DNA of 63,114 nucleotides, counting the filler, from Lophium mytilinum (taxonomy: Eukaryota): the NCBI GenBank assembly GCA_010093605.1. It is 6 parts of 3 records of this genome, joined end to end, with 100 filler letters (N's around TTAATTAATTAA, not from the genome) between each part and the next. Parts side by side here need not be neighbours in the genome. Positions count along the whole stretch, not along the records: positions 1 to 14,574 come from MU004186.1; positions 14,675 to 38,717 come from MU004187.1; positions 38,818 to 41,384 come from MU004187.1; positions 41,485 to 50,503 come from MU004188.1; positions 50,604 to 61,013 come from MU004188.1; 1 more part is not named here. One strand, given 5' to 3'. This document shows, in pieces, positions 1 through 63,114 of the stretch. A program made the position numbers and the translations under genes. Under the pieces are notes generated by a model. That model saw nothing but the letters and a program-made list of their open reading frames with translations. It made no database searches and had not been told where the DNA came from. How positions within the stretch are numbered: the first letter of the stretch is position 1; every line of letters starts with the position of its first letter.

Positions 1-95
1 AACCCTAACCCTAACCCTAACCCTAACCCTAACCCTAACCCTAACCCTAACCCTAACCCTAACCCTAACCCTAACCCTAACCCTAACCCTAACCC
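1..95 (+). repeat. Telomeric repeat (CCCTAA)n / (TTAGGG)n, left chromosome end
   Basis: About 16 perfect CCCTAA units from base 1, ending abruptly at ...aaccc|cgtgctagc. Confidence 0.99.
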
Positions 96-114
96 CGTGC
101 TAGCGGGCGACCAA

Positions 115-600
115 TAGTACAGTATAGAAACATCGAGTAAAATTTCGTTACGCGTACTGTATACTTACTAGTAAGCGTATAGTATAGAAGCATCTACTAA
201 AATCTATAAACGCGTACTATATACCTATAAGTAAGCGTATAGTATAGAAGTATCTACTTAAATTTTATTATGCGTACTATATACCTACTAGTAAGTATAT
301 AGTATAGAAGTATCTACTAAAATCCCTAGATGCGTACTATATACCTACTATTAAGCGTATAGTATAGAAATATTTAGTAAAATTTTATTAGGCATACTAT
401 ATATATTTATCTTAGTATATACTATAGAAATATTTATTAAGGCTTTATTAGGTGTACTCTATACTTATATATTAGTATATAGTATAGAAACATTTTTATT
501 AGTCTTATTAGGCGTACTATATATCTATATACTAGTATATAGTATAAAATACTTCTTTAAATTCTATTAAGTATATATCTATTTTAATATATATTATAGA
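115..600. repeat. Telomere-adjacent tandem array of ~8 x 60-bp units, each carrying a ~30-bp imperfect palindrome
   Basis: agtatagaa recurs at 121, 181, 241, 301, 361 and 481, with variants at 421 and 541 (period 60). 155-184 (tactgtatacttact|agtaagcgtatagta) pairs at 12 of 15 positions, and the mismatches are transitions. Confidence 0.93.
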
Positions 601-769
601 AATATTTTAAATTATAGTATAGTATTCTTACTAGAAGGCTTTTTATAGAGATTCTTTTAATTATAAATTTATATATTTTTTTTATATATATATATTATAC
701 TAATATTTTTTATAGGGCCTTTATAGAAAGCCTTTCTATAGTAACCCTTATATTACTATAAAAGTAATT

Positions 770-3700
770 ATACTTTCTACTTACTATACTTCTAATATAC
801 TTCCCCTACTATAATCTAAATTAAGTAAGTATAAATAAGTTTCTATTATATATCTCTCTATACTTCTAATAAAAATAATAGTTTTTATCCCCCTCTCTTA
901 TCTCTATCTCTCTTTTTCCCTCCTCTAATACTTTTTCTAATACCCTCTTTCTTCTCTCTAATACTTCTTCTAACTTTATTACTATTAACCGCGTATACTT
1001 TTCTTTTACTATCTTTTTTCTAACTATATACCTTACTATTACTACTACTCTATTCTTCCCCCCTACTCTACTTTCTAGAAATAAACTACTTACTATAGAT
1101 AGCCCCGGCGCTAGCGTACTTAGCGCTGCCTACTAATACTCTAGCTATAGTAGCCCTAGCTTACTTACTAGCGCTAGTACCCGCGCCGCTATACTACCTA
1201 GTAGCTATACTATAGCGTTCTTAAAACCCTCTACTATTTTCTACTACTTCTTTATAGATATAGACTTATATATAGCGGGTAGCTATTTCTATATATAGCT
1301 AGAGTACTACCTCCCTTACTATAGCTATATAAGCCGCTTTCTTTAATAGATAGAGTATAGTATAGCTACTAAAAAGAGTATTCTCTAGGCGGTGTAAGGC
1401 TAGTAATAGCTTAGTAGAAAAGTAGGTGCTAGTTTTAAACTTAGTAAAGATTAAAATAGAAATTTTAGAGGCTTAGTAGAATTCTATAAAAATACTAGTA
1501 AAGTTTTTCTAGAGTTTCTTAAAAGTAGTAGTAGTAGAAGTTAAAGTTAAAGTATATTTTTTAGTTTTACTAGGGGTAGAGACTATACCTAAGGCTTTAA
1601 AAGAGAAGAAAAGAGTAAGGCTAAAAGTAGAGATAGCTTCTTTAGCTTCTTTCTTAGAGGTAAAGGGGCTAGTAGTAGTAAGAGAGTAGAGGGAGCTAGT
1701 AGTATAGAGAGTTAAAGTATAGTTTTAAAAGAGTAGAAAGGTATTACTATTAAATAAAAAGATAGATTAAAAAATAGTAAGGGCCTAGTAGTACTAAATA
1801 AAGAGCTAGGTATTTACTAATAAGTATATAGAGATAGAGATAGATTAAAAAGTAAATTAGGCTTAGACTCTAGTAGTAGTAATAGTAGCTTTATACTACT
1901 TTTTAAACTTATTAATACTAAGAAGATTTTATAGCATACTTAGGGTACCTAAAATAGAGCCTCTATATATCTAATCTATTAATAGCGGGGTAGAGTTCTA
2001 ACTACTAAGGGGAGCTATAACCTCTATCTTTCTTTTCTTTTTAAAGCTAGAAAGTAGTATAGTAATTAAGCTTAGTATAAAGAAAGAATAAGAATAATTA
2101 TTACTACCTACGCTAGTATATATATAAGGTTAAAGGCTAGCCTAAGAAGGCTAAGATAGAGTACTAGTTTAATCTATATAAGCTAGGGTAGCTATAGCTA
2201 CTCTACTAGAAGTTATTCTTTAGTACTTAAATAGAAGAGACTCTATATTTATGCATAGCGGGCTAAGTTTATAAGAGGTAAAGTATATTATAGCTTATAG
2301 TTATATAATAGAGCTAGAGCCTATTTTAATTTCTATCTCTTAAATAATCTACTAAACTTTATACTCTTTACTATCTATTAGTAAATTTAAGCTAAAGTAT
2401 AAAAGTCTTATTATAGTATAATAACCTTTATATAAGAAGGCGGCGTATTAGATAATTTCTAGTTAGCCTTTTAATATCTATATTATAGTAGATAACGCTA
2501 GCATAGTAACTATACCTTAAAGTAGCTTTCTTTCTATAATATCTATAATTTTAGGGCTCGCAAGTTAGTAACACAGTAGTAGTAGTAATAGAAGATAAAT
2601 CTTTAGATTTTACTATAGTAGTAAAGGGTAAACTAGTACTATTACTAGGGGTTAGGTCTAGAGGCTCCGCTATAGTAGAAGAAGATAAGACTAATAGTAG
2701 AAGAGTAGAAATAAAGCTATTAAAGAAGAAAATAAGAGTAAGATAAAGTAAAAGAGTAAAGCCTATTAGATAATTTCTATATAGGTAGTATAGAGAGCTA
2801 GAGTATAGTTCTAGAAAAGTAAAAACGCGTTGCTATTAAAGGAGAAGATAGGTTAGAGAATAGTAAGAGCCTAGTAGCGCTAGATAAAAAGTTAGGTATT
2901 TACTAATAAGCGCGTAGAGATAGAAATAGATTAGGGCGCTACTACTTCTATTTAAGGTTTAGATTTAGAAGTAGCTTAGGCTCTACTACTTCTACTCTCT
3001 AGCTATAGCCTTAAACCTTATTTATATAGCCCTTACCTTCTTCTCTTTTATATTAATCTATAAGCGTAAGAGCTTCTTATTCTTAGAATTATTCTTAAAA
3101 AACTTATAGTATCTAGGCTACTTATAAGGCCGGGCTTAATCTTAATACTAGGCTTAATCTTTATATTAACTTTATTAGCTAGTTTAGGCTTAATATTAAT
3201 ATTAGACTTAAAAGGTAGGGCGCTATCTCTAGTAGCTTAAAATAGAGAGTTAGTATAGTTATAGAGAGTTTAAGACTTAGTTATAGTAGGCTGCATATTA
3301 AGAGTAGTATTAGTAGGCGTACCTAGGCTATTACTAAAGAGGGAACCTCCGTTTTAATTCTAGATAGTTGTAAGAAGTACTTCTCTCTAGGTATAGATGT
3401 AGGTAGAGTTAGTAGTATTCTCTATAGTAAGCGGTTTAGTTATATAGGGTTAGTCTATATTAGCTAGCTTAGAAGTTATTTTAGAAATAAATAATAAAAA
3501 CTTCTCTCTAGTATTTTATGCAGTAAAATCCGCGGTATTACTAGATATATTAGGGTTAAGAAGAGGGTCCTAAGTAATAGTATCTAAGCCTATTAGTATA
3601 CCTATTATAGTAGTACTATTCTTAGTATACTACTCTTTTAAGTTAGTTATATAGATATTTCTATAGCCTACTAGCTTTAAAACTTTATATACTATTAAAC

Positions 3701-3800
3701 TATCTCTCTAAAGTACTTTAAATATAATTAAGAGTCTCTTCTATACTAGTTCTAGCTATTAGTTTACCTATAGCTATAGTATAGAGAGAAATAAGCTAAA
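770..3800 (-). pseudogene. Probably three RIP-destroyed minus-strand genes of unknown function (~3780-2950, ~2750-1900, ~1680-770)
   Basis: Minus-strand frames with RIP-type stops: IKPE/VKIE-like repeats near 3130-3200 and an E/K/R-rich helical stretch near 890-975. TATA-like plus CT-rich leaders lie upstream (TATATAA ~3860-3866; duplicated leader 1699-1847/2785-2933). No family recognised. Confidence 0.35.
1699..2933 (-). repeat. 149-bp direct repeat pair (1699-1847 and 2785-2933), putative duplicated promoter/5'UTR
   Basis: Ungapped alignment gtagtatagagag...ggtatttactaataag...tagatta at offset 1086. The minus strand reads GTAAATA followed by a CT-rich tract. Confidence 0.8.
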
Positions 3801-5299
3801 AAAGTAAGAAAAAAAAGAAAGAGTAAATTAGGCGGGCGCTAAAGTAATGCAGGGTATAGTTATATAAACTATATATTATAGAGACCTACTAGTCCTGCCT
3901 AAGGTAAAATATATATATAGTATNNNNNNNNNNNNNNNNNNNNNNNNNNNNNNNNNNNNNNNNNNNNNNNNNNNNNNNNNNNNNNNNNNNNNNNNNNNNN
4001 NNNNNNNNNNNNNNNNNNNNNNNNNNNNNNNNNNNNNNNNNNNNNNNNNNNNNNNNNNNNNNNNNNNNNNNNNNNNNNNNNNNNNNNNNNNNNNNNNNNN
4101 NNNNNNNNNNNNNNNNNNNNNNNNNNNNNNNNNNNNNNNNNNNNNNNNNNNNNNNNNNNNNNNNNNNNNNNNNNNNNNNNNNNNNNNNNNNNNNNNNNNN
4201 NNNNNNNNNNNNNNNNNNNNNNNNNNNNNNNNNNNNNNNNNNNNNNNNNNNNNNNNNNNNNNNNNNNNNNNNNNNNNNNNNNNNNNNNNNNNNNNNNNNN
4301 NNNNNNNNNNNNNNNNNNNNNNNNNNNNNNNNNNNNNNNNNNNNNNNNNNNNNNNNNNNNNNNNNNNNNNNNNNNNNNNNNNNNNNNNNNNNNNNNNNNN
4401 NNNNNNNNNNNNNNNNNNNNNNNNNNNNNNNNNNNNNNNNNNNNNNNNNNNNNNNNNNNNNNNNNNNNNNNNNNNNNNNNNNNNNNNNNNNNNNNNNNNN
4501 NNNNNNNNNNNNNNNNNNNNNNNNNNNNNNNNNNNNNNNNNNNNNNNNNNNNNNNNNNNNNNNNNNNNNNNNNNNNNNNNNNNNNNNNNNNNNNNNNNNN
4601 NNNNNNNNNNNNNNNNNNNNNNNNNNNNNNNNNNNNNNNNNNNNNNNNNNNNNNNNNNNNNNNNNNNNNNNNNNNNNNNNNNNNNNNNNNNNNNNNNNNN
4701 NNNNNNNNNNNNNNNNNNNNNNNNNNNNNNNNNNNNNNNNNNNNNNNNNNNNNNNNNNNNNNNNNNNNNNNNNNNNNNNNNNNNNNNNNNNNNNNNNNTA
4801 TATACTAATAGTATAGATATAATAGAGTAGTATTAGAATATAATTGCCCTCCCTAACTATATAAACTATAGTAGATAAAACCGCCCCCTATAATATAGAT
4901 AAATAAAATAAATATTATATTATATATAAAATATATAAGGTATAGTTATAGTAGTAAATATTACGCTATATTCTATAGTTAAGTAAGCCGCTATCTAGAG
5001 GCTAAATATAAACTAGAAGATTTTAAGGGTATAAAGTATACTACTACTATAGAGTAGTACTAACTATTAAAGAGTAGAGAATAGAACACAAGTAAGAAAT
5101 TAGAATAGTAAAAAGTTAGTAGTACTAAGTAAGTAGGTGTAAACTAATAGTAAGAAAAGTAGTCCTAATTAGAACTATTAGAAAGAAAAAGAAAAAGATA
5201 TTAAGAGATGCTAAACTAAATCTAAAAAGTAGAGTAAGGGCCTCTATAGAAAGCCTTTCTATAAAAACCCTACTAGTTATACCTTACTATTAGACTTCT

Positions 5300-8200
5300 C
5301 TAGCGCTATACTAGTCCCCTCTAATTTACTACTATTTTCTTTACTATTAGAGTTAGTATCTACACCTAATGCCGCGGGCAGTTAGCTAATATTAGAATTA
5401 TTCTTCCGCCTGCGTAGGTCTATTTTTAGTCTAGTAGAGTTTAAAGACTTCTATATAGTAGCTTTCTTCTTAGTAGCCTTTCTTTTATACTAAGGGCGCT
5501 ATTTAGTAATCTCTTTCTCTATTATATACTTATATAGATAATATATAAGGAATTTAGATATAGAGTCTTTCTTAGCTACTTTATTCTTCTTTATAGTAGG
5601 CTTCTTTTTTACGCCTTAGCGCTTCTAACTCTTATTAGTATTACTAGAGGATATAGTCTTTAAGGTTAGCTATAAGGCTCCTTCTATAAATTCTAGCGGG
5701 TTATCTAAGTTACTACTATAGTTACTGTTACACTTAAAGGCAACTTTAGATAGTATAGTAGTAAAATCTAGGTAATTATTAAGATACCCCCTATTTTACT
5801 TATTAGTCTTAGACGGGATATTCTCTATATTAATGTTAGGGGTTTTAATATTCTTCTTATTCTACTTATTACTCTTAGTCTAGTTATTATCTATATTAAT
5901 ATTAGCTTTTAGTAGTAAATAAAAAACTAAATTATCTATAGAATTCTATAAGAAGATAGTAGAAATTCTGCGCTACCTCTTCTTCTATATATTAGGTAAT
6001 AAGATAGAGTCTATAGAAGGGGTTCTAATAAGGCGTCTATTAAAGGTACTAAGAGGGCTAGAAGATAGAGTTAAAGTAAGTTAATAGGCGGAAGTAGAAG
6101 CTACTATAATAGTTAGTACTTAAGTAATATAATAGGTAATGCTAAAGGGCCCTAGTAGAAAGGCTTTCTAAAAAGGCCCTAGAATAAATTCTTATCTATA
6201 TACTTTATAAGAAATAAAGTATTATTTTTATACTCTTTACCTTTAGAGTTATTACTATTTAGCCTACTAAAAGGGTTATTACTATCTATATTACTAAAAA
6301 TAGCGGGCACTTAATATAAAGAGTTATACTCCGGCCTATATTAATAGATAAAAGAGCTATAAGTATTTCTAGTAGTGCTTTTTATAGGGGTAGGCATATT
6401 AGATTTAGTAGAATCTAAGTCTTTAACTATAATAGTAGACTTAGAGTTAAGCTTATACTTCTTAATAATAGCTACTAGTATAGTACTAGCTTTACGCTTC
6501 TACTTTAAAGCTTTACTATTTTATTACTCTAGCGTCTTTAGCTTTAGCTTTAGGGTAGCTTTTACTATAAAATATAGATTAGTAAAGTATAAAGAGGTAA
6601 GTAGGGCTCTAGTAGAAAGCCTTTCTACTAGAACCTATAAGAGTAAACTTACTACTTACAGGATAATACTTAAGCCTTAAACCTAGCTTATTAATATATA
6701 GTTTCTTAGGCGCTCTACTTATACCCTTCTTCTACTCTTCTTCTAATTCTAATTTAGTAAATTTATACGCTTATTCTTCTTAGAACTTATTACTAAACCT
6801 ACTAGACTAAAAAGTTATATTGCCTTGCATAAGGGTTATTAGAAATATAAGAATATTTTATAGAGAGTTAAAGTACTTAATATATAATTCTACTAGTATA
6901 TTTAAAATATCTAGTTTACCTATAATAAGGCGGGGTATAATACTCTTATTATTATAGGTTATCTATATATACTAGCTATCTAGAGTTAGCTTTTTCTTAA
7001 AGGTTTCCTCTACTTTAATCTAGTTAGTATTTAATATAGTAGCAAGACTAGAAAGCGCTATCTATACCTAGCGTAAGAGAGTAAAGGTATTAAATATATC
7101 CTAGATAAAGAATATAGTTACTATAATAGTAAACTTCTAGCTAATCCTATATAAATGCGCTATTATCTACTTCTTAATCTAAATAGAGTCTATAGGGTTA
7201 AAAAGATATATATTATAATAAGTAGACTATAGATTAAGCCTAGCTCTATTAGCCTAGTAACTAGTAATAAGGATCTTTACTTTAGAGTTAGGGTTATTAA
7301 ATAATAAAATAAGGTTATTCTAGTTAGTAGTAGAGAGATTAGAGGCTAATATATAAGTATCTATTTTATAATAGTTAATAATCTTAGTAAGAATTATTTA
7401 CTTATTTAGATAGTTAGTCTAGATAATAACCTTCTCTATATACTTAATAATATTATTGGCTAAATAGTATAGTAGTATAGCTACTTTAGAGGCATTATAA
7501 ATAAAAAGGGCAATAATATAATAAAAGAGTGTAGACTTTACTTTAAAGTCTTTCTAATTAGGGTTAGTTTAGATATTCTTATTCCGGGTAATTTACTTTA
7601 TTATACCTTATAAAACGTCTATTTTCTTTAACTAGTAACTGCTATTATTCTTAAGAGGAATAATTTTTAGGCTATTCTTAATCTTATTACCCTTTAAATC
7701 TAAGACCTTCTCTTATAGATATACTATTATAGCGCGCTTAGAGTAGACTAAAAATAGTGTAGTACTTATAAGATTAAGAGTATATATAGAGCATATATTA
7801 AATATATAAATGCGCTAGCCTATATAGTTCTTAGTAGAAACTATTAATAACTTAAGATAGCTTAGTAATTTATTAGTATAGATAATATAGCCTAGTTTTA
7901 TTAGCTATAGCTTAATTACTTGCGTAACTAACTATAAAAGTAATCCTCTAATTTAGGTAGTAGAATTAGTAGAATTATTTAGGTATATAGAAGGGTATAA
8001 GTAAGTAATTATATACTTACTAAAAATTAAGCATAAATAAAGCCCCTATATAATGCTAGAGAAATATTAGAAAATTAAAGTAAATAAGAGGAGAGATAAG
8101 AGCCCTAGCTAGAAGCCTTTCTACTAGGGCCCTTTATATAATAACTTACAAGTTAAATAAAGGTAGAATAAAATTTTTAAAAGCCTTATATATACTAGAA

Positions 8201-11030
8201 AATTATACCTAAATAGTTATTAGAAAGCTTAAATAGATTATTAGTACCTAGAATAAACTTAGCTTTACTAGGTTTTAAGTAGTATATATAGAATTATAGA
8301 TACTTATCTCTTAGTTCTATAAAAGATATATAAGTAGGTATATTAGTAATACCTATATATAGTAGGGTTCTACTATAGAGTATAGTAAAGTCTAAGTAAA
8401 GCTATAAAGTAGTTAGATAGAGGTTTACTTAGTTGCTTTTAATAAGCTAGCACTTATCTATAAATTAGACGTTAAAATAGCTACTTAAGAGACCGGGCTA
8501 GGTAGAGCTTAAATAATATTTAATCTAGTTCTTTAGCTTAGTAAGATTATTATTACTATACTACTTTAATGCGGGCTAGGGACTATGCTAACTAGCTATT
8601 ACCTAATAGCTGGCAATTATAATACTTTTAGTATTTGCCTTATTTTTAGTATTAAATAAGGGATAGTCCCTAGTTAAGGTATTATATAGAAATATAGCGC
8701 TATAGAAAGTAACTTAGCCCTTTAATAAATAGATATAGAGCTTAAGTTTAGAACTAAACTTTATAAGTTTATTTACTATTTAGTATACTAAAATAGAAGG
8801 TATAAGAAAAAGAAAGGGCTTTACTAGCTCTAAGTCTTTCTTATCTATAACTTTACGCTAGCGCTTAGTAATAAGCTATAATTAAATTAGTAGATACTAA
8901 AAGAAACTATTAGAGAAGTAGTAGAAAGGCTTTNNNNNNNNNNNNNNNNNNNNNNNNNNNNNNNNNNNNNNNNNNNNNNNNNNNNNNNNNNNNNNNNNNN
9001 NNNNNNNNNNNNNNNNNNNNNNNNNNNNNNNNNNNNNNNNNNNNNNNNNNNNNNNNNNNNNNNNNNNNNNNNNNNNNNNNNNNNNNNNNNNNNNNNNNNN
9101 NNNNNNNNNNNNNNNNNNNNNNNNNNNNNNNNNNNNNNNNNNNNNNNNNNNNNNNNNNNNNNNNNNNNNNNNNNNNNNNNNNNNNNNNNNNNNNNNNNNN
9201 NNNNNNNNNNNNNNNNNNNNNNNNNNNNNNNNNNNNNNNNNNNNNNNNNNNNNNNNNNNNNNNNNNNNNNNNNNNNNNNNNNNNNNNNNNNNNNNNNNNN
9301 NNNNNNNNNNNNNNNNNNNNNNNNNNNNNNNNNNNNNNNNNNNNNNNNNNNNNNNNNNNNNNNNNNNNNNNNNNNNNNNNNNNNNNNNNNNNNNNNNNNN
9401 NNNNNNNNGTGCGCTTAGTATATATAATTACTAACTTAAGCTTCTATTTTATAGTGCCGGTAATATACTTAGTGCTAGTAACATTAATATTATCTTTCTT
9501 CTTATTAACTAGGTTTATAGTAATTTCCTCTTTAGATAACCCCTAGATAGAGTTATCTGCGTTAACCTCTATATTAATAGCCGCGAGTTCCTCCTTAGTA
9601 AAATAAGAGGGCGACTACTAATAGAGAGGCCTAGAAGGGCCTTAATAGAAAGGCTTTCTATTAATATTCTTACTACTATAAGTAATAGTTTTAGCTAGAG
9701 TCTTAGGTACTAGTACTAGACTAAGCTTTATTTTTTAAAGAATATTCTATATCTTAATTTAGTTCTTAGTATAGGTAGTTCTACTAGCTTAAGATAGGCT
9801 ACTCTTAAATTCTATATTTTTCTTTAATTTAAAGAAGATTCTAAGCGCTTTATTATTAGTAATATTAGCGTAGTTATATAAAAACCTACTAAACCGCTTC
9901 TAGTAGTAATTAAAGCATTAACTAATAAATTAAGCTACCTAATCTATAGGTTTATAGTTATCTATCTTAGGCTAAGAAGTAGTATATCGCTATAGATTAT
10001 GCAACTCGCTAGTCTTAAAAGCATTTAGAATAGTAGTAAAACTAGCCTCTTAATTCTAACTATATATAGCGCGCTTTAGGTCTAAATATCTATCCTTATA
10101 CTTATTCTAAATTACTTAGAAATTAGGCTTAGCTAGAATTACTTTAAGTTCTACTTTTATTTAACTATAAAGCTTAGCTAACTTTATTCTACTAATATAT
10201 AGTATATTTACTAAGGCCTATAACTTCTCTAACTCTTTATCTTTTCTACTACTAGTAACTAGCGCTTAAAGCTTCTCTTACTCTTTATTAGAGTTCTTAG
10301 GGATATTAGAGTTATTACTATAGTTATTACTATCTAGATAAACTACTTTACTATTTACTAATATAAGCGTCTCTAGATCTATTATAGTAGCCGGCTAATT
10401 GCGCTTTAAATTAATATAGGCATTAACCCCTAATTTAATAACTAGTAGAGAGGTAGAATATAGATCTTCTAGTATTTTAGAAGAAGTAGATTATTTCTTA
10501 TAGCTATCTACTAGGTTAGTTATAGATAATATGCGTAGGAATATAACCTTTACTACTACTTTACTAGGGTCTCTATTACTTAAGGTATTTATAGCTAGCC
10601 TATTAATATATTAGCTTATCTTAAATAATAGAAAAAAGAAGGCAGGTAAAGAGCCCTAGTAGAAAGGCTTTCTACTAAGACCCTTTATACTATACCGGGT
10701 ATTTTTAGTATTATTATTTTCTTAATATTTTCTACTACCGCATCTTTAAAATTAAGGTAGACTAATCTACTAAGACTAGTAAAGGGCCCTAGCAGGAAGC
10801 CTTTCTATAATAATTCTTATAATACGCTTACCTTACTCTACTCTTAGAGAAATTATAATAGAATAAACCTATTAGTAGAATTAGCTATAATATAACTTAA
10901 TTTTACCTACTAGATAGTAAACTTACTAAAAGGCTTAACTGCTAGCTAAAAAGATGCCTAAAATAGGCTAATTGCAGCTCTAATATAGCTAGAAAGCTGC
11001 TAACTATTATCTAGTAAGTAAGAAACTAGC
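5300..11030 (-). pseudogene. SNF2/SWI2-family (SF2) helicase/ATPase relic, intron-containing, copy A
   Basis: RIP-reversed minus-strand translation gives motif II FVDECQLIK (8432-8464), motif III LYSGTP (~8363-8380), SKVATLL...EKVII(W)TNYP (~7405-7495) and motifs V-VI FNDPNSKVKILITSY..AGLNLQ..C..V.LFDP.....EKQ.IARLYRIGQ (~7135-7305). Motif I lies in the gap here but is visible in copies B and C. Confidence 0.88.
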
Positions 11031-11142
11031 GCGCAACTATTCCGCAGGTAGCTAGATAAGTAGAAGTAATAGAGGTATAGTAGTATAGAAGAAGAGGTTA
11101 GTATAGAAGTAAGAAAGTTAAAGCTACTAGGTAGTAAATAAG

Positions 11143-11173
11143 TTTATAGGCGGCCGGGCTAATAGCCGCCGGC
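11143..11173 (-). promoter_or_regulatory. Putative SNF2-gene promoter: GC-rich inverted repeat directly upstream of TATAAA
   Basis: Copy B 45303-45336 reads tttata-g-GCGGCCGG-gcta-a-tagc-cg-CCGGCCGC; the same structure is at 58867-58900. On the minus strand the hairpin is followed by TATAAA and a CT-rich leader. Confidence 0.5.
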
Positions 11174-11379
11174 TACTAAGATGCTAAGTCTTTAATAGTA
11201 AACTACTTAAGTTAACTCTTAAGATTAATATACTAGCTATATATTATATAAGGTTAAAATATTATAGGTATAAATATATTAGCGTTTTACTTAATTTTAC
11301 TAATATATAAGTATTTATAGTTAATCTATAATACTATACTATATATTATCTAGTTCTAGTAATATAGTACTACGCTAAA

Positions 11380-14300
11380 ATAGGTTAATAGAATATCGCG
11401 TGTTATTATATAACTATTTACCTATAGTATAAGAGTCTTACTAGAAAGCCTTTCTACTAGGGCCCTTTACTACTTATATTAAAAACGCCTATTATTACCT
11501 CTCTTTTTATATATATTACTACTATATACCTACTAGATAAGTATTTACGTACTATATAAGAGCCTAGCTAGAAGCCTTTCTACTAACGCCCTTTATATCT
11601 TATACTAATTACTTTACTACCTTTATTATTAATAACTCTTCTTTATAACGCCGCCCCTACTAGTCTACTTACTAATACTTAACTCTATATACTTCTTAGA
11701 ACTCTTCTACTTAAGCCTTATTCTTCTAGGCCTCTTACTCTAAGTTCTCTAAGTCCTCTATTTCTAAGCTATAGTTACCTAAACTCTCTTTATACTTATA
11801 CTTTTTATCTAATAACTAACTACCTATATCCCCCTCTTACTCTTTCTATATTACTAAATAATTCTAGAATTCTTTAATTATTAGAATTCTGCCTAAATAA
11901 ACCCTTAGGCTATTTAGTATATAGTACTTAAACCTAAGCTAAATATATTTTAGATTAACTTAACCCCTAGGGCCTATAGTATTATCCTCTATTATTATTA
12001 TCTTTAACTTTTTTAGGCTTTCCTAGGTTATATTCTATACTTTCTTTACAACTATATCTATGCTAAGATTAACTACCCCCCCTTAAGCCTATTCTTTAAT
12101 ATACTAGCTTAGTTAGGCTATTTTATAGTAGTAGCTATTTAGTAGTTATATATAGATCTACTATATATTTATAATTATATCTCTTCCCCTAATATTATCT
12201 TATATATCTTTAGAGTTATTTAGTTTAGCTTAACGCGTAGTTAAAATTTTATTATTATTATATTTTAAAAGAACCTAGAGTAATAATGCGGCTCTTACTT
12301 ATAGATTATTAAGGAATTATTCTACTATTTTTAGTAATGCTTTATTTCTAATTATTGTATTTAATCTTCGCAATTTTATATAGAAGGGACTATTATTCTA
12401 TTTTTAAGTTTCTATAGCTAGATCTATAATATTAAATAGCGGCTAGACTTAATTAATCTAGTATCTAGTTAAGTATATTAGATAATTTATATTACTATTT
12501 CTAGCTATATTCTATATATAGGCGTAGCTTACTATAAGTTCTAACTTTCTATATAGCCTTATAAGTATATTAAAATAAAGCGTAACTATAGATTTTTATA
12601 GAATACTCTTAAGAAATTAGTTATATAGTTCTTTACTCTTCTATTATATTTTAGTATTTCTATCTTCTTCTATATACTATCTACTTAGAAGCTTATATAT
12701 ATTAGTATAGTATACCTTAATAATAAGCGCAGCTGCCTTACCTATCTATAGTAGTGCTAATTGCTAATCTTTTTATACTCTAGTTCTATTTTCGCGTTAA
12801 ATAGCTAGCGTATACTATACTATAATACTATACTATAGATACTATATCTCTATATCCTTTTTAGTAAAAGATATCTAGATTTAAGCTTTAGTAAATATAG
12901 CTTAGAATTAATTCCTAAGGCTAGCTTATAGTTAATTAACGCCTTAAGGGCTAAGTTATAGAGGCGTTATTATCTAATCTAAGTACTCTAACTTTAGCTA
13001 ACCTATACTATACTTCTTAAGGGAGTCTAATAATCTAAGGCTATATAAGGTTATAGAATTCTAGAGGTTTTTTTAATTTATCTACTCTTTTTTCTATAGT
13101 ATAGATAATTAAGTAGAATTACTATATCTAGTAGTAATTTATATAAGGCGGATATAAAGAGATGCTAAATAACTATTTACTAGCTATTTATCTAGTATTA
13201 CTATATACCTAGTATTACACCCGGGGGTAACCTAAAGAGATAGTACCTAGAAAAGAAATACCTAGTAATTAAGGTTTATAATAGTAAAGGTATTAACTTC
13301 TTTTATAGAAAGAATCTAGTAGAGGTAATAAGGCTTACTACTATTATCTAGCCTATCCTTTATAGTAAATTTAGGACTTATACTTTCTTTAAGTTACTTA
13401 AGTATAGTAAAAAGTACTTAGAACTTAGTTTAAACCCTATAGAATAAGTATCTATCTCTCTAGAGTATAGTATAGTAGCGTTAGAAAATAGTAGTAAGAC
13501 TATTCTAAAGCTATTTTCTTTTTAATAATTCTCTAGAGCTACCTGCCGCTTTAAACTACTGCTTAATTATTTTAGTTAAGAATATAAGAGCTTCTAGTTA
13601 AGTATTATAAAAGGGCGTAATATTCTTAATAGATAACTTAAGTATAATCTTATTACTATTATAGATTTTATTATATACTATACTACTAATATAGCTATAG
13701 TTACCTACTTAAAGCTCTACTATTAGAGATAACGCGCCCTAGGTAAGATAGTAGAGGTATAATATTATATAAATCTTTTCTTTTCCGCTATTATAGAAGT
13801 AAGTAGTCTAGTAGTTATTATAGCTAGTTTTATATAGAAAGGTAACCCCGGTATCTAGCTAATTAGTAGTTAGAATATCTTTATATCTATAGTTAACCTA
13901 TATTCCCTTATCTAGTATATTAATTAGGTTTTTATTAAAAGTAGTAGTTAAAGTATATAGTAGCTAATCCCTACTTTAAATTATACTTAAGGACTTATAT
14001 ACTATTTTTAGATTATAATCTAAGACTACTAGAAATACTCCTTTAAATAAATCTTTAGGTATAGTATCTATTCCTATAAAGTTTTCTATATTATAAAGAA
14101 CTTAGTTCTAGAATTCTTAGAGTTAATACTATAGAATTATATACTTAGTATTAATATAAGAGTCTCTAGATAATATTATATATTTTTCTTTCTTAATACT
14201 TACTTTACTCTATATAATATTAAAACTATATAGTATATACTACTACTTATTAGATGTTAGAGTATACTTTACTACAGGTAAGATAATATTATTAAGCTAA

Positions 14301-14574
14301 GCTACTTATATTATATCTAGTAGATATAAAGTATTACCCTTCTACTTATTTAGTATTAGCATCTAGAGGAAAAATATATAAGTTTTAAATTAATACTTAT
14401 ACCTATACCCTATATAAAGCTGCTTTATTATATAGAGCTTATAGCCGCGTATTATAATGCGTTAGTTTTAAGTAATACTTTAGAGAAAGAATAGTTATAG
14501 AGATAGTAAGAAGTATAAATTATAGGCCGCTAAAGTAGAGATACTAATAATAACGCTATTAATATTATATACTT
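11380..14574 (-). pseudogene. 3' part of the long unknown-function gene (see 45540-50928), copy A
   Basis: Colinear with 45540-48735. Minus-strand frame with an acidic tract near 11700-11850 and two palindrome-bearing introns near its end. Confidence 0.6.
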
Positions 14575-14674
14575 NNNNNNNNNNNNNNNNNNNNNNNNNN
14601 NNNNNNNNNNNNNNNNNNTTAATTAATTAANNNNNNNNNNNNNNNNNNNNNNNNNNNNNNNNNNNNNNNNNNNN

Positions 14675-16567
14675 TATATAATTAAATACTTCTATTTATA
14701 TAATTACCTCTTCTATTATATTACCTTAGACTAGAGCTTATACTTATATACTTATATTAACTTCTACTAATTACTATACGCGCGCTGCTACCTTCTACTA
14801 TTATTTCTAGATAGTATTTTCTATACTATTAGAATAGTAGTTAGTTAAGAGATTATAGACTTTATATTCTATATTATTAGATAGATAGCTAGCTAAGTTA
14901 AAGGCCCTAATAGAGGTATTAATATTATAATATATAGCTATCCCCTTATTACTAACTTTATTTCTAGTTAGATAACCTACTTAGGCGTAAATAACCTACT
15001 AGCTATCTCCTCTAGCTATAGTATATATCCCTTTTCTATATTATCTATAATAAACGCCTCTATCTTTACTAACTAAATTATGCAACCTTAAGCTATTATA
15101 TCCTTCTCTTTCTTAGCCTAAAATACTCTCTTTACTACTATTTAGGCCTTCTTTCTATAATTCTAGCCCTCTATTAGTTACTATACTATAAGTAGTTATA
15201 TACTATATTATAGAGTACTTCTCTATAGTAAAGAGGTCTCTAGATAGAAAAATAGAAGAGTAGTCTACTAGTAGTAAATTCCCCCCCTATAGAATCTATA
15301 TACTTAGTTAGAATATTTAGCTATATAGCTATACTTCTAGTTCTAATAATAGCTATAGTTTAAATAACTCTATACTACCTATATATAGGGATATTAAGCT
15401 ATCTATATTCTAGTCTAGTAAGATAGTATAAGATTATAATAAGACCCTATCTTAGAGTAGTATAGTTCTAGTCTAGTTTTCTTAGTAAGGCGGGCTATAG
15501 AATAGTCTAATTATAAATTAGATTAGCTAGGTATATAGACTCTTATACTATCTAAGTTCTCTACCTTTTATAGTTTTATACTCTTATCTCTTATATAACT
15601 TTTATATTCTTTTTAACTTTTTCTATAGCTTTAATCTCTTACTTATTTATTTTATTACGCAGGTATTTATAACTAGTAGAGGCTAATATAGGTATAGGTA
15701 GAAGAATAGTATAGTACTAGCTAGAGTAGATAGATATAGAAGTATTATCTATCTATATTAGCTATATTAATTAAAATTATTATATATATTTAATATACTA
15801 TTTAGCTAAGGCTTAATAATTAGAGTAATATAGTCTAGTTCTCTTAATAAACTCTAATATACTATTACTATATACTAGTCTACCTTATTCTTAATTAGAA
15901 ACTTAAGATTATTTATAATATAGTAATATATAGTTTCGCGTTCTATATTAAGACTAAATATTATATTTAACCTAGTAATAAGTATACTAAATTTAGGGGC
16001 TAGTATTACTAGTATACTCTTTAGTAGTATAGATAGTATAAGTTTATATACTAGTATAATATAGGTAGCCTTACTACCTAGCCGCTTTACTAATATTAAC
16101 TTTATTTCTATATGCGCTAAACTATAGTAGTATTTAGAGTATAGTAAAGTTCTATTTTATTTAGTAGGTAGAGTATCTATAGAATTAGAATAATAAAATG
16201 CGTTAATATAATCTTATCTTTTCTTATTATAGTTATATTACTATGCAAGTTTTAATATCTACTTATATTCTTCTTTAAGTAGAATATATAAAAGTATTTT
16301 AGAAAACTTCTTTATAATATTTATTATTATAGATTATACTATCCCCCTAATTATCTTTAAGTAGAGAGATCTACCTAGTAGGTCTACTAATCTTATTTTA
16401 GTCTCTATTATAGTATATAGCGTATTATATTTATAGGCGCTAATATTAAGGCCCTATATAAGCTTACTTCTAGAGTCTAGCTTAAGATTATTAGGTATTA
16501 GAGACTAGCCTTATTTATCTAATAATATAATAGTTTAATAATTCTTAGAGTATAGAAGAAGTAGAAA
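14675..16567 (-). repeat. RIP-degraded host segment Z (continues at 33064-34209; uninterrupted paralogue at 34220-~36545)
   Basis: 15294-16567 joined to 33064-34113 aligns continuously to 34220-36545, differing only by transitions. Minus-strand coding-like frames, family not recognised. Confidence 0.85.
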
Positions 16568-16767
16568 TATTATAGCTATATATTTATGCATAATATATAA
16601 CTAGAGGTTACGTAATAGAGGCTCTATAGAATAGATAAATATTACTCTACCCTTTAGGTTATTATAATATCTATTCTAGAAACCTCTTTCTCTCTTATAT
16701 TTATCTTTTATTAATATTAATACTATCTAATCTAATAATTCCAACGTTCTAACCTTAAGCCCTAATA
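16568..16767 (+). repeat. 5' LTR of element X
   Basis: tatta...taata ends (RIP form of TG...CA); matches 24797-24938 + 33001-33058. Confidence 0.95.
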
Positions 16768-17555
16768 TAAGATAAATACCCTTCTAGCTTCTAGAAGTAA
16801 TAGAAGTACCTCTAGAAATTTTCTATAATAGAGTACGCTCTTATAATAAGCTATAGAATACCTATATCTTTCTATATAGTAACTATTAGTAGAGTTATAG
16901 ACCCCTAATAAAGACTATACTAATATAGTATTCTATTAGTAGCGCCGCAGGCCCCTAATAAAGTAATCTAGCTATTATATATAAAGCTAAATAGTAGACC
17001 TTATAACTATAGCAGCGCTTATAATAAGCCCCTATAATAGAGAGGTAGTAGTAGTACTCTAGAAAGTTCTTACTAATTCTTATCTATTACTTTAATAGCT
17101 CTATAACTCTTTCTTTTATCTATTTTACTATTATTATATAGAGACTAATGCCCGGAAAGCTTAGTATTAATAATAGTGCGTGCGCGCGCCTAGTGTTACT
17201 AACTAATTACTATAGCCACATAGAGACTAACGCCCGGAAAGCTTAGTATTAATAATAGCTAGCCTACGCGTATACTTAGTATTATAGAATAAATATCTAT
17301 AGACTATCTATTTTCTATATACTATCTATTTTCTATATACTATCTATTTTATAAATAGACTACCTAATATTATTATTTACTATAGCCCCTCTAATAACGC
17401 CGCAACTAACTATAATAGGCGCTAGTTTCTTAAGCCTTCTATACCGCTGGTGCGCGTAGTAAATAACTAAAATTTATTAATAATTTATATATAAATTTAA
17501 TACCTTACCTTTTTAAGTTTTCTTTCTTCTATACTAACTTTTTCTACCTTCTTAT

Positions 17556-20070
17556 ATAGCTAACTCTAACCGCTATACCTTTAACCGCGCTAAAGCCCTA
17601 TAGTTTAGTAACTCCGTCTCTAGTAGACGCTCTACTGCTAAACGCCTATTTAGTAACGCTAATAGCATTTCTATTAACCCCCGCCGCATTAGTATTATAT
17701 TATATTAAGAAGGCGCCTTTAACCTGCAGTACCTTTTTATAGGAAATAATAATAATAATATAATATAGATTAATTACGGCCTATAGCCTTCTCTTATTTA
17801 GCTAGTAAATCTACCCTTCTAAGGCGCTATTTAGTTCTAGTTATAGATATTAGCTGCTACTTCTTAGCTATTAATTAGACTAATTTCTTCTATAATACCC
17901 GCTAAGCTCTAATATTATTAAAATAAGTTTAGTACCTTAGGTAAACCCCTACTAGCTACTCTAGCTCCTCTAGTAGAGACTATAGTAGAAAATACTATAC
18001 TTTTACTCTTCCGCGTTAGTAGCTATATACTAGGCGACTTTAATTTACCTATTTTTAATAATATAACCGCCGCCTATAATAAGAACTTCTTCTCTAACTT
18101 TAATTTAGCCGATAAATATAACTATTAGAAGGAAGAATATTAGTTTAGTAATAACGCGGATAATAAGGTTAATAAACTTAAGACAGCCTATTAAGGCGTT
18201 ACTATTAATACTTTTAATACTATAGTATACTATAATACTATTTCTAAGCTATATTAGTCCCGCAACTCTAAATATCTAAGAATACTATCTATTTATAGTA
18301 TTTTCTTACCTAATATATCTCTATTATAATATTAATCCACCCGCGTTAAATCTATTACTAGACTTAATACTTCTAACCTAGCCTAGTAAGTAGCGGGTAT
18401 AGAATAGAGTAATAGATACTATACTATAATTTATATAGAGAACTATTAGCAGTTATATCTTATAATTATATAGCGCGCTAATAGCTCTATCTTTAAGATG
18501 CGCTATAGAGACGGCGTCTACTAATAATATAAACTATAAGGTCTATAGAACCTTATTAAAGATATCTAACTTATACTAGAATAGTAGTAGAACTATATTA
18601 TAATAGCTTACTAAGATAGTAATAACTATAAGTATAGAATAAATATTACTACCTAAGAATAGAATACTACTAACGCTAATATTAAGAAGCTAAATAAAAA
18701 GTATTTACTTACTAATAGTAAACTTACTAAGCTCTAGACGCAGGTCTACACCCTTAACTATAAACTTAAGTCTAAGTAAATAGAGTTAGCCTGCATACAA
18801 CACCTATATAATAAAAAGTATGCTAACTTCTAGGCCTAAACTCTTTAGCTTAATAATCTAGAAGCTAAATACTAACAGGCCTTAACGCGGATTACCTAGC
18901 TTAAAGCTTAAGTCTAATAGAATATATTAGTAGAACAACCTAATAATCTATACACGGATAAATACTCTAATTATAATTCTACTAATAATACTTCTCCTCT
19001 ACTACTAGTAGGACTATATACTCTTAACCTAGATAACTTTTAACGTAACTATATTCTAGGTTAATACTTTACTATAGCTAGAGGAGAAGAGGGTAACCTA
19101 GATCTAAGTTAACTAGGCGGTTTTACTTAGCTATAGGTCTATAGGCCCGCCTATTCTTAATTTAGATAAGGCTCTTAACCTAAGTATACCTATTTATAAG
19201 ATTTTAAATTAGAAGCTATAGTATATACGGCCTAGAAGAACTACCTAATCTACTTAATCTAAGTAGACTAGTAGACTTACCCTACTACTATAACTTAAAT
19301 TTAACTTACTATTAGTTATTATAAGGAACGCGCATATAAAGTTATTAAGAACTATAGTCTTCTTATATCTACTAATCTATATTATTTACTTAAGAAACTT
19401 ATATAGAACCTAGACGCTATATTCTAAGAAAGTAACGCCGTCTATTATAATTGCCTTCTTAACTAACTTAATAGTAAGGGTATAAAATAGAGATANNNNN
19501 NNNNNNNNNNNNNNNNNNNNNNNNNNNNNNNNNNNNNNNNNNNNNNNNNNNNNNNNNNNNNNNNNNNNNNNNNNNNNNNNNNNNNNNNNNNNNNNNNNNN
19601 NNNNNNNNNNNNNNNNNNNNNNNNNNNNNNNNNNNNNNNNNNNNNNNNNNNNNNNNNNNNNNNNNNNNNNNNNNNNNNNNNNNNNNNNNNNNNNNNNNNN
19701 NNNNNNNNNNNNNNNNNNNNNNNNNNNNNNNNNNNNNNNNNNNNNNNNNNNNNNNNNNNNNNNNNNNNNNNNNNNNNNNNNNNNNNNNNNNNNNNNNNNN
19801 NNNNNNNNNNNNNNNNNNNNNNNNNNNNNNNNNNNNNNNNNNNNNNNNNNNNNNNNNNNNNNNNNNNNNNNNNNNNNNNNNNNNNNNNNNNNNNNNNNNN
19901 NNNNNNNNNNNNNNNNNNNNNNNNNNNNNNNNNNNNNNNNNNNNNNNNNNNNNNNNNNNNNNNNNNNNNNNNNNNNNNNNNNNNNNNNNNNNNNNNNNNN
20001 NNNNNNNNNNNNNNNNNNNNNNNNNNNNNNNNNNNNNNNNNNNNNCTTAATCTCTAATAAAAGTTATTAT
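17556..20070 (+). pseudogene. gag: gag-side ORF region of element X with a long N-terminal extension (partly in gap)
   Basis: Coding-like frame from an ATA (probable RIP-mutated ATG) near 17556, with a coiled-coil-like Q/E/K/L stretch at ~18540-18920. It lies between the 5' LTR and the protease; no diagnostic gag motif was read. Confidence 0.55.
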
Positions 20071-20099
20071 TAGAGATAGTTAGAAGACACGCTAGCTTA

Positions 20100-23000
20100 A
20101 GTTCTTATATATATTTAAGAGCTTAAGCTACCTCCTCTAAAACTATTTAATATTAAGCTCTCCGCATACGCTATTAGTCTTACTTCTCTCTCTAGTAAGT
20201 AAATAGACTTTAACTATAAGATTATTACTTTAACTAGAATAGTTAAATTAACTATTCTTATAGACTCTAGATATAGTAGCTTTATATTTATTTCTATAAG
20301 CTTTATAAAAGAGTATAAGCTTAATATCTATAAAGCTACTCTGCGTAATATTAAACTACTAAATAGTTCTATATTAGTTATTAATAAAGTAGCTAAAGTT
20401 ACTATATAGATTAAAGGCTACTATAATAAGTTCTAGGCCCTAATCTATAACCTTAAGGGCTATAATATTATTCTAGGTATAGGCTAGCTTATAATATACA
20501 ACGCCTATATAAAGTTTAGCACCTAAATAATATAACTAGATTTAGACTACTACTATTCTTAATGCCTAGTTAATTATAAACTAGTCTACGTTTAGTCTAA
20601 AGACCCTATCGCCCGCATAGATAAGCGCCTATTTTAATAGAAACTTAATACCTAGCTTGCTGCCTTTAAAGTACTTAATATTAATATAGTATCTAGTAAT
20701 AAATATTTATATAACTTTTAGTAGTTACTAGAGAAAGATACTATCTATATATAGCCTAAATACTTTAAACTAGTACTTACTAATAAGAAAGCTAAAGCTT
20801 AGGCGCGCGCTAATAAACGCCTATATAAATCTAGTAATATTATCTTAGATCTAGCTAATTTTATAAATAACCTAGCAGCTATTAGTCTCTACGCAATATT
20901 AAAAGACAACTAACGGAAATTCTTTAAGAAGATAGAGTATAAACTAATAACCCGCAATAAACTTAAAGTATTAGTATCTATAGAATATTACAGCTTTCTT
21001 AATATATAGGACCTAAAGAAAGCTAATAAGCTACTACCGCGTTAAAAAGTAAAAGATAGTATAGATATTAACTACTATATTAATATTAAACTAGAAATAA
21101 AGGCACTAGCATATAAAGTCTATAGACTTTTACGGGATAAGATACTAGTTATTAAAATATTTATTAATAAGATATATAGTAAAGGCTATATTAGAAAAAG
21201 TAATAGTTAGTATACTACTCTAGTTATTATTATTTATAAACTTAGAGGAGGCCTTTATATTTATATTAACTACTATAGCCTTAATACTATTACTATTAAG
21301 GCCTGTAACATTCTACTAGCTATAAAGAATACTTTAGTATTACTAAAATACACTTACTACTATACTAAATTTAATGTTATTACTACCTTTAACGTAATTA
21401 GAATGCGTGAAGAAGATAAGAAGTATATAGCCTTTCTTACTAGATATAGCCTATTTAAATTTACTATTCTACCTTTTAGCTTATATAATACCCTAGCAAT
21501 ATTTTAAGCCTTTATTAATAATATCCTCTTAGAATATTTAGATAATTTCTATATAGCCTACCTTAATAATATCCTTATCTTTAGTAAAACGCTTAAAGAA
21601 TATATTAGTTATATTAAGAAAGTTCTTTAATAACTTTATAAAGCTAGCCTATTTCTTAATATTATAAAATGCAAGTTCTATAGATAGAAGGTTAAATATC
21701 TAGGTATTATTATTAGCGTTAACAGCCTTAAGATGGACCTAGCTAAAGTTAAAATAGTTATTAACTAGCTATAACTATAGAACCTCCGCAATGTATAAGC
21801 TTTTCTAGGTTTCTATAACTTCTACTAATAATTTATTATTGCCTATTCTAATATTGCAGGGCCGCTTACTAGACTTACTAGAGTAGAGGTTTATAAGTAG
21901 TTTACCTTTCTATAGTAGAAAGGTAGCTTAGAGAACTTCTTCTTTAAGTAGATAAAATAAGCGTTTATTAACGCTTCTTAAATAGCCTACTTTAACCTAG
22001 ATTTAGAAACTTAGGTAGAATATAATATATCTAATACTATTATAGCTACTATACTATCTTAAATATAAGCTAATAGCGTTCTCTATTCTATCGCGTTTAT
22101 ATCTTACTAAATAAGTGCAGCCTAACTAAATTATTAAATTTATAATAAAGAACTTCTAGTAATTATCCGCGCCTTTAAAGAATAGTATATAGAACTTACT
22201 AGTTATAGCTATAGTAACTCTATTAAAGTTCTTTTAGACTACTAGATATTATAGTACTTTATAGAAACTAAGTAGCTTAATTATAGATAAGCTAGATAGG
22301 CTAAATTTCTTTTAGAGTTTAACTTCCGGATTACTTATAGGCTAGGTAAGAATAATAGTAAGGCTAATTTACTAACTAGGCGCCTAGGTAATATACTAGA
22401 TTAGAATAATAAGCACTATAAAATCTAGTAATAAACTATCCTTAAGAACTATAATCTTAAATCTAGCATACGCTACGCTATTAAACTAGCTTATATTATA
22501 ACTAATAGCGTTACCTATAGTATAGTATCCCTAATAGTAATAATATATAATCTTAGTAAAGTAAAACTTAATTAGGGAGAGTCTTAGAGTAACCCTAATA
22601 AAGAACTACTAGAGTTACTAAGTAGATAGGGGGAGTTATAGAATAACCCTACTAATAGTATAGTAGAGTAAGATATTATAGATTATATATAAGACGCCCT
22701 TACTACTAATATAGTTAGTAACGCTATTAAGAATACTATTAGAGCTAAGCTATACCGCCTACCTACTAATATTATTAAAAACTACGGCGTTAAACTTAAG
22801 CTCTATAATTATATAATCTATAATAGCCTTATATTTATTTAGAAGAACCGCTTATATATTTCTACTAAAGAAGAACTCTAATTAGCTATTATTAAAAGCC
22901 TATATAAACCCCTGCTAGTTAGTTATAGTAGAACTATATCTACCTATAACTATATTTTAATATATTACTTCTAGCTATAAATAACCTCTAATATTAACTA

Positions 23001-24250
23001 CTATATTAAGGCTTACTAGCCGTGTAACTATATTAAACACGTATATAAGGTAAAATAAGGCTTTCTTAAGCTACTCTCTATCTCTAAGTAATACTAGACT
23101 AATCTAATAGTAGACTTTATTAGCCCTCTACTAAAATACTTATAATTTAGACGGGACTATTAATATATTATAGTAGTTATTAATAGGCTCTCTAAGATAT
23201 ATAAGTTTATCCCTATAGTTACTATAGACGCTAAGAAAGTTGCCTAAGCCTTTTTTAAATAGGTATAGCGCACTAAAGAATATCTATAGTCTATTATTTT
23301 TAATAGAGGAATATAATTTATCTTAACCTTCTAGTTCTATCTATATAAGTGTATTAGAATAAAACTAAAGCTTTCTACTATATTTTATTCTAAAATAGAT
23401 AGATAAATAGAAGTTACTAATATAGGCCTAAAGTAATACCTTAGGGCTTATATTAACTACTAATAAGATAACTAGTATAACTTTCTTACTATTACTAAGT
23501 TTAAAGCTAACTTAGTAAAGAATATATCTACTAAAGTAGCCCCCTTTATAGCTACTAAGGGTTATATTTCTAGTATAGGCACCGCACTAGCCGCGTAATT
23601 ACCTAATAAAAATACGCCGATAGCTTATCTTATAAAACTCGCAGATAAATTTATTACTAGAATAGATAAATTACGCGCGTTCCTCTATATAGAAATTAAA
23701 TAGGCCTAAGCTAAGTAAAAGAAATATACTAATATAGAATAATAACTAGCTTATATATATTACCTAGGTAATTAAGTTATATTAGATAGGCGCTTTATTA
23801 AAACTACGCGCCTAAATAAAAAGCTTAACTTTAAGAAGCTAGGCCCTTTTAAGATTCTAGAGAGCTATAAAAATAGAAGCGTATATAAGCTTAACCTACT
23901 AAAAGGTATAGAGAATATCTATCTAGTATTCTACCTTTAGCTTCTCTATCTAGCTAACACTATTTCTATGTAAAAATAATATAATTCTAAGCCTCCCCCT
24001 ATTAAAATAATACCTATATACTAGAAAGGCAATACTAAAGAGGTTATAGATAGCCGCCTTAATAGAAGATATCTTAATTCTACTACTAGAAAAAGAGGCA
24101 TGCTATAATATAAGATTAAGTTTATTAGATAGAATAATAAGCCCTAATAGAATAACTATAATTACGCTAATAGTTACCTATATCTTATTATAGATTTCTA
24201 CTATAGGTACTTTAAGAAACTAGGCCTCTACCTATTATTCTAACTACTAT
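20100..24250 (+). pseudogene. pol: pol of element X: protease, RT, RNase H, integrase, chromodomain
   Basis: RIP-reversed motifs: IDSGCS (~20260), GYDVILGMGWL (~20460), GGLRICVDYRGLN (~21247), PFGLCNAPATFQ, AYLDDILIFS (YLDD at 21559-21570), DAS and YDKELL (22020-22160), HHCC (~22920-23030), SDRG, TAFHPETDGQTE (~23375-23415), KLGPF (~23835), chromodomain YKIKF..W...DFH.RY..KPGP (~24040-24230). Confidence 0.95.
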
Positions 24251-25589
24251 TAGACTAGAAGCTAACCTTAGCTACTATTTTTACCGCTATAGACCTCTAT
24301 ATAACTAATATTATAGAAGCTATATAATTTAATTACTAGACTAGTAGTTAAATTAATTTATTAAGAAGGCCTAACTATAGATATATATAATAATTAATAC
24401 GGAATAGTATAGATTATTATAAGTACCTAGTAGTAGGCTAGTAGCTATAAAGGCTATATAGCTTCTTATAGCTCTATTATAGCTGGCCCTAGTTTAAATA
24501 AATAATAAGATAGTAATACTATATATAGTAATACTATATATAGTAATACTAGTAGACTAATAAAGTAGCTATATAATACTATACTAAATAGTAAGGCTAT
24601 AGAAGGCTATATAAAATAGAAAGAATAAGTAATTCTCTATAAATTAATTTATTTTCTTTATTTAAAATTATAATTATAGTATAACCTAGTACTTTATTTA
24701 ATAAATATTTAAGTAATTATAGATACTCTAGTATAGAAAGAACTCTCTTATAAGAAGAAAGCTTTAATTAGGGGGCTTTATTAAAGGGGGGAGATATATT
24801 ATAGCTATATATTTATATATAATATATAACTAGAGGTTATATAATAGAGGCTCTATAGAATAAATAAATATTACTCCGCCCTTTAGGTTATTATAATATC
24901 TATTCTAGGAACCTCTTTCTCTCTTATATTTATCTTTTTATTAAGAACGTGGTGTAAAAAGGTGTCTATTACTAGCTAGCAGGCGTAGCCTTAAGGGCTA
25001 CGCGGGCGTCGGCGTATAGAACGCCGGCGTCCGGCTAGGTGTACACGTGTACGTCCGTTATATGCTGTATACTAGAGCCTATTATCTATAGAACTATAAT
25101 AACTGCCCTAAATAGAAAAGACGTTATTATCCTTAATAACTACCTATCTAAGCTATCTACTAATTTCTAGACAATAGCGTTCTAAGAGCGCTTGTAATGA
25201 TAGGCGCGTAGGTAATAATAGACGGTGGCGTAGAAGATAATAGTAACCGGGAGAGAGCCCTAACGGCTCCGTTAAAGTTATAAAAATAGGCAGCTTTATA
25301 GAAGTTATAAAGAGAAGTTATAAAAGAGTGCAGCTTTATAGCTTTATAGAAGTTATAGAAGACTATAGCTTTATAGAAGTTATAGAAGTTATAGAAGACT
25401 ATAGCTTTATAGAAGTTATAAATAGAAGTTATAAAAGACTATAGCTTTGTAGCTAAGATTATAGCGGGCGGTAGATATATAGATAACTAGTAAAGCTTAG
25501 ACAGCTAGTAAAGCTATAGAGGGCTATAAAGATTATATAGATGGCCGCGATTAAGCTCTAGTAATAACTAGATTAGTAGAGTTTACTAA

Positions 25590-28500
25590 GTATTTAGTAT
25601 TATATATAGCTACTAAGTTGCTATTAATATTCTCTAAATATACCTAGCAGTTCTCTTTAGGTTTATAGCCGTCCCACTCTACTAAGTACTCTATAAACTT
25701 CTTCTTAGAACGCCTAATATAACGCTAGCAACGGCTAAGAAGACGTCTTATAGTATAGAAGGCGCCGGTGTCGTTATTATATTTATCCTTAATAGCTAGT
25801 AGCTAAGTATAAGCTAGGCTCTCTTAGTTATAGAGGTTCTTAATATTAGTAGCCGGCTCTAGCAGCTCTATAGAAATTACTAGATAAACTTACTATATTA
25901 ATAGCAGGTTAACTTTATATATGTTTTTACTAACTTTATACTTAATTATTTAGGGGCCTATATACTATTAGCTAAACTTTCTATAGACGCCTAGTATATT
26001 AAAGCCCTTATAGAGCTAGATATATACTAGATTACTAGGTTTAAGTTATAGGTTACTTCTAGAGGCGTTAAAGCGGAGCTTTATACGCACCGCGGCGAAG
26101 GTAATAGTATTAGCGGCCTCTTATTATGCAACCTTACGGGCTTTTAAGAAGCTTAAGGCTCTAGAATTAAGGGGTAAGAACGCCGGCGACGGCTTTATAG
26201 AGAGGGCGTCTAATAATAGCTTTACTAATAATAGCGTGCTTAATAGCTTTATGGAGTTAGCGTCTAAAGACGGCTTTATAGAGAGGGCGTCTAATAATAG
26301 CTTCTCTAATAATAGTATCTTTAATGGCTTTATAGAGTTAGCATCTAAAGATAGCTTTATAGAGTTAGCGTCTAAAGATAGCTTTATAGAGTTAGCATCT
26401 AATAACGGCTTCTCTAGTAATAGATATACTTGCGGTAGGCCTTTATTTAGCTAAAAGCTATAGATAACTTTATTTAGTAAGAGCCTAGTAGTCTAGTTAA
26501 TAGAGTTATTTAGGGTATACTATAAGGTTATTAAAAACTCTAGCTAGCTATCTCCGCCTAATAATAGGTAGTAGTAGACGGTAATTTTAATAGTCTAGTT
26601 TATACGCTTTAACTAACTATCTATATATAGGTAATAGGCTATACTTATTAAAATCTTAGTACTAAGCTTTTTAAATATAGCCTTCTAGAAGCTTAAAATA
26701 AACTTACAGTTATAGTCTATAATTATAGCTGCTAGAACGCCCTAATCTATAAGAGTATCTAGTATAGCGCGTGCCTAGTCCTTAGCTATCTAGGTATTCT
26801 TGCCCGGGATTATAGTAACGCGTTTAGAGAACTTATCCATAATAGTCGTAAAGGAATTAAAGCTAGTAACCTTATTAATAGGTAGGCCTATAATAAAGTC
26901 TATTATAACTATATAGAATAGAATTACTAAAGTTTAAATAGAAACTAGCGTTCTATATAGCTTATACTAGAGGGTAGTATTAATATTATAAATCTTATAG
27001 TAGTATAAATATAGGCGTAAATACTAAGTAAGATTTTAAATATAATAAGTTACCTAAATACACTTATAGCTATAGTAGAAGCCTGCATATAAATAGGCGT
27101 TATAGGCTTCTTTAAAGATATTACCTTTTAAGCTTTTTAGTATATATAGTTGTAGGCGGCTATTAAGGTTTTTATAATAGATAAGGCCTTCTATAAGCTT
27201 AAAGAGAATGCTAGGCTTAGGCCTACTTAAAAGTTTAAGAATGCTAGACTAGTATTTATTAGTCTTATAGGCCTACTTAAGCTAGTAATAGAAGTTATTA
27301 GTAAGCTAGATAACTATAATATTATATATATACAGCTTATTAGCGCTATAGAAGGTAGAGAGATTATTAAAAGTATTAGATATAGTATTACTAATAGCTT
27401 ACATTATAAAAGAGAGTTGTAATAAGGCGTTAGAAATAAGGTATTACTTACCGGGCCTATAATAGATATCTAGGCGGAATTATAATAGATACTATAATAC
27501 TCTAATTAGACGCATATTAAGCTTATTAATAGCTAAGAATATTAGGCTTATAGCCCGTATAATACCTAGTATTACGGCGTAATCTATAATTATAATTATT
27601 ATAAGTTTAAAGGCCTCTATTATATAATAGACGCGTTATACTATCTATACTAGGTAGGTAACTTTAAGTTCTATAGGCTAGTAATTATATTTAGCTATAG
27701 ATAGTAGCTTACTAAGAAATAGTATAGACTATATCTTATTCCTCTTAATAAGATTAAGGTTAGTAGAATTGCCGGTAATATAGTAAACTATAACTCTAAA
27801 GCTATAAGCTTTTAAGGCGTCCACGTTAATATATAGATGTCTAGATATAATAAAATAGGCTAGAATTCTTTTATAGGTAAAGGCTTATTATAAGGCCTTA
27901 TAAGAATCTCTTAGCTCTATATAGTTATCTATACTTATTATTTATATATAATGCGCTTATACTTAACTAGCTAATAGAGCTAATTTTAAAAGACGGGTCT
28001 TTTTATATTATAGAGGCTTAGATAACTATATATAGTAGCTAATATACTATTTAAGCTACTCTATTAAGCTAAGGTAGTATTTTAAGTTCTTTAGGCTAGT
28101 AGAAAGCTATAGCTTATAAATAGTAGCTAGCTTCTTAGCCGTTATTAAGAGTCTAAGAGTATTAACTTTCTAGCCTAGCAGCGTTAAGAATAGGTATATA
28201 AGGTAAGATTTAGGGCCCTTAAGTATAATATTAGCCATTATAAGGGCCTTAAATAGGGCGCGGAGGTATTTAATATAGTTATTTAGGCTTTTACTATATA
28301 TAATAATATTATTAATATACGCCCTATAGAACTACTTTAGTTTATAAATATAAATAATTCTATTAATCTATTATTAGACGTAAGGGGGTAAATTATAGAA
28401 CTCTATAACGGCTATATTAAAGTGTTCTTATTCTCTATAGAAGATAACTATAAACTTAGACCTATTCTTAATATAAACCGGCTACTAGTAGAAGAAGAAG

Positions 28501-30000
28501 GTAGTATTAAGTATAGAAATATAGGTATAACTAGCTATAGCGCTTATTAACTCTTCTTAATAAGGTAGTAGATAGCTATCTTTTATAGTTATCTTATTTA
28601 GGCCCTAGATATTAATAACTACGCGGCCTTTATAGGTTAGGGTACTATTAAGTATAATAGTTTACTATACTATAAAAACTAGAAAGCTAAATTATATTTC
28701 TATAGACTACTCTATATACCCTTATTAGTATAGCTTATTAAACTTATTATTAACTAGAGCCTATTTTTAAGGGCTAAGTAGATATATATAGTGCGCGAGC
28801 CTAGCTTTTAATAAGCTAAGGTTATTAATAAGAGGTATTTAGAGCTAGTAGTTCTCTAGAATATTAGTAAGCTTACTATTATCTAAGAATAATAGCTTAA
28901 AGCCCGCAATAAGGTTATTTACTATAGTAGCTACGGACGGTAAGAAGCTATAAATAGTAACGCTAAAGTAGCTAGTATACTCCGTCTCGGATTATAGAGG
29001 GTATAGCGTTACTAGAGATACTATAGTTCTAAAGCTCTTAGAAGGGACCGCCTTAATCTATTTAGTAGAGCTATTATAGGCGCTAAAAAACTAGAAAAGG
29101 CCGCCGTTAGCTAGTCTCTAGAGAGGCGCTTACTATATAGCGAGCTTATAGATATCTAAATTAGCTAGATACGCGCCCTTAATAAGGTAGTTCTTAAGTA
29201 TTTTAAGCCTAGTATTTTAAGAAACTATAAAGGCTATACTAGAAGTATTATAGATCTAAATAAAAGTAATATTAATATCTAAAATATAGGCGTAAATGCT
29301 ACCCTCTAGTCCTAGGCGGGCGTTTAAGAAGTTAGGCTAGAATAAGTAATTACAGTCTAGTAGAAGAATCTATAGTTATTAAATAGTAAAAGGCACCGGG
29401 GTAATAGCATTTATAGATATTATAGTTACTCTCTTAGCTATTATAACTTATTATATTCTAATAGCGTTATTATAGGCTTTTATAGATACTAGTGCCTTAA
29501 TACCTTAATAGCTTATAAACTATATATAATAGTATCTTAGATTAATAACTATTTCTTCTAGATCTAGAATATTAGTACTAATAAGAAGGTTTACCTATAA
29601 ATAGTTAATAATATAGGCTTTAAAGTAAATTATAGCTATAGCGGGCTTACTATTACTAAGGTATTCTAAAATATATATTATTATAATATAGAACTTAGTA
29701 GATAAGACTAATTAGTTTCTAACTTCTTATACTATAATAGGCTTCTTTACTACTTATATAATAGGTTTTATACTAAGAGTATTAATAAAATTCCGTCTAA
29801 TTAGCGTTATAGTATTTTCTATATCCGGCGTAATATTATAGAGTTTAAACGCGTTATAGGCGTTTAAGCTATAAGTATCTAAGTTATCTAAGTTAAGGTT
29901 ATTATAGAAGGCCGCTTTTATAGTAACATAGTAATATCTATAAAAGGAGAGGCTAGAGCTGAGCTTATAGTTCTTAACTTCTAAGGTAATAAACTTAGCT
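25590..30000 (-). pseudogene. pol: pol of element Y: protease, RT, RNase H, integrase, chromodomain
   Basis: RIP-reversed motifs: PDTGNTMTLI (~29800-29830), GRVVVDIRGLNK (~28595-28628), FFYQW, RAYIDDIVIYS (~28295-28325), YIDVDASKAYGFG (~27800-27835), EAHDAHSHAG/CxxC (~26985-27110), MDFITGLP (~26880-26905), GP..I.....NAYEVDLP..W.VHPVIS (~25870-25960), chromodomain EYLVEWDGYEPEENCW (~25640-25692). Confidence 0.95.
26190..26412 (-). repeat. 27-bp tandem repeats (~8 units) in frame within the integrase of element Y
   Basis: Plus-strand unit gctttatagagttagcgtctaaagata. The minus frame reads KPSLDANS(I/M/T)-like 9-mers between ...SPNEVIYGF and REVARQEAADAIAFA... Confidence 0.9.
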
Positions 30001-33000
30001 CTAGGGCTAATAACCGCGTATAAGGTTATAGTTATATTACTACTATTAGTAAAGTTTAACGCTTCCGCTTTCTATTTTATAGAATATCTATAACTACTTA
30101 GCTAGTAGTCTAAATATAGATATCTAAATAGAGCGTTCTTTAACGGGAAACTAGTATTATAAGTATAATAATATTACTTAGGCAGCTAAAGAATAGCTAG
30201 AGATATTGCGGCGTTAAAGATATTAATAAAGCCGGAATTAATTATATTAGAGTAGTCTTTCTTAGCAGCGACCTTATTATAAGGTTCTTAGTTAGTATAG
30301 TAGTTCTAGTTATTATAATAACCTATCTAAGCTATAGATTTCTCTAGAGTAGTCTATTTATTAGGCTAAGGTTACTTATTAGCGTTAGCGTTATAGACTT
30401 TCTACCTAAACTACCTACTATACTAGTTAGAGCTAGTAAATAGCTTTTAGCTAGTAAACCCGCCTTATAAAGCGCCTAGGTTTTATAAAGTAGAAGCGCT
30501 TTAGAGGTTCTAGGCGTTACTATTTATAAGCTAGAGAGGCTAATAAGGAGCCGGAAGTTATTATAGGTTTACGGTAGTTATTATTATTATTATAACGGGC
30601 GCGCTTTCTTATAGGCGCTAGTTTTAGCTATACTATTTATACTAAGGGTACTACCTATACTAGTTATATAGTTAAAACTATAATAAAGGTTTATAAGTAT
30701 TACGCAAGTCTCTATAACTATAACTTTAGCTAAATCCGCTATACTACCTATACTACTAATTCTAGCTCTAAGATCTATAGTCTAATAGCTAGAAATTCTA
30801 TTATTAATAAGAGTTATTATACTAACTATTCTCTTTAAACTAATTATTAATAGATTAAGCTTTAAGATAGATACCTAATAACTAGTACTATTACTTACAC
30901 TTCTCTTATAGAGAGTATATAAATATCTATACTATTATTATAGCTATAGGCGCCGGAATATTACGCTATAGAAGCGTATAAATACTATTCTATATAAATA
31001 TTAGCTAGTTAAGTATATTATTAAGGTTAGACGCCTTTAATAGCCGCGTTATATAATAGATGTAGAAAGTAATATTATACTAGTTTCTAGTATTGTAGAG
31101 AGAGTACTCTAATAAGATAAGCTAGTTAAGGGAATTACTAAGAGGGGGCTTAAACTAGTTAATTAGGGCGGTATACTAATTATTAACATTTCTATATTAG
31201 AGACTAATCTTTTTAAGATTAGAGAGGCTAGAAGTATACTACTTAAGGGCGTCTTCTTAAAGAGCTTAGGGGAGCCGGCTTTTAACTACATTCTTACTAT
31301 ATAGGGTAACGTAATTCTAAACTTAGTTAATAAAGATAAATATATTATAGATATATATATTAGACCCGGTATAGATAATATTACCTAGCCCGTAGAAGGT
31401 ATTAAGATTTAGCTAAAAGAAGCTAATTTTCTAAACTTAGAAGCCTCTAATACTACCGCTATTATTAGCTTATCCTCTAGAAGGTCTAGAAGGTCTAGGT
31501 AGTCTAGAAGGGCCCGGAGAGGGAGCTACCTAGCTAGTAACTTATATAATAGCTTACTAAATAAGGTTATTAAGCTATTAGAGCTAGGCTGCATTAAACG
31601 CTATATCTAGAAGAGGGTTTTAACTCTTATTATAAGTAATTTACTCTATATAGATAGAGTTAGTTTAGCTATATAGAGAGTTAATAATAGAAACTTAATA
31701 CTATTTAAGTTAGCTTATAAAGTTCCTAATATTAGCTTAAAGAGTTTAAGTAGATATTAGCTACTTAGAAGAATATACTTACCCTAGAGCCTATTTAGCG
31801 GCTAGAAATTAGGTAAGAAAACTACTACTAAGAGCCGCGTTAAGAGAAGTACTCTAAAGCTAGCCGGCGTTTATATACTTAAACGCGTATAGCTAGTACC
31901 TAAGGTTAATAAGGTCTTATAGTAGATTAGAGTAGTTATACTATAGAAGGTTACTACTAGAGCTATTTATAGATATAAAGTATAGATATAGGTAATCTAT
32001 AAAAGAAGGTAGCTTATAAACTATAGTAGCCTATAAACTATAGCAGCCTATAAAAGAAGGCGGCCTATAAACTCTAGCAGCCTATAAAGCTATTATAGGT
32101 AAGAACTTTCTTAATATTAGTATTTAAGGTGTTAGAGAGCTCTATAATAGTAGTATTAAGAACTAGCTAAATAGAAAAGTATATAAGATAATAAAGAAGC
32201 TTTAGATAAGAATATCTCTATATAAGATAAAGAAGATATTAATAAAGAAGATATTAATAAAGGAGATGTTAATAAAGAAGATTTAAAGAAGGAGAGTAAG
32301 AAAAGATAGTATATTAATAATATAGTTTCCTCTAAACTACGGGACTACTTTCTTAGGGCCCTATATAATGGTAAGTTCTATAAAGTTATAGAAGGTAATA
32401 GTTTCCTAGAAGTTATTAAAGATAATAATTTCTAGGAAGTTATAGATAATAACCGGTTTCTAGAAAGTTATTAACGGTTTTCTAGAAAGTTATAGAAGAT
32501 AGCTTATTAATTAAAGCTTATAAGGTAGTTTTATAGCATTTAAAGATATCTATAATATAGATATCTATTAAACGCGAATTATAGAGAATTAGTAGATAGA
32601 TATATCTAGTCTATAGAAGTTATTACTAATATAGGCTATTAGGGTTGCGGAATTAATATTATAAGAGGCTGTAGAGCTAAAGACGCTAGTAAGCTAGAGG
32701 CTAGTAATATTATTAGAAGTCTATATAATAATAAGAAGAGGGACTATATAAATTAAATCTAGTACTTATAATATATAGAGCTAGTAGCCCTTATAATTAA
32801 GGCTTTAGTAGCACTAAGCTTAAGCTACTATATATTAAGAACGTAGTATAAAAAGGTATCTATTACTAGCTAGTAGGTGTAGCCTTAAGAGCTACGCGGG
32901 CGTTAGTGTATAGAACGCCGGCGTCCGGCTAGGCGTATATATATACGTCCGTTATATACTATATACTAGAGCCTATTATCTATAGAACTATAATACTTTT

Positions 33001-34219
33001 ATTAATATTAATACTATCTAATCTAATAATTCTAATATTTTAACCTTAAGCCCTAATAAGAAAAGGTAAAGTTAGAGTTAGTTTATATATATATTTAGAT
33101 AATAGAGTACTAAGACTAGACTTTTATCGCGTCTATATAACTAAATTAGCTACTTTAGTAGTAACTATTTTATAGTAATTAATAGAATACCTATACTACC
33201 TCTTCTTTTAAGAAGAAACTAAAGCCTCTTTATATTAATAGTAACCTAGTATTTATTAAGTTATTAGTATAAGATTTAGATAGTTTAGTATTAGGCTAAA
33301 AATTCTATATTTTATACTACTACCTAATATATTTATATACTTAAGTATTAGAGATAATTATAAATAATACTCTATTATTAACTATTACTATATAACGGCC
33401 CGGTTTATTTATCTAAATATATACTTAGGCGGTACTCCCTTTTTTATAATTATTAATATTATTATAGGGCGCTATTATAATGCTTTAGGGCTTTAGCTAA
33501 TTATATATAGTATAGGGATACTAATATTATAAGAGTATAGGCCTATACGCCTATTTTAGAATACTCTTATTTAATTTATATAATAGCTAGAACTAGGGAT
33601 ATATACTTTCTCTAGTAACTTAGATATATTAAGAAGCGTAATAAATATAATAGTATTTTAGAGTATTTTCTAAATTAAGTAGAAAGGTTATATATAGATA
33701 GCATCTAAATTAGCTATAGAGTAGTATATAAATATATTATACTATCTTAAAACTAACCTAACTTATCTCTATATCTAATTAGCTATAGTATTAGTAGTAT
33801 ATTAAAATATAGATAGCTAGAAAGGGCTTAGTATTAGTAAGTATATACTTTTCTACCTATTTTCTTTTAGCTAGTATATATATACAGCACTAAATTATAC
33901 TACTATAGGCCTATAGTATACTTTAATTTATAGGCTACTTTATTTAAATTTCTTTATTAGAAATATAAGTAAGATTAGATATATACTATCTACTAATATT
34001 CTATAGTCTAGATTAGAAGGGTAGAATAGAGAGTTCTTATAACCTTTCTATACCTTATAATATATAAGAATATTACTAATAATATATATAGGCCTATAGA
34101 GTATTAGCGCCGCTATTAGAAATATAAGTAAGATTAGATATATACTATTTACTAATATCCTATAGTCTAGATTAGAAGGGTAGAATAGAGGGTTCTTATA
34201 ATCTTTCTANNNNNNNNNN

Positions 34220-37200
34220 ATCTATATACCTAGTTAGAATATTTAGCTATATAGCTATACTTCTAGTTCTAATAATAGCTATAGTTTAGATAACTCTATA
34301 CCGCCTATATATAGAAATATTAAGCTATTTATATTCTAGTCTAGTAAGATAGTATAAGGTTATAATAAGGCCCCGCCTTAGAGTAGTATAGTTCTAGTCT
34401 AGTTCTCTTAGTAAGGCGGGCTATAGAATAGTCTAATTATAAATTAGGTTAGCTAGGTATATAGACTCTTATACTATTTAAGTTTTCTACCTTTTATAGT
34501 TCTATACTCTTATCTCTTATATAACTCTTATATTCTTTTTAACTTTTTCTATAGCTTTAATCTCTTACTTATTTATCTTATTATATAGGCGTTTATAACT
34601 AGTAGAGGCTAATATAGATATAGGTAGAAGAATAGTATAGTACTAGCTAGGGTAGATAGGTATAGAAGTATTATCTATCTATATTAGCTATATTAATTAA
34701 AATTATTATATATATTTAATATACTATTTAGCTAAAGCTTAATAATTAGAATAATATAGTCTAGTTCTCTTAATAAACTCTAATACACTATTACTATATA
34801 CTAGTCTACCTTATTCTTAACTAGAAACTTAAGATTATCTATAATATAGTAATATATAGTTTTACGTCCTATATTAAGACTAAATATTATATTTAACCTA
34901 GTAATAAGTATACTAAATTAAAGGGCTAGTATTACTAGTACACTCTTTAGTAGTATAGGTAGTGCAAGTTTATATACTAGTATAATATAGGCAGCCTTAC
35001 TATCTAGCTACTTTACTAATATTAACTTTATTTCTATATATACTAAACTATAGTAGTATTTAGAGTGTAGTAAAGTTCTATTTTATTTAGCAGGCAGAGT
35101 ATCTATAGAATTAGAATAATAAGACGCGTTAATATAATCTTATTTTTTCTTATTATAGTTGCATTACTATATAAGTTTTAATATCTACTTATATTCTTCT
35201 TTAAGTAGAACGCATAAAAGTATCTTAGGAAACTTCTTTATAATATCTATTATTATAGATTATACTATCCCCCTAATTATCTTTAAGTAGAGAAATCCGC
35301 CTAGTAGGTCTACTAATTTTATTTTAGTCTCTATTGCGGTATATAGTATATTATATTTATAGATACTAATATTAAGGCTCTATATAAGCTTACTTCTAGA
35401 GTTTAGCTTAAGGTTATTAAGTATTAGGGACTAGCCTTATTTATCTAATAATATAACGGTTTAACAATTTTTAGAGTGTAGAAGGGGTAGAAAAGGTAAA
35501 GTTAGAGTTAGTTTATATATATATTTAGATAATAGGGTACTAAGACTAGACTCTTATTACATCTATATAACTAAATTAGCTACTTTAGTAGTAACTATTT
35601 TATAGTAATTAATAGAATATCTATACTACCTCTTCTTTTAAGAAGAAACTAAAGCCCCTTTATATTAACAGCAACCTAGCATTTATTAAGTTATTAGTAT
35701 AAGATCTAGATAGTTTAGTATTAGGCTAAAAATTCTATATTTTATACTACTGCCTAATATATTTATATATTTAAGTATTAGAGATAATTATAAATAATGC
35801 TCTATTATTAACTATTACTATATAATAGCCCGGTTTATTTATCTAAATATATGCTTAGGCGGTGCTTTCTTTTTTATAATTATTAATATTATTATAGGGC
35901 GCTATTATAATACTTTAGAGCTTTAGCTAATTATATATAGTATAGGGATACTAATATTATAAAAGTATAGGCCTATACACCTATTTTAGGATACTCTTAT
36001 TTAATTTATATAATAGCTAGAACTAGAAATATATACTTTCTCTAGTAACTTAGATATATTAAAAAGCGTAATAAATATAATAGTATTTTAGAGTATTTTC
36101 TAAATTAAGTAGAAAGGTTATAAATAGATAGTATCTAAATTAGCTATAGAGTAGTATATAAATATATTATACTATCTTAAAACTAATCTAACTTATCTCT
36201 ATATCTAATTAGCTATAGTATTAGTAGTATATTAAAATATAAATAGCTAGAAAAGGCTTAATATTAGTAAGTATATACTTTTCTACCTATTTTCTTTTAG
36301 CTAGTATATATATATAGTACTAAATTATACTACTATAGGCCTATAGTATACTCTAATTTATAGGCTACTCTATTTAAATCTCTTTATTAGGAATATAAGT
36401 AAAATTAGATGTATACTATCTACTAATATTCTATAGTCTAGATTAGAAGGGTAGAATAGAGGGTTTTTATAACCTTTCTATATCTTATAATATATAAGAA
36501 TATTACTAATAATATATATAGGCCTATAGAGTATTAGCGCTACTATATAGATATTTACCTATATAATACTATAGTTTATATTACTAATACTTAGGCCTTA
36601 AATTATATTTAAGGCTTATACTACTAATACCTAAGCCTTATAGTAAGTATATAGTTAAGTAGATTATATTAATATTAAAAATAGGTAGTCTATAGTAGAC
36701 CTACTATAGATATAGTATACTTATTAATGCGGTAATTACAGGTATATTATAGAAATAGAAGTTAGAATAGTTTATTTTATAATATCTACTATAGAACTAT
36801 ATATACTATATAATTAGTATATTTAGTAGTTACCTTAGTACTAATAGTTTCTTAGTTTTTCTTCTTTTTTAGTATACTTTATATAACCTTATATATAAAC
36901 TTATTATTATTAACTATATAGAACTAAGCTAGTATATCTACTAGATTATTACCCTCTATATAGGTAAGAATAATACTATATATTCTATTAGACCTCTAGT
37001 TCTTCTACTATACTTTAGATATAATTTATACCTTAAGGCTAGATATAGTCTATAGCTCTATAACTATTACATATATATATTAAAAAGTAAAGTTAGAGCC
37101 TTCTACTTCTCTAGTCTTCTAGTTTGCGACTAGAATATTAATAGCTGCTAGATTATTTTAATTACGCTTAAAGCTAGTATTAAATTGCTTCTATTACTTA

Positions 37201-38717
37201 ACTATTAGTAATAAATATAACTATATAAGCTTTTTAGTTAGTATAGTCTTTATAATTATCTAGTATTAATTATATTAGTTTATTAGATAATAATTACTAA
37301 TTATAGATAGAGATAGGTAGTAACTTATAATATAGATAACTAAATTAACTATAAGCTTCTCGCTAATAATTAGTATCTTCTTTTTCTTAGCTTAAATATA
37401 TTAAACTATGCTCCTAATCTTTTTTAGCTTCCCTAAATTAGCTAGTAGGTTAGTATACTATTTAGTAAGGGTACTCTCTAAGTCTATATAATCTATCTAG
37501 TCTATATTTTTAATATCTTCTAGAGTAAAGGTTAGATTACTTATTAAGCTAAGCTCTTTCTATTACGTTTTTAACTTAGCTAGCCTAGGAATTAATATAA
37601 AAATCCGGGGTAGCCTTCTCTTACCTAAGCCTATTAGGAAGGCGCCTAGGCTAAAGAAAGGCGGCGGCTTATTAATTACTACTCTATACCTTAGCTATTT
37701 TTTATACTCTTCTTTAAGGTCTATATATCTCTCTCTAATAACTATATAGTACTTCTTAATAAAGGGTTTAAAGTAGTTAGGTATACTAACTATTACCTAC
37801 TATATAATATAGAGCGGTATATTCTCTAAAAAAAGGCTATTTAGGCTAAGGCTTATTAGTATTCTATAGATACTTATAGCTATAATTATATCTAATACTC
37901 TCTAGAGACGCCTAGATAATTTAGAATTATTCTATAGTTACTACTTTTTCTCTATTTTTAAGGCGTAGTAGTAACCTCTAGCCCCTATAAGGTCTCCTTA
38001 ATTAATATACTAGAGGGTAGGGCCTTAATAAAGAATATTAAACTTATTCCCTTTATCTATATTCTCTTTCTCTAACTTTTTATTTAGAAGAGTGTTATCT
38101 AGGTTATCTTTAATATTAGTATCTAAGTTAGTTAGGTTTACTATTTAAGTTAGCGTCTATAAACCTCTATATAGTATAACTATTAGATATAATAGAGTTT
38201 TAGGGCTATAGAGAAAAGAAGTTCTACTATAGAATAAGCCTCTAGGGCAGCTATATAGATTAGTAGCCTTATTAAACTCTTCTAAGTTCTAGCCCTAATA
38301 AACCTAATTAAGCGTATAGTTAATATTTACCTATTTACGCGTAGTTAGATAGAATGTATGCTAATACTATATAGACTTAATATAGCTAAAAGCTATAATA
38401 TATAGAGATATATTATTAAATTCTAAGTAGAACTTATTAAAAAAAATAGCCCTATATATATATATAGGGGTTACTTTATTACTATATAATAGGTTATAGA
38501 ATATTATAAAGGTCTCTAGTAAGTTTAAATTCTTATTATATTTTTTATTAAAGGTCTCCGCGCTTATAATAATAAGGTAGGTTTTTACTCTTAGATTTAG
38601 CTTATACTATATCTAACTATTTATTTCTTAGTAAATAGGTCTAAGGTTCTTCTAGTCTTTAGAGGTAAGGTTACTCTTTATAATACTTTTATATATATGC
38701 TAGATATAAAGTCTTTT
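34220..38717 (-). repeat. Second copy of segment Z without the X insertion, extended by a helicase relic
   Basis: Empty target site gaaggggt-agaaa-aggtaaag, with agaaa at 35489-35493. Confidence 0.88.
36850..38717 (-). pseudogene. Second, divergent SNF2-like helicase relic (5' part lost in gap)
   Basis: RIP-reversed motifs: YLIIVSAETF (~38550-38580), IFFDEFH (aat aag ttc tac, 38438-38427), FxSGT(S/P) (~38218-38235), NSGKLKKIRSIV..IQAEKKKILIISE (SGKL 37425-37436), one intron ~37260-37328, ILVANWKTGGVEGSNFT...V.VMEPW......Q...V.RKNQ (~36995-37140). Confidence 0.72.
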
Positions 38718-38817
38718 NNNNNNNNNNNNNNNNNNNNNNNNNNNNNNNNNNNNNNNNNNNNTTAATTAATTAANNNNNNNNNNNNNNNNNNNNNNNNNNN
38801 NNNNNNNNNNNNNNNNN

Positions 38818-41384
38818 TCTATTAGCTATTTAGATATAAATATAAGGTTAATTATAGTCTACTATATTTCTCTTGCCTATATTTCTATACCCTTCTCTAT
38901 AGCTAGAGTTAGGCCTGCTTCTATTATAATGTAAATAAGCTCCTTAGCTTACTCTTCTACACTAATTACCCGTATTTCTTTCTAGAATAGGTAGTATAGG
39001 TTTATATCGCCTATAAGTATATACTCTACCTTCTTATATAGTATAGGGGGTAGCGTAGCTATAATTCTATATAGCTTTAGGTTATAGATATTATAAATTT
39101 AAATATCCTCTCCCCCGGCCTAGAGGGAGAGAGTAATAAGATCTAGTAAGTAGTACTCTATAGTCTATTAGCCTAGGTTTAGGTACTTATTAATATACAT
39201 GCATATTCTAGCTTTTAGACTTCCTCCGTGCAGTAGGTAGTATAATTTTGTGTATAGTAAGGTGTATTTCTAGGTATTCTTCTATAGTTCTTATATAGCT
39301 AGCACTAATAGCTAGAGCTAGGCCGCCTCTACCTTCTTAAGAAACTCCCTTTAGGTCTCTTGGCTCTTATTAATATTATACTATATAATAGTAAGTATAT
39401 TAGGTTGCCCTAATATTAGGTATCTATAGAGTCTTTAGGGTTATTTATTATAGCCTAGCTAGCCTTAGCATAGAGCTAATAGCTTACTACCTCTTCTTTC
39501 TAGGTAGACGGCACCTAAGTTACATTAAATTATAATAGTCTAGCGTTATTGCTATAGGTTATTATCTAAGAGTAGTATAGCGTTTTATAGATAGGCTGCG
39601 GGGTTCTATAGAAAGGCTGCGGGCTATTATAGTAAGGCTGCAGGTTATTATAGTTAGGCTACTGCGTTAAATAGAAAGTATATATTAATTAGGTAGTCTA
39701 TATAGCATAGGCAGACTATAGTACTCTATTTATCTTTAGTTATTTTAGGTTCTTATACGCGGTAAATATAGCGGATATAGAGGGGCATTCTACTCTTCTT
39801 AGGGTGCTGCTATCTAGTGTATTACTATTCTTAGTAGCCTTTCTCTTTCTACTTACCGCGTTAAGAGCTTATAATTCTATTATAGATTAGAATATTACTA
39901 TGCCCGGCGTATTATTAGTGTTATTATTAGGGCTATTATTAGCCCTATAGTGGGTTAGTACTGCCTACCTCTTTATATTAGCTTTTAGTTAAGTATTCTT
40001 TTTTATAGTGCACGCTGCACTGTATAATAGATAGCTTCTCTTATAGTTAGCGCACTTTCTAATACTTTTCTCCGTGCATTATCTTATATTATAAGCTCCT
40101 GCGCACGCTGCGTATACCGCCTCCTTCTTATAGTATCTAGTAACGTGCCTATAGCCCTAGTATTAGAAGTATTAAATAGCTATAAAGCCTACCTTATACT
40201 TTATAGCCTCTAGTATATATCTATTCTATGCTAGCCCGCTATCTATAATCTTATTTACTATTACCTCCGTACCTATAGTAACTATAGCTAATAAGGCGCG
40301 CTGTTTAGGGTTATTTCTAATAGCCTAGATCTAATTTAGGTGCTTCCATATAATCTTATATATAGCTAGGCCTAGGTATAGTACCTTATTATCTTATATA
40401 ATACTGCTTTATAGTATTAGGTCCTCTAGGTCCGTCTCTTTAGGTACTCCGTACACCTCTAGAAGGACCTTAGGTAGTTAAATTTATACTATTTTATCTA
40501 GAACCTTTATCTATTTCTTCTTTTTTAATAGGGCTTCCTTAGTAGTTACGTCTAGCATGTAGGCCTTTACGTCTCCGCTCTAGAGCTTTCTAACGCCGTA
40601 GATCTTTATTATATTAGGCTCTTCTACCGCTTAGAGCTTATAGGTAATAGTTGCGTTTAAGTTCTTATTTATTGCGGCGCGTTTCTTCTTATCCTTAATA
40701 TATATAGTAATTTTATAGATAGTCTATATTATATACTCCCTATTTTCTGCAGTCTTACTATTTCTTCCTGCTGCTATTACCGCTGCGTAGGTTATTCCTT
40801 ATATAAATAGCGCCTATACGCCCTTCTATATTTCCTCTATTATCTTTATTGTCTTTCTCTATGGCGTTTATTATAGGTCCTCCGCAGTACCTAAGAGGCT
40901 AGCTAGTATACGCCCGGCGAAGTTCTAGAGGTGCTTAAGGGCGTTATTTATCTTAGGGTTAGAGAATATAGGCTTATTCTATAGAGAGTTCTATATACTA
41001 TAGGCTTCTTTAATAAGCGCTTAGACATTAGCGTAAATATTCTACTTAGTCTTTAGTTAGTAGGTTTAGTTTTAGGGTTGTTATTAGTGTTATTAGTAGT
41101 AGTGTTATTATTATTATTATTATTAATAATGCTGCACAATAGGGGTTGCGATATATAATTCTACTATAATACCGCCAGCATAGCTTATAGAGCTCTAATA
41201 CTGCGTGTAAATATTTATAGGGCCTTAAGTAGCCCCTAGGGGCCCTTCTTAGGTTGTATTTCTAAGGTGCTGCAAATTTAATTACATTATATCCTTAGTA
41301 AAGAGTTATATAGCTTAAAAAACTCTACTATTTAATAATTAGTAATAATTAGCCTCTACCTTAATATTTATCTATACCTATTAG
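38818..41384 (-). mobile_element. 5' half of a Tad1-like LINE (ORF1 plus the APE endonuclease of ORF2), bounded by gaps
   Basis: ORF1 triple zinc knuckle QCFQCQGYGHVARYC..EAVCAACAGAH.TRQC....RKCANCKGSH (~40030-40178). ORF2 start QYNVNKS...LAVQEPW (~39283-39385), IHNIYNP and GDMNLHHPFW (~38983-39100). RT is not in the assembled sequence. Confidence 0.92.
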
Positions 41385-41484
41385 NNNNNNNNNNNNNNNN
41401 NNNNNNNNNNNNNNNNNNNNNNNNNNNNTTAATTAATTAANNNNNNNNNNNNNNNNNNNNNNNNNNNNNNNNNNNNNNNNNNNN

Positions 41485-44400
41485 CTTATTAGGGTAGTTG
41501 GTCTAGATAATAACCTTCTCTATACGCTTAATAATATTATTAGCTAAATAGTATAGTAGTGTAGCTACTTTAGGGGCATTATAAATAAAAAGGGCGATAA
41601 TATAATAAAAGGGTGCGGACTTTACTTTAAAGTCTTTCTAATTAGGGTTAGTTTAGATATTCTTATTCCGGGCAATTTACTTTATTATGCCTTATAAAAC
41701 GTCTATTTCCTTTAACTAGTAACCGCTATTATTCTTAAGAGGGATAATTTTTAGGCCGTTCTTAATCTTATTGCCCTCTAAATCTAAGACCTTCTCTTAC
41801 GGATATACTATTATAGCGCGCTTAAAGTAGACTAAAAATAGCGTAGTACTTATAAGGTTAAGAGTACGTATAGAGCATGCATTAAATATATAGGTACGCT
41901 AGCCTACGCAGTTCTTAGTAGAAACTATTAATAACTTAAGGTAGCTTAGTAATTTATTAGTATAGATAATATGGCCTAGTTTTATAGGCTATAGCTTAAT
42001 TACTTACGTAACTAACCGCGGAAGTAATCCTCTAATTTAGGTAGTAGAATTAGTAGAATTATTTGGGTATATAGAAGGGTATAAGTAAGTAATTATATAC
42101 TTGCTAAAAATTAAGCGCAAATAAAGCCCCTGTATAATTCTAGAGAAATATTAGAAAATTAAAGTAAATAAGAGGAGAGATAAGGGCCCTAGCTAGAAGC
42201 CTTTCTACTAGGGCCCTTTATGTAATAACTTACGGGTTAAAGGAAGGTAGAATAAAATTTTTAAAAGCCTTGCGTGTATACTAGAAAATTACACCTAAAT
42301 AGTTGTTAGGAAGCTTAAATAGATTATTAGTACCCGGAATAAACTTGGCTTTACCGGGTATTAAGCGGTACGTGCGGAATTATAGATACTTATCTTTTAG
42401 TTCTATAAAAGATATATAAGCAGGTATATTAGTAATGCCTATATATAGCGGGGTTCTACTATAGAGTATAGTAAAGTCTAAGTAAAGCTATAACGCGGTT
42501 AGGTAGAGGTTTACTTAGTTACTTTTAATAAGCTAGCACTTATTTATAAATTGGACATTAAAACAGCTACTTAAAAAACTAGGCTAGGTAGAGCTTAGGC
42601 GATATTTAACCTAGTTCTTTAGCTTAGTAAGATTATTATTACTATACTACTTTAATGCGGGCTAGGGACCGTGCCGACTAGCTATTACCTAATAGCTGGC
42701 GATTATAATACTCTTAGCATTTACCTTATTTTTAGTATTAAATAAGGGATGGTCCCTAGTTAAGGTATTATATAGAAACGTGGCGCTATAGAAAGCAACT
42801 TAGCCCTTTAATAAATAGATATAGAGCTTAAGTTTAGAACTAAACTTTATAAGTTTATTTGCTGTTTAGTATACTAAAACGGGAGGCATAAGAAAAAGAA
42901 AGGGCTTTGCCGGCCCGGGGTCTTTCTTATCCGCAACTTTGCGCTGGCGCTTAGTAATAAGCTATAATTAAATTAGTAGATGCTAAGAGAAACTATTAGG
43001 GGGGTAGTAGGAAGGCTTTCTATTAATACTCTTTAAAGAGAAATTACTTATATATCTAATAAGGGTAGCTATTAAAAATATCTTTCTAATGCTAACCTTA
43101 TCTACAATTAAAGCCCTACTAAGAAAGCCTTTCTATATAATATAGTATATATAGTAAGCCCCGGTAATCTACTACTACCTTAAGTAAATATTACTATTTA
43201 TTATAATAAGGCGGGGTTCCCGATAGTTATAAATATGTAGGGCCTTTATTACTTCTTTTAGGTTATCTAGCTAATAGGCTTTATTAGTTATTAGAAGGTG
43301 GAGTGTACTCTATGTTATAAGATCTGCCGCAGTTAGTATAGTAAAGGGGATAATATTCTTTACATTAATAGCGGTAGCCCTTATATTAGCCTCTATATCT
43401 TAGGCATATTTAATACTATCTAGATTAGCGTACTTATTCTTATTAAGATCTGCAGCGCGCATATTTAGGTGCTGTTTAACGGCATATATAAAATCTTCTA
43501 CTATCTTTCTAATTACCTAATATGCGTTGTATTAAAACTTTAATAAGTTCTAGTTAATTATTGCTCTAGTGCGCTTAGTATATATAATTACTAACTTAAG
43601 CTCCTATTTTATGGTGCCGGTAATATACTTAGTGCTAGTAATATTAATATTACCTTTCTTCTTATTAACTAGGTTTATAGTAATTTCCTCTTTAGATAAC
43701 CCCTAGATAGGGTTATCTGCGTTAACCTCTATATTAATGGCCGCGAGTTCCTCCTTAGTAAAATAAGAGGGCGACTGCCAACGGGGAGGCCTAGAAGGGC
43801 CTTAACGGGAAGGCTTTCTATTAATATTCTTACTACTATAAGTAATAGTTTTAGCCGGGGTCTTAGGTGCCGGTGCTAGACTAAGCTTTATTTTTTAAAG
43901 AATATTCTATATCTTAATTTAGTTCTTAGTATAGGTAGTTCTACTAGCTTAAGACGGGCCACTCTTAAATTCTATATTTTTCTTTAATTTAAAGAAGATT
44001 CTAAGCGCTTTATTATTAGTAATATTAGCGCGGTTATATAAAAACCTACTAAACCGCTTCTAGTAGTAATTAAAGTATTAACTAATAAATTAAGCTACCT
44101 AATCTACGGGTTTATAGTTATCTATCTTAGGCTAAGGAGTAGTATATTGCTGTAGATTATGCAACTTACTAGTCTTAAAAGCGTTTAGGATAGTAGTAAA
44201 ACTAGCCCCTTAATTCTAACTATATATAGCGCGCTTTAGGTCTAAATACCCTTTCTTATACTTATTCTAAATTGCTTAGAAATTAGGCTTAGCTAGAATT
44301 GCTTTAAGTTCTACTTTTATTTAACTATAAAGCTTAGCTAACTTTATTCTGCTAGTATATAGCGTGTTTACTAAGGCCTATAACTTCTCTAACTCTTTAT

Positions 44401-45200
44401 CTCTTCTACTACTAGTAACTAGCGCTTAAATCTTCTCTTACTTTTTATTAGAGTTCTTAGGGACATTAGAGTTGTTACTATAGTTATTACTATCTAGATA
44501 AACTACTTTGCTATTTACTAATGCGAGTGTCTCCGGATCTATTGCAGTAGCCGGCTAATTGCGCTTTAAATTGACATGGGCATTAACCCTTAATTTAGTA
44601 ACTAGTAGGGAGGTAGAATTTAGATCTTCTAGCACTTTAGAAGAAGTGGACTATTTCTTATAGCTATCTACTAGGTTAGTTGTAGGTAATATGCGCAGGG
44701 ATGCAACCTTTACTACTGCTTTACTAGGGTCCCTATTACTTAAGGTATTTATAGCTAGCCTATTAATGTATTAGCTTATCTTAAATAATAGAAGAAAGGA
44801 GGCAGGCAAAGGGCCCTAGTAGGAAGGCTTTCTACTAAGACCCTTTACACTATGCCGGGTATTTTTAGTATTATTATTTTCTTAACATTTTCTGCCGCCG
44901 CATCTTTAAAATTAAGGTAGACTAATCTACTAAGACTAGTAAAGGGCCCTAGTAGAAAGCCTTTCTATAATAATTCTTATAATACGCTTACCTTACTCTA
45001 CTCTTAGAGAAATTGCGATAGAATAAACCTATTAGCAGAATTAGCTATAATATAACTTAATTTTACCTACTAGATAGTAAACTTACTAAAAGGCTTAACC
45101 GCTAGCTAAAAACACGCCTAAAATAAGCTAATTACGGCTCTAACGTAGCTAGAAAGCTGCTAACTATCGTCTAGTAAGTAAGAAACTAGCGCGCAACTAT
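41485..45200 (-). pseudogene. SNF2-family helicase relic, copy B (N-terminal and ATPase part)
   Basis: LKWWQITG (Q-motif-like, ~43162-43185), GGALI(V/A)DEVGIGK motif I (43082-43120), intron 42983-43051, KPFLFLMPP.LV.Q.ANEL motif Ia (~42852-42908), IIIASYQ, DECQ, SGTP. Confidence 0.9.
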
Positions 45201-45539
45201 TCCGCAGGTAGCTAGATAAGTGGAAGTAATAGGGGTGCGGTAGTATAGAAGGAGAGGTTAGTATAGGAGTAAGAAAGTTAAAGCTGCTAGGCGGTGGATA
45301 AGTTTATAGGCGGCCGGGCTAATAGCCGCCGGCCGCTAAGACGCTAAGCCTTTAACGGTAAACTACTTAAGTTAACTCTTAAGGTTAATGTAATAGCTAT
45401 ATATTATATAAGGTTAAAATATTACGGGTGTAAATATATTAGTGTTTTACTTAATTTTACTAATATATAAATATTTGCGGTTAATCTATAATACTATACT
45501 ACGTATTACCTAGTTCTAGTAATACAGCACTACGCTAAG

Positions 45540-48500
45540 ATAGGTTAATAGAATATTGCGTGTTATTATATAACTATTTGCCTATAGTATAAGGGTCTTA
45601 CTAGAAAGCCTTCCTGCTAGGGCCCTTTACTACTTATATTAAGCATGCCTATTATTGCCTCTCTTCTTATATATATTACTGCTATGCACCTACTAGATAA
45701 GTATTTACGTACTATATAAAAGCCTAGCTAGAAGCCTTTCTACTAACGCCCTTTATATCTTATACTAATTACTTTACTATCTTCCTTATTAATAATTCTT
45801 CTTTATAACGCTGCCCCTGCTAGTCTACCTATTAATACTTAAATCTATATGCTCCTTAGAACTCTTCTACTTAAGCCTTATTTTTCTAGGCCTCTTACCC
45901 TAAGTCCTCTAAGTCCTCTATTTCTAAGCTATAGTTACCTAAACTCTCTTTATACTTATACTCTTTATCTAATAACTAACTACTTATATCCCCCTCTTAC
46001 TTCTTCTATATTACTAAATAATTCTAGAATTCTTTAATTATTAGAATTCTGCCTAAATAAGCCCTTGGGCTATTTAGTATATAGTGCTTAAACCTAAGCT
46101 AGATATATTTTAAATTAACTTAACCCCTAGGGCCTATAATGTTATCCTCTATTATTATTATCTTTAACTTTCCTAGGCTTCCCTAGGTTATATTCTATAC
46201 TTCCTTTGCAACTACGTCTATACTAAGGTTAACTGCCCCCCCTTAAGCCTGTTCTTTAATATATTAGCTTAGTTGGGCTACCTTATAGTAGTAGCTATTT
46301 AGTAGTCGTATATAGATCTACTATATATTTATAATTGCATCTCTTTCCCTAATATTATCTTATGTATCTTTAGAGTTATTTTATTTAGCTTAACGCGTAG
46401 TTAAAATTTTATTGTTGTTGTATCTTAGAAGAACCTAGAGTAATAAGGCGGCTCTTACTTATAGATTATTAAGGAATTATTCTACTGTTTTTAGTGACGC
46501 TTTGTTTCTAATTATTATATTTAATCTTTATAATTTTATGTAGAAGGGACTATTGTTCTATTTTTAAGTTTCTGCAGCTAGATCCGTAATATTAAATAGC
46601 GGCTAGACTTAATTAATCTAGCGTCTAGTTAAGTGCCTTAGATAATTTATATTACTATTTCTAGCTATATTTTATATATAGGCGTAGCTTACTATAAGTT
46701 CTAACTTTCTATATAGCTTTATAAGTATGTTAGAATAAAGCGTAACTATAGATCTATTTAGAATACTCTTAAGAAATTAGTTGCGTAGTTCTTTACTCTC
46801 CTATTATATTTTAGTATTTCTATCTTCTCCTATATACTGTCTGCTTAGAAGCTTGTATATATTAGTATAGTATGCCTTAATAATAAGCGTAGCTGCCTTA
46901 CCTATCTATAGCGGTGCTAATTGCTAATCTTTTTACACTTTAGTTCTATTTTTGCGTTAAATAGCTAGCGTATACTATGCTGTAATACTATACTATAGAT
47001 ACTGCATCTCTATATCCTCCCTAGTAAGAGATACCTAGATCTAAGCTTTAGTAAACATAGCTTGGAATTAATTTCTAAGGCCGGCTTGCAGTTAATTAAC
47101 GCCTTAAGGGCTAAGTTGTGGGGGCGTTGTTATCTAATCTAAGTACTCTAACTTTAGCTAAGCTATGCTATACTTCTTAAGGAAGTCTAATAATCTAAGG
47201 CTATATAAGGTTATAGGATTCCGGGGGTCTTTTTAATTTATCTACTCTTTTTTCTATAGTACAGATAATTAAGTAGGATTACTACATCTAGTAGTAATTT
47301 ATGCAAGGCGGATATAAAGAAATGCTAAATAACTATTTACTAGCTATTTATCTAGTATTACTATATGCCTAGCATTACGCCCGGGGGTAACCTAAAGAGA
47401 TAGTACCTAGAAAAGAAATACCTAGTAATTAAGGTTTANNNNNNNNNNNNNNNNNNNNNNNNNNNNNNNNNNNNNNNNNNNNNNNNNNNNNNNNNNNNNN
47501 NNNNNNNNNNNNNNNNNNNNNNNNNNNNNNNNNNNNNNNNNNNNNNNNNNNNNNNNNNNNNNNNNNNNNNNNNNNNNNNNNNNNNNNNNNNNNNNNNNNN
47601 NNNNNNNNNNNNNNNNNNNNNNNNNNNNNNNNNNNNNNNNNNNNNNNNNNNNNNNNNNNNNNNNNNNNNNNNNNNNNNNNNNNNNNNNNNNNNNNNNNNN
47701 NNNNNNNNNNNNNNNNNNNNNNNNNNNNNNNNNNNNNNNNNNNNNNNNNNNNNNNNNNNNNNNNNNNNNNNNNNNNNNNNNNNNNNNNNNNNNNNNNNNN
47801 NNNNNNNNNNNNNNNNNNNNNNNNNNNNNNNNNNNNNNNNNNNNNNNNNNNNNNNNNNNNNNNNNNNNNNNNNNNNNNNNNNNNNNNNAGATAACGCGCC
47901 CTAGGTAAGATAGTAGGGGTATAATATTATATAAATCTTTTCTTTTCTACTATTATAGAAGTAAGTGGCCTAGTAGTTATTATAGCTAGTTTTACATAGA
48001 AGGGTAACCCCGGTATCTAGCTAATTAGTAGTTAGAACATTTTTATATCTATAGTTAATCTATATTCCCTTATCTAGTATATTAATTAGGTTTTTATTAA
48101 AAGTAGTAGTTAAAGTATATAGTAGCTAATCCCTGCTTTAAATTATACTTAAGAACTTATATACTATTTTTAGATTATAATCTAAGACTACTAGGAATAC
48201 TTCTTTAAATAAATCTTTAGGTATAGTGTCTATTCCTATAAAGTTTTCTGCGTTATAAAGAACTTAGTTCTAGAATTCTTAGAGTTAATACTATAGAATT
48301 ATATACTTAGTATTAATATAAGAGTCTCTAGATAATATTATATATTTTTCTTTCTTAACACTTACTTTACCCTATATAATATTAAAACTGTATAGTATAT
48401 ACTACTACTTATTAGGTATTAGAGTATGCTTTACTGCAGGTAAGATAATATTATTAAGCTAAGCTACTTGCATTATATCTAGTAGATGTAAAGTGTTGCC

Positions 48501-50928
48501 CTTCTACTTATTTAGTGTTGGCATCTAGGGGAAAAATACGTAAGTTTTAAATTAATGCTTATATCTATACTCTATGCAAAGCTGCTTTATTATATAGAGC
48601 TTATAGCCGCGTATTATAATGCGTTAGTTTTAAGTAATGCTTTAAAGAAAGGATAGTTATAGAGATAGTAAGAAGTATAAATTATAGGCCGCTAAAGTAG
48701 AGATGCTAATAATAACGCTATTAATATTATACACTTGCCGGATTTTAATCTCTTTATTTACTATAAAGCTAGCTTCGGACCTTATAAAACTAAGCCTTAG
48801 AGTTTCTATCTTACTAGTTTCTCCGCTTAATATTAATTTCTATAGGACATTATTAAAGTTATTAGGATTATCCTCTCTCTATAATAGCTCTAGTTGGCTT
48901 ATTAAATAGAAGGCTGTATTAGCTGTAATAGGCTCTTATTAGGAGGGAAGGTTCTAAGCTAGAAGAAAGCTAGTAACTTAGCTAAGGGATCTACTCTAAG
49001 GAACTATTATATAGTTACTTGCTATATTATAATATTAGCTACTATATTATCTAAATAGAAAGAGTTAAGATATATAGTAAGTATACTAGACTTCTAACGC
49101 TAATTAGATTATACTTACTGCATGTAGAGTATTTACTAATAGATTATTATGCCTATATATATTAGCTTTATATAAACTATAGGGCTTATAATACTTACCT
49201 ATTAGGGTCTATCTTATCTATAACTTTGTCTATAATCTTACTGTTGCCTTTACTATTTAAGGCTGTATTATCTACCCTACTGCCTTAATTCTCTAGCGTA
49301 ACTTTATTAAGTAAACCCGGTAATTTATCTATAGTATCTTGCTATCCTTACATATATATACCTTCTCTACCCTCTTTAACTTTATTATCTAATACCTTAT
49401 CTACATCTGCACCTGCTTCTACCTTATTCTTAAGTTGGGTAAATTCCTCTTCTATAACCTTAGTTACTAGCGTTAGGTAGAGAGATAATAAGGCAGCGTA
49501 CTACTCTATCTAAACCTAACTGTTATTATGCGCTAGTCGCATAAACCGACTTATATTAGCTAGCATTTCCTTCTTATCTATTTATTCTATAGCGTTTATT
49601 CTAGAGAGCACTTCTACGGCCTTATTTTATTGCGCTAAGAATAATTCCGCTGTAATCTCTTTATTAGTTATTTATGTAAGTACATAGAGCAGTAATATAG
49701 TAATAAGGGCTAGTATTTAGCGTTATATTATTAGTTCTAGTTGTGCAGAAGTAGGAGCCGCTATAGTTTATTAAGCGTGTAAACTCGCGCGTAGTATTAT
49801 AGCTATCTATAGAGTATTCTAGAGGGTAAGGATAGTATATACGCCTGTATATATATATAGTGTAGCTATAGGTTTAAGAAACGCTTTATAGAGATAGTAT
49901 ATAGCGGGTAGAACCTAGCCTAGAGCTCTATTATTATTATTTGCGGCTTGCTAAGATATTTCTATACTAGAAGGTAGTAATAGAGAGGGCAACACCTCTC
50001 TAGTATCTAGAGGCGGTAGTAATATAGGTATATAAGGAGACAACGCGGAAGATGCAGGTAATAGTAACTCTAATACTGCCTCTTTTACTTCTTTATCTGC
50101 TTAGGCTACTTCTTTATTTACTTTACTTTCTTTAGCCGCTTCTTCTTCTTCTTTAACTGCTACTCCCTTAATAGTCTATATAATAGTATACTTACTACTA
50201 TTACTCTAATTTTACTCTATAGCTTCTATTAATTCTATATTGCTTTAAATTTTAGGTATATATTAGGCCGCTCTTAACTTACTAGAGCGTATACTACTAC
50301 TAGTAGACTGCTAGGTATAAGAAAGTTATATTAGTTAAGTAGGTTAAGAGGTTAGAGAAGCGAGAGAATAAGTACTACTATAAGTAGCCCGCCCTAGAGT
50401 AGAATATTAGGTGGGTTTAGTAGATAGAGGAGGAGCGGTAGAATAGATACTACTATAGGTAGACTGCTATAGAGAAGTATATTATATAGGTTGCGTAGGT
50501 TAGNNNNNNNNNNNNNNNNNNNNNNNNNNNNNNNNNNNNNNNNNNNNTTAATTAATTAANNNNNNNNNNNNNNNNNNNNNNNNNNNNNNNNNNNNNNNNN
50601 NNNTAAAAGATATACTAATTATAAGTTATATAATAGTTTTCTCTAAAGGCTTCTAAGGTGCAATTAGTTGTTAAAAGGGCGTGGGCGCAGGGCGGGTAGA
50701 ATAAGGGGCCCTAATATTTATACTAGAAAGACCTCTAGGGTTTTTAAAGATAATTAGAAACGGATCTAGGATAGAAGTAGAAGTAGGCTTACTAGCCTCT
50801 TCTGCTGCAGCTATTTAGTCTACAGCCCTCTTCTTTTTATTTCTCTTGCGTTGGTTTAAATCCACTATTAAATGTAATTTAGCTGCTTTTTACTCTTCTT
50901 TATTCTAGTACTTTCGGGGGCGTCCTAT
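45540..50928 (-). pseudogene. Long (~1500 aa or more) unknown-function gene with an N-terminal AT-hook
   Basis: ATA (probable ATG) at 50928-50926, then GRPRKY.NKEE.KAAK (GRPRK 50925-50911). Acidic/Pro-rich linker ~49950-50250. Plain intron GTAAGT..GCTAAT..TAG ~49153-49198. Globular core YVFFP.MP...WLDDIVLPAVK...QH.PHSF (~48385-48545). Joining across two gaps is inferred. Confidence 0.6.
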
Positions 50929-51499
50929 ACTAACTACTAGGTATAGTAGTAAGGGGGATAATAGTTTAGAATATAGAGCTAAGGAGCAGAAAGCGGTTAG
51001 GGAGTGTAATTAGTTAAAAATAAGAATTTATTAATATTCTTGTTATAGAGCTTACCCTGCCTAACCTATTTTAATATCCCTTACGGATACAGCCACTCGG
51101 TTAAGGTTGCTAGGGAAGGGCCCTAGTAGGAAGGCTTCCTGCAGTAGCCCTATTAATTACTTTATCTATAAATATTATATAAACTATATTCTACCCTTTA
51201 CTTTATATATTTTATTTAATGCGGCTGAAATTTCTATTATATAAAAATACTATCTAGCAGCAACCTGTGCTAAGGCAAGGCTATTATAACGCGAAACTCT
51301 TTCTATTATATCTATTACCCTCTATAGGTACCTACTACTAGGACTTCGCCTTTTCTATAATGCTTTAAATTTAATTGCATATACTATATATAGTATTATA
51401 GCTCTATTATAGTATTTTAATATCTAGAAGTTATTATATATAGCGGTAGAAGGCTGCTTAATTATAGGGCTATACTCTACGCTGCTAGCCGCCCTCTTT

Positions 51500-52100
51500 T
51501 CTTACCCTCTATACCTACCTAGAGCTATAACTATAGCCTATAAAATATTTCTAAATTGCTAGAATACTATTATATTACATAATAAGTAATTTTCCTTATA
51601 AATATCTTTAACCTTATATTATAGTAGTTCTATGCAGCGCTAGTTAAGGTCTTTATTAAGTGTAAGGCTAGCATTACGCTAAACTCTTTAAGTAACTTCT
51701 ATTATTTAGAATCTTACCTCTGTATATAACTACTACTACTACTATAGCCTGCATATTAATTCTAAGTTAATAGATTGCTATTACATTACATATTATATAT
51801 AATCCTTTATATATTTCTTCTATACTATATTATAGTAGTTGCATGCAGTAGTAGTTATACTAATTCTTAAGCGCGAGGCTGTTCTTATGCTAAACCCTTT
51901 AAGTAATTTCTATTCTATGCCTGCGCACCCTGCGGCCTCTCTATACCTACCTTAAGCTACTACCACGGCTTGTAAATTAAATTAAAGTTAATAGAACGCT
52001 ATTACATTGCGTTCTAAGTATTATTCTTCGCATGCATACTCTATTTCACGTTGTAGTAGTTAAATGCGGCGGTGCAAGGTTATGCTGCACGCAATTCTTA
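51500..52100 (-). pseudogene. Gene relic with three tandem ~70-74-aa repeats (~211-221-bp DNA period)
   Basis: tt(a/g)tagtagtt anchors at ~51619, ~51830 and ~52051. Minus translations: RRIQLLQREIEYACEEQYLERNVIAFHQLQFDLQAVVVA / CMQLLQ.SIEE..KGLY..CNVIAI.QLRI.MQA.VVV / RCIELLQ..VKDIYKENYLLCN.IVFQQFRNILQA.V.A. Confidence 0.62.
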
Positions 52101-52523
52101 AAGGTTAATTTTCTCTATATTAAACTTGCTTCTCTCTACCTAACTCTAACCCTCTAGCCCCTATAATATATAATTATTATTAAGTAGTATAGCTTAGCTT
52201 CTATATAAATCTAAATAGACTATATCTACTTAGTATATCTAGTATTAGCCTAGCGCTATTATAGTATATACTAGTACTACTTAAAATATTCTAAGTATTA
52301 TTAGTATATATAAAAATAAAGATATATATTTAATATTTAAATAGCCTAACCCTTATTAAATTAGCGTCCCTATATAAAATATACGCTAGTAATACTAAAT
52401 TATATAGAGAACTCTTAGAAACTAACCCTTTTTATTACTACTGTTGTTTACTACCGTTATTTACTACTATTACCTAATGATACTAGTAATAATATTATTA
52501 CTAGCTACCATTGTCATTACAGT

Positions 52524-55500
52524 TAGGCTTCTTTTTTGCGCCTTAGCGCTTCTAACTCTTATTAGTATTACTAGAGAATATAGTCTTTAAGGTTAGCTAT
52601 AAGGTTTTTTTTATAAATTCTAGCGGGTTATCTAAGTTACTACTATAGTTGCTGTTATACTTAAAGGTAACTTTAGATAGCGTAGTAGTAAAATCCGGGT
52701 AATTATTAAGATACTCTCTATTTTACTTATTAGTTTTAGACGGGACGTTCTCTATATTAATGTTAGGGGTTTTAATATTCTTCTTATTCTACTTATTACT
52801 CTTAGTCTAGTTATTATTTATATTAATATTAGCTTTTAGTAGTAAATAAAAAACTAGATTATCTATAGAATTCTATAAGAAAATAGTAGAAATTCTACGC
52901 TACCTCTTCTTTTATATATTAGGTAATAGGATAGGGTCTATAGAAGGGGTTCTAATAAGGCGTCTATTAAAGATACTAAGAGGGCTAAAAGGTAGAGTTA
53001 AAGTAGATTAATAGGCAGAAGTAGAAGCTGCTATAATAGTTAGTATTTAAGTAAAATAATAGGTAATACTAAAGGGCCCTAGTAAAAAGGCTTTCTAAAA
53101 AGGTTCTAGAATAAATTCTTACCTATATACTTTATAAGAAATAAAGTATTATTCTTATACTCTTTACCTTTAGAGTTATTACTATTTAGCCTACTAAAAG
53201 GGTTATCGCCGTCTATATTACTAAAAATAGCGTCTACTTAATATAAAAGATTATACTCTAGCCTATATTAATAGATAAAAGGGCTATAAGCCTATCTAGT
53301 AGCGCTCTTTATAGGGGTAGATATATTAGATTTAGTAGAATCTAAGTCTTTAACTATAATAGTAGACTTAGAGTTAGGCTTATACTTTTTAATAGTAGCT
53401 GCTAGTATAGTACTAGCTTTATACTTCTACTTTAAAGCTTTACTATTTTATTACTCTAGTATCTTTAGCTTTAGCTTTAGGGTGGCTTTTACTATAAAAT
53501 ATAGATTAGTAAAGTATAAAGAGGTAAGTAGGGCTCTAGTAGAAAGCCTTTCTACTAGAATCTATAAGGGCGAACTTACTACTTATAGAATAATACTTAA
53601 GCCTTAAATCTAGCTTATTAACACGCGGTTTTTTAGGTGCTCTACTTATATCCTTCTTCTACTCTTCTTTTAATTCTAATTTAGTAAATTTATACGCTTA
53701 TTCTTCTTAAAACTTATTACTAAACCTACTAGACTAAAAAGTTATATTACCTTATATAAGGGTTATTAGAAATATAAGAATATTTTATAGAGAGTTAAAG
53801 CGCTTAATATATAATTCTACTAGTATATTTAAAATATCTATTTTACCTATAATAAGGCGGGGTGTAATACTCTTATTATTATAGGTTACCTATATATACT
53901 AGCTATCTAGGGTTAGCTTTTCCTTAGAGGTTCCCTCTACCTTAATCTAGTTAGTATTTAATATAGTAGTAAGACTAGAAAGCGCTATCTATACCTAGCA
54001 TAAGAGAGTAAAGGCATTAAATATATTCTAGATAAAGAACGCGGTTACTATAATAGTAAACTTCTACCTAATTCTATATAAACGCGCTATTACCTACTTC
54101 TTAATCTAAATAGAGCCGGTAGGGTTAAAAAGATATATATTATAATAAGTAGACTATAGATTAAGCCTAGCTCTATTAGCCTAGTAACTAGTAATAAGAA
54201 TCTTTACTTTAGAGTTAGAGTTATTAAATAATAAGATAAGGTTATTCTAGTTAGTAGTAGAGAGATTAGAGGCTAATATATAAGTATCTATTTTATAATA
54301 GTTAATAATTTTAGTAAGAATTATTTACTTATCTAGGTAGTTAGTCTAGATAATAACCTTCTCTATACGCTTAATAACGTTATTAGCTAAATAGTATAGT
54401 AGTATAGCTACTTTAGGGGCATTATAGATAAAAAGGGTAATAATATAATAAAAGAGTATAGACTTTACTTTAAAGTCTTTCTAATTAGGGTTAGTTTAGA
54501 TATTCTTATTCTAGGTAACTTACTTTATTATGCCTTATAAAACGTCTATTTCCTTTAACTAGTAACCGCTATTATTCTTAAGAAGAATAATTTTTGGGCC
54601 GTTCTTAATCTTATTACCTTCTAAATCTAAGACCTTCTCTTGCAGATATACTATTATAGCGCGCTTAGAGTAGACTAAAAATAGTGCAGTGCTTATAAGG
54701 TTAAGGGTATAAATAGAGTATATATTAAATGTATAGATATACTAGCCTACGCAGTTCTTAGTAGAAACTATTAATAACTTAAGGTAGGCTAGTAATTTAT
54801 TAGTATAGATAATATAGCCTAGTTTTATAGGCTATAGCTTAATTACTTGCGTAACTAACTGCGGAAGTAATTCTCTAATTTAGGTAGTAGAATTAGTAGA
54901 ATTATTTAGGTATATAGAAGGGTATAAGTAAGTAATTATATACTTACTAAAAATTAAGCGTAAATAAAGTCCCTATATAATTCTAGAGAAATGTTAGAAA
55001 ATTAAAGTAAATAAAAGAAGAGATAAGGGCCCTAGCTAGAAGCCTTCCTGCTAGGGCCCTTTATATAATAACTTACGGGTTAAATAAAGGTAGAATAAAA
55101 TTTTTAAAAGCCTTATATATATACTAGAAAATTATACCTAAATAGTTATTAGAAAGCTTAAACGGATTATTAGTACCTGGAATAAACTTAGCTTTACTAG
55201 GTTTTAAGCGGTACGTGTAGAATTATAGATGCTTATCTCTTAGTTCTATAAAAGATATATAAGTAGGCATATTAGTAATACCTATATATAGCGGGGTCCT
55301 ACTATAGAGTATAGTAAAGTCTAAGTAAAGCTATAAAGTAGTTAGGTAGAGGTTTACTTAATTACTTTTAATAAGCTAGTACTTATCTATAAATTAGATA
55401 TTAAAATAGCTACTTAAGAGACTAGGCTAGGTAGAGCTTAGGTAATATTTAACCTAGTTCTTTAGCTTAGTAAGATTATTATTACTATACTACTTTAATA

Positions 55501-58500
55501 CGGGCTAGAAACTGTGCTAACTAGCTATTACCTAATAGCTGGCGATTATAATACTCTTAGCATTCGCCTTATTTTTAGTATTAAATAAGGGATAGTCCCT
55601 AGTTAAGGTATTATATAGAAATATAGCGCTATAGAAAGTAACTTAGCCCTTTAATAAATAGATATAGAGCTTAAGTTTAGAACTAAACTTTATAAGTTTA
55701 TTTACTATTTAGTGTACTAAAATAGAAGGTATAAGAAAAAGAAAGGGCTTTACTAGCCTAGAGTCTTTCTTATCTATAACTTTGCGCTAGCGCTTAGCAA
55801 TAAGCTATAATTAAATTAGTAGATACTAAGAGAAACTATTAAAGGGGTAGTAGAAAGGCTTTCTATTAATACTCTTTAAAGAGAAATTACTTATATATCT
55901 AATAAGGGTAGCTATTAAAAATATCTTTCTAATACTAACCTTATCTATAATTAAAGCCCTACTAAGAAAGCCTTTCTATATAATATAGTATATATAGTAA
56001 GCCCCGGTAATCTACTACTACCTTAAGTAAATATTACTATTTATTATAATAAGGCGGGGTTCCCGATAGTTATAAATATGTAGGGCCTTTATTACTTCTT
56101 TTAGGTTATCTAGCTAATAGGCTTTATTAGTTATTAGAAGGTGGAGTGTACTCTATGTTATAAGATCTGCCGCAGTTAGTATAGTAAAGGGGATAATATT
56201 CTTTACATTAATAGCGGTAGCCCTTATATTAGCCTCTATATCTTAGGCATATTTAATACTATCTAGATTAGCGTACTTATTCTTATTAAGATCTGCAGCG
56301 CGCATATTTAGGTGCTGTTTAACGGCATATATAAAATCTTCTACTATCTTTCTAATTACCTAATATGCGTTGTATTAAAACTTTAATAAGTTCTAGTTAA
56401 TTATTGCTCTAGTGCGCTTAGTATATATAATTACTAACTTAAGCTCCTATTTTATGGTGCCGGTAATATACTTAGTGCTAGTAATATTAATATTACCTTT
56501 CTTCTTATTAACTAGGTTTATAGTAATTTCCTCTTTAGATAACCCCTAGATAGGGTTATCTGCGTTAACCTCTATATTAATGGCCGCGAGTTCCTCCTTA
56601 GTAAAATAAGAGGGCGACTGCCAACGGGGAGGCCTAGAAGGGCCTTAACGGGAAGGCTTTCTATTAATATTCTTACTACTATAAGTAATAGTTTTAGCCG
56701 GGGTCTTAGGTGCCGGTGCTAGACTAAGCTTTATTTTTTAAAGAATATTCTATATCTTAATTTAGTNNNNNNNNNNGGGGTTTCTAATAGTTATAAATGC
56801 GTAGGGCCTTTATTACTTCTTTAAGGTTATCTAGCTAATAGGCTTTATTAGTTATTAAAAGGCGGAGTGCACTCTATATTATAAGATCTACCGCGGTTAG
56901 TATAGTAAAGGGGATAATATTCTTTATATTAATAGCGGTAGCCCTTATATTAGCCTCTATATCTTAGGCATGTTTAATACTATTCTAATTAGCGTACTTA
57001 TTCTTATTAAGATCTACAGCGCGCATATTTAGGTGCTATTTAATAGTATATATAAAATCTTCTACTATCTATCTAATTACCTAATATGCGTTGTATTAAA
57101 ACTTTAATAAGTTCTAGTTAATTATTACTCTAGTGCGCTTAGCATATATAATTACTAACTTAAGCTTCTATTTTATAGTGCCGGTAATATACTTAGTACT
57201 AGTAATATTAATATTACCTTTCTTCTTATTAACTAGATTTATAGTAATTACCTCTTTAGATAACCCCTAAATAGGGTTATCTACGTTAACCTCTATATTA
57301 ATAGCCGCAAGTTCCTTCTTAGTAAAATAAGAGGGCGACTACTAATAGAGAGGCCTAGAAGGGCCTTAATAGAAAGGCTTTCTATTAATATTCTTACTAC
57401 TATAAGTAATAGTTTTAGCCGGGGTCTTAGGTACTAGTGCTAGACTAAGCTTTATTTTTTAAAGAATATTCTATATCTTAATTTAGTTCTTAATATAGAT
57501 AGTTCTACTAGCTTAAGATAGGCTACTTTTAAATTCTATATTTTTCTTTAATTTAAAGAAGATTCTAAGCGCTTTATTATTAGTAATATTAGTATAGTTA
57601 TATAAAAATCTACTAAACCGCTTCTAGTAGTAATTAAAGCATTAACTAATAAATTAAGCTACCTAATCTACGGGTTTATAGTTATCTATCTTAGGCTAAG
57701 AAGTAGTATATTACTATAGATTATATAACTTGCCAGTCTTAAAAGCGTTTAGAATAGTAGTAAAACTAGCCTCTTAATTCTAACTATATACGGCGCACTT
57801 TAGGTCTAAATACCTATTCTTATACTTATTCTAAATTGCTTAGAAATTAGGCTTAGCTAGAATTACTTTAAGTTCTACTTTTATTTAACTATAAAGCTTA
57901 GCTAACTTTATTCTACTAGTATATAGCGTGTTTACTAAGGCCTATAACTTCTCTAACTCTTTATCTTTTCTACTACTAGTAACTAGCGCTTAAAGCTTCT
58001 TCTACTCTTTATTAGAGTTCTTAGGAATATTAGAGTTATTACTATAGTTATTACTATCTAGATAAACTACTTTACTATTTACTAATATAAGCATCTCTAG
58101 ATCTATTATAGTAGCCGGCTAATTACGCTTTAAATTGCTATAGGTATTAACCCCTAATTTAGTAACTAGTAGGGAGATAGAATTTAGATTTTCTAGCACT
58201 TTAGAAGAAGTAGATTATTTCTTATAGCTATCTACTAGGTTAGTTATAGGTAATATACGCAGGAATGCAACCTTTACTACTACTTTGCTAGGGTCCCTAT
58301 TACTTAAGGTATTTATAGCTAGCCTATTAATATATTAGCTTATCTTAAATAATAAAAGAAAGAAGGCAGGTAAAGGGCTCTAGTAGAAAGGCTTTCTACT
58401 AAGACTCTTTATACTATGCCGGGTATTTTTAGTATTATTATTTTCTTAATATTTTCTACCGCCGCATTTTTAAAATTAAGGTAGACTAATCTACTAAGAC

Positions 58501-58760
58501 TAGTAAAGAGCCCTAGCAGGAAGCCTTTCTATAATAATTCTTATAATATACTTACCTTACTCTACTCTTAGAGAAATTATAATAGAATAAACCTATTAGT
58601 AGAATTAGCTATAATATAACTTAATTTTACCTGCTAGATAGTAAACTTACTAAAAGGCTTAACTGCTAGCTAAAAAGACGCCTAAAATAGGCTAATTACG
58701 GCTCTAATATAGCTAGAAAGCTGCTAACTATTATCTAGTAAGTAAGAAACTAGCGCGCAA
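52524..58760 (-). pseudogene. SNF2-family helicase relic, copy C (motifs I-VI all present)
   Basis: Motif I ~55925-55962, II ~55365-55395, III ctc tat agt agg acc ccg (~55292-55309), IV ~54340-54365, V-VI ~54060-54230. Confidence 0.88.
55027..55059. promoter_or_regulatory. Best-preserved copy of the dispersed 33-bp palindrome (function unknown)
   Basis: gggccctagctagaag-c-cttcctgctagggccc, 14 of 16 arm positions pair. It lies inside a minus-strand GTAAGT...CTAAC...TAG intron. Confidence 0.85.
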
Positions 58761-61113
58761 CTATTTTATAGGTAGCTAGATAAGTAGAAGTAATAGGGGT
58801 ATAGTAGTATAGAAGAAGAGGTTAGTATAAAAGTAAGAAAGTTAAAGCTACTAGGCGGCGGATAAGTTTATAGGCGGCCGGGCTAATAGCCGCCGGCCGC
58901 TAAGACGCTAAGCCTTTAATAGTAAACTACTTAAGTTAACTCTTAAGGTTAATATAATAGCTATATATTATATAAGATTAAAATATTGCGGGTATAAATA
59001 TATTAGTGTTTTACTTAATTTTACTAATATATAAACGTTTATAGTTAATCTATAATACTATACTATATATTACCTAGTTCTAGTAATATAGTACTACGCT
59101 AAGATAGGTTAATAGAATATCGCGCGTTATTATATAACTATTTACCTATAGTATAAGAGTCTTACTAGAAAGCCTTTCTACTAGAGCCCTTTACTACTTA
59201 TATTAAGTACTTCTATTATTACCTCTCTTTTTATATATATTACTACTATATATCTACTAGATAAGTATTTATATACTATATAAGAGCCTAGCTAGAAGCC
59301 TTTCTACTAATACTCTTTATATCTTATACTAATTACTTTACTACCTTTCTTATTAATAATTCTTCTTTATAACGCCGCCCCTACTAGTCTATCTATTAAC
59401 GCTTAAATCTATATACTTCTTAAAACTCTTCTACTTAAGCCTTATTCTTCTAGGCCTCTTACTCTAAGTTCTTTAAGTCCTCTATTTCTAAGCTATAGTT
59501 ACCTAAACTCTCTTTATACTTATACTCTTTATCTAATAACTAACTACTTATATCCCCCTNNNNNNNNNNAACCTAAGCTAAATATATTTTAGATTAACTT
59601 AACCCCTAGGGCCTATAATATTATTCTCTATTATTATTATCTTTAACTTTTCTAGGCTTCCCTAGGTTATATTCTATACTTCCTTTATAACTATATCTAT
59701 GCTAAGGTTAACTACCCCCTCTTAAGCCTATTCTTTAATATATTAGCTTAGTTAGGCTATCTTATAGTAGTAGCTATTTAGTAGTTATATATAGATCTAC
59801 TATATATTTATAATTATATCTCTTTCCCTAATATTATTTTATATATCTTTAGAGTTATTTTATTTAGCTTAACGCGTAGTTAAAATTTTATTATTATTAT
59901 ATCTTAGAAGAACCTAGAGTAATAAGGTAGCTCTCGCTTATAGATTATTAAGGAATTATTCTACTATTTTTAGTAACGCTTTATTTCTAATTATTACATT
60001 TAATCTTTATAATTTTATATAGAAGGGACTATTATTCTATTTTTAAGTTTCTACAGCTAGATCCGTAATATTAAACAGCGGCCAGACTTAATTAATCTAG
60101 CGTTTAGTTAAGTGCCTTAGATAATTTATATTACTATTTCTAGCTATATTCCGCACGTAGGCATAGCTTACTATAAGTTCTAACTTTCTATATAGCTTTA
60201 TAAGTATATTAGAATAAAGCGTAACTATAGATCTATTTAGAATACTCTTAAGAAATTAGTTGTGTAGTTCTTTACTCTCTTATTATATCTTAGTATTTCT
60301 ATCTTCTTCTATATACTATCTACTTAGAAGCTTATATATATTAGTATAGTATGCCTTAATAATAAGCGCAGCTACTTTATCTATCTATAGCGGTGCTAAT
60401 TACTAATCTTTTTATACTTTAGTTCTATTTTCGCGTTAAATAGCTAGTATATACTATACTATAATGCTATACTATAGATACTATATCTCTATATCCTCCC
60501 TAGTAAAAGATACCTAGATCTAAGCTTTAGTAAATATAGCTTAGAATTAATTTCTAAGGCCGGCTTACAGTTAATTAACACCTTAAGGGCTAAGTTATAG
60601 GGGCGTTGTTATCTAATCTAAGTACTCTAACTTTAGCTAAGCTATACTATACTTTTTAAGGGAGTCTAATAACCTAAGGCTATATAAGGTTATAGAATTC
60701 TAGGGGTCTTTTTAATTTATCTACTCTTTTTTCTATAGTATAGATAATTAAGTAGAATTACTATATCTAGTAGTAATTTGCGCAAGGTAGATATAAAGAG
60801 ATACTAAATAACTATTTACTAGCTATTTATCTAGTATTACTATATGCCTAGTATTACGCCCGGGGGTAACCTAAAGAGATAGTACCTAGAAAAGAAATAC
60901 CTAGTAATTAAGGTTTATAATAGTAAAGGTATTAACTTCTTCTATAGAAAGAACCTAGTAGGGGTAATAAGACTTACTACTATTATCTAGCCTATTCTTT
61001 ATAGTAAATTTAGNNNNNNNNNNNNNNNNNNNNNNNNNNNNNNNNNNNNNNNNNNNNTTAATTAATTAANNNNNNNNNNNNNNNNNNNNNNNNNNNNNNN
61101 NNNNNNNNNNNNN

Positions 61114-63114
61114 TATTAACCTAGTATAGAATAGAGCCTAGAGTTTTACTAGAGTATTATTATAAAAGTAGCTAAAAGACTTAATCTACTTCTAATAGTA
61201 TAGTATAGACTATTAAAGAAAGACTTAAGTACTCTTATAATCTATAAGAAGATAGTTCTCTACTCTTACTACTTACTAGTTCTTATAAGTTATCTACTCT
61301 CTATCTACCTTATACTTATTAAGTATAGTTATTACTAATATATATACTACTAATTCTACCGCGTATAAGAGGCTTAAGCAGCTAAATTAGTAATATTATA
61401 AAACTCCCTACCTAACTAGCGCCTTCTAGCTATTATCTAATTTTACGCTAGCTAAGAGAGATATAGAGTTTAACCTAGGCTACTTAATGCATATTTAATA
61501 TTACTATCTTATAGCTATTCTATAACTAGTACTTACTCTAGTAGCTATTTTCTTAATAATACTAGTACTCTTAGTAGATATCTATTAACTCTATTCTACT
61601 AGACTAGTAATATATTACTACCTAGCACTTACCTTATAGAAGGAAGTAATATACTTAAACTTAGTATCTTCTTCTATATTACCTAGATAGTACTTATCTA
61701 GAGTTAAAAGTTTTTTACTATAGCTAGTAACTATAGTAGAAAGTTAGATACTAGAAATTAGTAAGAGGTAATACTTACTTTTAATACACGCTATACTATT
61801 AGAACTAGGGAAACTAGATATAACTACTAGTACGCGCTTAAAACTATACCTACTATAAAGATTTATGCTAGCTATAAAGAATATAAAAATAATAGAAATA
61901 ATTATATATAGGCTTTAGAGTTATAGTTTAAAAAAGTAAGCTATAGTCTTTAATATATAGATATATTAAGGTTCTAGGCTAATAGAATAGCCCGCCCTCT
62001 ATTAGAACGCGTTATATACTATTAAAGAATAATAAGTACTATATACTAGCCTATAATCTAATATAATTTATAATAATTACTTATAATCTATAAGTTTCTA
62101 TATAGAGCTAACTAAATTTAACTAAAAATAGAGTATATATCTTCTACTAAATATAGATACTACTATAAGTTATTCTAAATACTTAGCGCTCTAAATAAAT
62201 ATATACTATACTATAAAAAGCTTCTTAAAATACTATAGTAGGTTCTACTTACTAATACTAGAACTACTAGATCTATAATCTAGTCTTATATACTCTATAT
62301 TATTTAGATAATAGATAGAATATTATTTAGAATACTTAGATTACTACTAGTAAGTCTACCCCTACTAGCTAACCTCTATAATAAGATAGAGTATAAGATA
62401 AATAGAATAGAGCTATATATTTCTAGTAAACTAGAAGAGTACTAGAGTCTACTTTTTATAAATAGAGGCCCTATAAGCTTAATATATAATAACCCGCTAG
62501 AGGCTACTAAATTCTATATTCTATACTAATAAGGCTAACTAATAATATTATCTATATTATTACTATAAGAGGAAGTATATTTCTCTACTAAATTAAGTAT
62601 ACCTATAGGGGCGTCTATTAGATAGGCTAATGCTAGATAGTAGATATAAGTATTATTAGAAACTGCTGTCCCCCCCGCCTATAAAGGTAGTATTAAAGCT
62701 TACTAACTAGTTACTCTATTATAGGGACTAATCCCTCTTTTATCTATTCTAATTAGTATTTAACTATATTTTTATATTATAGCTTTAGTAGATTAGCTAT
62801 ACTAAGAATAATATTAATCTACTATTTAATAATATCTACCTTAAGAGTATATTCTCTAACTTTCTTATATTTATATTAGGCAATTTATAGAATAGTAAAC
62901 TAAAGAAAATTAGATATAGTATTAGTAATACTAACTATATAGTAGAGATACTATATTTTCTAAGTAAAAAATAAAGCTTAAGTAGAGAGTAGTATCTAGT
63001 ATACTACTTTAATATAATAGTAGCTATATTATTTCTAATTAAATACCGCCCTTTCTATAATTATCTTATATTTATACTAGTTTAAGTCTATAATATAGAA
63101 GGCTAGTAGGTATA
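61114..63114. repeat. Unidentified heavily RIP-mutated sequence
   Basis: Same RIP dinucleotide signature. No obvious match elsewhere in the window and no domain recognised. Confidence 0.5.

What the first reader, a model, noticed from the sequence alone, without database searches (positions are those of the whole stretch)
5238..11591. One 33-bp palindrome sits in almost every intron found in the subtelomeric SNF2 element
Seen: a 16-1-16 inverted repeat of constant length, GGG..AAG-[C/G]-CTT..CCC, occurs at ten non-homologous sites in this span: 5238-5270, 6147-6179, 6604-6636, 8100-8132, 8913-(gap; B 42999-43031), 9637-9669, 10651-10683, 10784-10816, 11433-11465 and 11559-11591. The best copies (10784, 45593, 51118, 55027) give the RIP-reversed consensus GGGCCCTGGCAGGAAG-S-CTTCCTGCCAGGGCCC. 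On the minus strand the copies mostly lie between a 5' splice site and a branch point plus 3' site. Examples: 8149-8056 (GTAAGT..CTAAT..TAG), 6195-6104 (GTAAGA in copy C..TACTAAC..TAG), 6652-6565 (GTAAGT..TACTAAT..TAG) and B 43051-42983. Removing the 94-nt intron restores the SNF2 frame in copy B. Intron sequence outside the palindrome is unrelated between introns, and the central base occurs as both C and G, so orientation is mixed. Inference: this is either a cis-acting DNA site for a dimeric protein kept in introns to spare the code, a splicing-control hairpin shared by the introns, or the remnant core of an intron-generating (introner-like) element. Introner-like elements in Dothideomycetes are usually similar over their whole length, whereas here only the palindrome is shared. 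I do not recognise this arrangement from any described system.
Basis: partly seen in the sequence, partly recalled or inferred. Interest (0 to 1): 0.92.

Follow-up and report, generated by a model that had tools for sequence, protein, structure and literature searches.

The report
Hairpin-bearing introns in a dead SNF2 gene
A 33-base DNA palindrome recurs about a dozen times along a mutation-wrecked fungal helicase gene, mostly inside unusually long (about 90-base) introns. The same palindrome core sits in the matching intron of a distant intact relative, so it looks like a conserved hairpin module of a self-copying intron family or a locus-specific control site.

Summary
A 16-1-16 palindrome (best-kept arms GGGCCCTAGCAGGAAG) lies at all ten stated sites of copy A, at the homologous sites of copies B and C, and also at 715, 51118 and, as a half-copy, inside an exon. 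Its 13-nt core occurs 22 times against 0.15 expected.

The gene on the minus strand is a RIP-destroyed Rad5/16-like SNF2 helicase. Homologue alignment proves two palindrome-bearing interruptions. One is a 94-nt frame-shifting intron that is absent from 4 of 4 homologues spanning the site. The other is a 90-nt in-frame intron (not 69 nt).

An un-RIPed metagenomic homologue has a 91-nt intron at exactly that second position and phase. It carries the same core (AGGAAG-G-CTTCCT) in a 16-1-16 palindrome whose outer arms differ on both sides. That contig holds four more copies: one in an exon, three in the flanks.

On the gene strand, 8 of 12 window sites have a 5' splice site within 31 nt (background 9%).

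Best reading (0.45): hairpin introns of the introner-like or "sister intron" kind. Rival (0.3): a locus-wide cis element.

The parts
5238..5270 (.). Palindrome copy (A). Candidate intron 5287-5175, or a shorter one.
   Evidence: GTAAGG lies 17 nt upstream on the minus strand. The 3' end is ambiguous.
6104..6195 (-). 92-nt candidate intron with palindrome 6147-6179 (C: 53031-53122).
   Evidence: GTAAGA (intact in C), TACTAAC and TAG. No homologue reaches this far.
6565..6652 (-). 88-nt candidate intron with palindrome 6604-6636 (C: 53492-53579).
   Evidence: GTAAGT..TACTAAT..TAG, directly after the end of the helicase-C exon.
6653..8055 (-). Exon for the SNF2 C-lobe, helicase motifs IV-VI, RIP-degraded (C: 53580-54982).
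   Evidence: A profile of the A, B and C translations finds 66 proteins. Of the 16 scanned, 15 carry Helicase_C and/or SNF2-rel_dom. The only PDB hit is Rad54, E 0.054. tblastn is continuous across the exon.
8056..8149 (-). 94-nt intron with palindrome 8100-8132 (B: 42140-42233; C: 54983-55076).
   Evidence: GTAAGT..CTAAT/C..TAG. P0008 residues 227 and 230 flank it in different frames. There is no intron at this point in P0002, P0007, P0008 or L001.
8913..8933 (.). Left part of a palindrome, cut by the N run 8934-9408. Complete in B (42999-43031) and C (55842-55874).
42962..43051 (-). 90-nt phase-0 intron between SNF2 motifs I and Ia, with palindrome 42999-43031 (C: 55805-55894).
   Evidence: ATAAGT (a RIPed GTGAGT or GTAAGT) ..TACTAAT..TAG. 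P0043 shows a 28-residue gap at this point. The junctions coincide with those of L001 intron 4214-4304.
43052..43420 (-). Exon with SNF2 motif I (VSIRKI, from GLGKT). It holds an exonic half-palindrome, core 43122-43134, that codes KGFL.
42234..42961 (-). Exon with SNF2 motifs Ia-III (KPFLFLMPP..; DEAH region).
   Evidence: tblastn of P0008, P0046 and P0043 in one frame.
9637..9669 (.). Palindrome copy (B 43797, C 56640 and 57361). GTAAGA overlaps its outer arm.
   Evidence: The 3' end was not found.
10600..10690 (-). Candidate 91-nt intron with palindrome 10651-10683 (B 44811, C 58375).
   Evidence: CTAAT..TAG lies downstream. The 5' site is weak (GTGTAA in B).
10784..10816 (.). Palindrome copy (B 44944, C 58508). 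GTAAGC lies 15 nt upstream.
11433..11465 (.). Palindrome copy (B 45593, C 59157). A RIPed 5' site, ATAAGT, lies 12 nt upstream.
11559..11591 (.). Palindrome copy (B 45719, C 59283). A RIPed 5' site, ATAAGA, lies upstream. No 3' signal was found.
51118..51150 (.). Palindrome copy in C, outside the A/C homology. No splice signals.
715..747 (.). Palindrome copy 620 nt from the telomere repeats. A weak second copy lies at 622-654.
1..95 (.). Telomere repeat (CCCTAA), 15.8 copies. Copy A's gene is transcribed towards it.

Best explanation
The palindromes are the conserved hairpin module of a small family of about 90-nt spliceosomal introns. These introns belong to a multi-copy Rad5/16-like SNF2 helicase gene read on the minus strand, and they are of the introner-like or 'sister intron' kind.

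Shown: the gene is of the SNF2 type, and every copy has been destroyed by RIP. Two palindrome-bearing segments interrupt its conserved core exactly as introns would. One of them is ancient: a distant intact homologue has a 91-nt intron at the same codon boundary with the same palindrome core. The other is missing from every homologue that spans its site.

Inferred: the hairpin intron was copied to new places in its own transcript or locus, in the manner of a same-gene intron duplication. That would explain the uniform 88-94 nt length and the fixed place of the palindrome, 7-20 nt behind the 5' splice site. The intron flanks then decayed, while the hairpin was kept.

Inferred reasons for keeping the hairpin: it loops out about 35 nt, so a 90-nt intron behaves like an ordinary 55-nt one. 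It may also be what a factor binds at its invariant tip (CAGGAAG-S-CTTCCTG).

In this window the system is a fossil: nothing here can still be expressed as a protein.
For: Motif statistics: the core occurs 22 times against 0.15 expected.

SNF2 identity: the profile search finds 66 hits, and 15 of the 16 scanned carry SNF2-rel_dom and/or Helicase_C.

Intron at 8100/42184/55027: P0008 residues 227 and 230 lie about 100 nt apart in different frames. P0002, P0007, P0008 and L001 are continuous at that point, 4 of 4.

Intron at 42999: the homologue shows a 28-residue gap. The junctions are identical to those of L001 intron 4214-4304, which holds AGGAAGGCTTCCT in a palindrome with 14 of 16 arm positions complementary.

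Strand test: 8 of 12 sites have a RIP-aware 5' splice site within 31 nt on the minus strand (background 0.087, P about 1e-6), and 6 of 12 have both signals (background 0.047). On the plus strand the counts are 2 of 12 and 1 of 12. The strict patterns gave 6, 8 and 5 of 12 against 2, 2 and 1.

Intron lengths are 94, 88, 92, 90, about 91 and 88 nt, and 91 nt in L001.

Hairpin stability: -27.3 and -28.5 kcal/mol, z -3.8 and -3.1, in the best-kept copies.

Palindromy is kept across lineages although 6 arm positions changed on both sides: 79% of cells pair, against 72% shuffled (0 of 500) and 38-60% when slid.

Literature: ILEs are described as about twice as long as regular introns, with stable structures and compensatory changes (PMC3609843). 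Symmetric 93-nt introns with a central palindrome and no target-site duplication are described in PMC8469720.
Against: Similarity between the introns is confined to the palindrome. The 3' flanks are only marginally alike: 17.6 against 15.1 shuffled, but 18 of 300 sets of random exon-region segments reach that score.

Copies exist that no intron model explains. L001 has a full copy inside an exon with no insertion relative to P0008. The window has an exonic half-copy. Sites 51118 and 715 have no splice signals, and L001 copies 2401 and 7210 have none that convince.

The L001 intron hairpin is not unusually stable as RNA (-11.7 kcal/mol, z -0.85). The RIP-worn intron at 42999 no longer folds (z +1.0).

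A second L001-specific intron (4481-4654) has no palindrome.

The missing 8100 intron could be a loss in one clade of homologues, because no tree or root was made.

Only one homologue with DNA was available. No RNA evidence exists. The genome is not held, so spread to unrelated genes is untested.

RIP hits both arms of a palindrome alike, so the GC-to-AU 'compensation' among window copies is not evidence of selection.
Confidence: 0.45

Rival explanations
1. The palindrome is a locus-wide cis element that belongs to this SNF2 gene family. It would be either a double-stranded site for a dimeric protein, or an RNA hairpin in the transcript that a processing or regulatory factor recognises. It is scattered over promoter, introns, exons and downstream DNA, and it sits in introns only where the code must be spared. 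Intron birth has nothing to do with it.
For: The 16-1-16 geometry is the same in both lineages. The inner 7 bp per arm are invariant and the outer arms differ on both sides. Copies lie outside introns: L001 exon 5458 (a full palindrome that codes HFSEGFLKKL without an insertion), L001 1346 and 2401 upstream and 7210 after the stop, window 43122 in an exon, and 715 and 51118 without splice signals. RNA stability in the intact homologue is weak (z -0.85), which fits a DNA site better than a structural RNA. Copies within a lineage resemble each other more than the orthologous copy in the other lineage, as expected if all sites track one binding protein.
Against: It does not explain why the verified and candidate introns are all 88-94 nt, why the palindrome starts 7-20 nt after the 5' splice site in 8 sites, or why a lineage-specific intron carries one. 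A 15-bp core would suffice for a dimer, so 16-bp arms that stay palindromic right to their ends suggest a hairpin. No binding protein has been identified, and Pfam finds nothing in the RIPed flanks or in the L001 flanks.
Confidence: 0.3
2. The palindrome is a miniature palindromic mobile DNA, like a MITE made of two abutted 16-bp inverted repeats. It landed many times in this repeat, and only the insertions in introns and non-coding DNA survived.
For: The sequence is a short perfect inverted repeat at many non-homologous sites, and the centre has mixed orientation. Subtracting about 35-40 nt leaves an intron of ordinary fungal size. That regular fungal introns are about 50-60 nt is recalled, not measured here.
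Against: No target-site duplication is seen at the un-RIPed L001 copies or the window copies (read). The exon copy in L001 is not an insertion. The copy in the motif I/Ia intron is orthologous between two distant lineages. One hit in each of nearly all introns of one gene is improbable for random insertion. No copy lies in the other RIPed repeats of the window, 14.7-41 kb, apart from three chance-level hits at 27-28 of 33.
Confidence: 0.1
3. The palindrome has no function. It would be generated and kept symmetric by DNA mechanics, such as hairpin-templated repair, arm-to-arm conversion, or short conversion tracts between copies, and it is merely carried along with the gene.
For: The flip of the central base and the strict symmetry are what arm-to-arm exchange produces (inference). 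The L001 exon copy could be a short conversion tract from an intron copy.
Against: The inner 15-nt core is identical between lineages whose proteins are only about 31-33% identical in the flanking exons. Neutral intron sequence should have been randomised over that distance.
Confidence: 0.08

Closest known systems
Introner-like elements (ILEs) of Dothideomycete fungi. Source: van der Burgt et al. 2012, not seen, as reviewed in PMC3609843, of which parts 1-2 of the whole text were read. Also PMC4457414, abstract only.
   Same: They are spliceosomal introns with standard signals, about twice the usual length, with stable predicted hairpins that are kept by compensatory change. They are linked with intron gain and decay quickly outside the structured part.
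   Different: ILEs are near-identical over their whole length and sit in hundreds of unrelated genes. Here only a 33-nt palindrome is shared. All copies seen belong to one gene family and its flanks. One copy is orthologous across distant lineages, and copies also occur in exons.
Same-gene intron duplications (SGD class) in fungi (PMC3609843).
   Same: Several related introns lie within one gene, and they are not due to segmental duplication of the exons.
   Different: SGD introns are reported as ordinary in length and folding energy, and as few per gene. Here there are up to about ten, they are long, and they carry a hairpin.
Internally symmetrical 'sister' introns and stwintrons of Hypoxylaceae (Fekete et al. 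2021, PMC8469720; abstract and section 3.5 read).
   Same: Both involve about 93-nt canonical introns with a central palindrome (there TTTCTAGAAA). Both show symmetry that could give double-stranded RNA, no target-site duplications, and integration at new positions.
   Different: There the inverted repeats are 45-55 nt and reach the intron ends, and the copies sit in many genes of one species. Here the symmetry stops at about 33-37 nt, the splice sites lie outside it, and the sequence is unrelated.
Transposon-type introners with inverted repeats and target-site duplications (PMC9860276 and PMC12130899; search listing and start of abstracts only).
   Same: Both are short repeated elements with inverted repeats found in introns.
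   Different: No target-site duplication, no autonomous partner and no genome-wide spread could be shown here.
RIP-degraded repeat X3X3R8 of Stagonospora nodorum, a tandem Rad5/SNF2-like helicase plus Rad6 cluster (Hane and Oliver 2010, PMC3017866; passages found by term search).
   Same: It is a multi-copy Rad5/SNF2-like helicase gene that became a RIP target in a Dothideomycete.
   Different: Whether it is the same family or the same species was not tested. That paper, in the passages seen, says nothing about introns or palindromes.

Membership tests
SNF2-family helicase (Pfam SNF2-rel_dom + Helicase_C) | The two helicase lobes with motifs I-VI, recognised by the family profiles. | tested here: met
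   The RIPed translations themselves give 0 Pfam families. A profile of the exon retrieves 66 proteins. Of the 16 scanned, 15 carry Helicase_C and/or SNF2-rel_dom and 1 (P0026) carries none. tblastn places motifs I, Ia, II-III and IV-VI in order. The only PDB hit is Rad54, E 0.054.
Introner-like elements (ILE) | A spliceosomal intron with canonical 5' site, branch point and 3' site. | tested here: met
   Two were verified by homologue alignment. 6 of 12 sites have both signals on the gene strand, against 4.7% background. There is no RNA evidence.
Introner-like elements (ILE) | Many near-identical copies, alike over the whole intron, in unrelated genes. | tested here: not met
   Likeness is confined to the palindrome, and the flanks are about as alike as random segments. 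All copies seen lie in or beside one gene family. The genome is not held, so other genes could not be scanned.
Introner-like elements (ILE) | Longer than regular introns, with an unusually stable predicted structure. | tested here: inconclusive
   The introns are 88-94 nt. Hairpin z-scores are -3.1 and -3.8 in the best copies, but -0.85 in the intact homologue and +1.0, -0.8 and -1.6 in RIP-worn copies. The species' regular intron length was not measured.
Introner-like elements (ILE) | Sits at positions of recent intron gain. | tested here: inconclusive
   The 8100-site intron is absent from 4 of 4 homologues, but gain and loss were not polarised. The 42999-site intron is ancient.
Symmetrical sister introns (Hypoxylaceae) | Terminal inverted repeats of 45-55 nt that span the intron ends. 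| tested here: not met
   Complementarity ends about 2 nt beyond the 33-mer, and the 5' site, branch point and 3' site lie outside it (read; folds).
MITE / transposon-type introner | Target-site duplication flanking the inverted repeats. | tested here: not met
   No consistent direct repeat flanks the 5 un-RIPed L001 copies or the window copies. In RIPed DNA a 'TA' duplication could not be told from background.
MITE / transposon-type introner | Dispersed genome-wide, with a related autonomous element. | not testable with these tools
   No genome is held for this window.

The most novel reading that the evidence does not exclude
A 16-1-16 hairpin with an invariant tip (CAGGAAG-S-CTTCCTG) is a heritable companion of one Rad5/16-like SNF2 helicase gene family across distant fungi. 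It marks an ancient intron and seeds new ~90-nt introns within its own gene. It can also be written into exons and flanks. This would make it a gene-specific, self-propagating intron or hairpin signal, possibly recognised by the helicase or a partner for autoregulation or for its own copying. That is different from genome-wide introners.
Probability: 0.25. Interest if true: 0.8.

Novelty: new variant of a known kind. Interest (0 to 1): 0.6.

Why it matters
How new spliceosomal introns arise in fungi is still open. Introner-like elements and the symmetrical introns of Hypoxylaceae point to a role for hairpins, but no mechanism is known.

This case has an unusual property. The same palindrome core sits in an orthologous intron of two distant relatives, in a lineage-specific intron, and in an exon. 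That separates the hairpin module from the rest of the intron and gives a concrete sequence to test: mutate the tip or the stem in a minigene, and look for binding proteins or small RNAs.

If the hairpin is instead a DNA site, this would be a rare example of a regulatory palindrome that stays with one gene family through deep time.

The window itself holds only RIP-dead copies, so its value is as a pointer to the intact family members.

Tried and rejected
Pfam on the RIPed translations found 0 families. This covered 3 minus frames of B and of C and the long exon of A and C.

PDB phmmer on B 41485-44200 in one frame gave only chance hits.

The search for homologous proteins was run three times. 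With the RIPed N-lobe region it found nothing. With P0001 set to 'longer' it found nothing. With P0001 set to 'near' it found only P0001 itself.

It was repeated with a 4-sequence alignment, which gave 3 loci. L002 and L003 cover only the C-terminal part and hold no palindrome of this kind.

Rfam at gathering thresholds gave 0 matches in the window and L001.

Pfam on the six frames of both L001 flanks found 0 families.

The N-terminal exon of L001, and P0073 and P0043, do not align upstream of about B 43420. The five upstream palindromes therefore could not be tested against a homologue.

Sequencing runs: no RNA holder was listed. The single same-species run (X1, possibly RNA) laid 0 contigs on B at 80% likeness. 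This says nothing about expression.

No whole genome is held, so no genome-wide scan was possible.

A three-copy de-RIP consensus made inside a script only reached 33% GC and opened no long frames, so it was dropped.

The search of earlier findings found nothing for this genome or sequence, nor for a six-word query. The word 'introner' returned 8 notes from other genomes, none bearing on this case.

Chance or low complexity was rejected as the source of the motif on the shuffle counts.

A heat-shock-element or STAT-like reading of the core was considered from memory and dropped. The spacing does not fit, and the window arms lack the second half-site.


Full report
**1. What the window is**

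The window starts with (CCCTAA) x15.8 at 1-95. It is RIP-mutated throughout: TA/AT is 1.6-2.1, (CA+TG)/(AC+GT) is 0.07-0.37, and GC is 17-34%. It is not one piece of chromosome. Five N44-TTAATTAATTAA-N44 linkers (14575, 38718, 41385, 50504, 61014) join separate contigs. A repeat of about 8-10 kb occurs three times at 91-95% identity: A at 5588-13374, B at 41485-47438 and onward, and C at 52514-61013. Only A, on the first contig, is linked to the telomere. The B-C 'tandem' is an artefact of concatenation. No whole genome is held.

**2. The observation**

Reading 5100-11800 and scanning with a RIP-degenerate 33-mer confirms the 16-1-16 palindrome at all ten stated sites of A. The site at 8913 is cut by an N run. 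The palindrome also lies at the homologous sites of B (7) and C (10, one of them doubled at an assembly gap), and at 715-747 and 51118-51150.

The 13-nt core ARRAAGSCTTYYT occurs 22 times against 0.15 expected, and 0 of 100 shuffles reach that. This scan added a half-copy inside an exon (B 43122-43134, C 55965-55977).

The least mutated arms read GGGCCCTAGCAGGAAG.

The neighbouring pairs 10651/10784 and 11433/11559 are not segmental duplicates.

**3. The gene**

Pfam sees nothing in the RIPed frames. By eye, the long minus-strand exon (C 54982-53580) carries RIP-shaped helicase motifs (ANRARLNL, LFNP, YRIRXK). Its only PDB hit is Rad54, E 0.054.

A profile of the A, B and C translations of that exon was searched against 1.84 billion representatives and found 66 proteins at E of 0.001 or less. 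Of the 16 scanned with Pfam, 15 have Helicase_C and/or SNF2-rel_dom and 1 has none.

Named members are 'putative DNA repair helicase rad5,16' of Aspergillus ibericus and a Gyalolechia protein. Most of the others come from unnamed metagenome or Logan contigs.

A RIPed multi-copy Rad5/SNF2-like helicase repeat has been described in Stagonospora nodorum (PMC3017866, passages). I did not test whether this is the same family.

**4. Are the palindromes in introns?**

tblastn of the homologues gives two firm cases.

(a) P0008 residues 5-227 align to B 42916-42245 in one frame, and residues 230 onward align from B 42141 in another. P0002, P0007 and P0008 are single open frames across this point, and the DNA of L001 is continuous there. 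The intron is therefore absent from 4 of 4 homologues that span the site.

(b) P0043 needs a 28-residue gap exactly at palindrome 42999, between SNF2 motifs I and Ia.

The rest of the conserved core is continuous. So 2 of 2 verifiable introns carry the palindrome.

**5. The intact relative**

One metagenome scan with a 4-protein alignment returned three loci. L001 is 8432 bp with 49% GC, and its gene product is 43% identical to P0008.

L001 has a 91-nt intron, 4214-4304, with GTAAGT..TTAAC..TAG. It begins immediately after ..GLGKTFQVAAYMLH, and the next exon starts CITERVRKL..KPFLVIVP. In B the same boundary reads ..SIRKIFLIATLIRY | ATAAGT ... TACTAAT ... TAG | LITKRQRKV..KPFLFLMPP. ATAAGT is what RIP makes of a GT site that follows a T.

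BLASTP of the flanking exons runs to within four residues of the junction upstream and starts at residue 1 downstream. Both alignments keep the two junctions in register. The two introns are therefore orthologous: 90 nt in the window (B 43051-42962, not 69 nt) and 91 nt in L001.

The L001 intron contains GGCAATTTTCAGGAAG-G-CTTCCTAAAAATTTCC. This is again 16-1-16, with 14 of 16 positions complementary, and its inner CAGGAAG-S-CTTCCT matches the window's.

L001 holds four more copies:
- 1346, with a possible 91-nt GTAAAC..CAG frame around it;
- 2401, about 540 nt before the start codon;
- 7210, about 270 nt after the stop;
- 5458, inside an exon. It codes HFSEGFLKKL and aligns to P0008 without any gap, so it is not an insertion.

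Core matches at up to 2 mismatches number 4 against 0.14 expected, with 0 of 200 shuffles reaching that.

A second L001 intron (4481-4654), which the window and P0008 lack, has no such palindrome.

**6. Strand test for the other sites**

The motif is its own reverse complement, so the flanks tell the strand.

With RIP-aware patterns:
- On the minus strand, 8 of 12 sites have a 5' splice site within 31 nt upstream (background 0.087, P about 1e-6).
- 8 of 12 have a branch point plus YAG downstream (background 0.46, not significant).
- 6 of 12 have both (background 0.047, P about 7e-6).
- On the plus strand the counts are 2, 2 and 1 of 12.

Strict patterns gave 6, 8 and 5 against 2, 2 and 1.

Sites 51118 and 715 have neither signal. 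9637 and 11559 lack a recognisable 3' end. 5238 and 10651 lack a 5' splice site under the RIP-aware pattern; 5238 has GTAAGG under the strict one.

The well-formed introns are 94, 88, 92, 90, about 91 and 88 nt long, and the palindrome begins 7-20 nt after the 5' site. Their 3' flanks are barely more alike than random segments: 17.6 against 15.1 +/- 0.7 shuffled, and 18 of 300 sets of random exon-region segments reach that score.

**7. Structure**

As RNA, the best-kept window introns fold into a 15-16 bp hairpin (-27.3 and -28.5 kcal/mol, z -3.8 and -3.1). RIP-worn copies do not fold unusually well, and neither do the L001 introns (z +1.0 to -1.6; L001 -0.85 and +0.2). Rfam has no match.

On an alignment of 13 window and 5 L001 copies, 79.2% of arm cells pair, against 71.9% when shuffled (0 of 500) and 38-60% when the partner is slid. 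11 of 16 pairs change on both sides.

Caution: RIP mutates both arms of a palindrome in the same way, so GC-to-AU changes among window copies prove nothing. The informative changes are the transversions between the two lineages (arm positions 8-9, window AG and L001 TT, with their partners). These amount to one lineage split, not many independent events.

**8. Reading**

The data fit best a family of hairpin-bearing introns of about 90 nt. This is akin to introner-like elements (long, structured, linked to gain; PMC3609843). It is also akin to the symmetric 93-nt 'sister' introns of Hypoxylaceae (PMC8469720). Here the family is restricted, as far as can be seen, to one gene family.

One member is old and one is lineage-specific. 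That suggests copying of the intron within its own transcript or locus, with only the hairpin conserved.

What this does not explain are the exon copy in L001, the exonic half-copy in the window, and the copies without splice signals. Those favour the rival reading, in which the palindrome is a cis element of the locus (a DNA site or a transcript hairpin) that merely resides in introns where coding sequence must be spared.

A MITE origin is weakest. There are no target-site duplications, one copy is orthologous, and one exon copy is not an insertion.

I put the introner-like reading at 0.45, the cis element at 0.3, the MITE at 0.1 and function-less DNA mechanics at 0.08.

**9. Limits**

Only one homologue with DNA was available. 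There is no RNA evidence: no RNA holder was listed, and the one run laid nothing. There is no genome-wide scan and no rooted tree. The five upstream and three downstream sites lie outside the part that homologues cover.

Searches for a published description were 'introner-like elements' or 'palindrome', ILE with Dothideomycetes and secondary structure, subtelomeric SNF2 with RIP and helicase, and introners with TIR and TSD in fungi. None of them showed this palindrome or this gene family's introns. These searches cover open-access text only, and I did not see the original ILE paper or its supplements, which list ILE sequences.

Noticed in passing
window 14575-14674, 38718-38817, 41385-41484, 50504-50603, 61014-61113: Each of these is N44-TTAATTAATTAA-N44, an artificial six-frame-stop linker. 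The window is therefore a concatenation of separate contigs, and the order and adjacency of its blocks, including copies B and C, are not chromosomal facts.
   Followed up: partly
window 1-95 and 121-607: A telomere repeat (CCCTAA) x15.8 is followed by 8.2 copies of a 60-nt tandem repeat. Two palindrome copies follow at 622 (weak) and 715.
   Followed up: partly
window 56056-56766 versus 56777-57487: A 711-bp stretch is repeated directly across a 10-N gap at 94% identity. It is probably an assembly artefact, and it doubles palindrome site 9637 in copy C (56640 and 57361).
   Followed up: no
window 43100-43563 versus 55943-56406: B and C are 299 of 300 and 164 of 164 identical here, while the rest of the repeat is about 93% identical. 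This points to recent conversion or a collapsed assembly. The stretch holds SNF2 motif I and the exonic half-palindrome.
   Followed up: no
L001 5446-5469: A full palindrome of the L001 type lies inside the SNF2 coding exon. It codes HFSEGFLKKL and has no length difference from homologue P0008. It is unexplained: either a short conversion tract from an intron copy, or selection for the motif.
   Followed up: partly
L001 about 5799: There is an in-frame stop (IAD*VVKRKEK) in the otherwise continuous SNF2 reading frame of the metagenomic homologue. This may be a pseudogene or a sequencing error.
   Followed up: no
L001 1493-1990 and 8042-8251: There are 206-nt inverted repeats (82% complementary, 86 nt apart) upstream of the gene. 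Downstream lie a 12-nt tandem array and a different 32-nt-arm palindrome (8183-8251).
   Followed up: no
window 15294-16567 / 34220-35493 and 33059-34126 / 35489-36557: These are other RIPed repeat families at 93-95% identity. They are unrelated to the SNF2 repeat and carry no palindrome copies.
   Followed up: no
window 6564-5290 (minus strand): After the end of homology with known family members, one frame stays relatively free of stops through two more candidate exons rich in K, N and S. This may be a C-terminal extension or a second gene. It is not identified.
   Followed up: partly

What the first reader, a model, noticed from the sequence alone, without database searches (positions are those of the whole stretch)
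4799..61013. Tandem telomere-linked multi-gene element built around a SNF2-family (not RecQ) helicase
Seen: a unit of at least ~13 kb in three same-orientation copies (A, B, C; B-C offset ~12.8 kb). All readable genes are on the minus strand and point to the telomere: repeat-domain gene > AT-hook gene > SNF2 helicase > (copy A side only) ~3 further ORF relics > 60-bp palindrome array > telomere. The helicase shows SNF2 hallmarks (GGAL.ADEVGIGK, KP.L.L.P, DECQ, SGTP, EKVII, GLNLQ, Q..AR..RIGQ). Established: described fungal telomere-linked helicases (Magnaporthe TLH1, Ustilago USHER/UTASa, S. pombe tlh1) are RecQ-like. No transposase, RT or tyrosine recombinase was recognised in the assembled part of the unit. 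Inference: a selfish or virus-like multi-gene subtelomeric element with its own repeated cis-sites, amplified at chromosome ends and silenced by RIP.
Basis: partly seen in the sequence, partly recalled or inferred. Interest (0 to 1): 0.85.

Follow-up and report, generated by a model that had tools for sequence, protein, structure and literature searches.

The report
Dead SNF2-helicase repeat near a telomere
Three mutation-wrecked copies of a many-copy fungal repeat, each built around one long gene for an unusual SNF2-type helicase, lie in a chromosome-end scaffold, but nothing shows that they are tandem, telomere-specific or multi-gene.

Summary
The three same-orientation copies are real: A 5597-14574, B 41485-48736, C 52523-61013. 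They are 93-94% alike, and 94-97% of their differences are RIP-type transitions. The helicase is SNF2-type, not RecQ. Plain translations gave almost nothing. A profile of the three wrecked copies found 22 natural proteins (best E 1.7e-26), and 15 of the 22 carry Pfam SNF2-rel_dom. A RIP-aware alignment places these proteins only on A, B and C. The "DECQ" and "SGTP" motifs are natural in the relatives.

- The shared unit is about 9 kb, not 13 kb.
- Each copy lies on a different supercontig. These are joined by N44-TTAATTAATTAA-N44 linkers, and three copy ends coincide with contig ends, so the tandem order is not shown.
- Only copy A is scaffold-linked to the telomere.
- Two DNA runs of one sample hold over 2,200 diverged contig pieces of the unit, so the family has many copies.
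- The "AT-hook gene" is the N-terminal half of the SNF2 gene. The "AT-hook" itself is the translation of a 33-nt palindrome that recurs in the unit.
- No second gene, transposase, RT or recombinase was found.

This scan noted the same repeat before on other DNA of this genome (e1-7554415, e1-7554416, e1-7585904). The closest described analogue is X3X3R8 of Stagonospora nodorum.

The parts
1..95 (.). Telomere repeat (CCCTAA)n, 15.8 units
117..607 (.). Subtelomeric 60-bp tandem array, each unit with a 30-nt palindrome. It is not part of the repeated unit.
5597..14574 (-). Copy A of the repeat unit. Its left end is sharp and its right end is cut by the end of supercontig c1. It holds a 475-N gap at 8934-9408. 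It is the only copy scaffold-linked to the telomere.
41485..48736 (-). Copy B, the least RIP-mutated. It starts at the first base of supercontig c4, inside the helicase C-lobe. It holds a 450-N gap at 47439-47888. Similarity to A stops at 48736 only because A's contig ends there.
52523..61013 (-). Copy C. It has the same sharp left end as A, and its right end is cut by the end of supercontig c5.
42161..44647 (-). Copy B, SNF2 gene relic, exon 1 in one frame. It covers the family-specific N-terminal region (P0002 residues 49-586, score 430 half-bits) running straight into the SNF2 N-lobe (P0025 580-875, score 177; P0001 1-231, score 349).
41485..42162 (-). Copy B, SNF2 exon 2, cut by the contig start (P0025 949-995 and 1117-1227)
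55004..58037 (-). Copy C, SNF2 exon 1 (P0002 106-586, P0001 1-231, P0025 580-875). The frame is broken by the 711-nt internal repeat and the 10-N gap.
53524..55011 (-). Copy C, SNF2 exon 2 with the helicase C-lobe (P0031 72-456 in one frame, score 175; P0025 1121-1368, score 138; P0030 to 53524)
7005..10313 (-). Copy A, SNF2 gene relic: 10313-9426 (P0002 106-404), a gap, 8884-8171 (N-lobe), then 8078-7938 and 7679-7005 (C-lobe)
43079..43111 (-). Motif I (Walker A) in RIP-compatible form in B, read as LIVDKVSIRKI. Its twin in C lies at 55922-55954. Relatives read ADKVGTGKT (P0002) or ADEVGIGKT (P0025).
42521..42544 (-). Motif II in B, read as NKC*LIKS and corresponding to DECQ.IK. Twins start at 55387 (C) and 8458 (A). 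Natural relatives read FADECQ.
54064..54180 (-). Motifs V (ANRARLNL, corresponding to AGGxGLNL) and VI (*VIARLYRIR*, corresponding to QxIARxxRIGQ) in C, 28 codons apart. Twins in A start at 7253 and 7169.
42184..42216 (.). 33-nt GC-rich palindrome filling the short intron between exons 1 and 2. Its twin in C lies at 55025-55061. Family members start at 5238, 6147, 6604, 8100, 9637, 10651, 11433, 43797, 44811, 44944, 45593, 53074, 53531, 55842, 56640, 57361, 58375 and 59157.
43797..43829 (.). Palindrome copy inside exon 1. It lies in a poorly aligned linker where the relative P0002 has no such motif.
44700..48736 (.). Upstream part of the unit (B coordinates), at least 3.9 kb. It holds palindromes and short internal repeats but no recognisable protein relic.
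56056..57487 (.). 711-nt repeat on both sides of a 10-N gap in C, 93.7% alike. It is either an unmerged overlap of two copies or a true duplication.
41385..41484 (.). One of five N44+TTAATTAATTAA+N44 linkers. The others lie at 14575-14674, 38718-38817, 50504-50603 and 61014-61113. They separate the supercontigs that hold A, B and C.

Best explanation
A, B and C are three RIP-killed members of a many-copy repeat family of this fungus.

Shown: each unit is at least about 9 kb. Its core is one long gene for a divergent SNF2-family ATPase. That gene has a family-specific N-terminal region of about 540 codons, running in the same exon into the N-lobe (motifs ADxVGxGKT, DECQ, SGTPL). A short intron filled by a GC-rich palindrome follows, and then an exon with the C-lobe (GLNLQ, Q..AR..RIGQ). 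About seven copies of the same 33-nt palindrome and about 4 kb of unidentified upstream DNA complete the unit. RIP has put stop codons throughout, so none of the three copies can work.

Inferred:
- The family once multiplied as a selfish repeat. It is either an unclassified mobile element or the cargo of a larger element whose mobilising gene is not in the assembled part.
- Copies now lie in RIP-degraded AT-rich blocks, one of which is this chromosome end.
- The apparent tandem, telomere-directed order comes from contigs that broke inside the repeat and were then placed side by side in a pseudomolecule.
For: Copies and RIP:
- Self-blastn shows the three copies.
- In a 1916-column three-way alignment, 178 of 187 variable columns are C/T or G/A.
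- 94-97% of pairwise differences are transitions, enriched at CpA/TpG.

SNF2 identity:
- On raw X-read translations the only Pfam hits at E up to 10 were SNF2-rel_dom on C's N-lobe (E 0.16) and Helicase_C on C's C-lobe (E 0.085). The other two pieces tried gave Hisat_C at E 0.13 on A's C-lobe and nothing on B's N-lobe.
- RIP-compatible motifs I, II, V and VI lie colinear on the minus strand of the copies. In 200 codon shuffles motif I occurred 0 times, motif VI 21 times, and in-frame V-to-VI pairs 0 times.
- A profile of the three wrecked copies found 22 proteins at E<=1e-3, 6 of them at <=1e-10. Of the 22, 15 carry SNF2-rel_dom at E<=0.01 and 9 exceed the curated cut-off.
- One cluster holds Plenodomus lingam CBX99413.1/CBX99414.1 and a 1601-aa form, P0025. 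P0025 has SNF2-rel_dom at 35.5 bits.
- My RIP-aware codon-to-residue alignment places P0025 only on A, B and C, at 131, 177 and 161 half-bits. Six shuffles reached at most 54.6.
- P0002, P0001, P0031 and P0026 likewise hit only these loci.
- A family profile hits 56 PDB sequences (Fft3, SsoRad54, ISWI, DDM1, Rad5, INO80 and others). None is named RecQ.

One gene:
- P0002 aligns to B 44647-43025 in the same frame as the N-lobe.

Many copies:
- 2360 and 2234 contig pieces at 80-100% likeness lie on 9 kb. Their differences are nearly all transitions.

Assembly:
- Linkers separate the copies, and three copy ends coincide with contig ends.

Discrete end:
- A and C share a sharp left end beside unrelated flanks.
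Against: - No genome is held, so I could not see where the other copies lie. They might also be subtelomeric.
- Counts of contig pieces are an indirect measure of copy number. Both runs come from one sample, which may be the sample the window was assembled from.
- The right end of the unit is not assembled, so terminal repeats and target-site duplications could not be looked for.
- Most stop codons are shared by A, B and C. This fits duplication of DNA that was already dead as well as it fits saturated RIP.
- P. lingam carries the related gene as one locus on a 1.6-Mb contig, which would suit a host gene.
- The RIP-aware matrix is my own device. It was checked only by shuffles and by its silence elsewhere in the window.
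- About 4 kb of the unit remains unexplained.
Confidence: 0.72

Rival explanations
1. One reading: a telomere-linked, tandemly amplified, multi-gene selfish element. It would be an SNF2 counterpart of the RecQ-type TLH and Y' units and would spread between chromosome ends.
For: - Copy A lies 5.6 kb from the chromosome end, and its gene points to the telomere.
- All three copies have one orientation in the scaffold.
- Palindrome relics also lie at 721-741 and 5238-5270, between A and the telomere.
- The helicase is truly SNF2-type.
Against: - B and C lie on separate linker-joined supercontigs that break inside the repeat.
- The spacer between B and C is not shared with the other copies.
- The family has many diverged copies.
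- Earlier notes place the repeat on other pieces of the genome. I did not check these.
- Only one gene is shown.
- No loose end shown carries telomere repeats (12 shown, 88 more not shown).
Confidence: 0.1
2. A host SNF2-like gene, not a mobile element. It was caught in segmental duplications of AT-rich or subtelomeric DNA, and RIP then destroyed the copies.
For: - No transposase, RT or recombinase was found in the unit.
- P. lingam has the related gene as one locus on a 1.6-Mb contig.
- Most stops are shared between the copies.
- Hane and Oliver explained X3X3R8 this way, as an endogenous gene cluster (PMC3017866, passages read).
Against: - Thousands of diverged contig pieces point to tens of copies.
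- A and C share a sharp end beside unrelated flanks.
- Relatives are few, unnamed and patchy: 8 at E<=1e-5 and none of 880 aa or more. That is unlike a housekeeping gene.
- A private palindrome family travels with the unit.
Confidence: 0.15
3. The SNF2 gene is cargo of a larger DNA transposon (a giant cut-and-paste or Starship-like element) whose transposase lies beyond the assembled ends or in the gaps.
For: - The right end of the unit is unassembled in all three copies.
- B's right flank 48737-50503 is also covered by many contig pieces.
- Earlier notes of this scan describe Plavaka-type elements with helicase genes in other fungi (e1-7559671). I did not test this.
Against: - Pfam found nothing in six frames of B 45000-50503, though RIP makes this test weak.
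- A's and C's flanks differ from B's.
Confidence: 0.12

Closest known systems
X3X3R8 repeat family of Stagonospora (Parastagonospora) nodorum (Hane and Oliver 2010, PMC3017866; passages read, supplements not seen)
   Same: It is a RIP-affected, multi-copy repeat of a Pleosporales fungus built around Rad5/SNF2-like helicase genes. It could only be recognised after allowing for RIP.
   Different: X3X3R8 holds tandem helicase genes, a Rad6-type ubiquitin-conjugating enzyme and unknown ORFs, in nine copies. Here only one SNF2 gene is shown and no UBC relic was found. No P. nodorum protein appeared among the relatives. Sequence relatedness to X3X3R8 was not tested.
Uncharacterised SNF2-like proteins of Pleosporales: Plenodomus lingam JN3 CBX99413.1 + CBX99414.1 (LEMA_P086530.1), Coniothyrium glycines ACN47E_002046, Epicoccum nigrum B5807_11600, Phaeosphaeriaceae sp. 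GQ44DRAFT_721741 (names)
   Same: The helicase core is homologous and colinear (P0025 residues 580-875, 949-995, 1121-1368). The closest relatives share the DECQ and SGTPL motifs.
   Different: These are intact genes, annotated as hypothetical. Their N-terminal regions differ from the window's, which instead matches the metagenome ORFs P0002 and P0004. Their copy number and neighbours could not be seen.
Telomere-linked RecQ helicase units (Magnaporthe TLH, Ustilago, S. cerevisiae Y', M. graminicola subtelomeric RecQ; as cited in PMC4522978, passages read)
   Same: It is a helicase gene in repeated, low-GC DNA next to a telomere.
   Different: The helicase here is SNF2-type, not RecQ. Linkage to telomeres is shown for one copy only.
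Canonical SNF2 remodellers with solved structures (Fft3/Fun30, SsoRad54, ISWI, CHD1L, DDM1, Rad5, INO80)
   Same: The family profile matches them around motifs II-III, at E 3.7e-13 to 9e-4.
   Different: Only a stretch of about 60-80 positions matches. No subfamily stands out. P0025 alone finds no solved structure at E<=1e-3, and its Helicase_C score is below Pfam's cut-off.

Membership tests
SNF2 family ATPases | N-terminal RecA lobe with motifs I, Ia, II, III (Pfam SNF2-rel_dom) | tested here: met
RIP-compatible motifs I and II lie at colinear places. The only Pfam hit on C's N-lobe is SNF2-rel_dom, at E 0.16 and below the cut-off. Of 22 proteins found with the copies' profile, 15 carry it and 9 exceed the cut-off.
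SNF2 family ATPases | C-terminal RecA lobe with motifs IV-VI (Pfam Helicase_C) | tested here: met
   Motifs V and VI are RIP-compatible with zero mismatches, 28 codons apart, in A and C. No such pair occurred in 200 shuffles. Helicase_C is the only hit on C's C-lobe, at E 0.085. In the relatives P0025 and P0024 it scores 17.5 and 19.1 bits, below the 23.5 cut-off.
SNF2 family ATPases | Assignment to a named subfamily (Rad5/16, Fun30, Rad54 and so on) | tested here: inconclusive
   The PDB profile search hits many subfamilies over one short stretch. No RING or other accessory domain was found by Pfam in P0025. No tree was built.
Telomere-linked helicase (TLH / Y') units | RecQ-type helicase core | tested here: not met
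   All named relatives and PDB matches are SNF2-type. A RIP-aware scan with E. coli RecQ gave nothing above shuffles, but that reference is distant, so the test is weak.
Telomere-linked helicase (TLH / Y') units | Copies at many chromosome ends, next to the telomere repeat | not testable with these tools
   No genome is held. One copy (A) is scaffold-linked to a telomere.
X3X3R8-type helicase repeat | RIP-affected multi-copy unit with an SNF2-like helicase gene | tested here: met
X3X3R8-type helicase repeat | Tandem helicase genes plus a Rad6-type ubiquitin-conjugating enzyme gene | tested here: not met
   There is no second SNF2 relic: 6 of 30 flank tests exceeded the highest of 12 shuffles, by at most 7.5 half-bits, far below the true hits. 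There is no UBC hit by Pfam. RIP lowers the power of these tests.
Known transposon classes (LTR, Helitron, cut-and-paste, tyrosine-recombinase elements) | Transposase, RT, HUH or tyrosine-recombinase gene inside the unit | tested here: not met
   Pfam found none on X-read translations of C (six frames), B 39700-44986 (chosen frames) and B 45000-50503 (six frames). An RT relic outside the unit was found by the same method at E 1.6e-12, so the method has some power.
Known transposon classes (LTR, Helitron, cut-and-paste, tyrosine-recombinase elements) | Defined termini (TIR or LTR) and target-site duplication | not testable with these tools
   The left end is sharp. The right end is cut by contig ends in A and C, and no second copy reaches beyond B 48736.

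The most novel reading that the evidence does not exclude
The unit is an unclassified fungal mobile element. Its only protein is a divergent SNF2-like ATPase with a private N-terminal domain, and its conserved GC-rich hairpins (in the intron, the coding linker and the upstream DNA) are the cis-sites through which it is copied. That would be a way of multiplying that uses none of the known transposase, RT or recombinase families.
Probability: 0.2. Interest if true: 0.75.

Novelty: new member of a known kind. Interest (0 to 1): 0.35.

Why it matters
The case shows that a helicase relic too RIP-mutated for Pfam or PDB searches can still be identified. Two routes worked: a profile of its own copies, and a RIP-aware alignment. 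It also links a many-copy repeat of this fungus to a small, unnamed SNF2-like family of Pleosporales.

If the family proves to be self-mobilising, it would be a new kind of eukaryotic mobile element. If not, it is one more example of helicase genes amplified and then destroyed in AT-rich fungal DNA.

It is also a caution. Order and tandem arrangement in linker-joined pseudomolecules should not be read as biology.

Tried and rejected
- Plain X-read translations gave no Pfam family at E<=0.01 in six frames of C and none relevant in B (only Med6 at E 0.016). They gave no PDB match at E<=10 and no homologue among 4825 word-sharing candidates.
- RIP-aware alignment with E. coli RapA and RecQ gave nothing above shuffles. 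Both references are too distant to count as evidence.
- Stop-density maps and a purine/pyrimidine codon-class score separated coding from non-coding too weakly to annotate the flanks.
- Pfam on 12 low-stop stretches elsewhere gave only an RT relic (20722-21777) and a weak RNase H hit.
- Pfam on six frames of B 45000-50503 gave nothing.
- Two metagenome scans and one viral-contig scan found no relative, so I could not see the neighbours of relatives.
- P0025 found no protein of 880-2802 aa and no solved structure on its own.
- The AlphaFold model of the N-terminal region (P0002 with P0004) had mean pLDDT 35.7 and was not used.
- No RNA holder is listed among the runs. The run guessed to be RNA (X3) laid nothing.
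- A joint skipping 42908 to 49203/49207 rests on one contig per run with 20-21 letters on a side. I did not use it.
- The protein-atlas search did not take the X-read translation.
- Look-ups of earlier findings by sequence and among relatives gave nothing.
- Two paper searches found no described SNF2-type telomere-linked helicase element in fungi (listings read, plus passages). This is not proof that none is in print.
Full report
WHAT IS THERE

The window begins with (CCCTAA)n at 1-95. A 60-bp tandem array follows at 117-607, and each of its units holds a 30-nt palindrome. All 63 kb look RIP-mutated. GC is 0.16-0.35. TpA/ApT is 1.58-2.09 in all 22 bins, and (CpA+TpG)/(ApC+GpT) is at most 0.37. 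No ORF of 90 codons free of N exists between 38 and 62 kb.

Self-blastn shows three same-orientation copies: A 5588-14574, B 41485-48736 and C 52514-61013, at 91-95% identity. In a three-way alignment of 1916 columns, 178 of 187 variable columns are C/T or G/A, and B and C have no indels. Over all ungapped blocks, transitions make up 365 of 376 (B/C), 211 of 225 (A/C) and 322 of 336 (A/B) differences, enriched at CpA and TpG. B keeps the unmutated base most often.

HOW MUCH OF THE ARRANGEMENT IS REAL

The shared unit is about 9.0 kb. This is C 52523-61013 minus a 721-base internal repeat with its gap, plus the 1.2 kb that only A and B share. The 3.8 kb between B and C, the DNA right of A and the DNA right of C share nothing.

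The window is a pseudomolecule. Five spacers of N44 + TTAATTAATTAA + N44 cut it into six supercontigs. From general knowledge, such all-frame stop linkers are used to string contigs together. I did not check this for this assembly. A ends exactly at the end of the first supercontig. B starts exactly at the start of the fourth, inside the helicase. C ends exactly at the end of the fifth. This is what assemblers do at many-copy repeats. Tandem order, orientation and the 12.8-kb offset are therefore not established, and only A is scaffold-linked to the telomere.

C also holds a 711-nt repeat on both sides of a 10-N gap, 93.7% alike. It may be an unmerged overlap of two different copies or a true duplication.

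A and C share a sharp left end beside unrelated flanks. The right end is not assembled in any pair of copies.

THE HELICASE

Plain translations with X at stops gave nothing in Pfam at E<=0.01, nothing in PDB sequences and nothing in the word-indexed protein search. On short pieces at E up to 10, the only Pfam hit on C's N-lobe was SNF2-rel_dom (E 0.16), and the only hit on C's C-lobe was Helicase_C (E 0.085). A's C-lobe gave only Hisat_C at E 0.13, and B's N-lobe gave nothing.

I then scanned for motifs, accepting a codon if any pre-RIP codon (T from C, A from G) encodes the wanted residue. On the minus strand, with zero mismatches, this found:
- motif I at 55954 and 43111 (A's copy falls in a gap);
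- motif II at 55387, 42544 and 8458, and nowhere else in the window;
- motifs V and VI at 54180/54096 and 7253/7169, 28 codons apart.

In 200 codon shuffles motif I occurred 0 times, motif VI 21 times, and an in-frame V-to-VI pair 0 times. My motif III pattern did not match; relatives explain why below.

A profile of the three wrecked copies (alignment A1) was searched against 1.84 billion representatives. It found 22 proteins at E<=1e-3, six of them at <=1e-10, with the best at 1.7e-26. Of these 22:
- 15 carry SNF2-rel_dom at E<=0.01, nine of them above the curated cut-off;
- one has only ResIII;
- six have no family.

One cluster holds Plenodomus lingam JN3 CBX99413.1 ('SNF2 N-terminal domain-containing') and CBX99414.1 ('Helicase C-terminal domain-containing'). 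It also holds a 1601-aa form, P0025, which has SNF2-rel_dom at 657-892 (35.5 bits) and Helicase_C at 1212-1326 (17.5 bits, below the cut-off).

I built a log-odds matrix that scores each observed codon against each residue. It sums over possible pre-RIP codons, with a mutation chance of 0.9 in the CpA/TpG context and 0.25 elsewhere, set beforehand from the composition. With it, P0025 aligns only to A, B and C on the minus strand, at 131, 177 and 161 half-bits. Six shuffles reached at most 54.6 over the whole window in six frames. Lower values just left of 41485 are decay tails: the traceback ends at 41485. The match is colinear in all copies, covering P0025 580-875, 949-995 and 1121-1368. P0001, P0002, P0026 and P0031 also hit only these loci.

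The closest natural relatives read FADECQ and SGTPLY. P0025 reads ADEVGIGKT and P0002 reads ADKVGTGKT.

A profile of 16 family members hits 56 distinct PDB sequences at E<=0.01 (Fft3, SsoRad54, ISWI, CHD1L, DDM1, Rad5, INO80, Chd1, SWR1, Rad26 and others). None is named RecQ, and no subfamily stands out.

ONE GENE, NOT THREE

P0002 is a 599-aa ORF from a metagenome contig with no Pfam family. It aligns to B 44647-43025 in one frame, at 430 half-bits over 555 columns. Of these columns, 123 are identical as read, and the window row holds 31 stops. This frame is the same one that continues into the N-lobe.

The 'AT-hook' peptide RKPSR*GPSRP is the translation of a 33-nt palindrome at 43797-43829. 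It lies in a poorly aligned linker where P0002 has no such motif.

After exon 1 comes a short intron nearly filled by the same palindrome (B 42184-42216, C 55025-55061). Exon 2 follows: P0031 aligns to C 55011-53959 in one frame.

Upstream of the gene, at least 3.9 kb of B (44700-48736) shows no protein relic:
- Pfam found nothing in six frames.
- In 30 tests of flanks against six family proteins, six exceeded the highest of 12 shuffles, by at most 7.5 half-bits. I treat these as noise but cannot exclude a faint relic.
- The codon-class score gave no signal.

THE PALINDROME

A RIP-tolerant search for GGGCCCTAGTAGAAAGGCTTTCTACTAGGGCCC gave 19 matches with at most four mismatches. Six lie in A, five in B, seven in C and one at 5238, just left of A. 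Twenty shuffles gave none. A core copy also lies at 721-741.

The C-terminal tail of the relative P0001 reads GGLQEAFLQPP at the place of the intron. A palindrome of this kind would encode exactly that peptide. I did not see its DNA.

COPY NUMBER

Two DNA runs of one sample hold the stretch. Laid on B with its right flank (9019 bases), they give 2360 and 2234 short contig pieces. In the first run 504 pieces are at least 99% alike, 884 are 95-99%, 806 are 90-95% and 166 are below 90%. Their differences are nearly all transitions. This points to a many-copy, diverged family, and B's right flank is repeated too. The figure is indirect, and the sample may be the source of the assembly.

Earlier notes of this scan describe the same kind of repeat (an SNF2 gene with 39-40-nt palindromes in its introns) on other pieces of this genome: e1-7554415, e1-7554416 and e1-7585904. 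I confirmed the palindrome and the SNF2 gene here. I did not confirm the identity of the families, because sequence look-ups gave nothing.

RELATIVES

With P0025's helicase core as query, eight shorter proteins scored E<=1e-5: Coniothyrium glycines, P. lingam, Epicoccum nigrum, a Phaeosphaeriaceae species, three unnamed ones and a partial Aspergillus indologenus protein. None of 880-2802 aa was found. The family is small, unnamed and mostly Pleosporales, which does not look like a housekeeping SNF2 gene. No tree was built, and the neighbours of relatives could not be fetched.

VERDICT

The observation of three copies and an SNF2-type helicase stands. The unit size, the tandem order, the telomere specificity and the multi-gene content do not.

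The most likely reading is three dead members of a many-copy SNF2-gene repeat, one of which lies next to a telomere. How the family multiplied is open. The closest described case is X3X3R8 of S. nodorum (PMC3017866, passages read; its supplementary gene lists were not seen and might show whether the helicases are related).

Noticed in passing
window 20722-21777 (+) and 26547-27941 (-): These are RIP-mutated LTR-retrotransposon relics in opposite orientations between copies A and B. RVT_1 scores E 1.6e-12, RT_RNaseH_2 scores a weak E 0.0078, and an integrase-like stretch follows. They show that the DNA between the copies is other dead repeats.
   Followed up: partly
window 14575-14674, 38718-38817, 41385-41484, 50504-50603, 61014-61113: Five identical spacers of N44 + TTAATTAATTAA + N44 join supercontigs. 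Order and orientation across them are unverified, for any finding in this window.
   Followed up: yes
P0001 residues about 205-225, against window 42161-42230: A natural relative's ORF reads through the intron site as GGLQEAFLQPP, the peptide a GC-rich palindrome would encode. The hairpin therefore seems conserved at the same intron in an unmutated relative. Its DNA was not seen.
   Followed up: partly
window 15294-16567 / 34220-35493, and 33059-34126 / 35489-36557: A second repeat family (93-95% identity) lies inside the second supercontig. It is unrelated to the SNF2 unit and was not identified.
   Followed up: no
window 721-741 and 5238-5270: Copies of the unit's palindrome lie outside the unit, between copy A and the telomere. 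They are either relics of a further degraded unit or independent insertions of the hairpin.
   Followed up: no
window 25292-25452 and 26188-26411: These are short tandem arrays (periods 40 and 27/81) in the retrotransposon-rich stretch. In translation they give a repeated GFIE(R/L)ASNNSF peptide.
   Followed up: no
window 42908 to 49203/49207: One contig per run joins these two places and skips about 6.3 kb, with 7-11 other letters between them. Only 20-21 letters lie on the shorter side, so it is too weak to read as a deletion variant.
   Followed up: no
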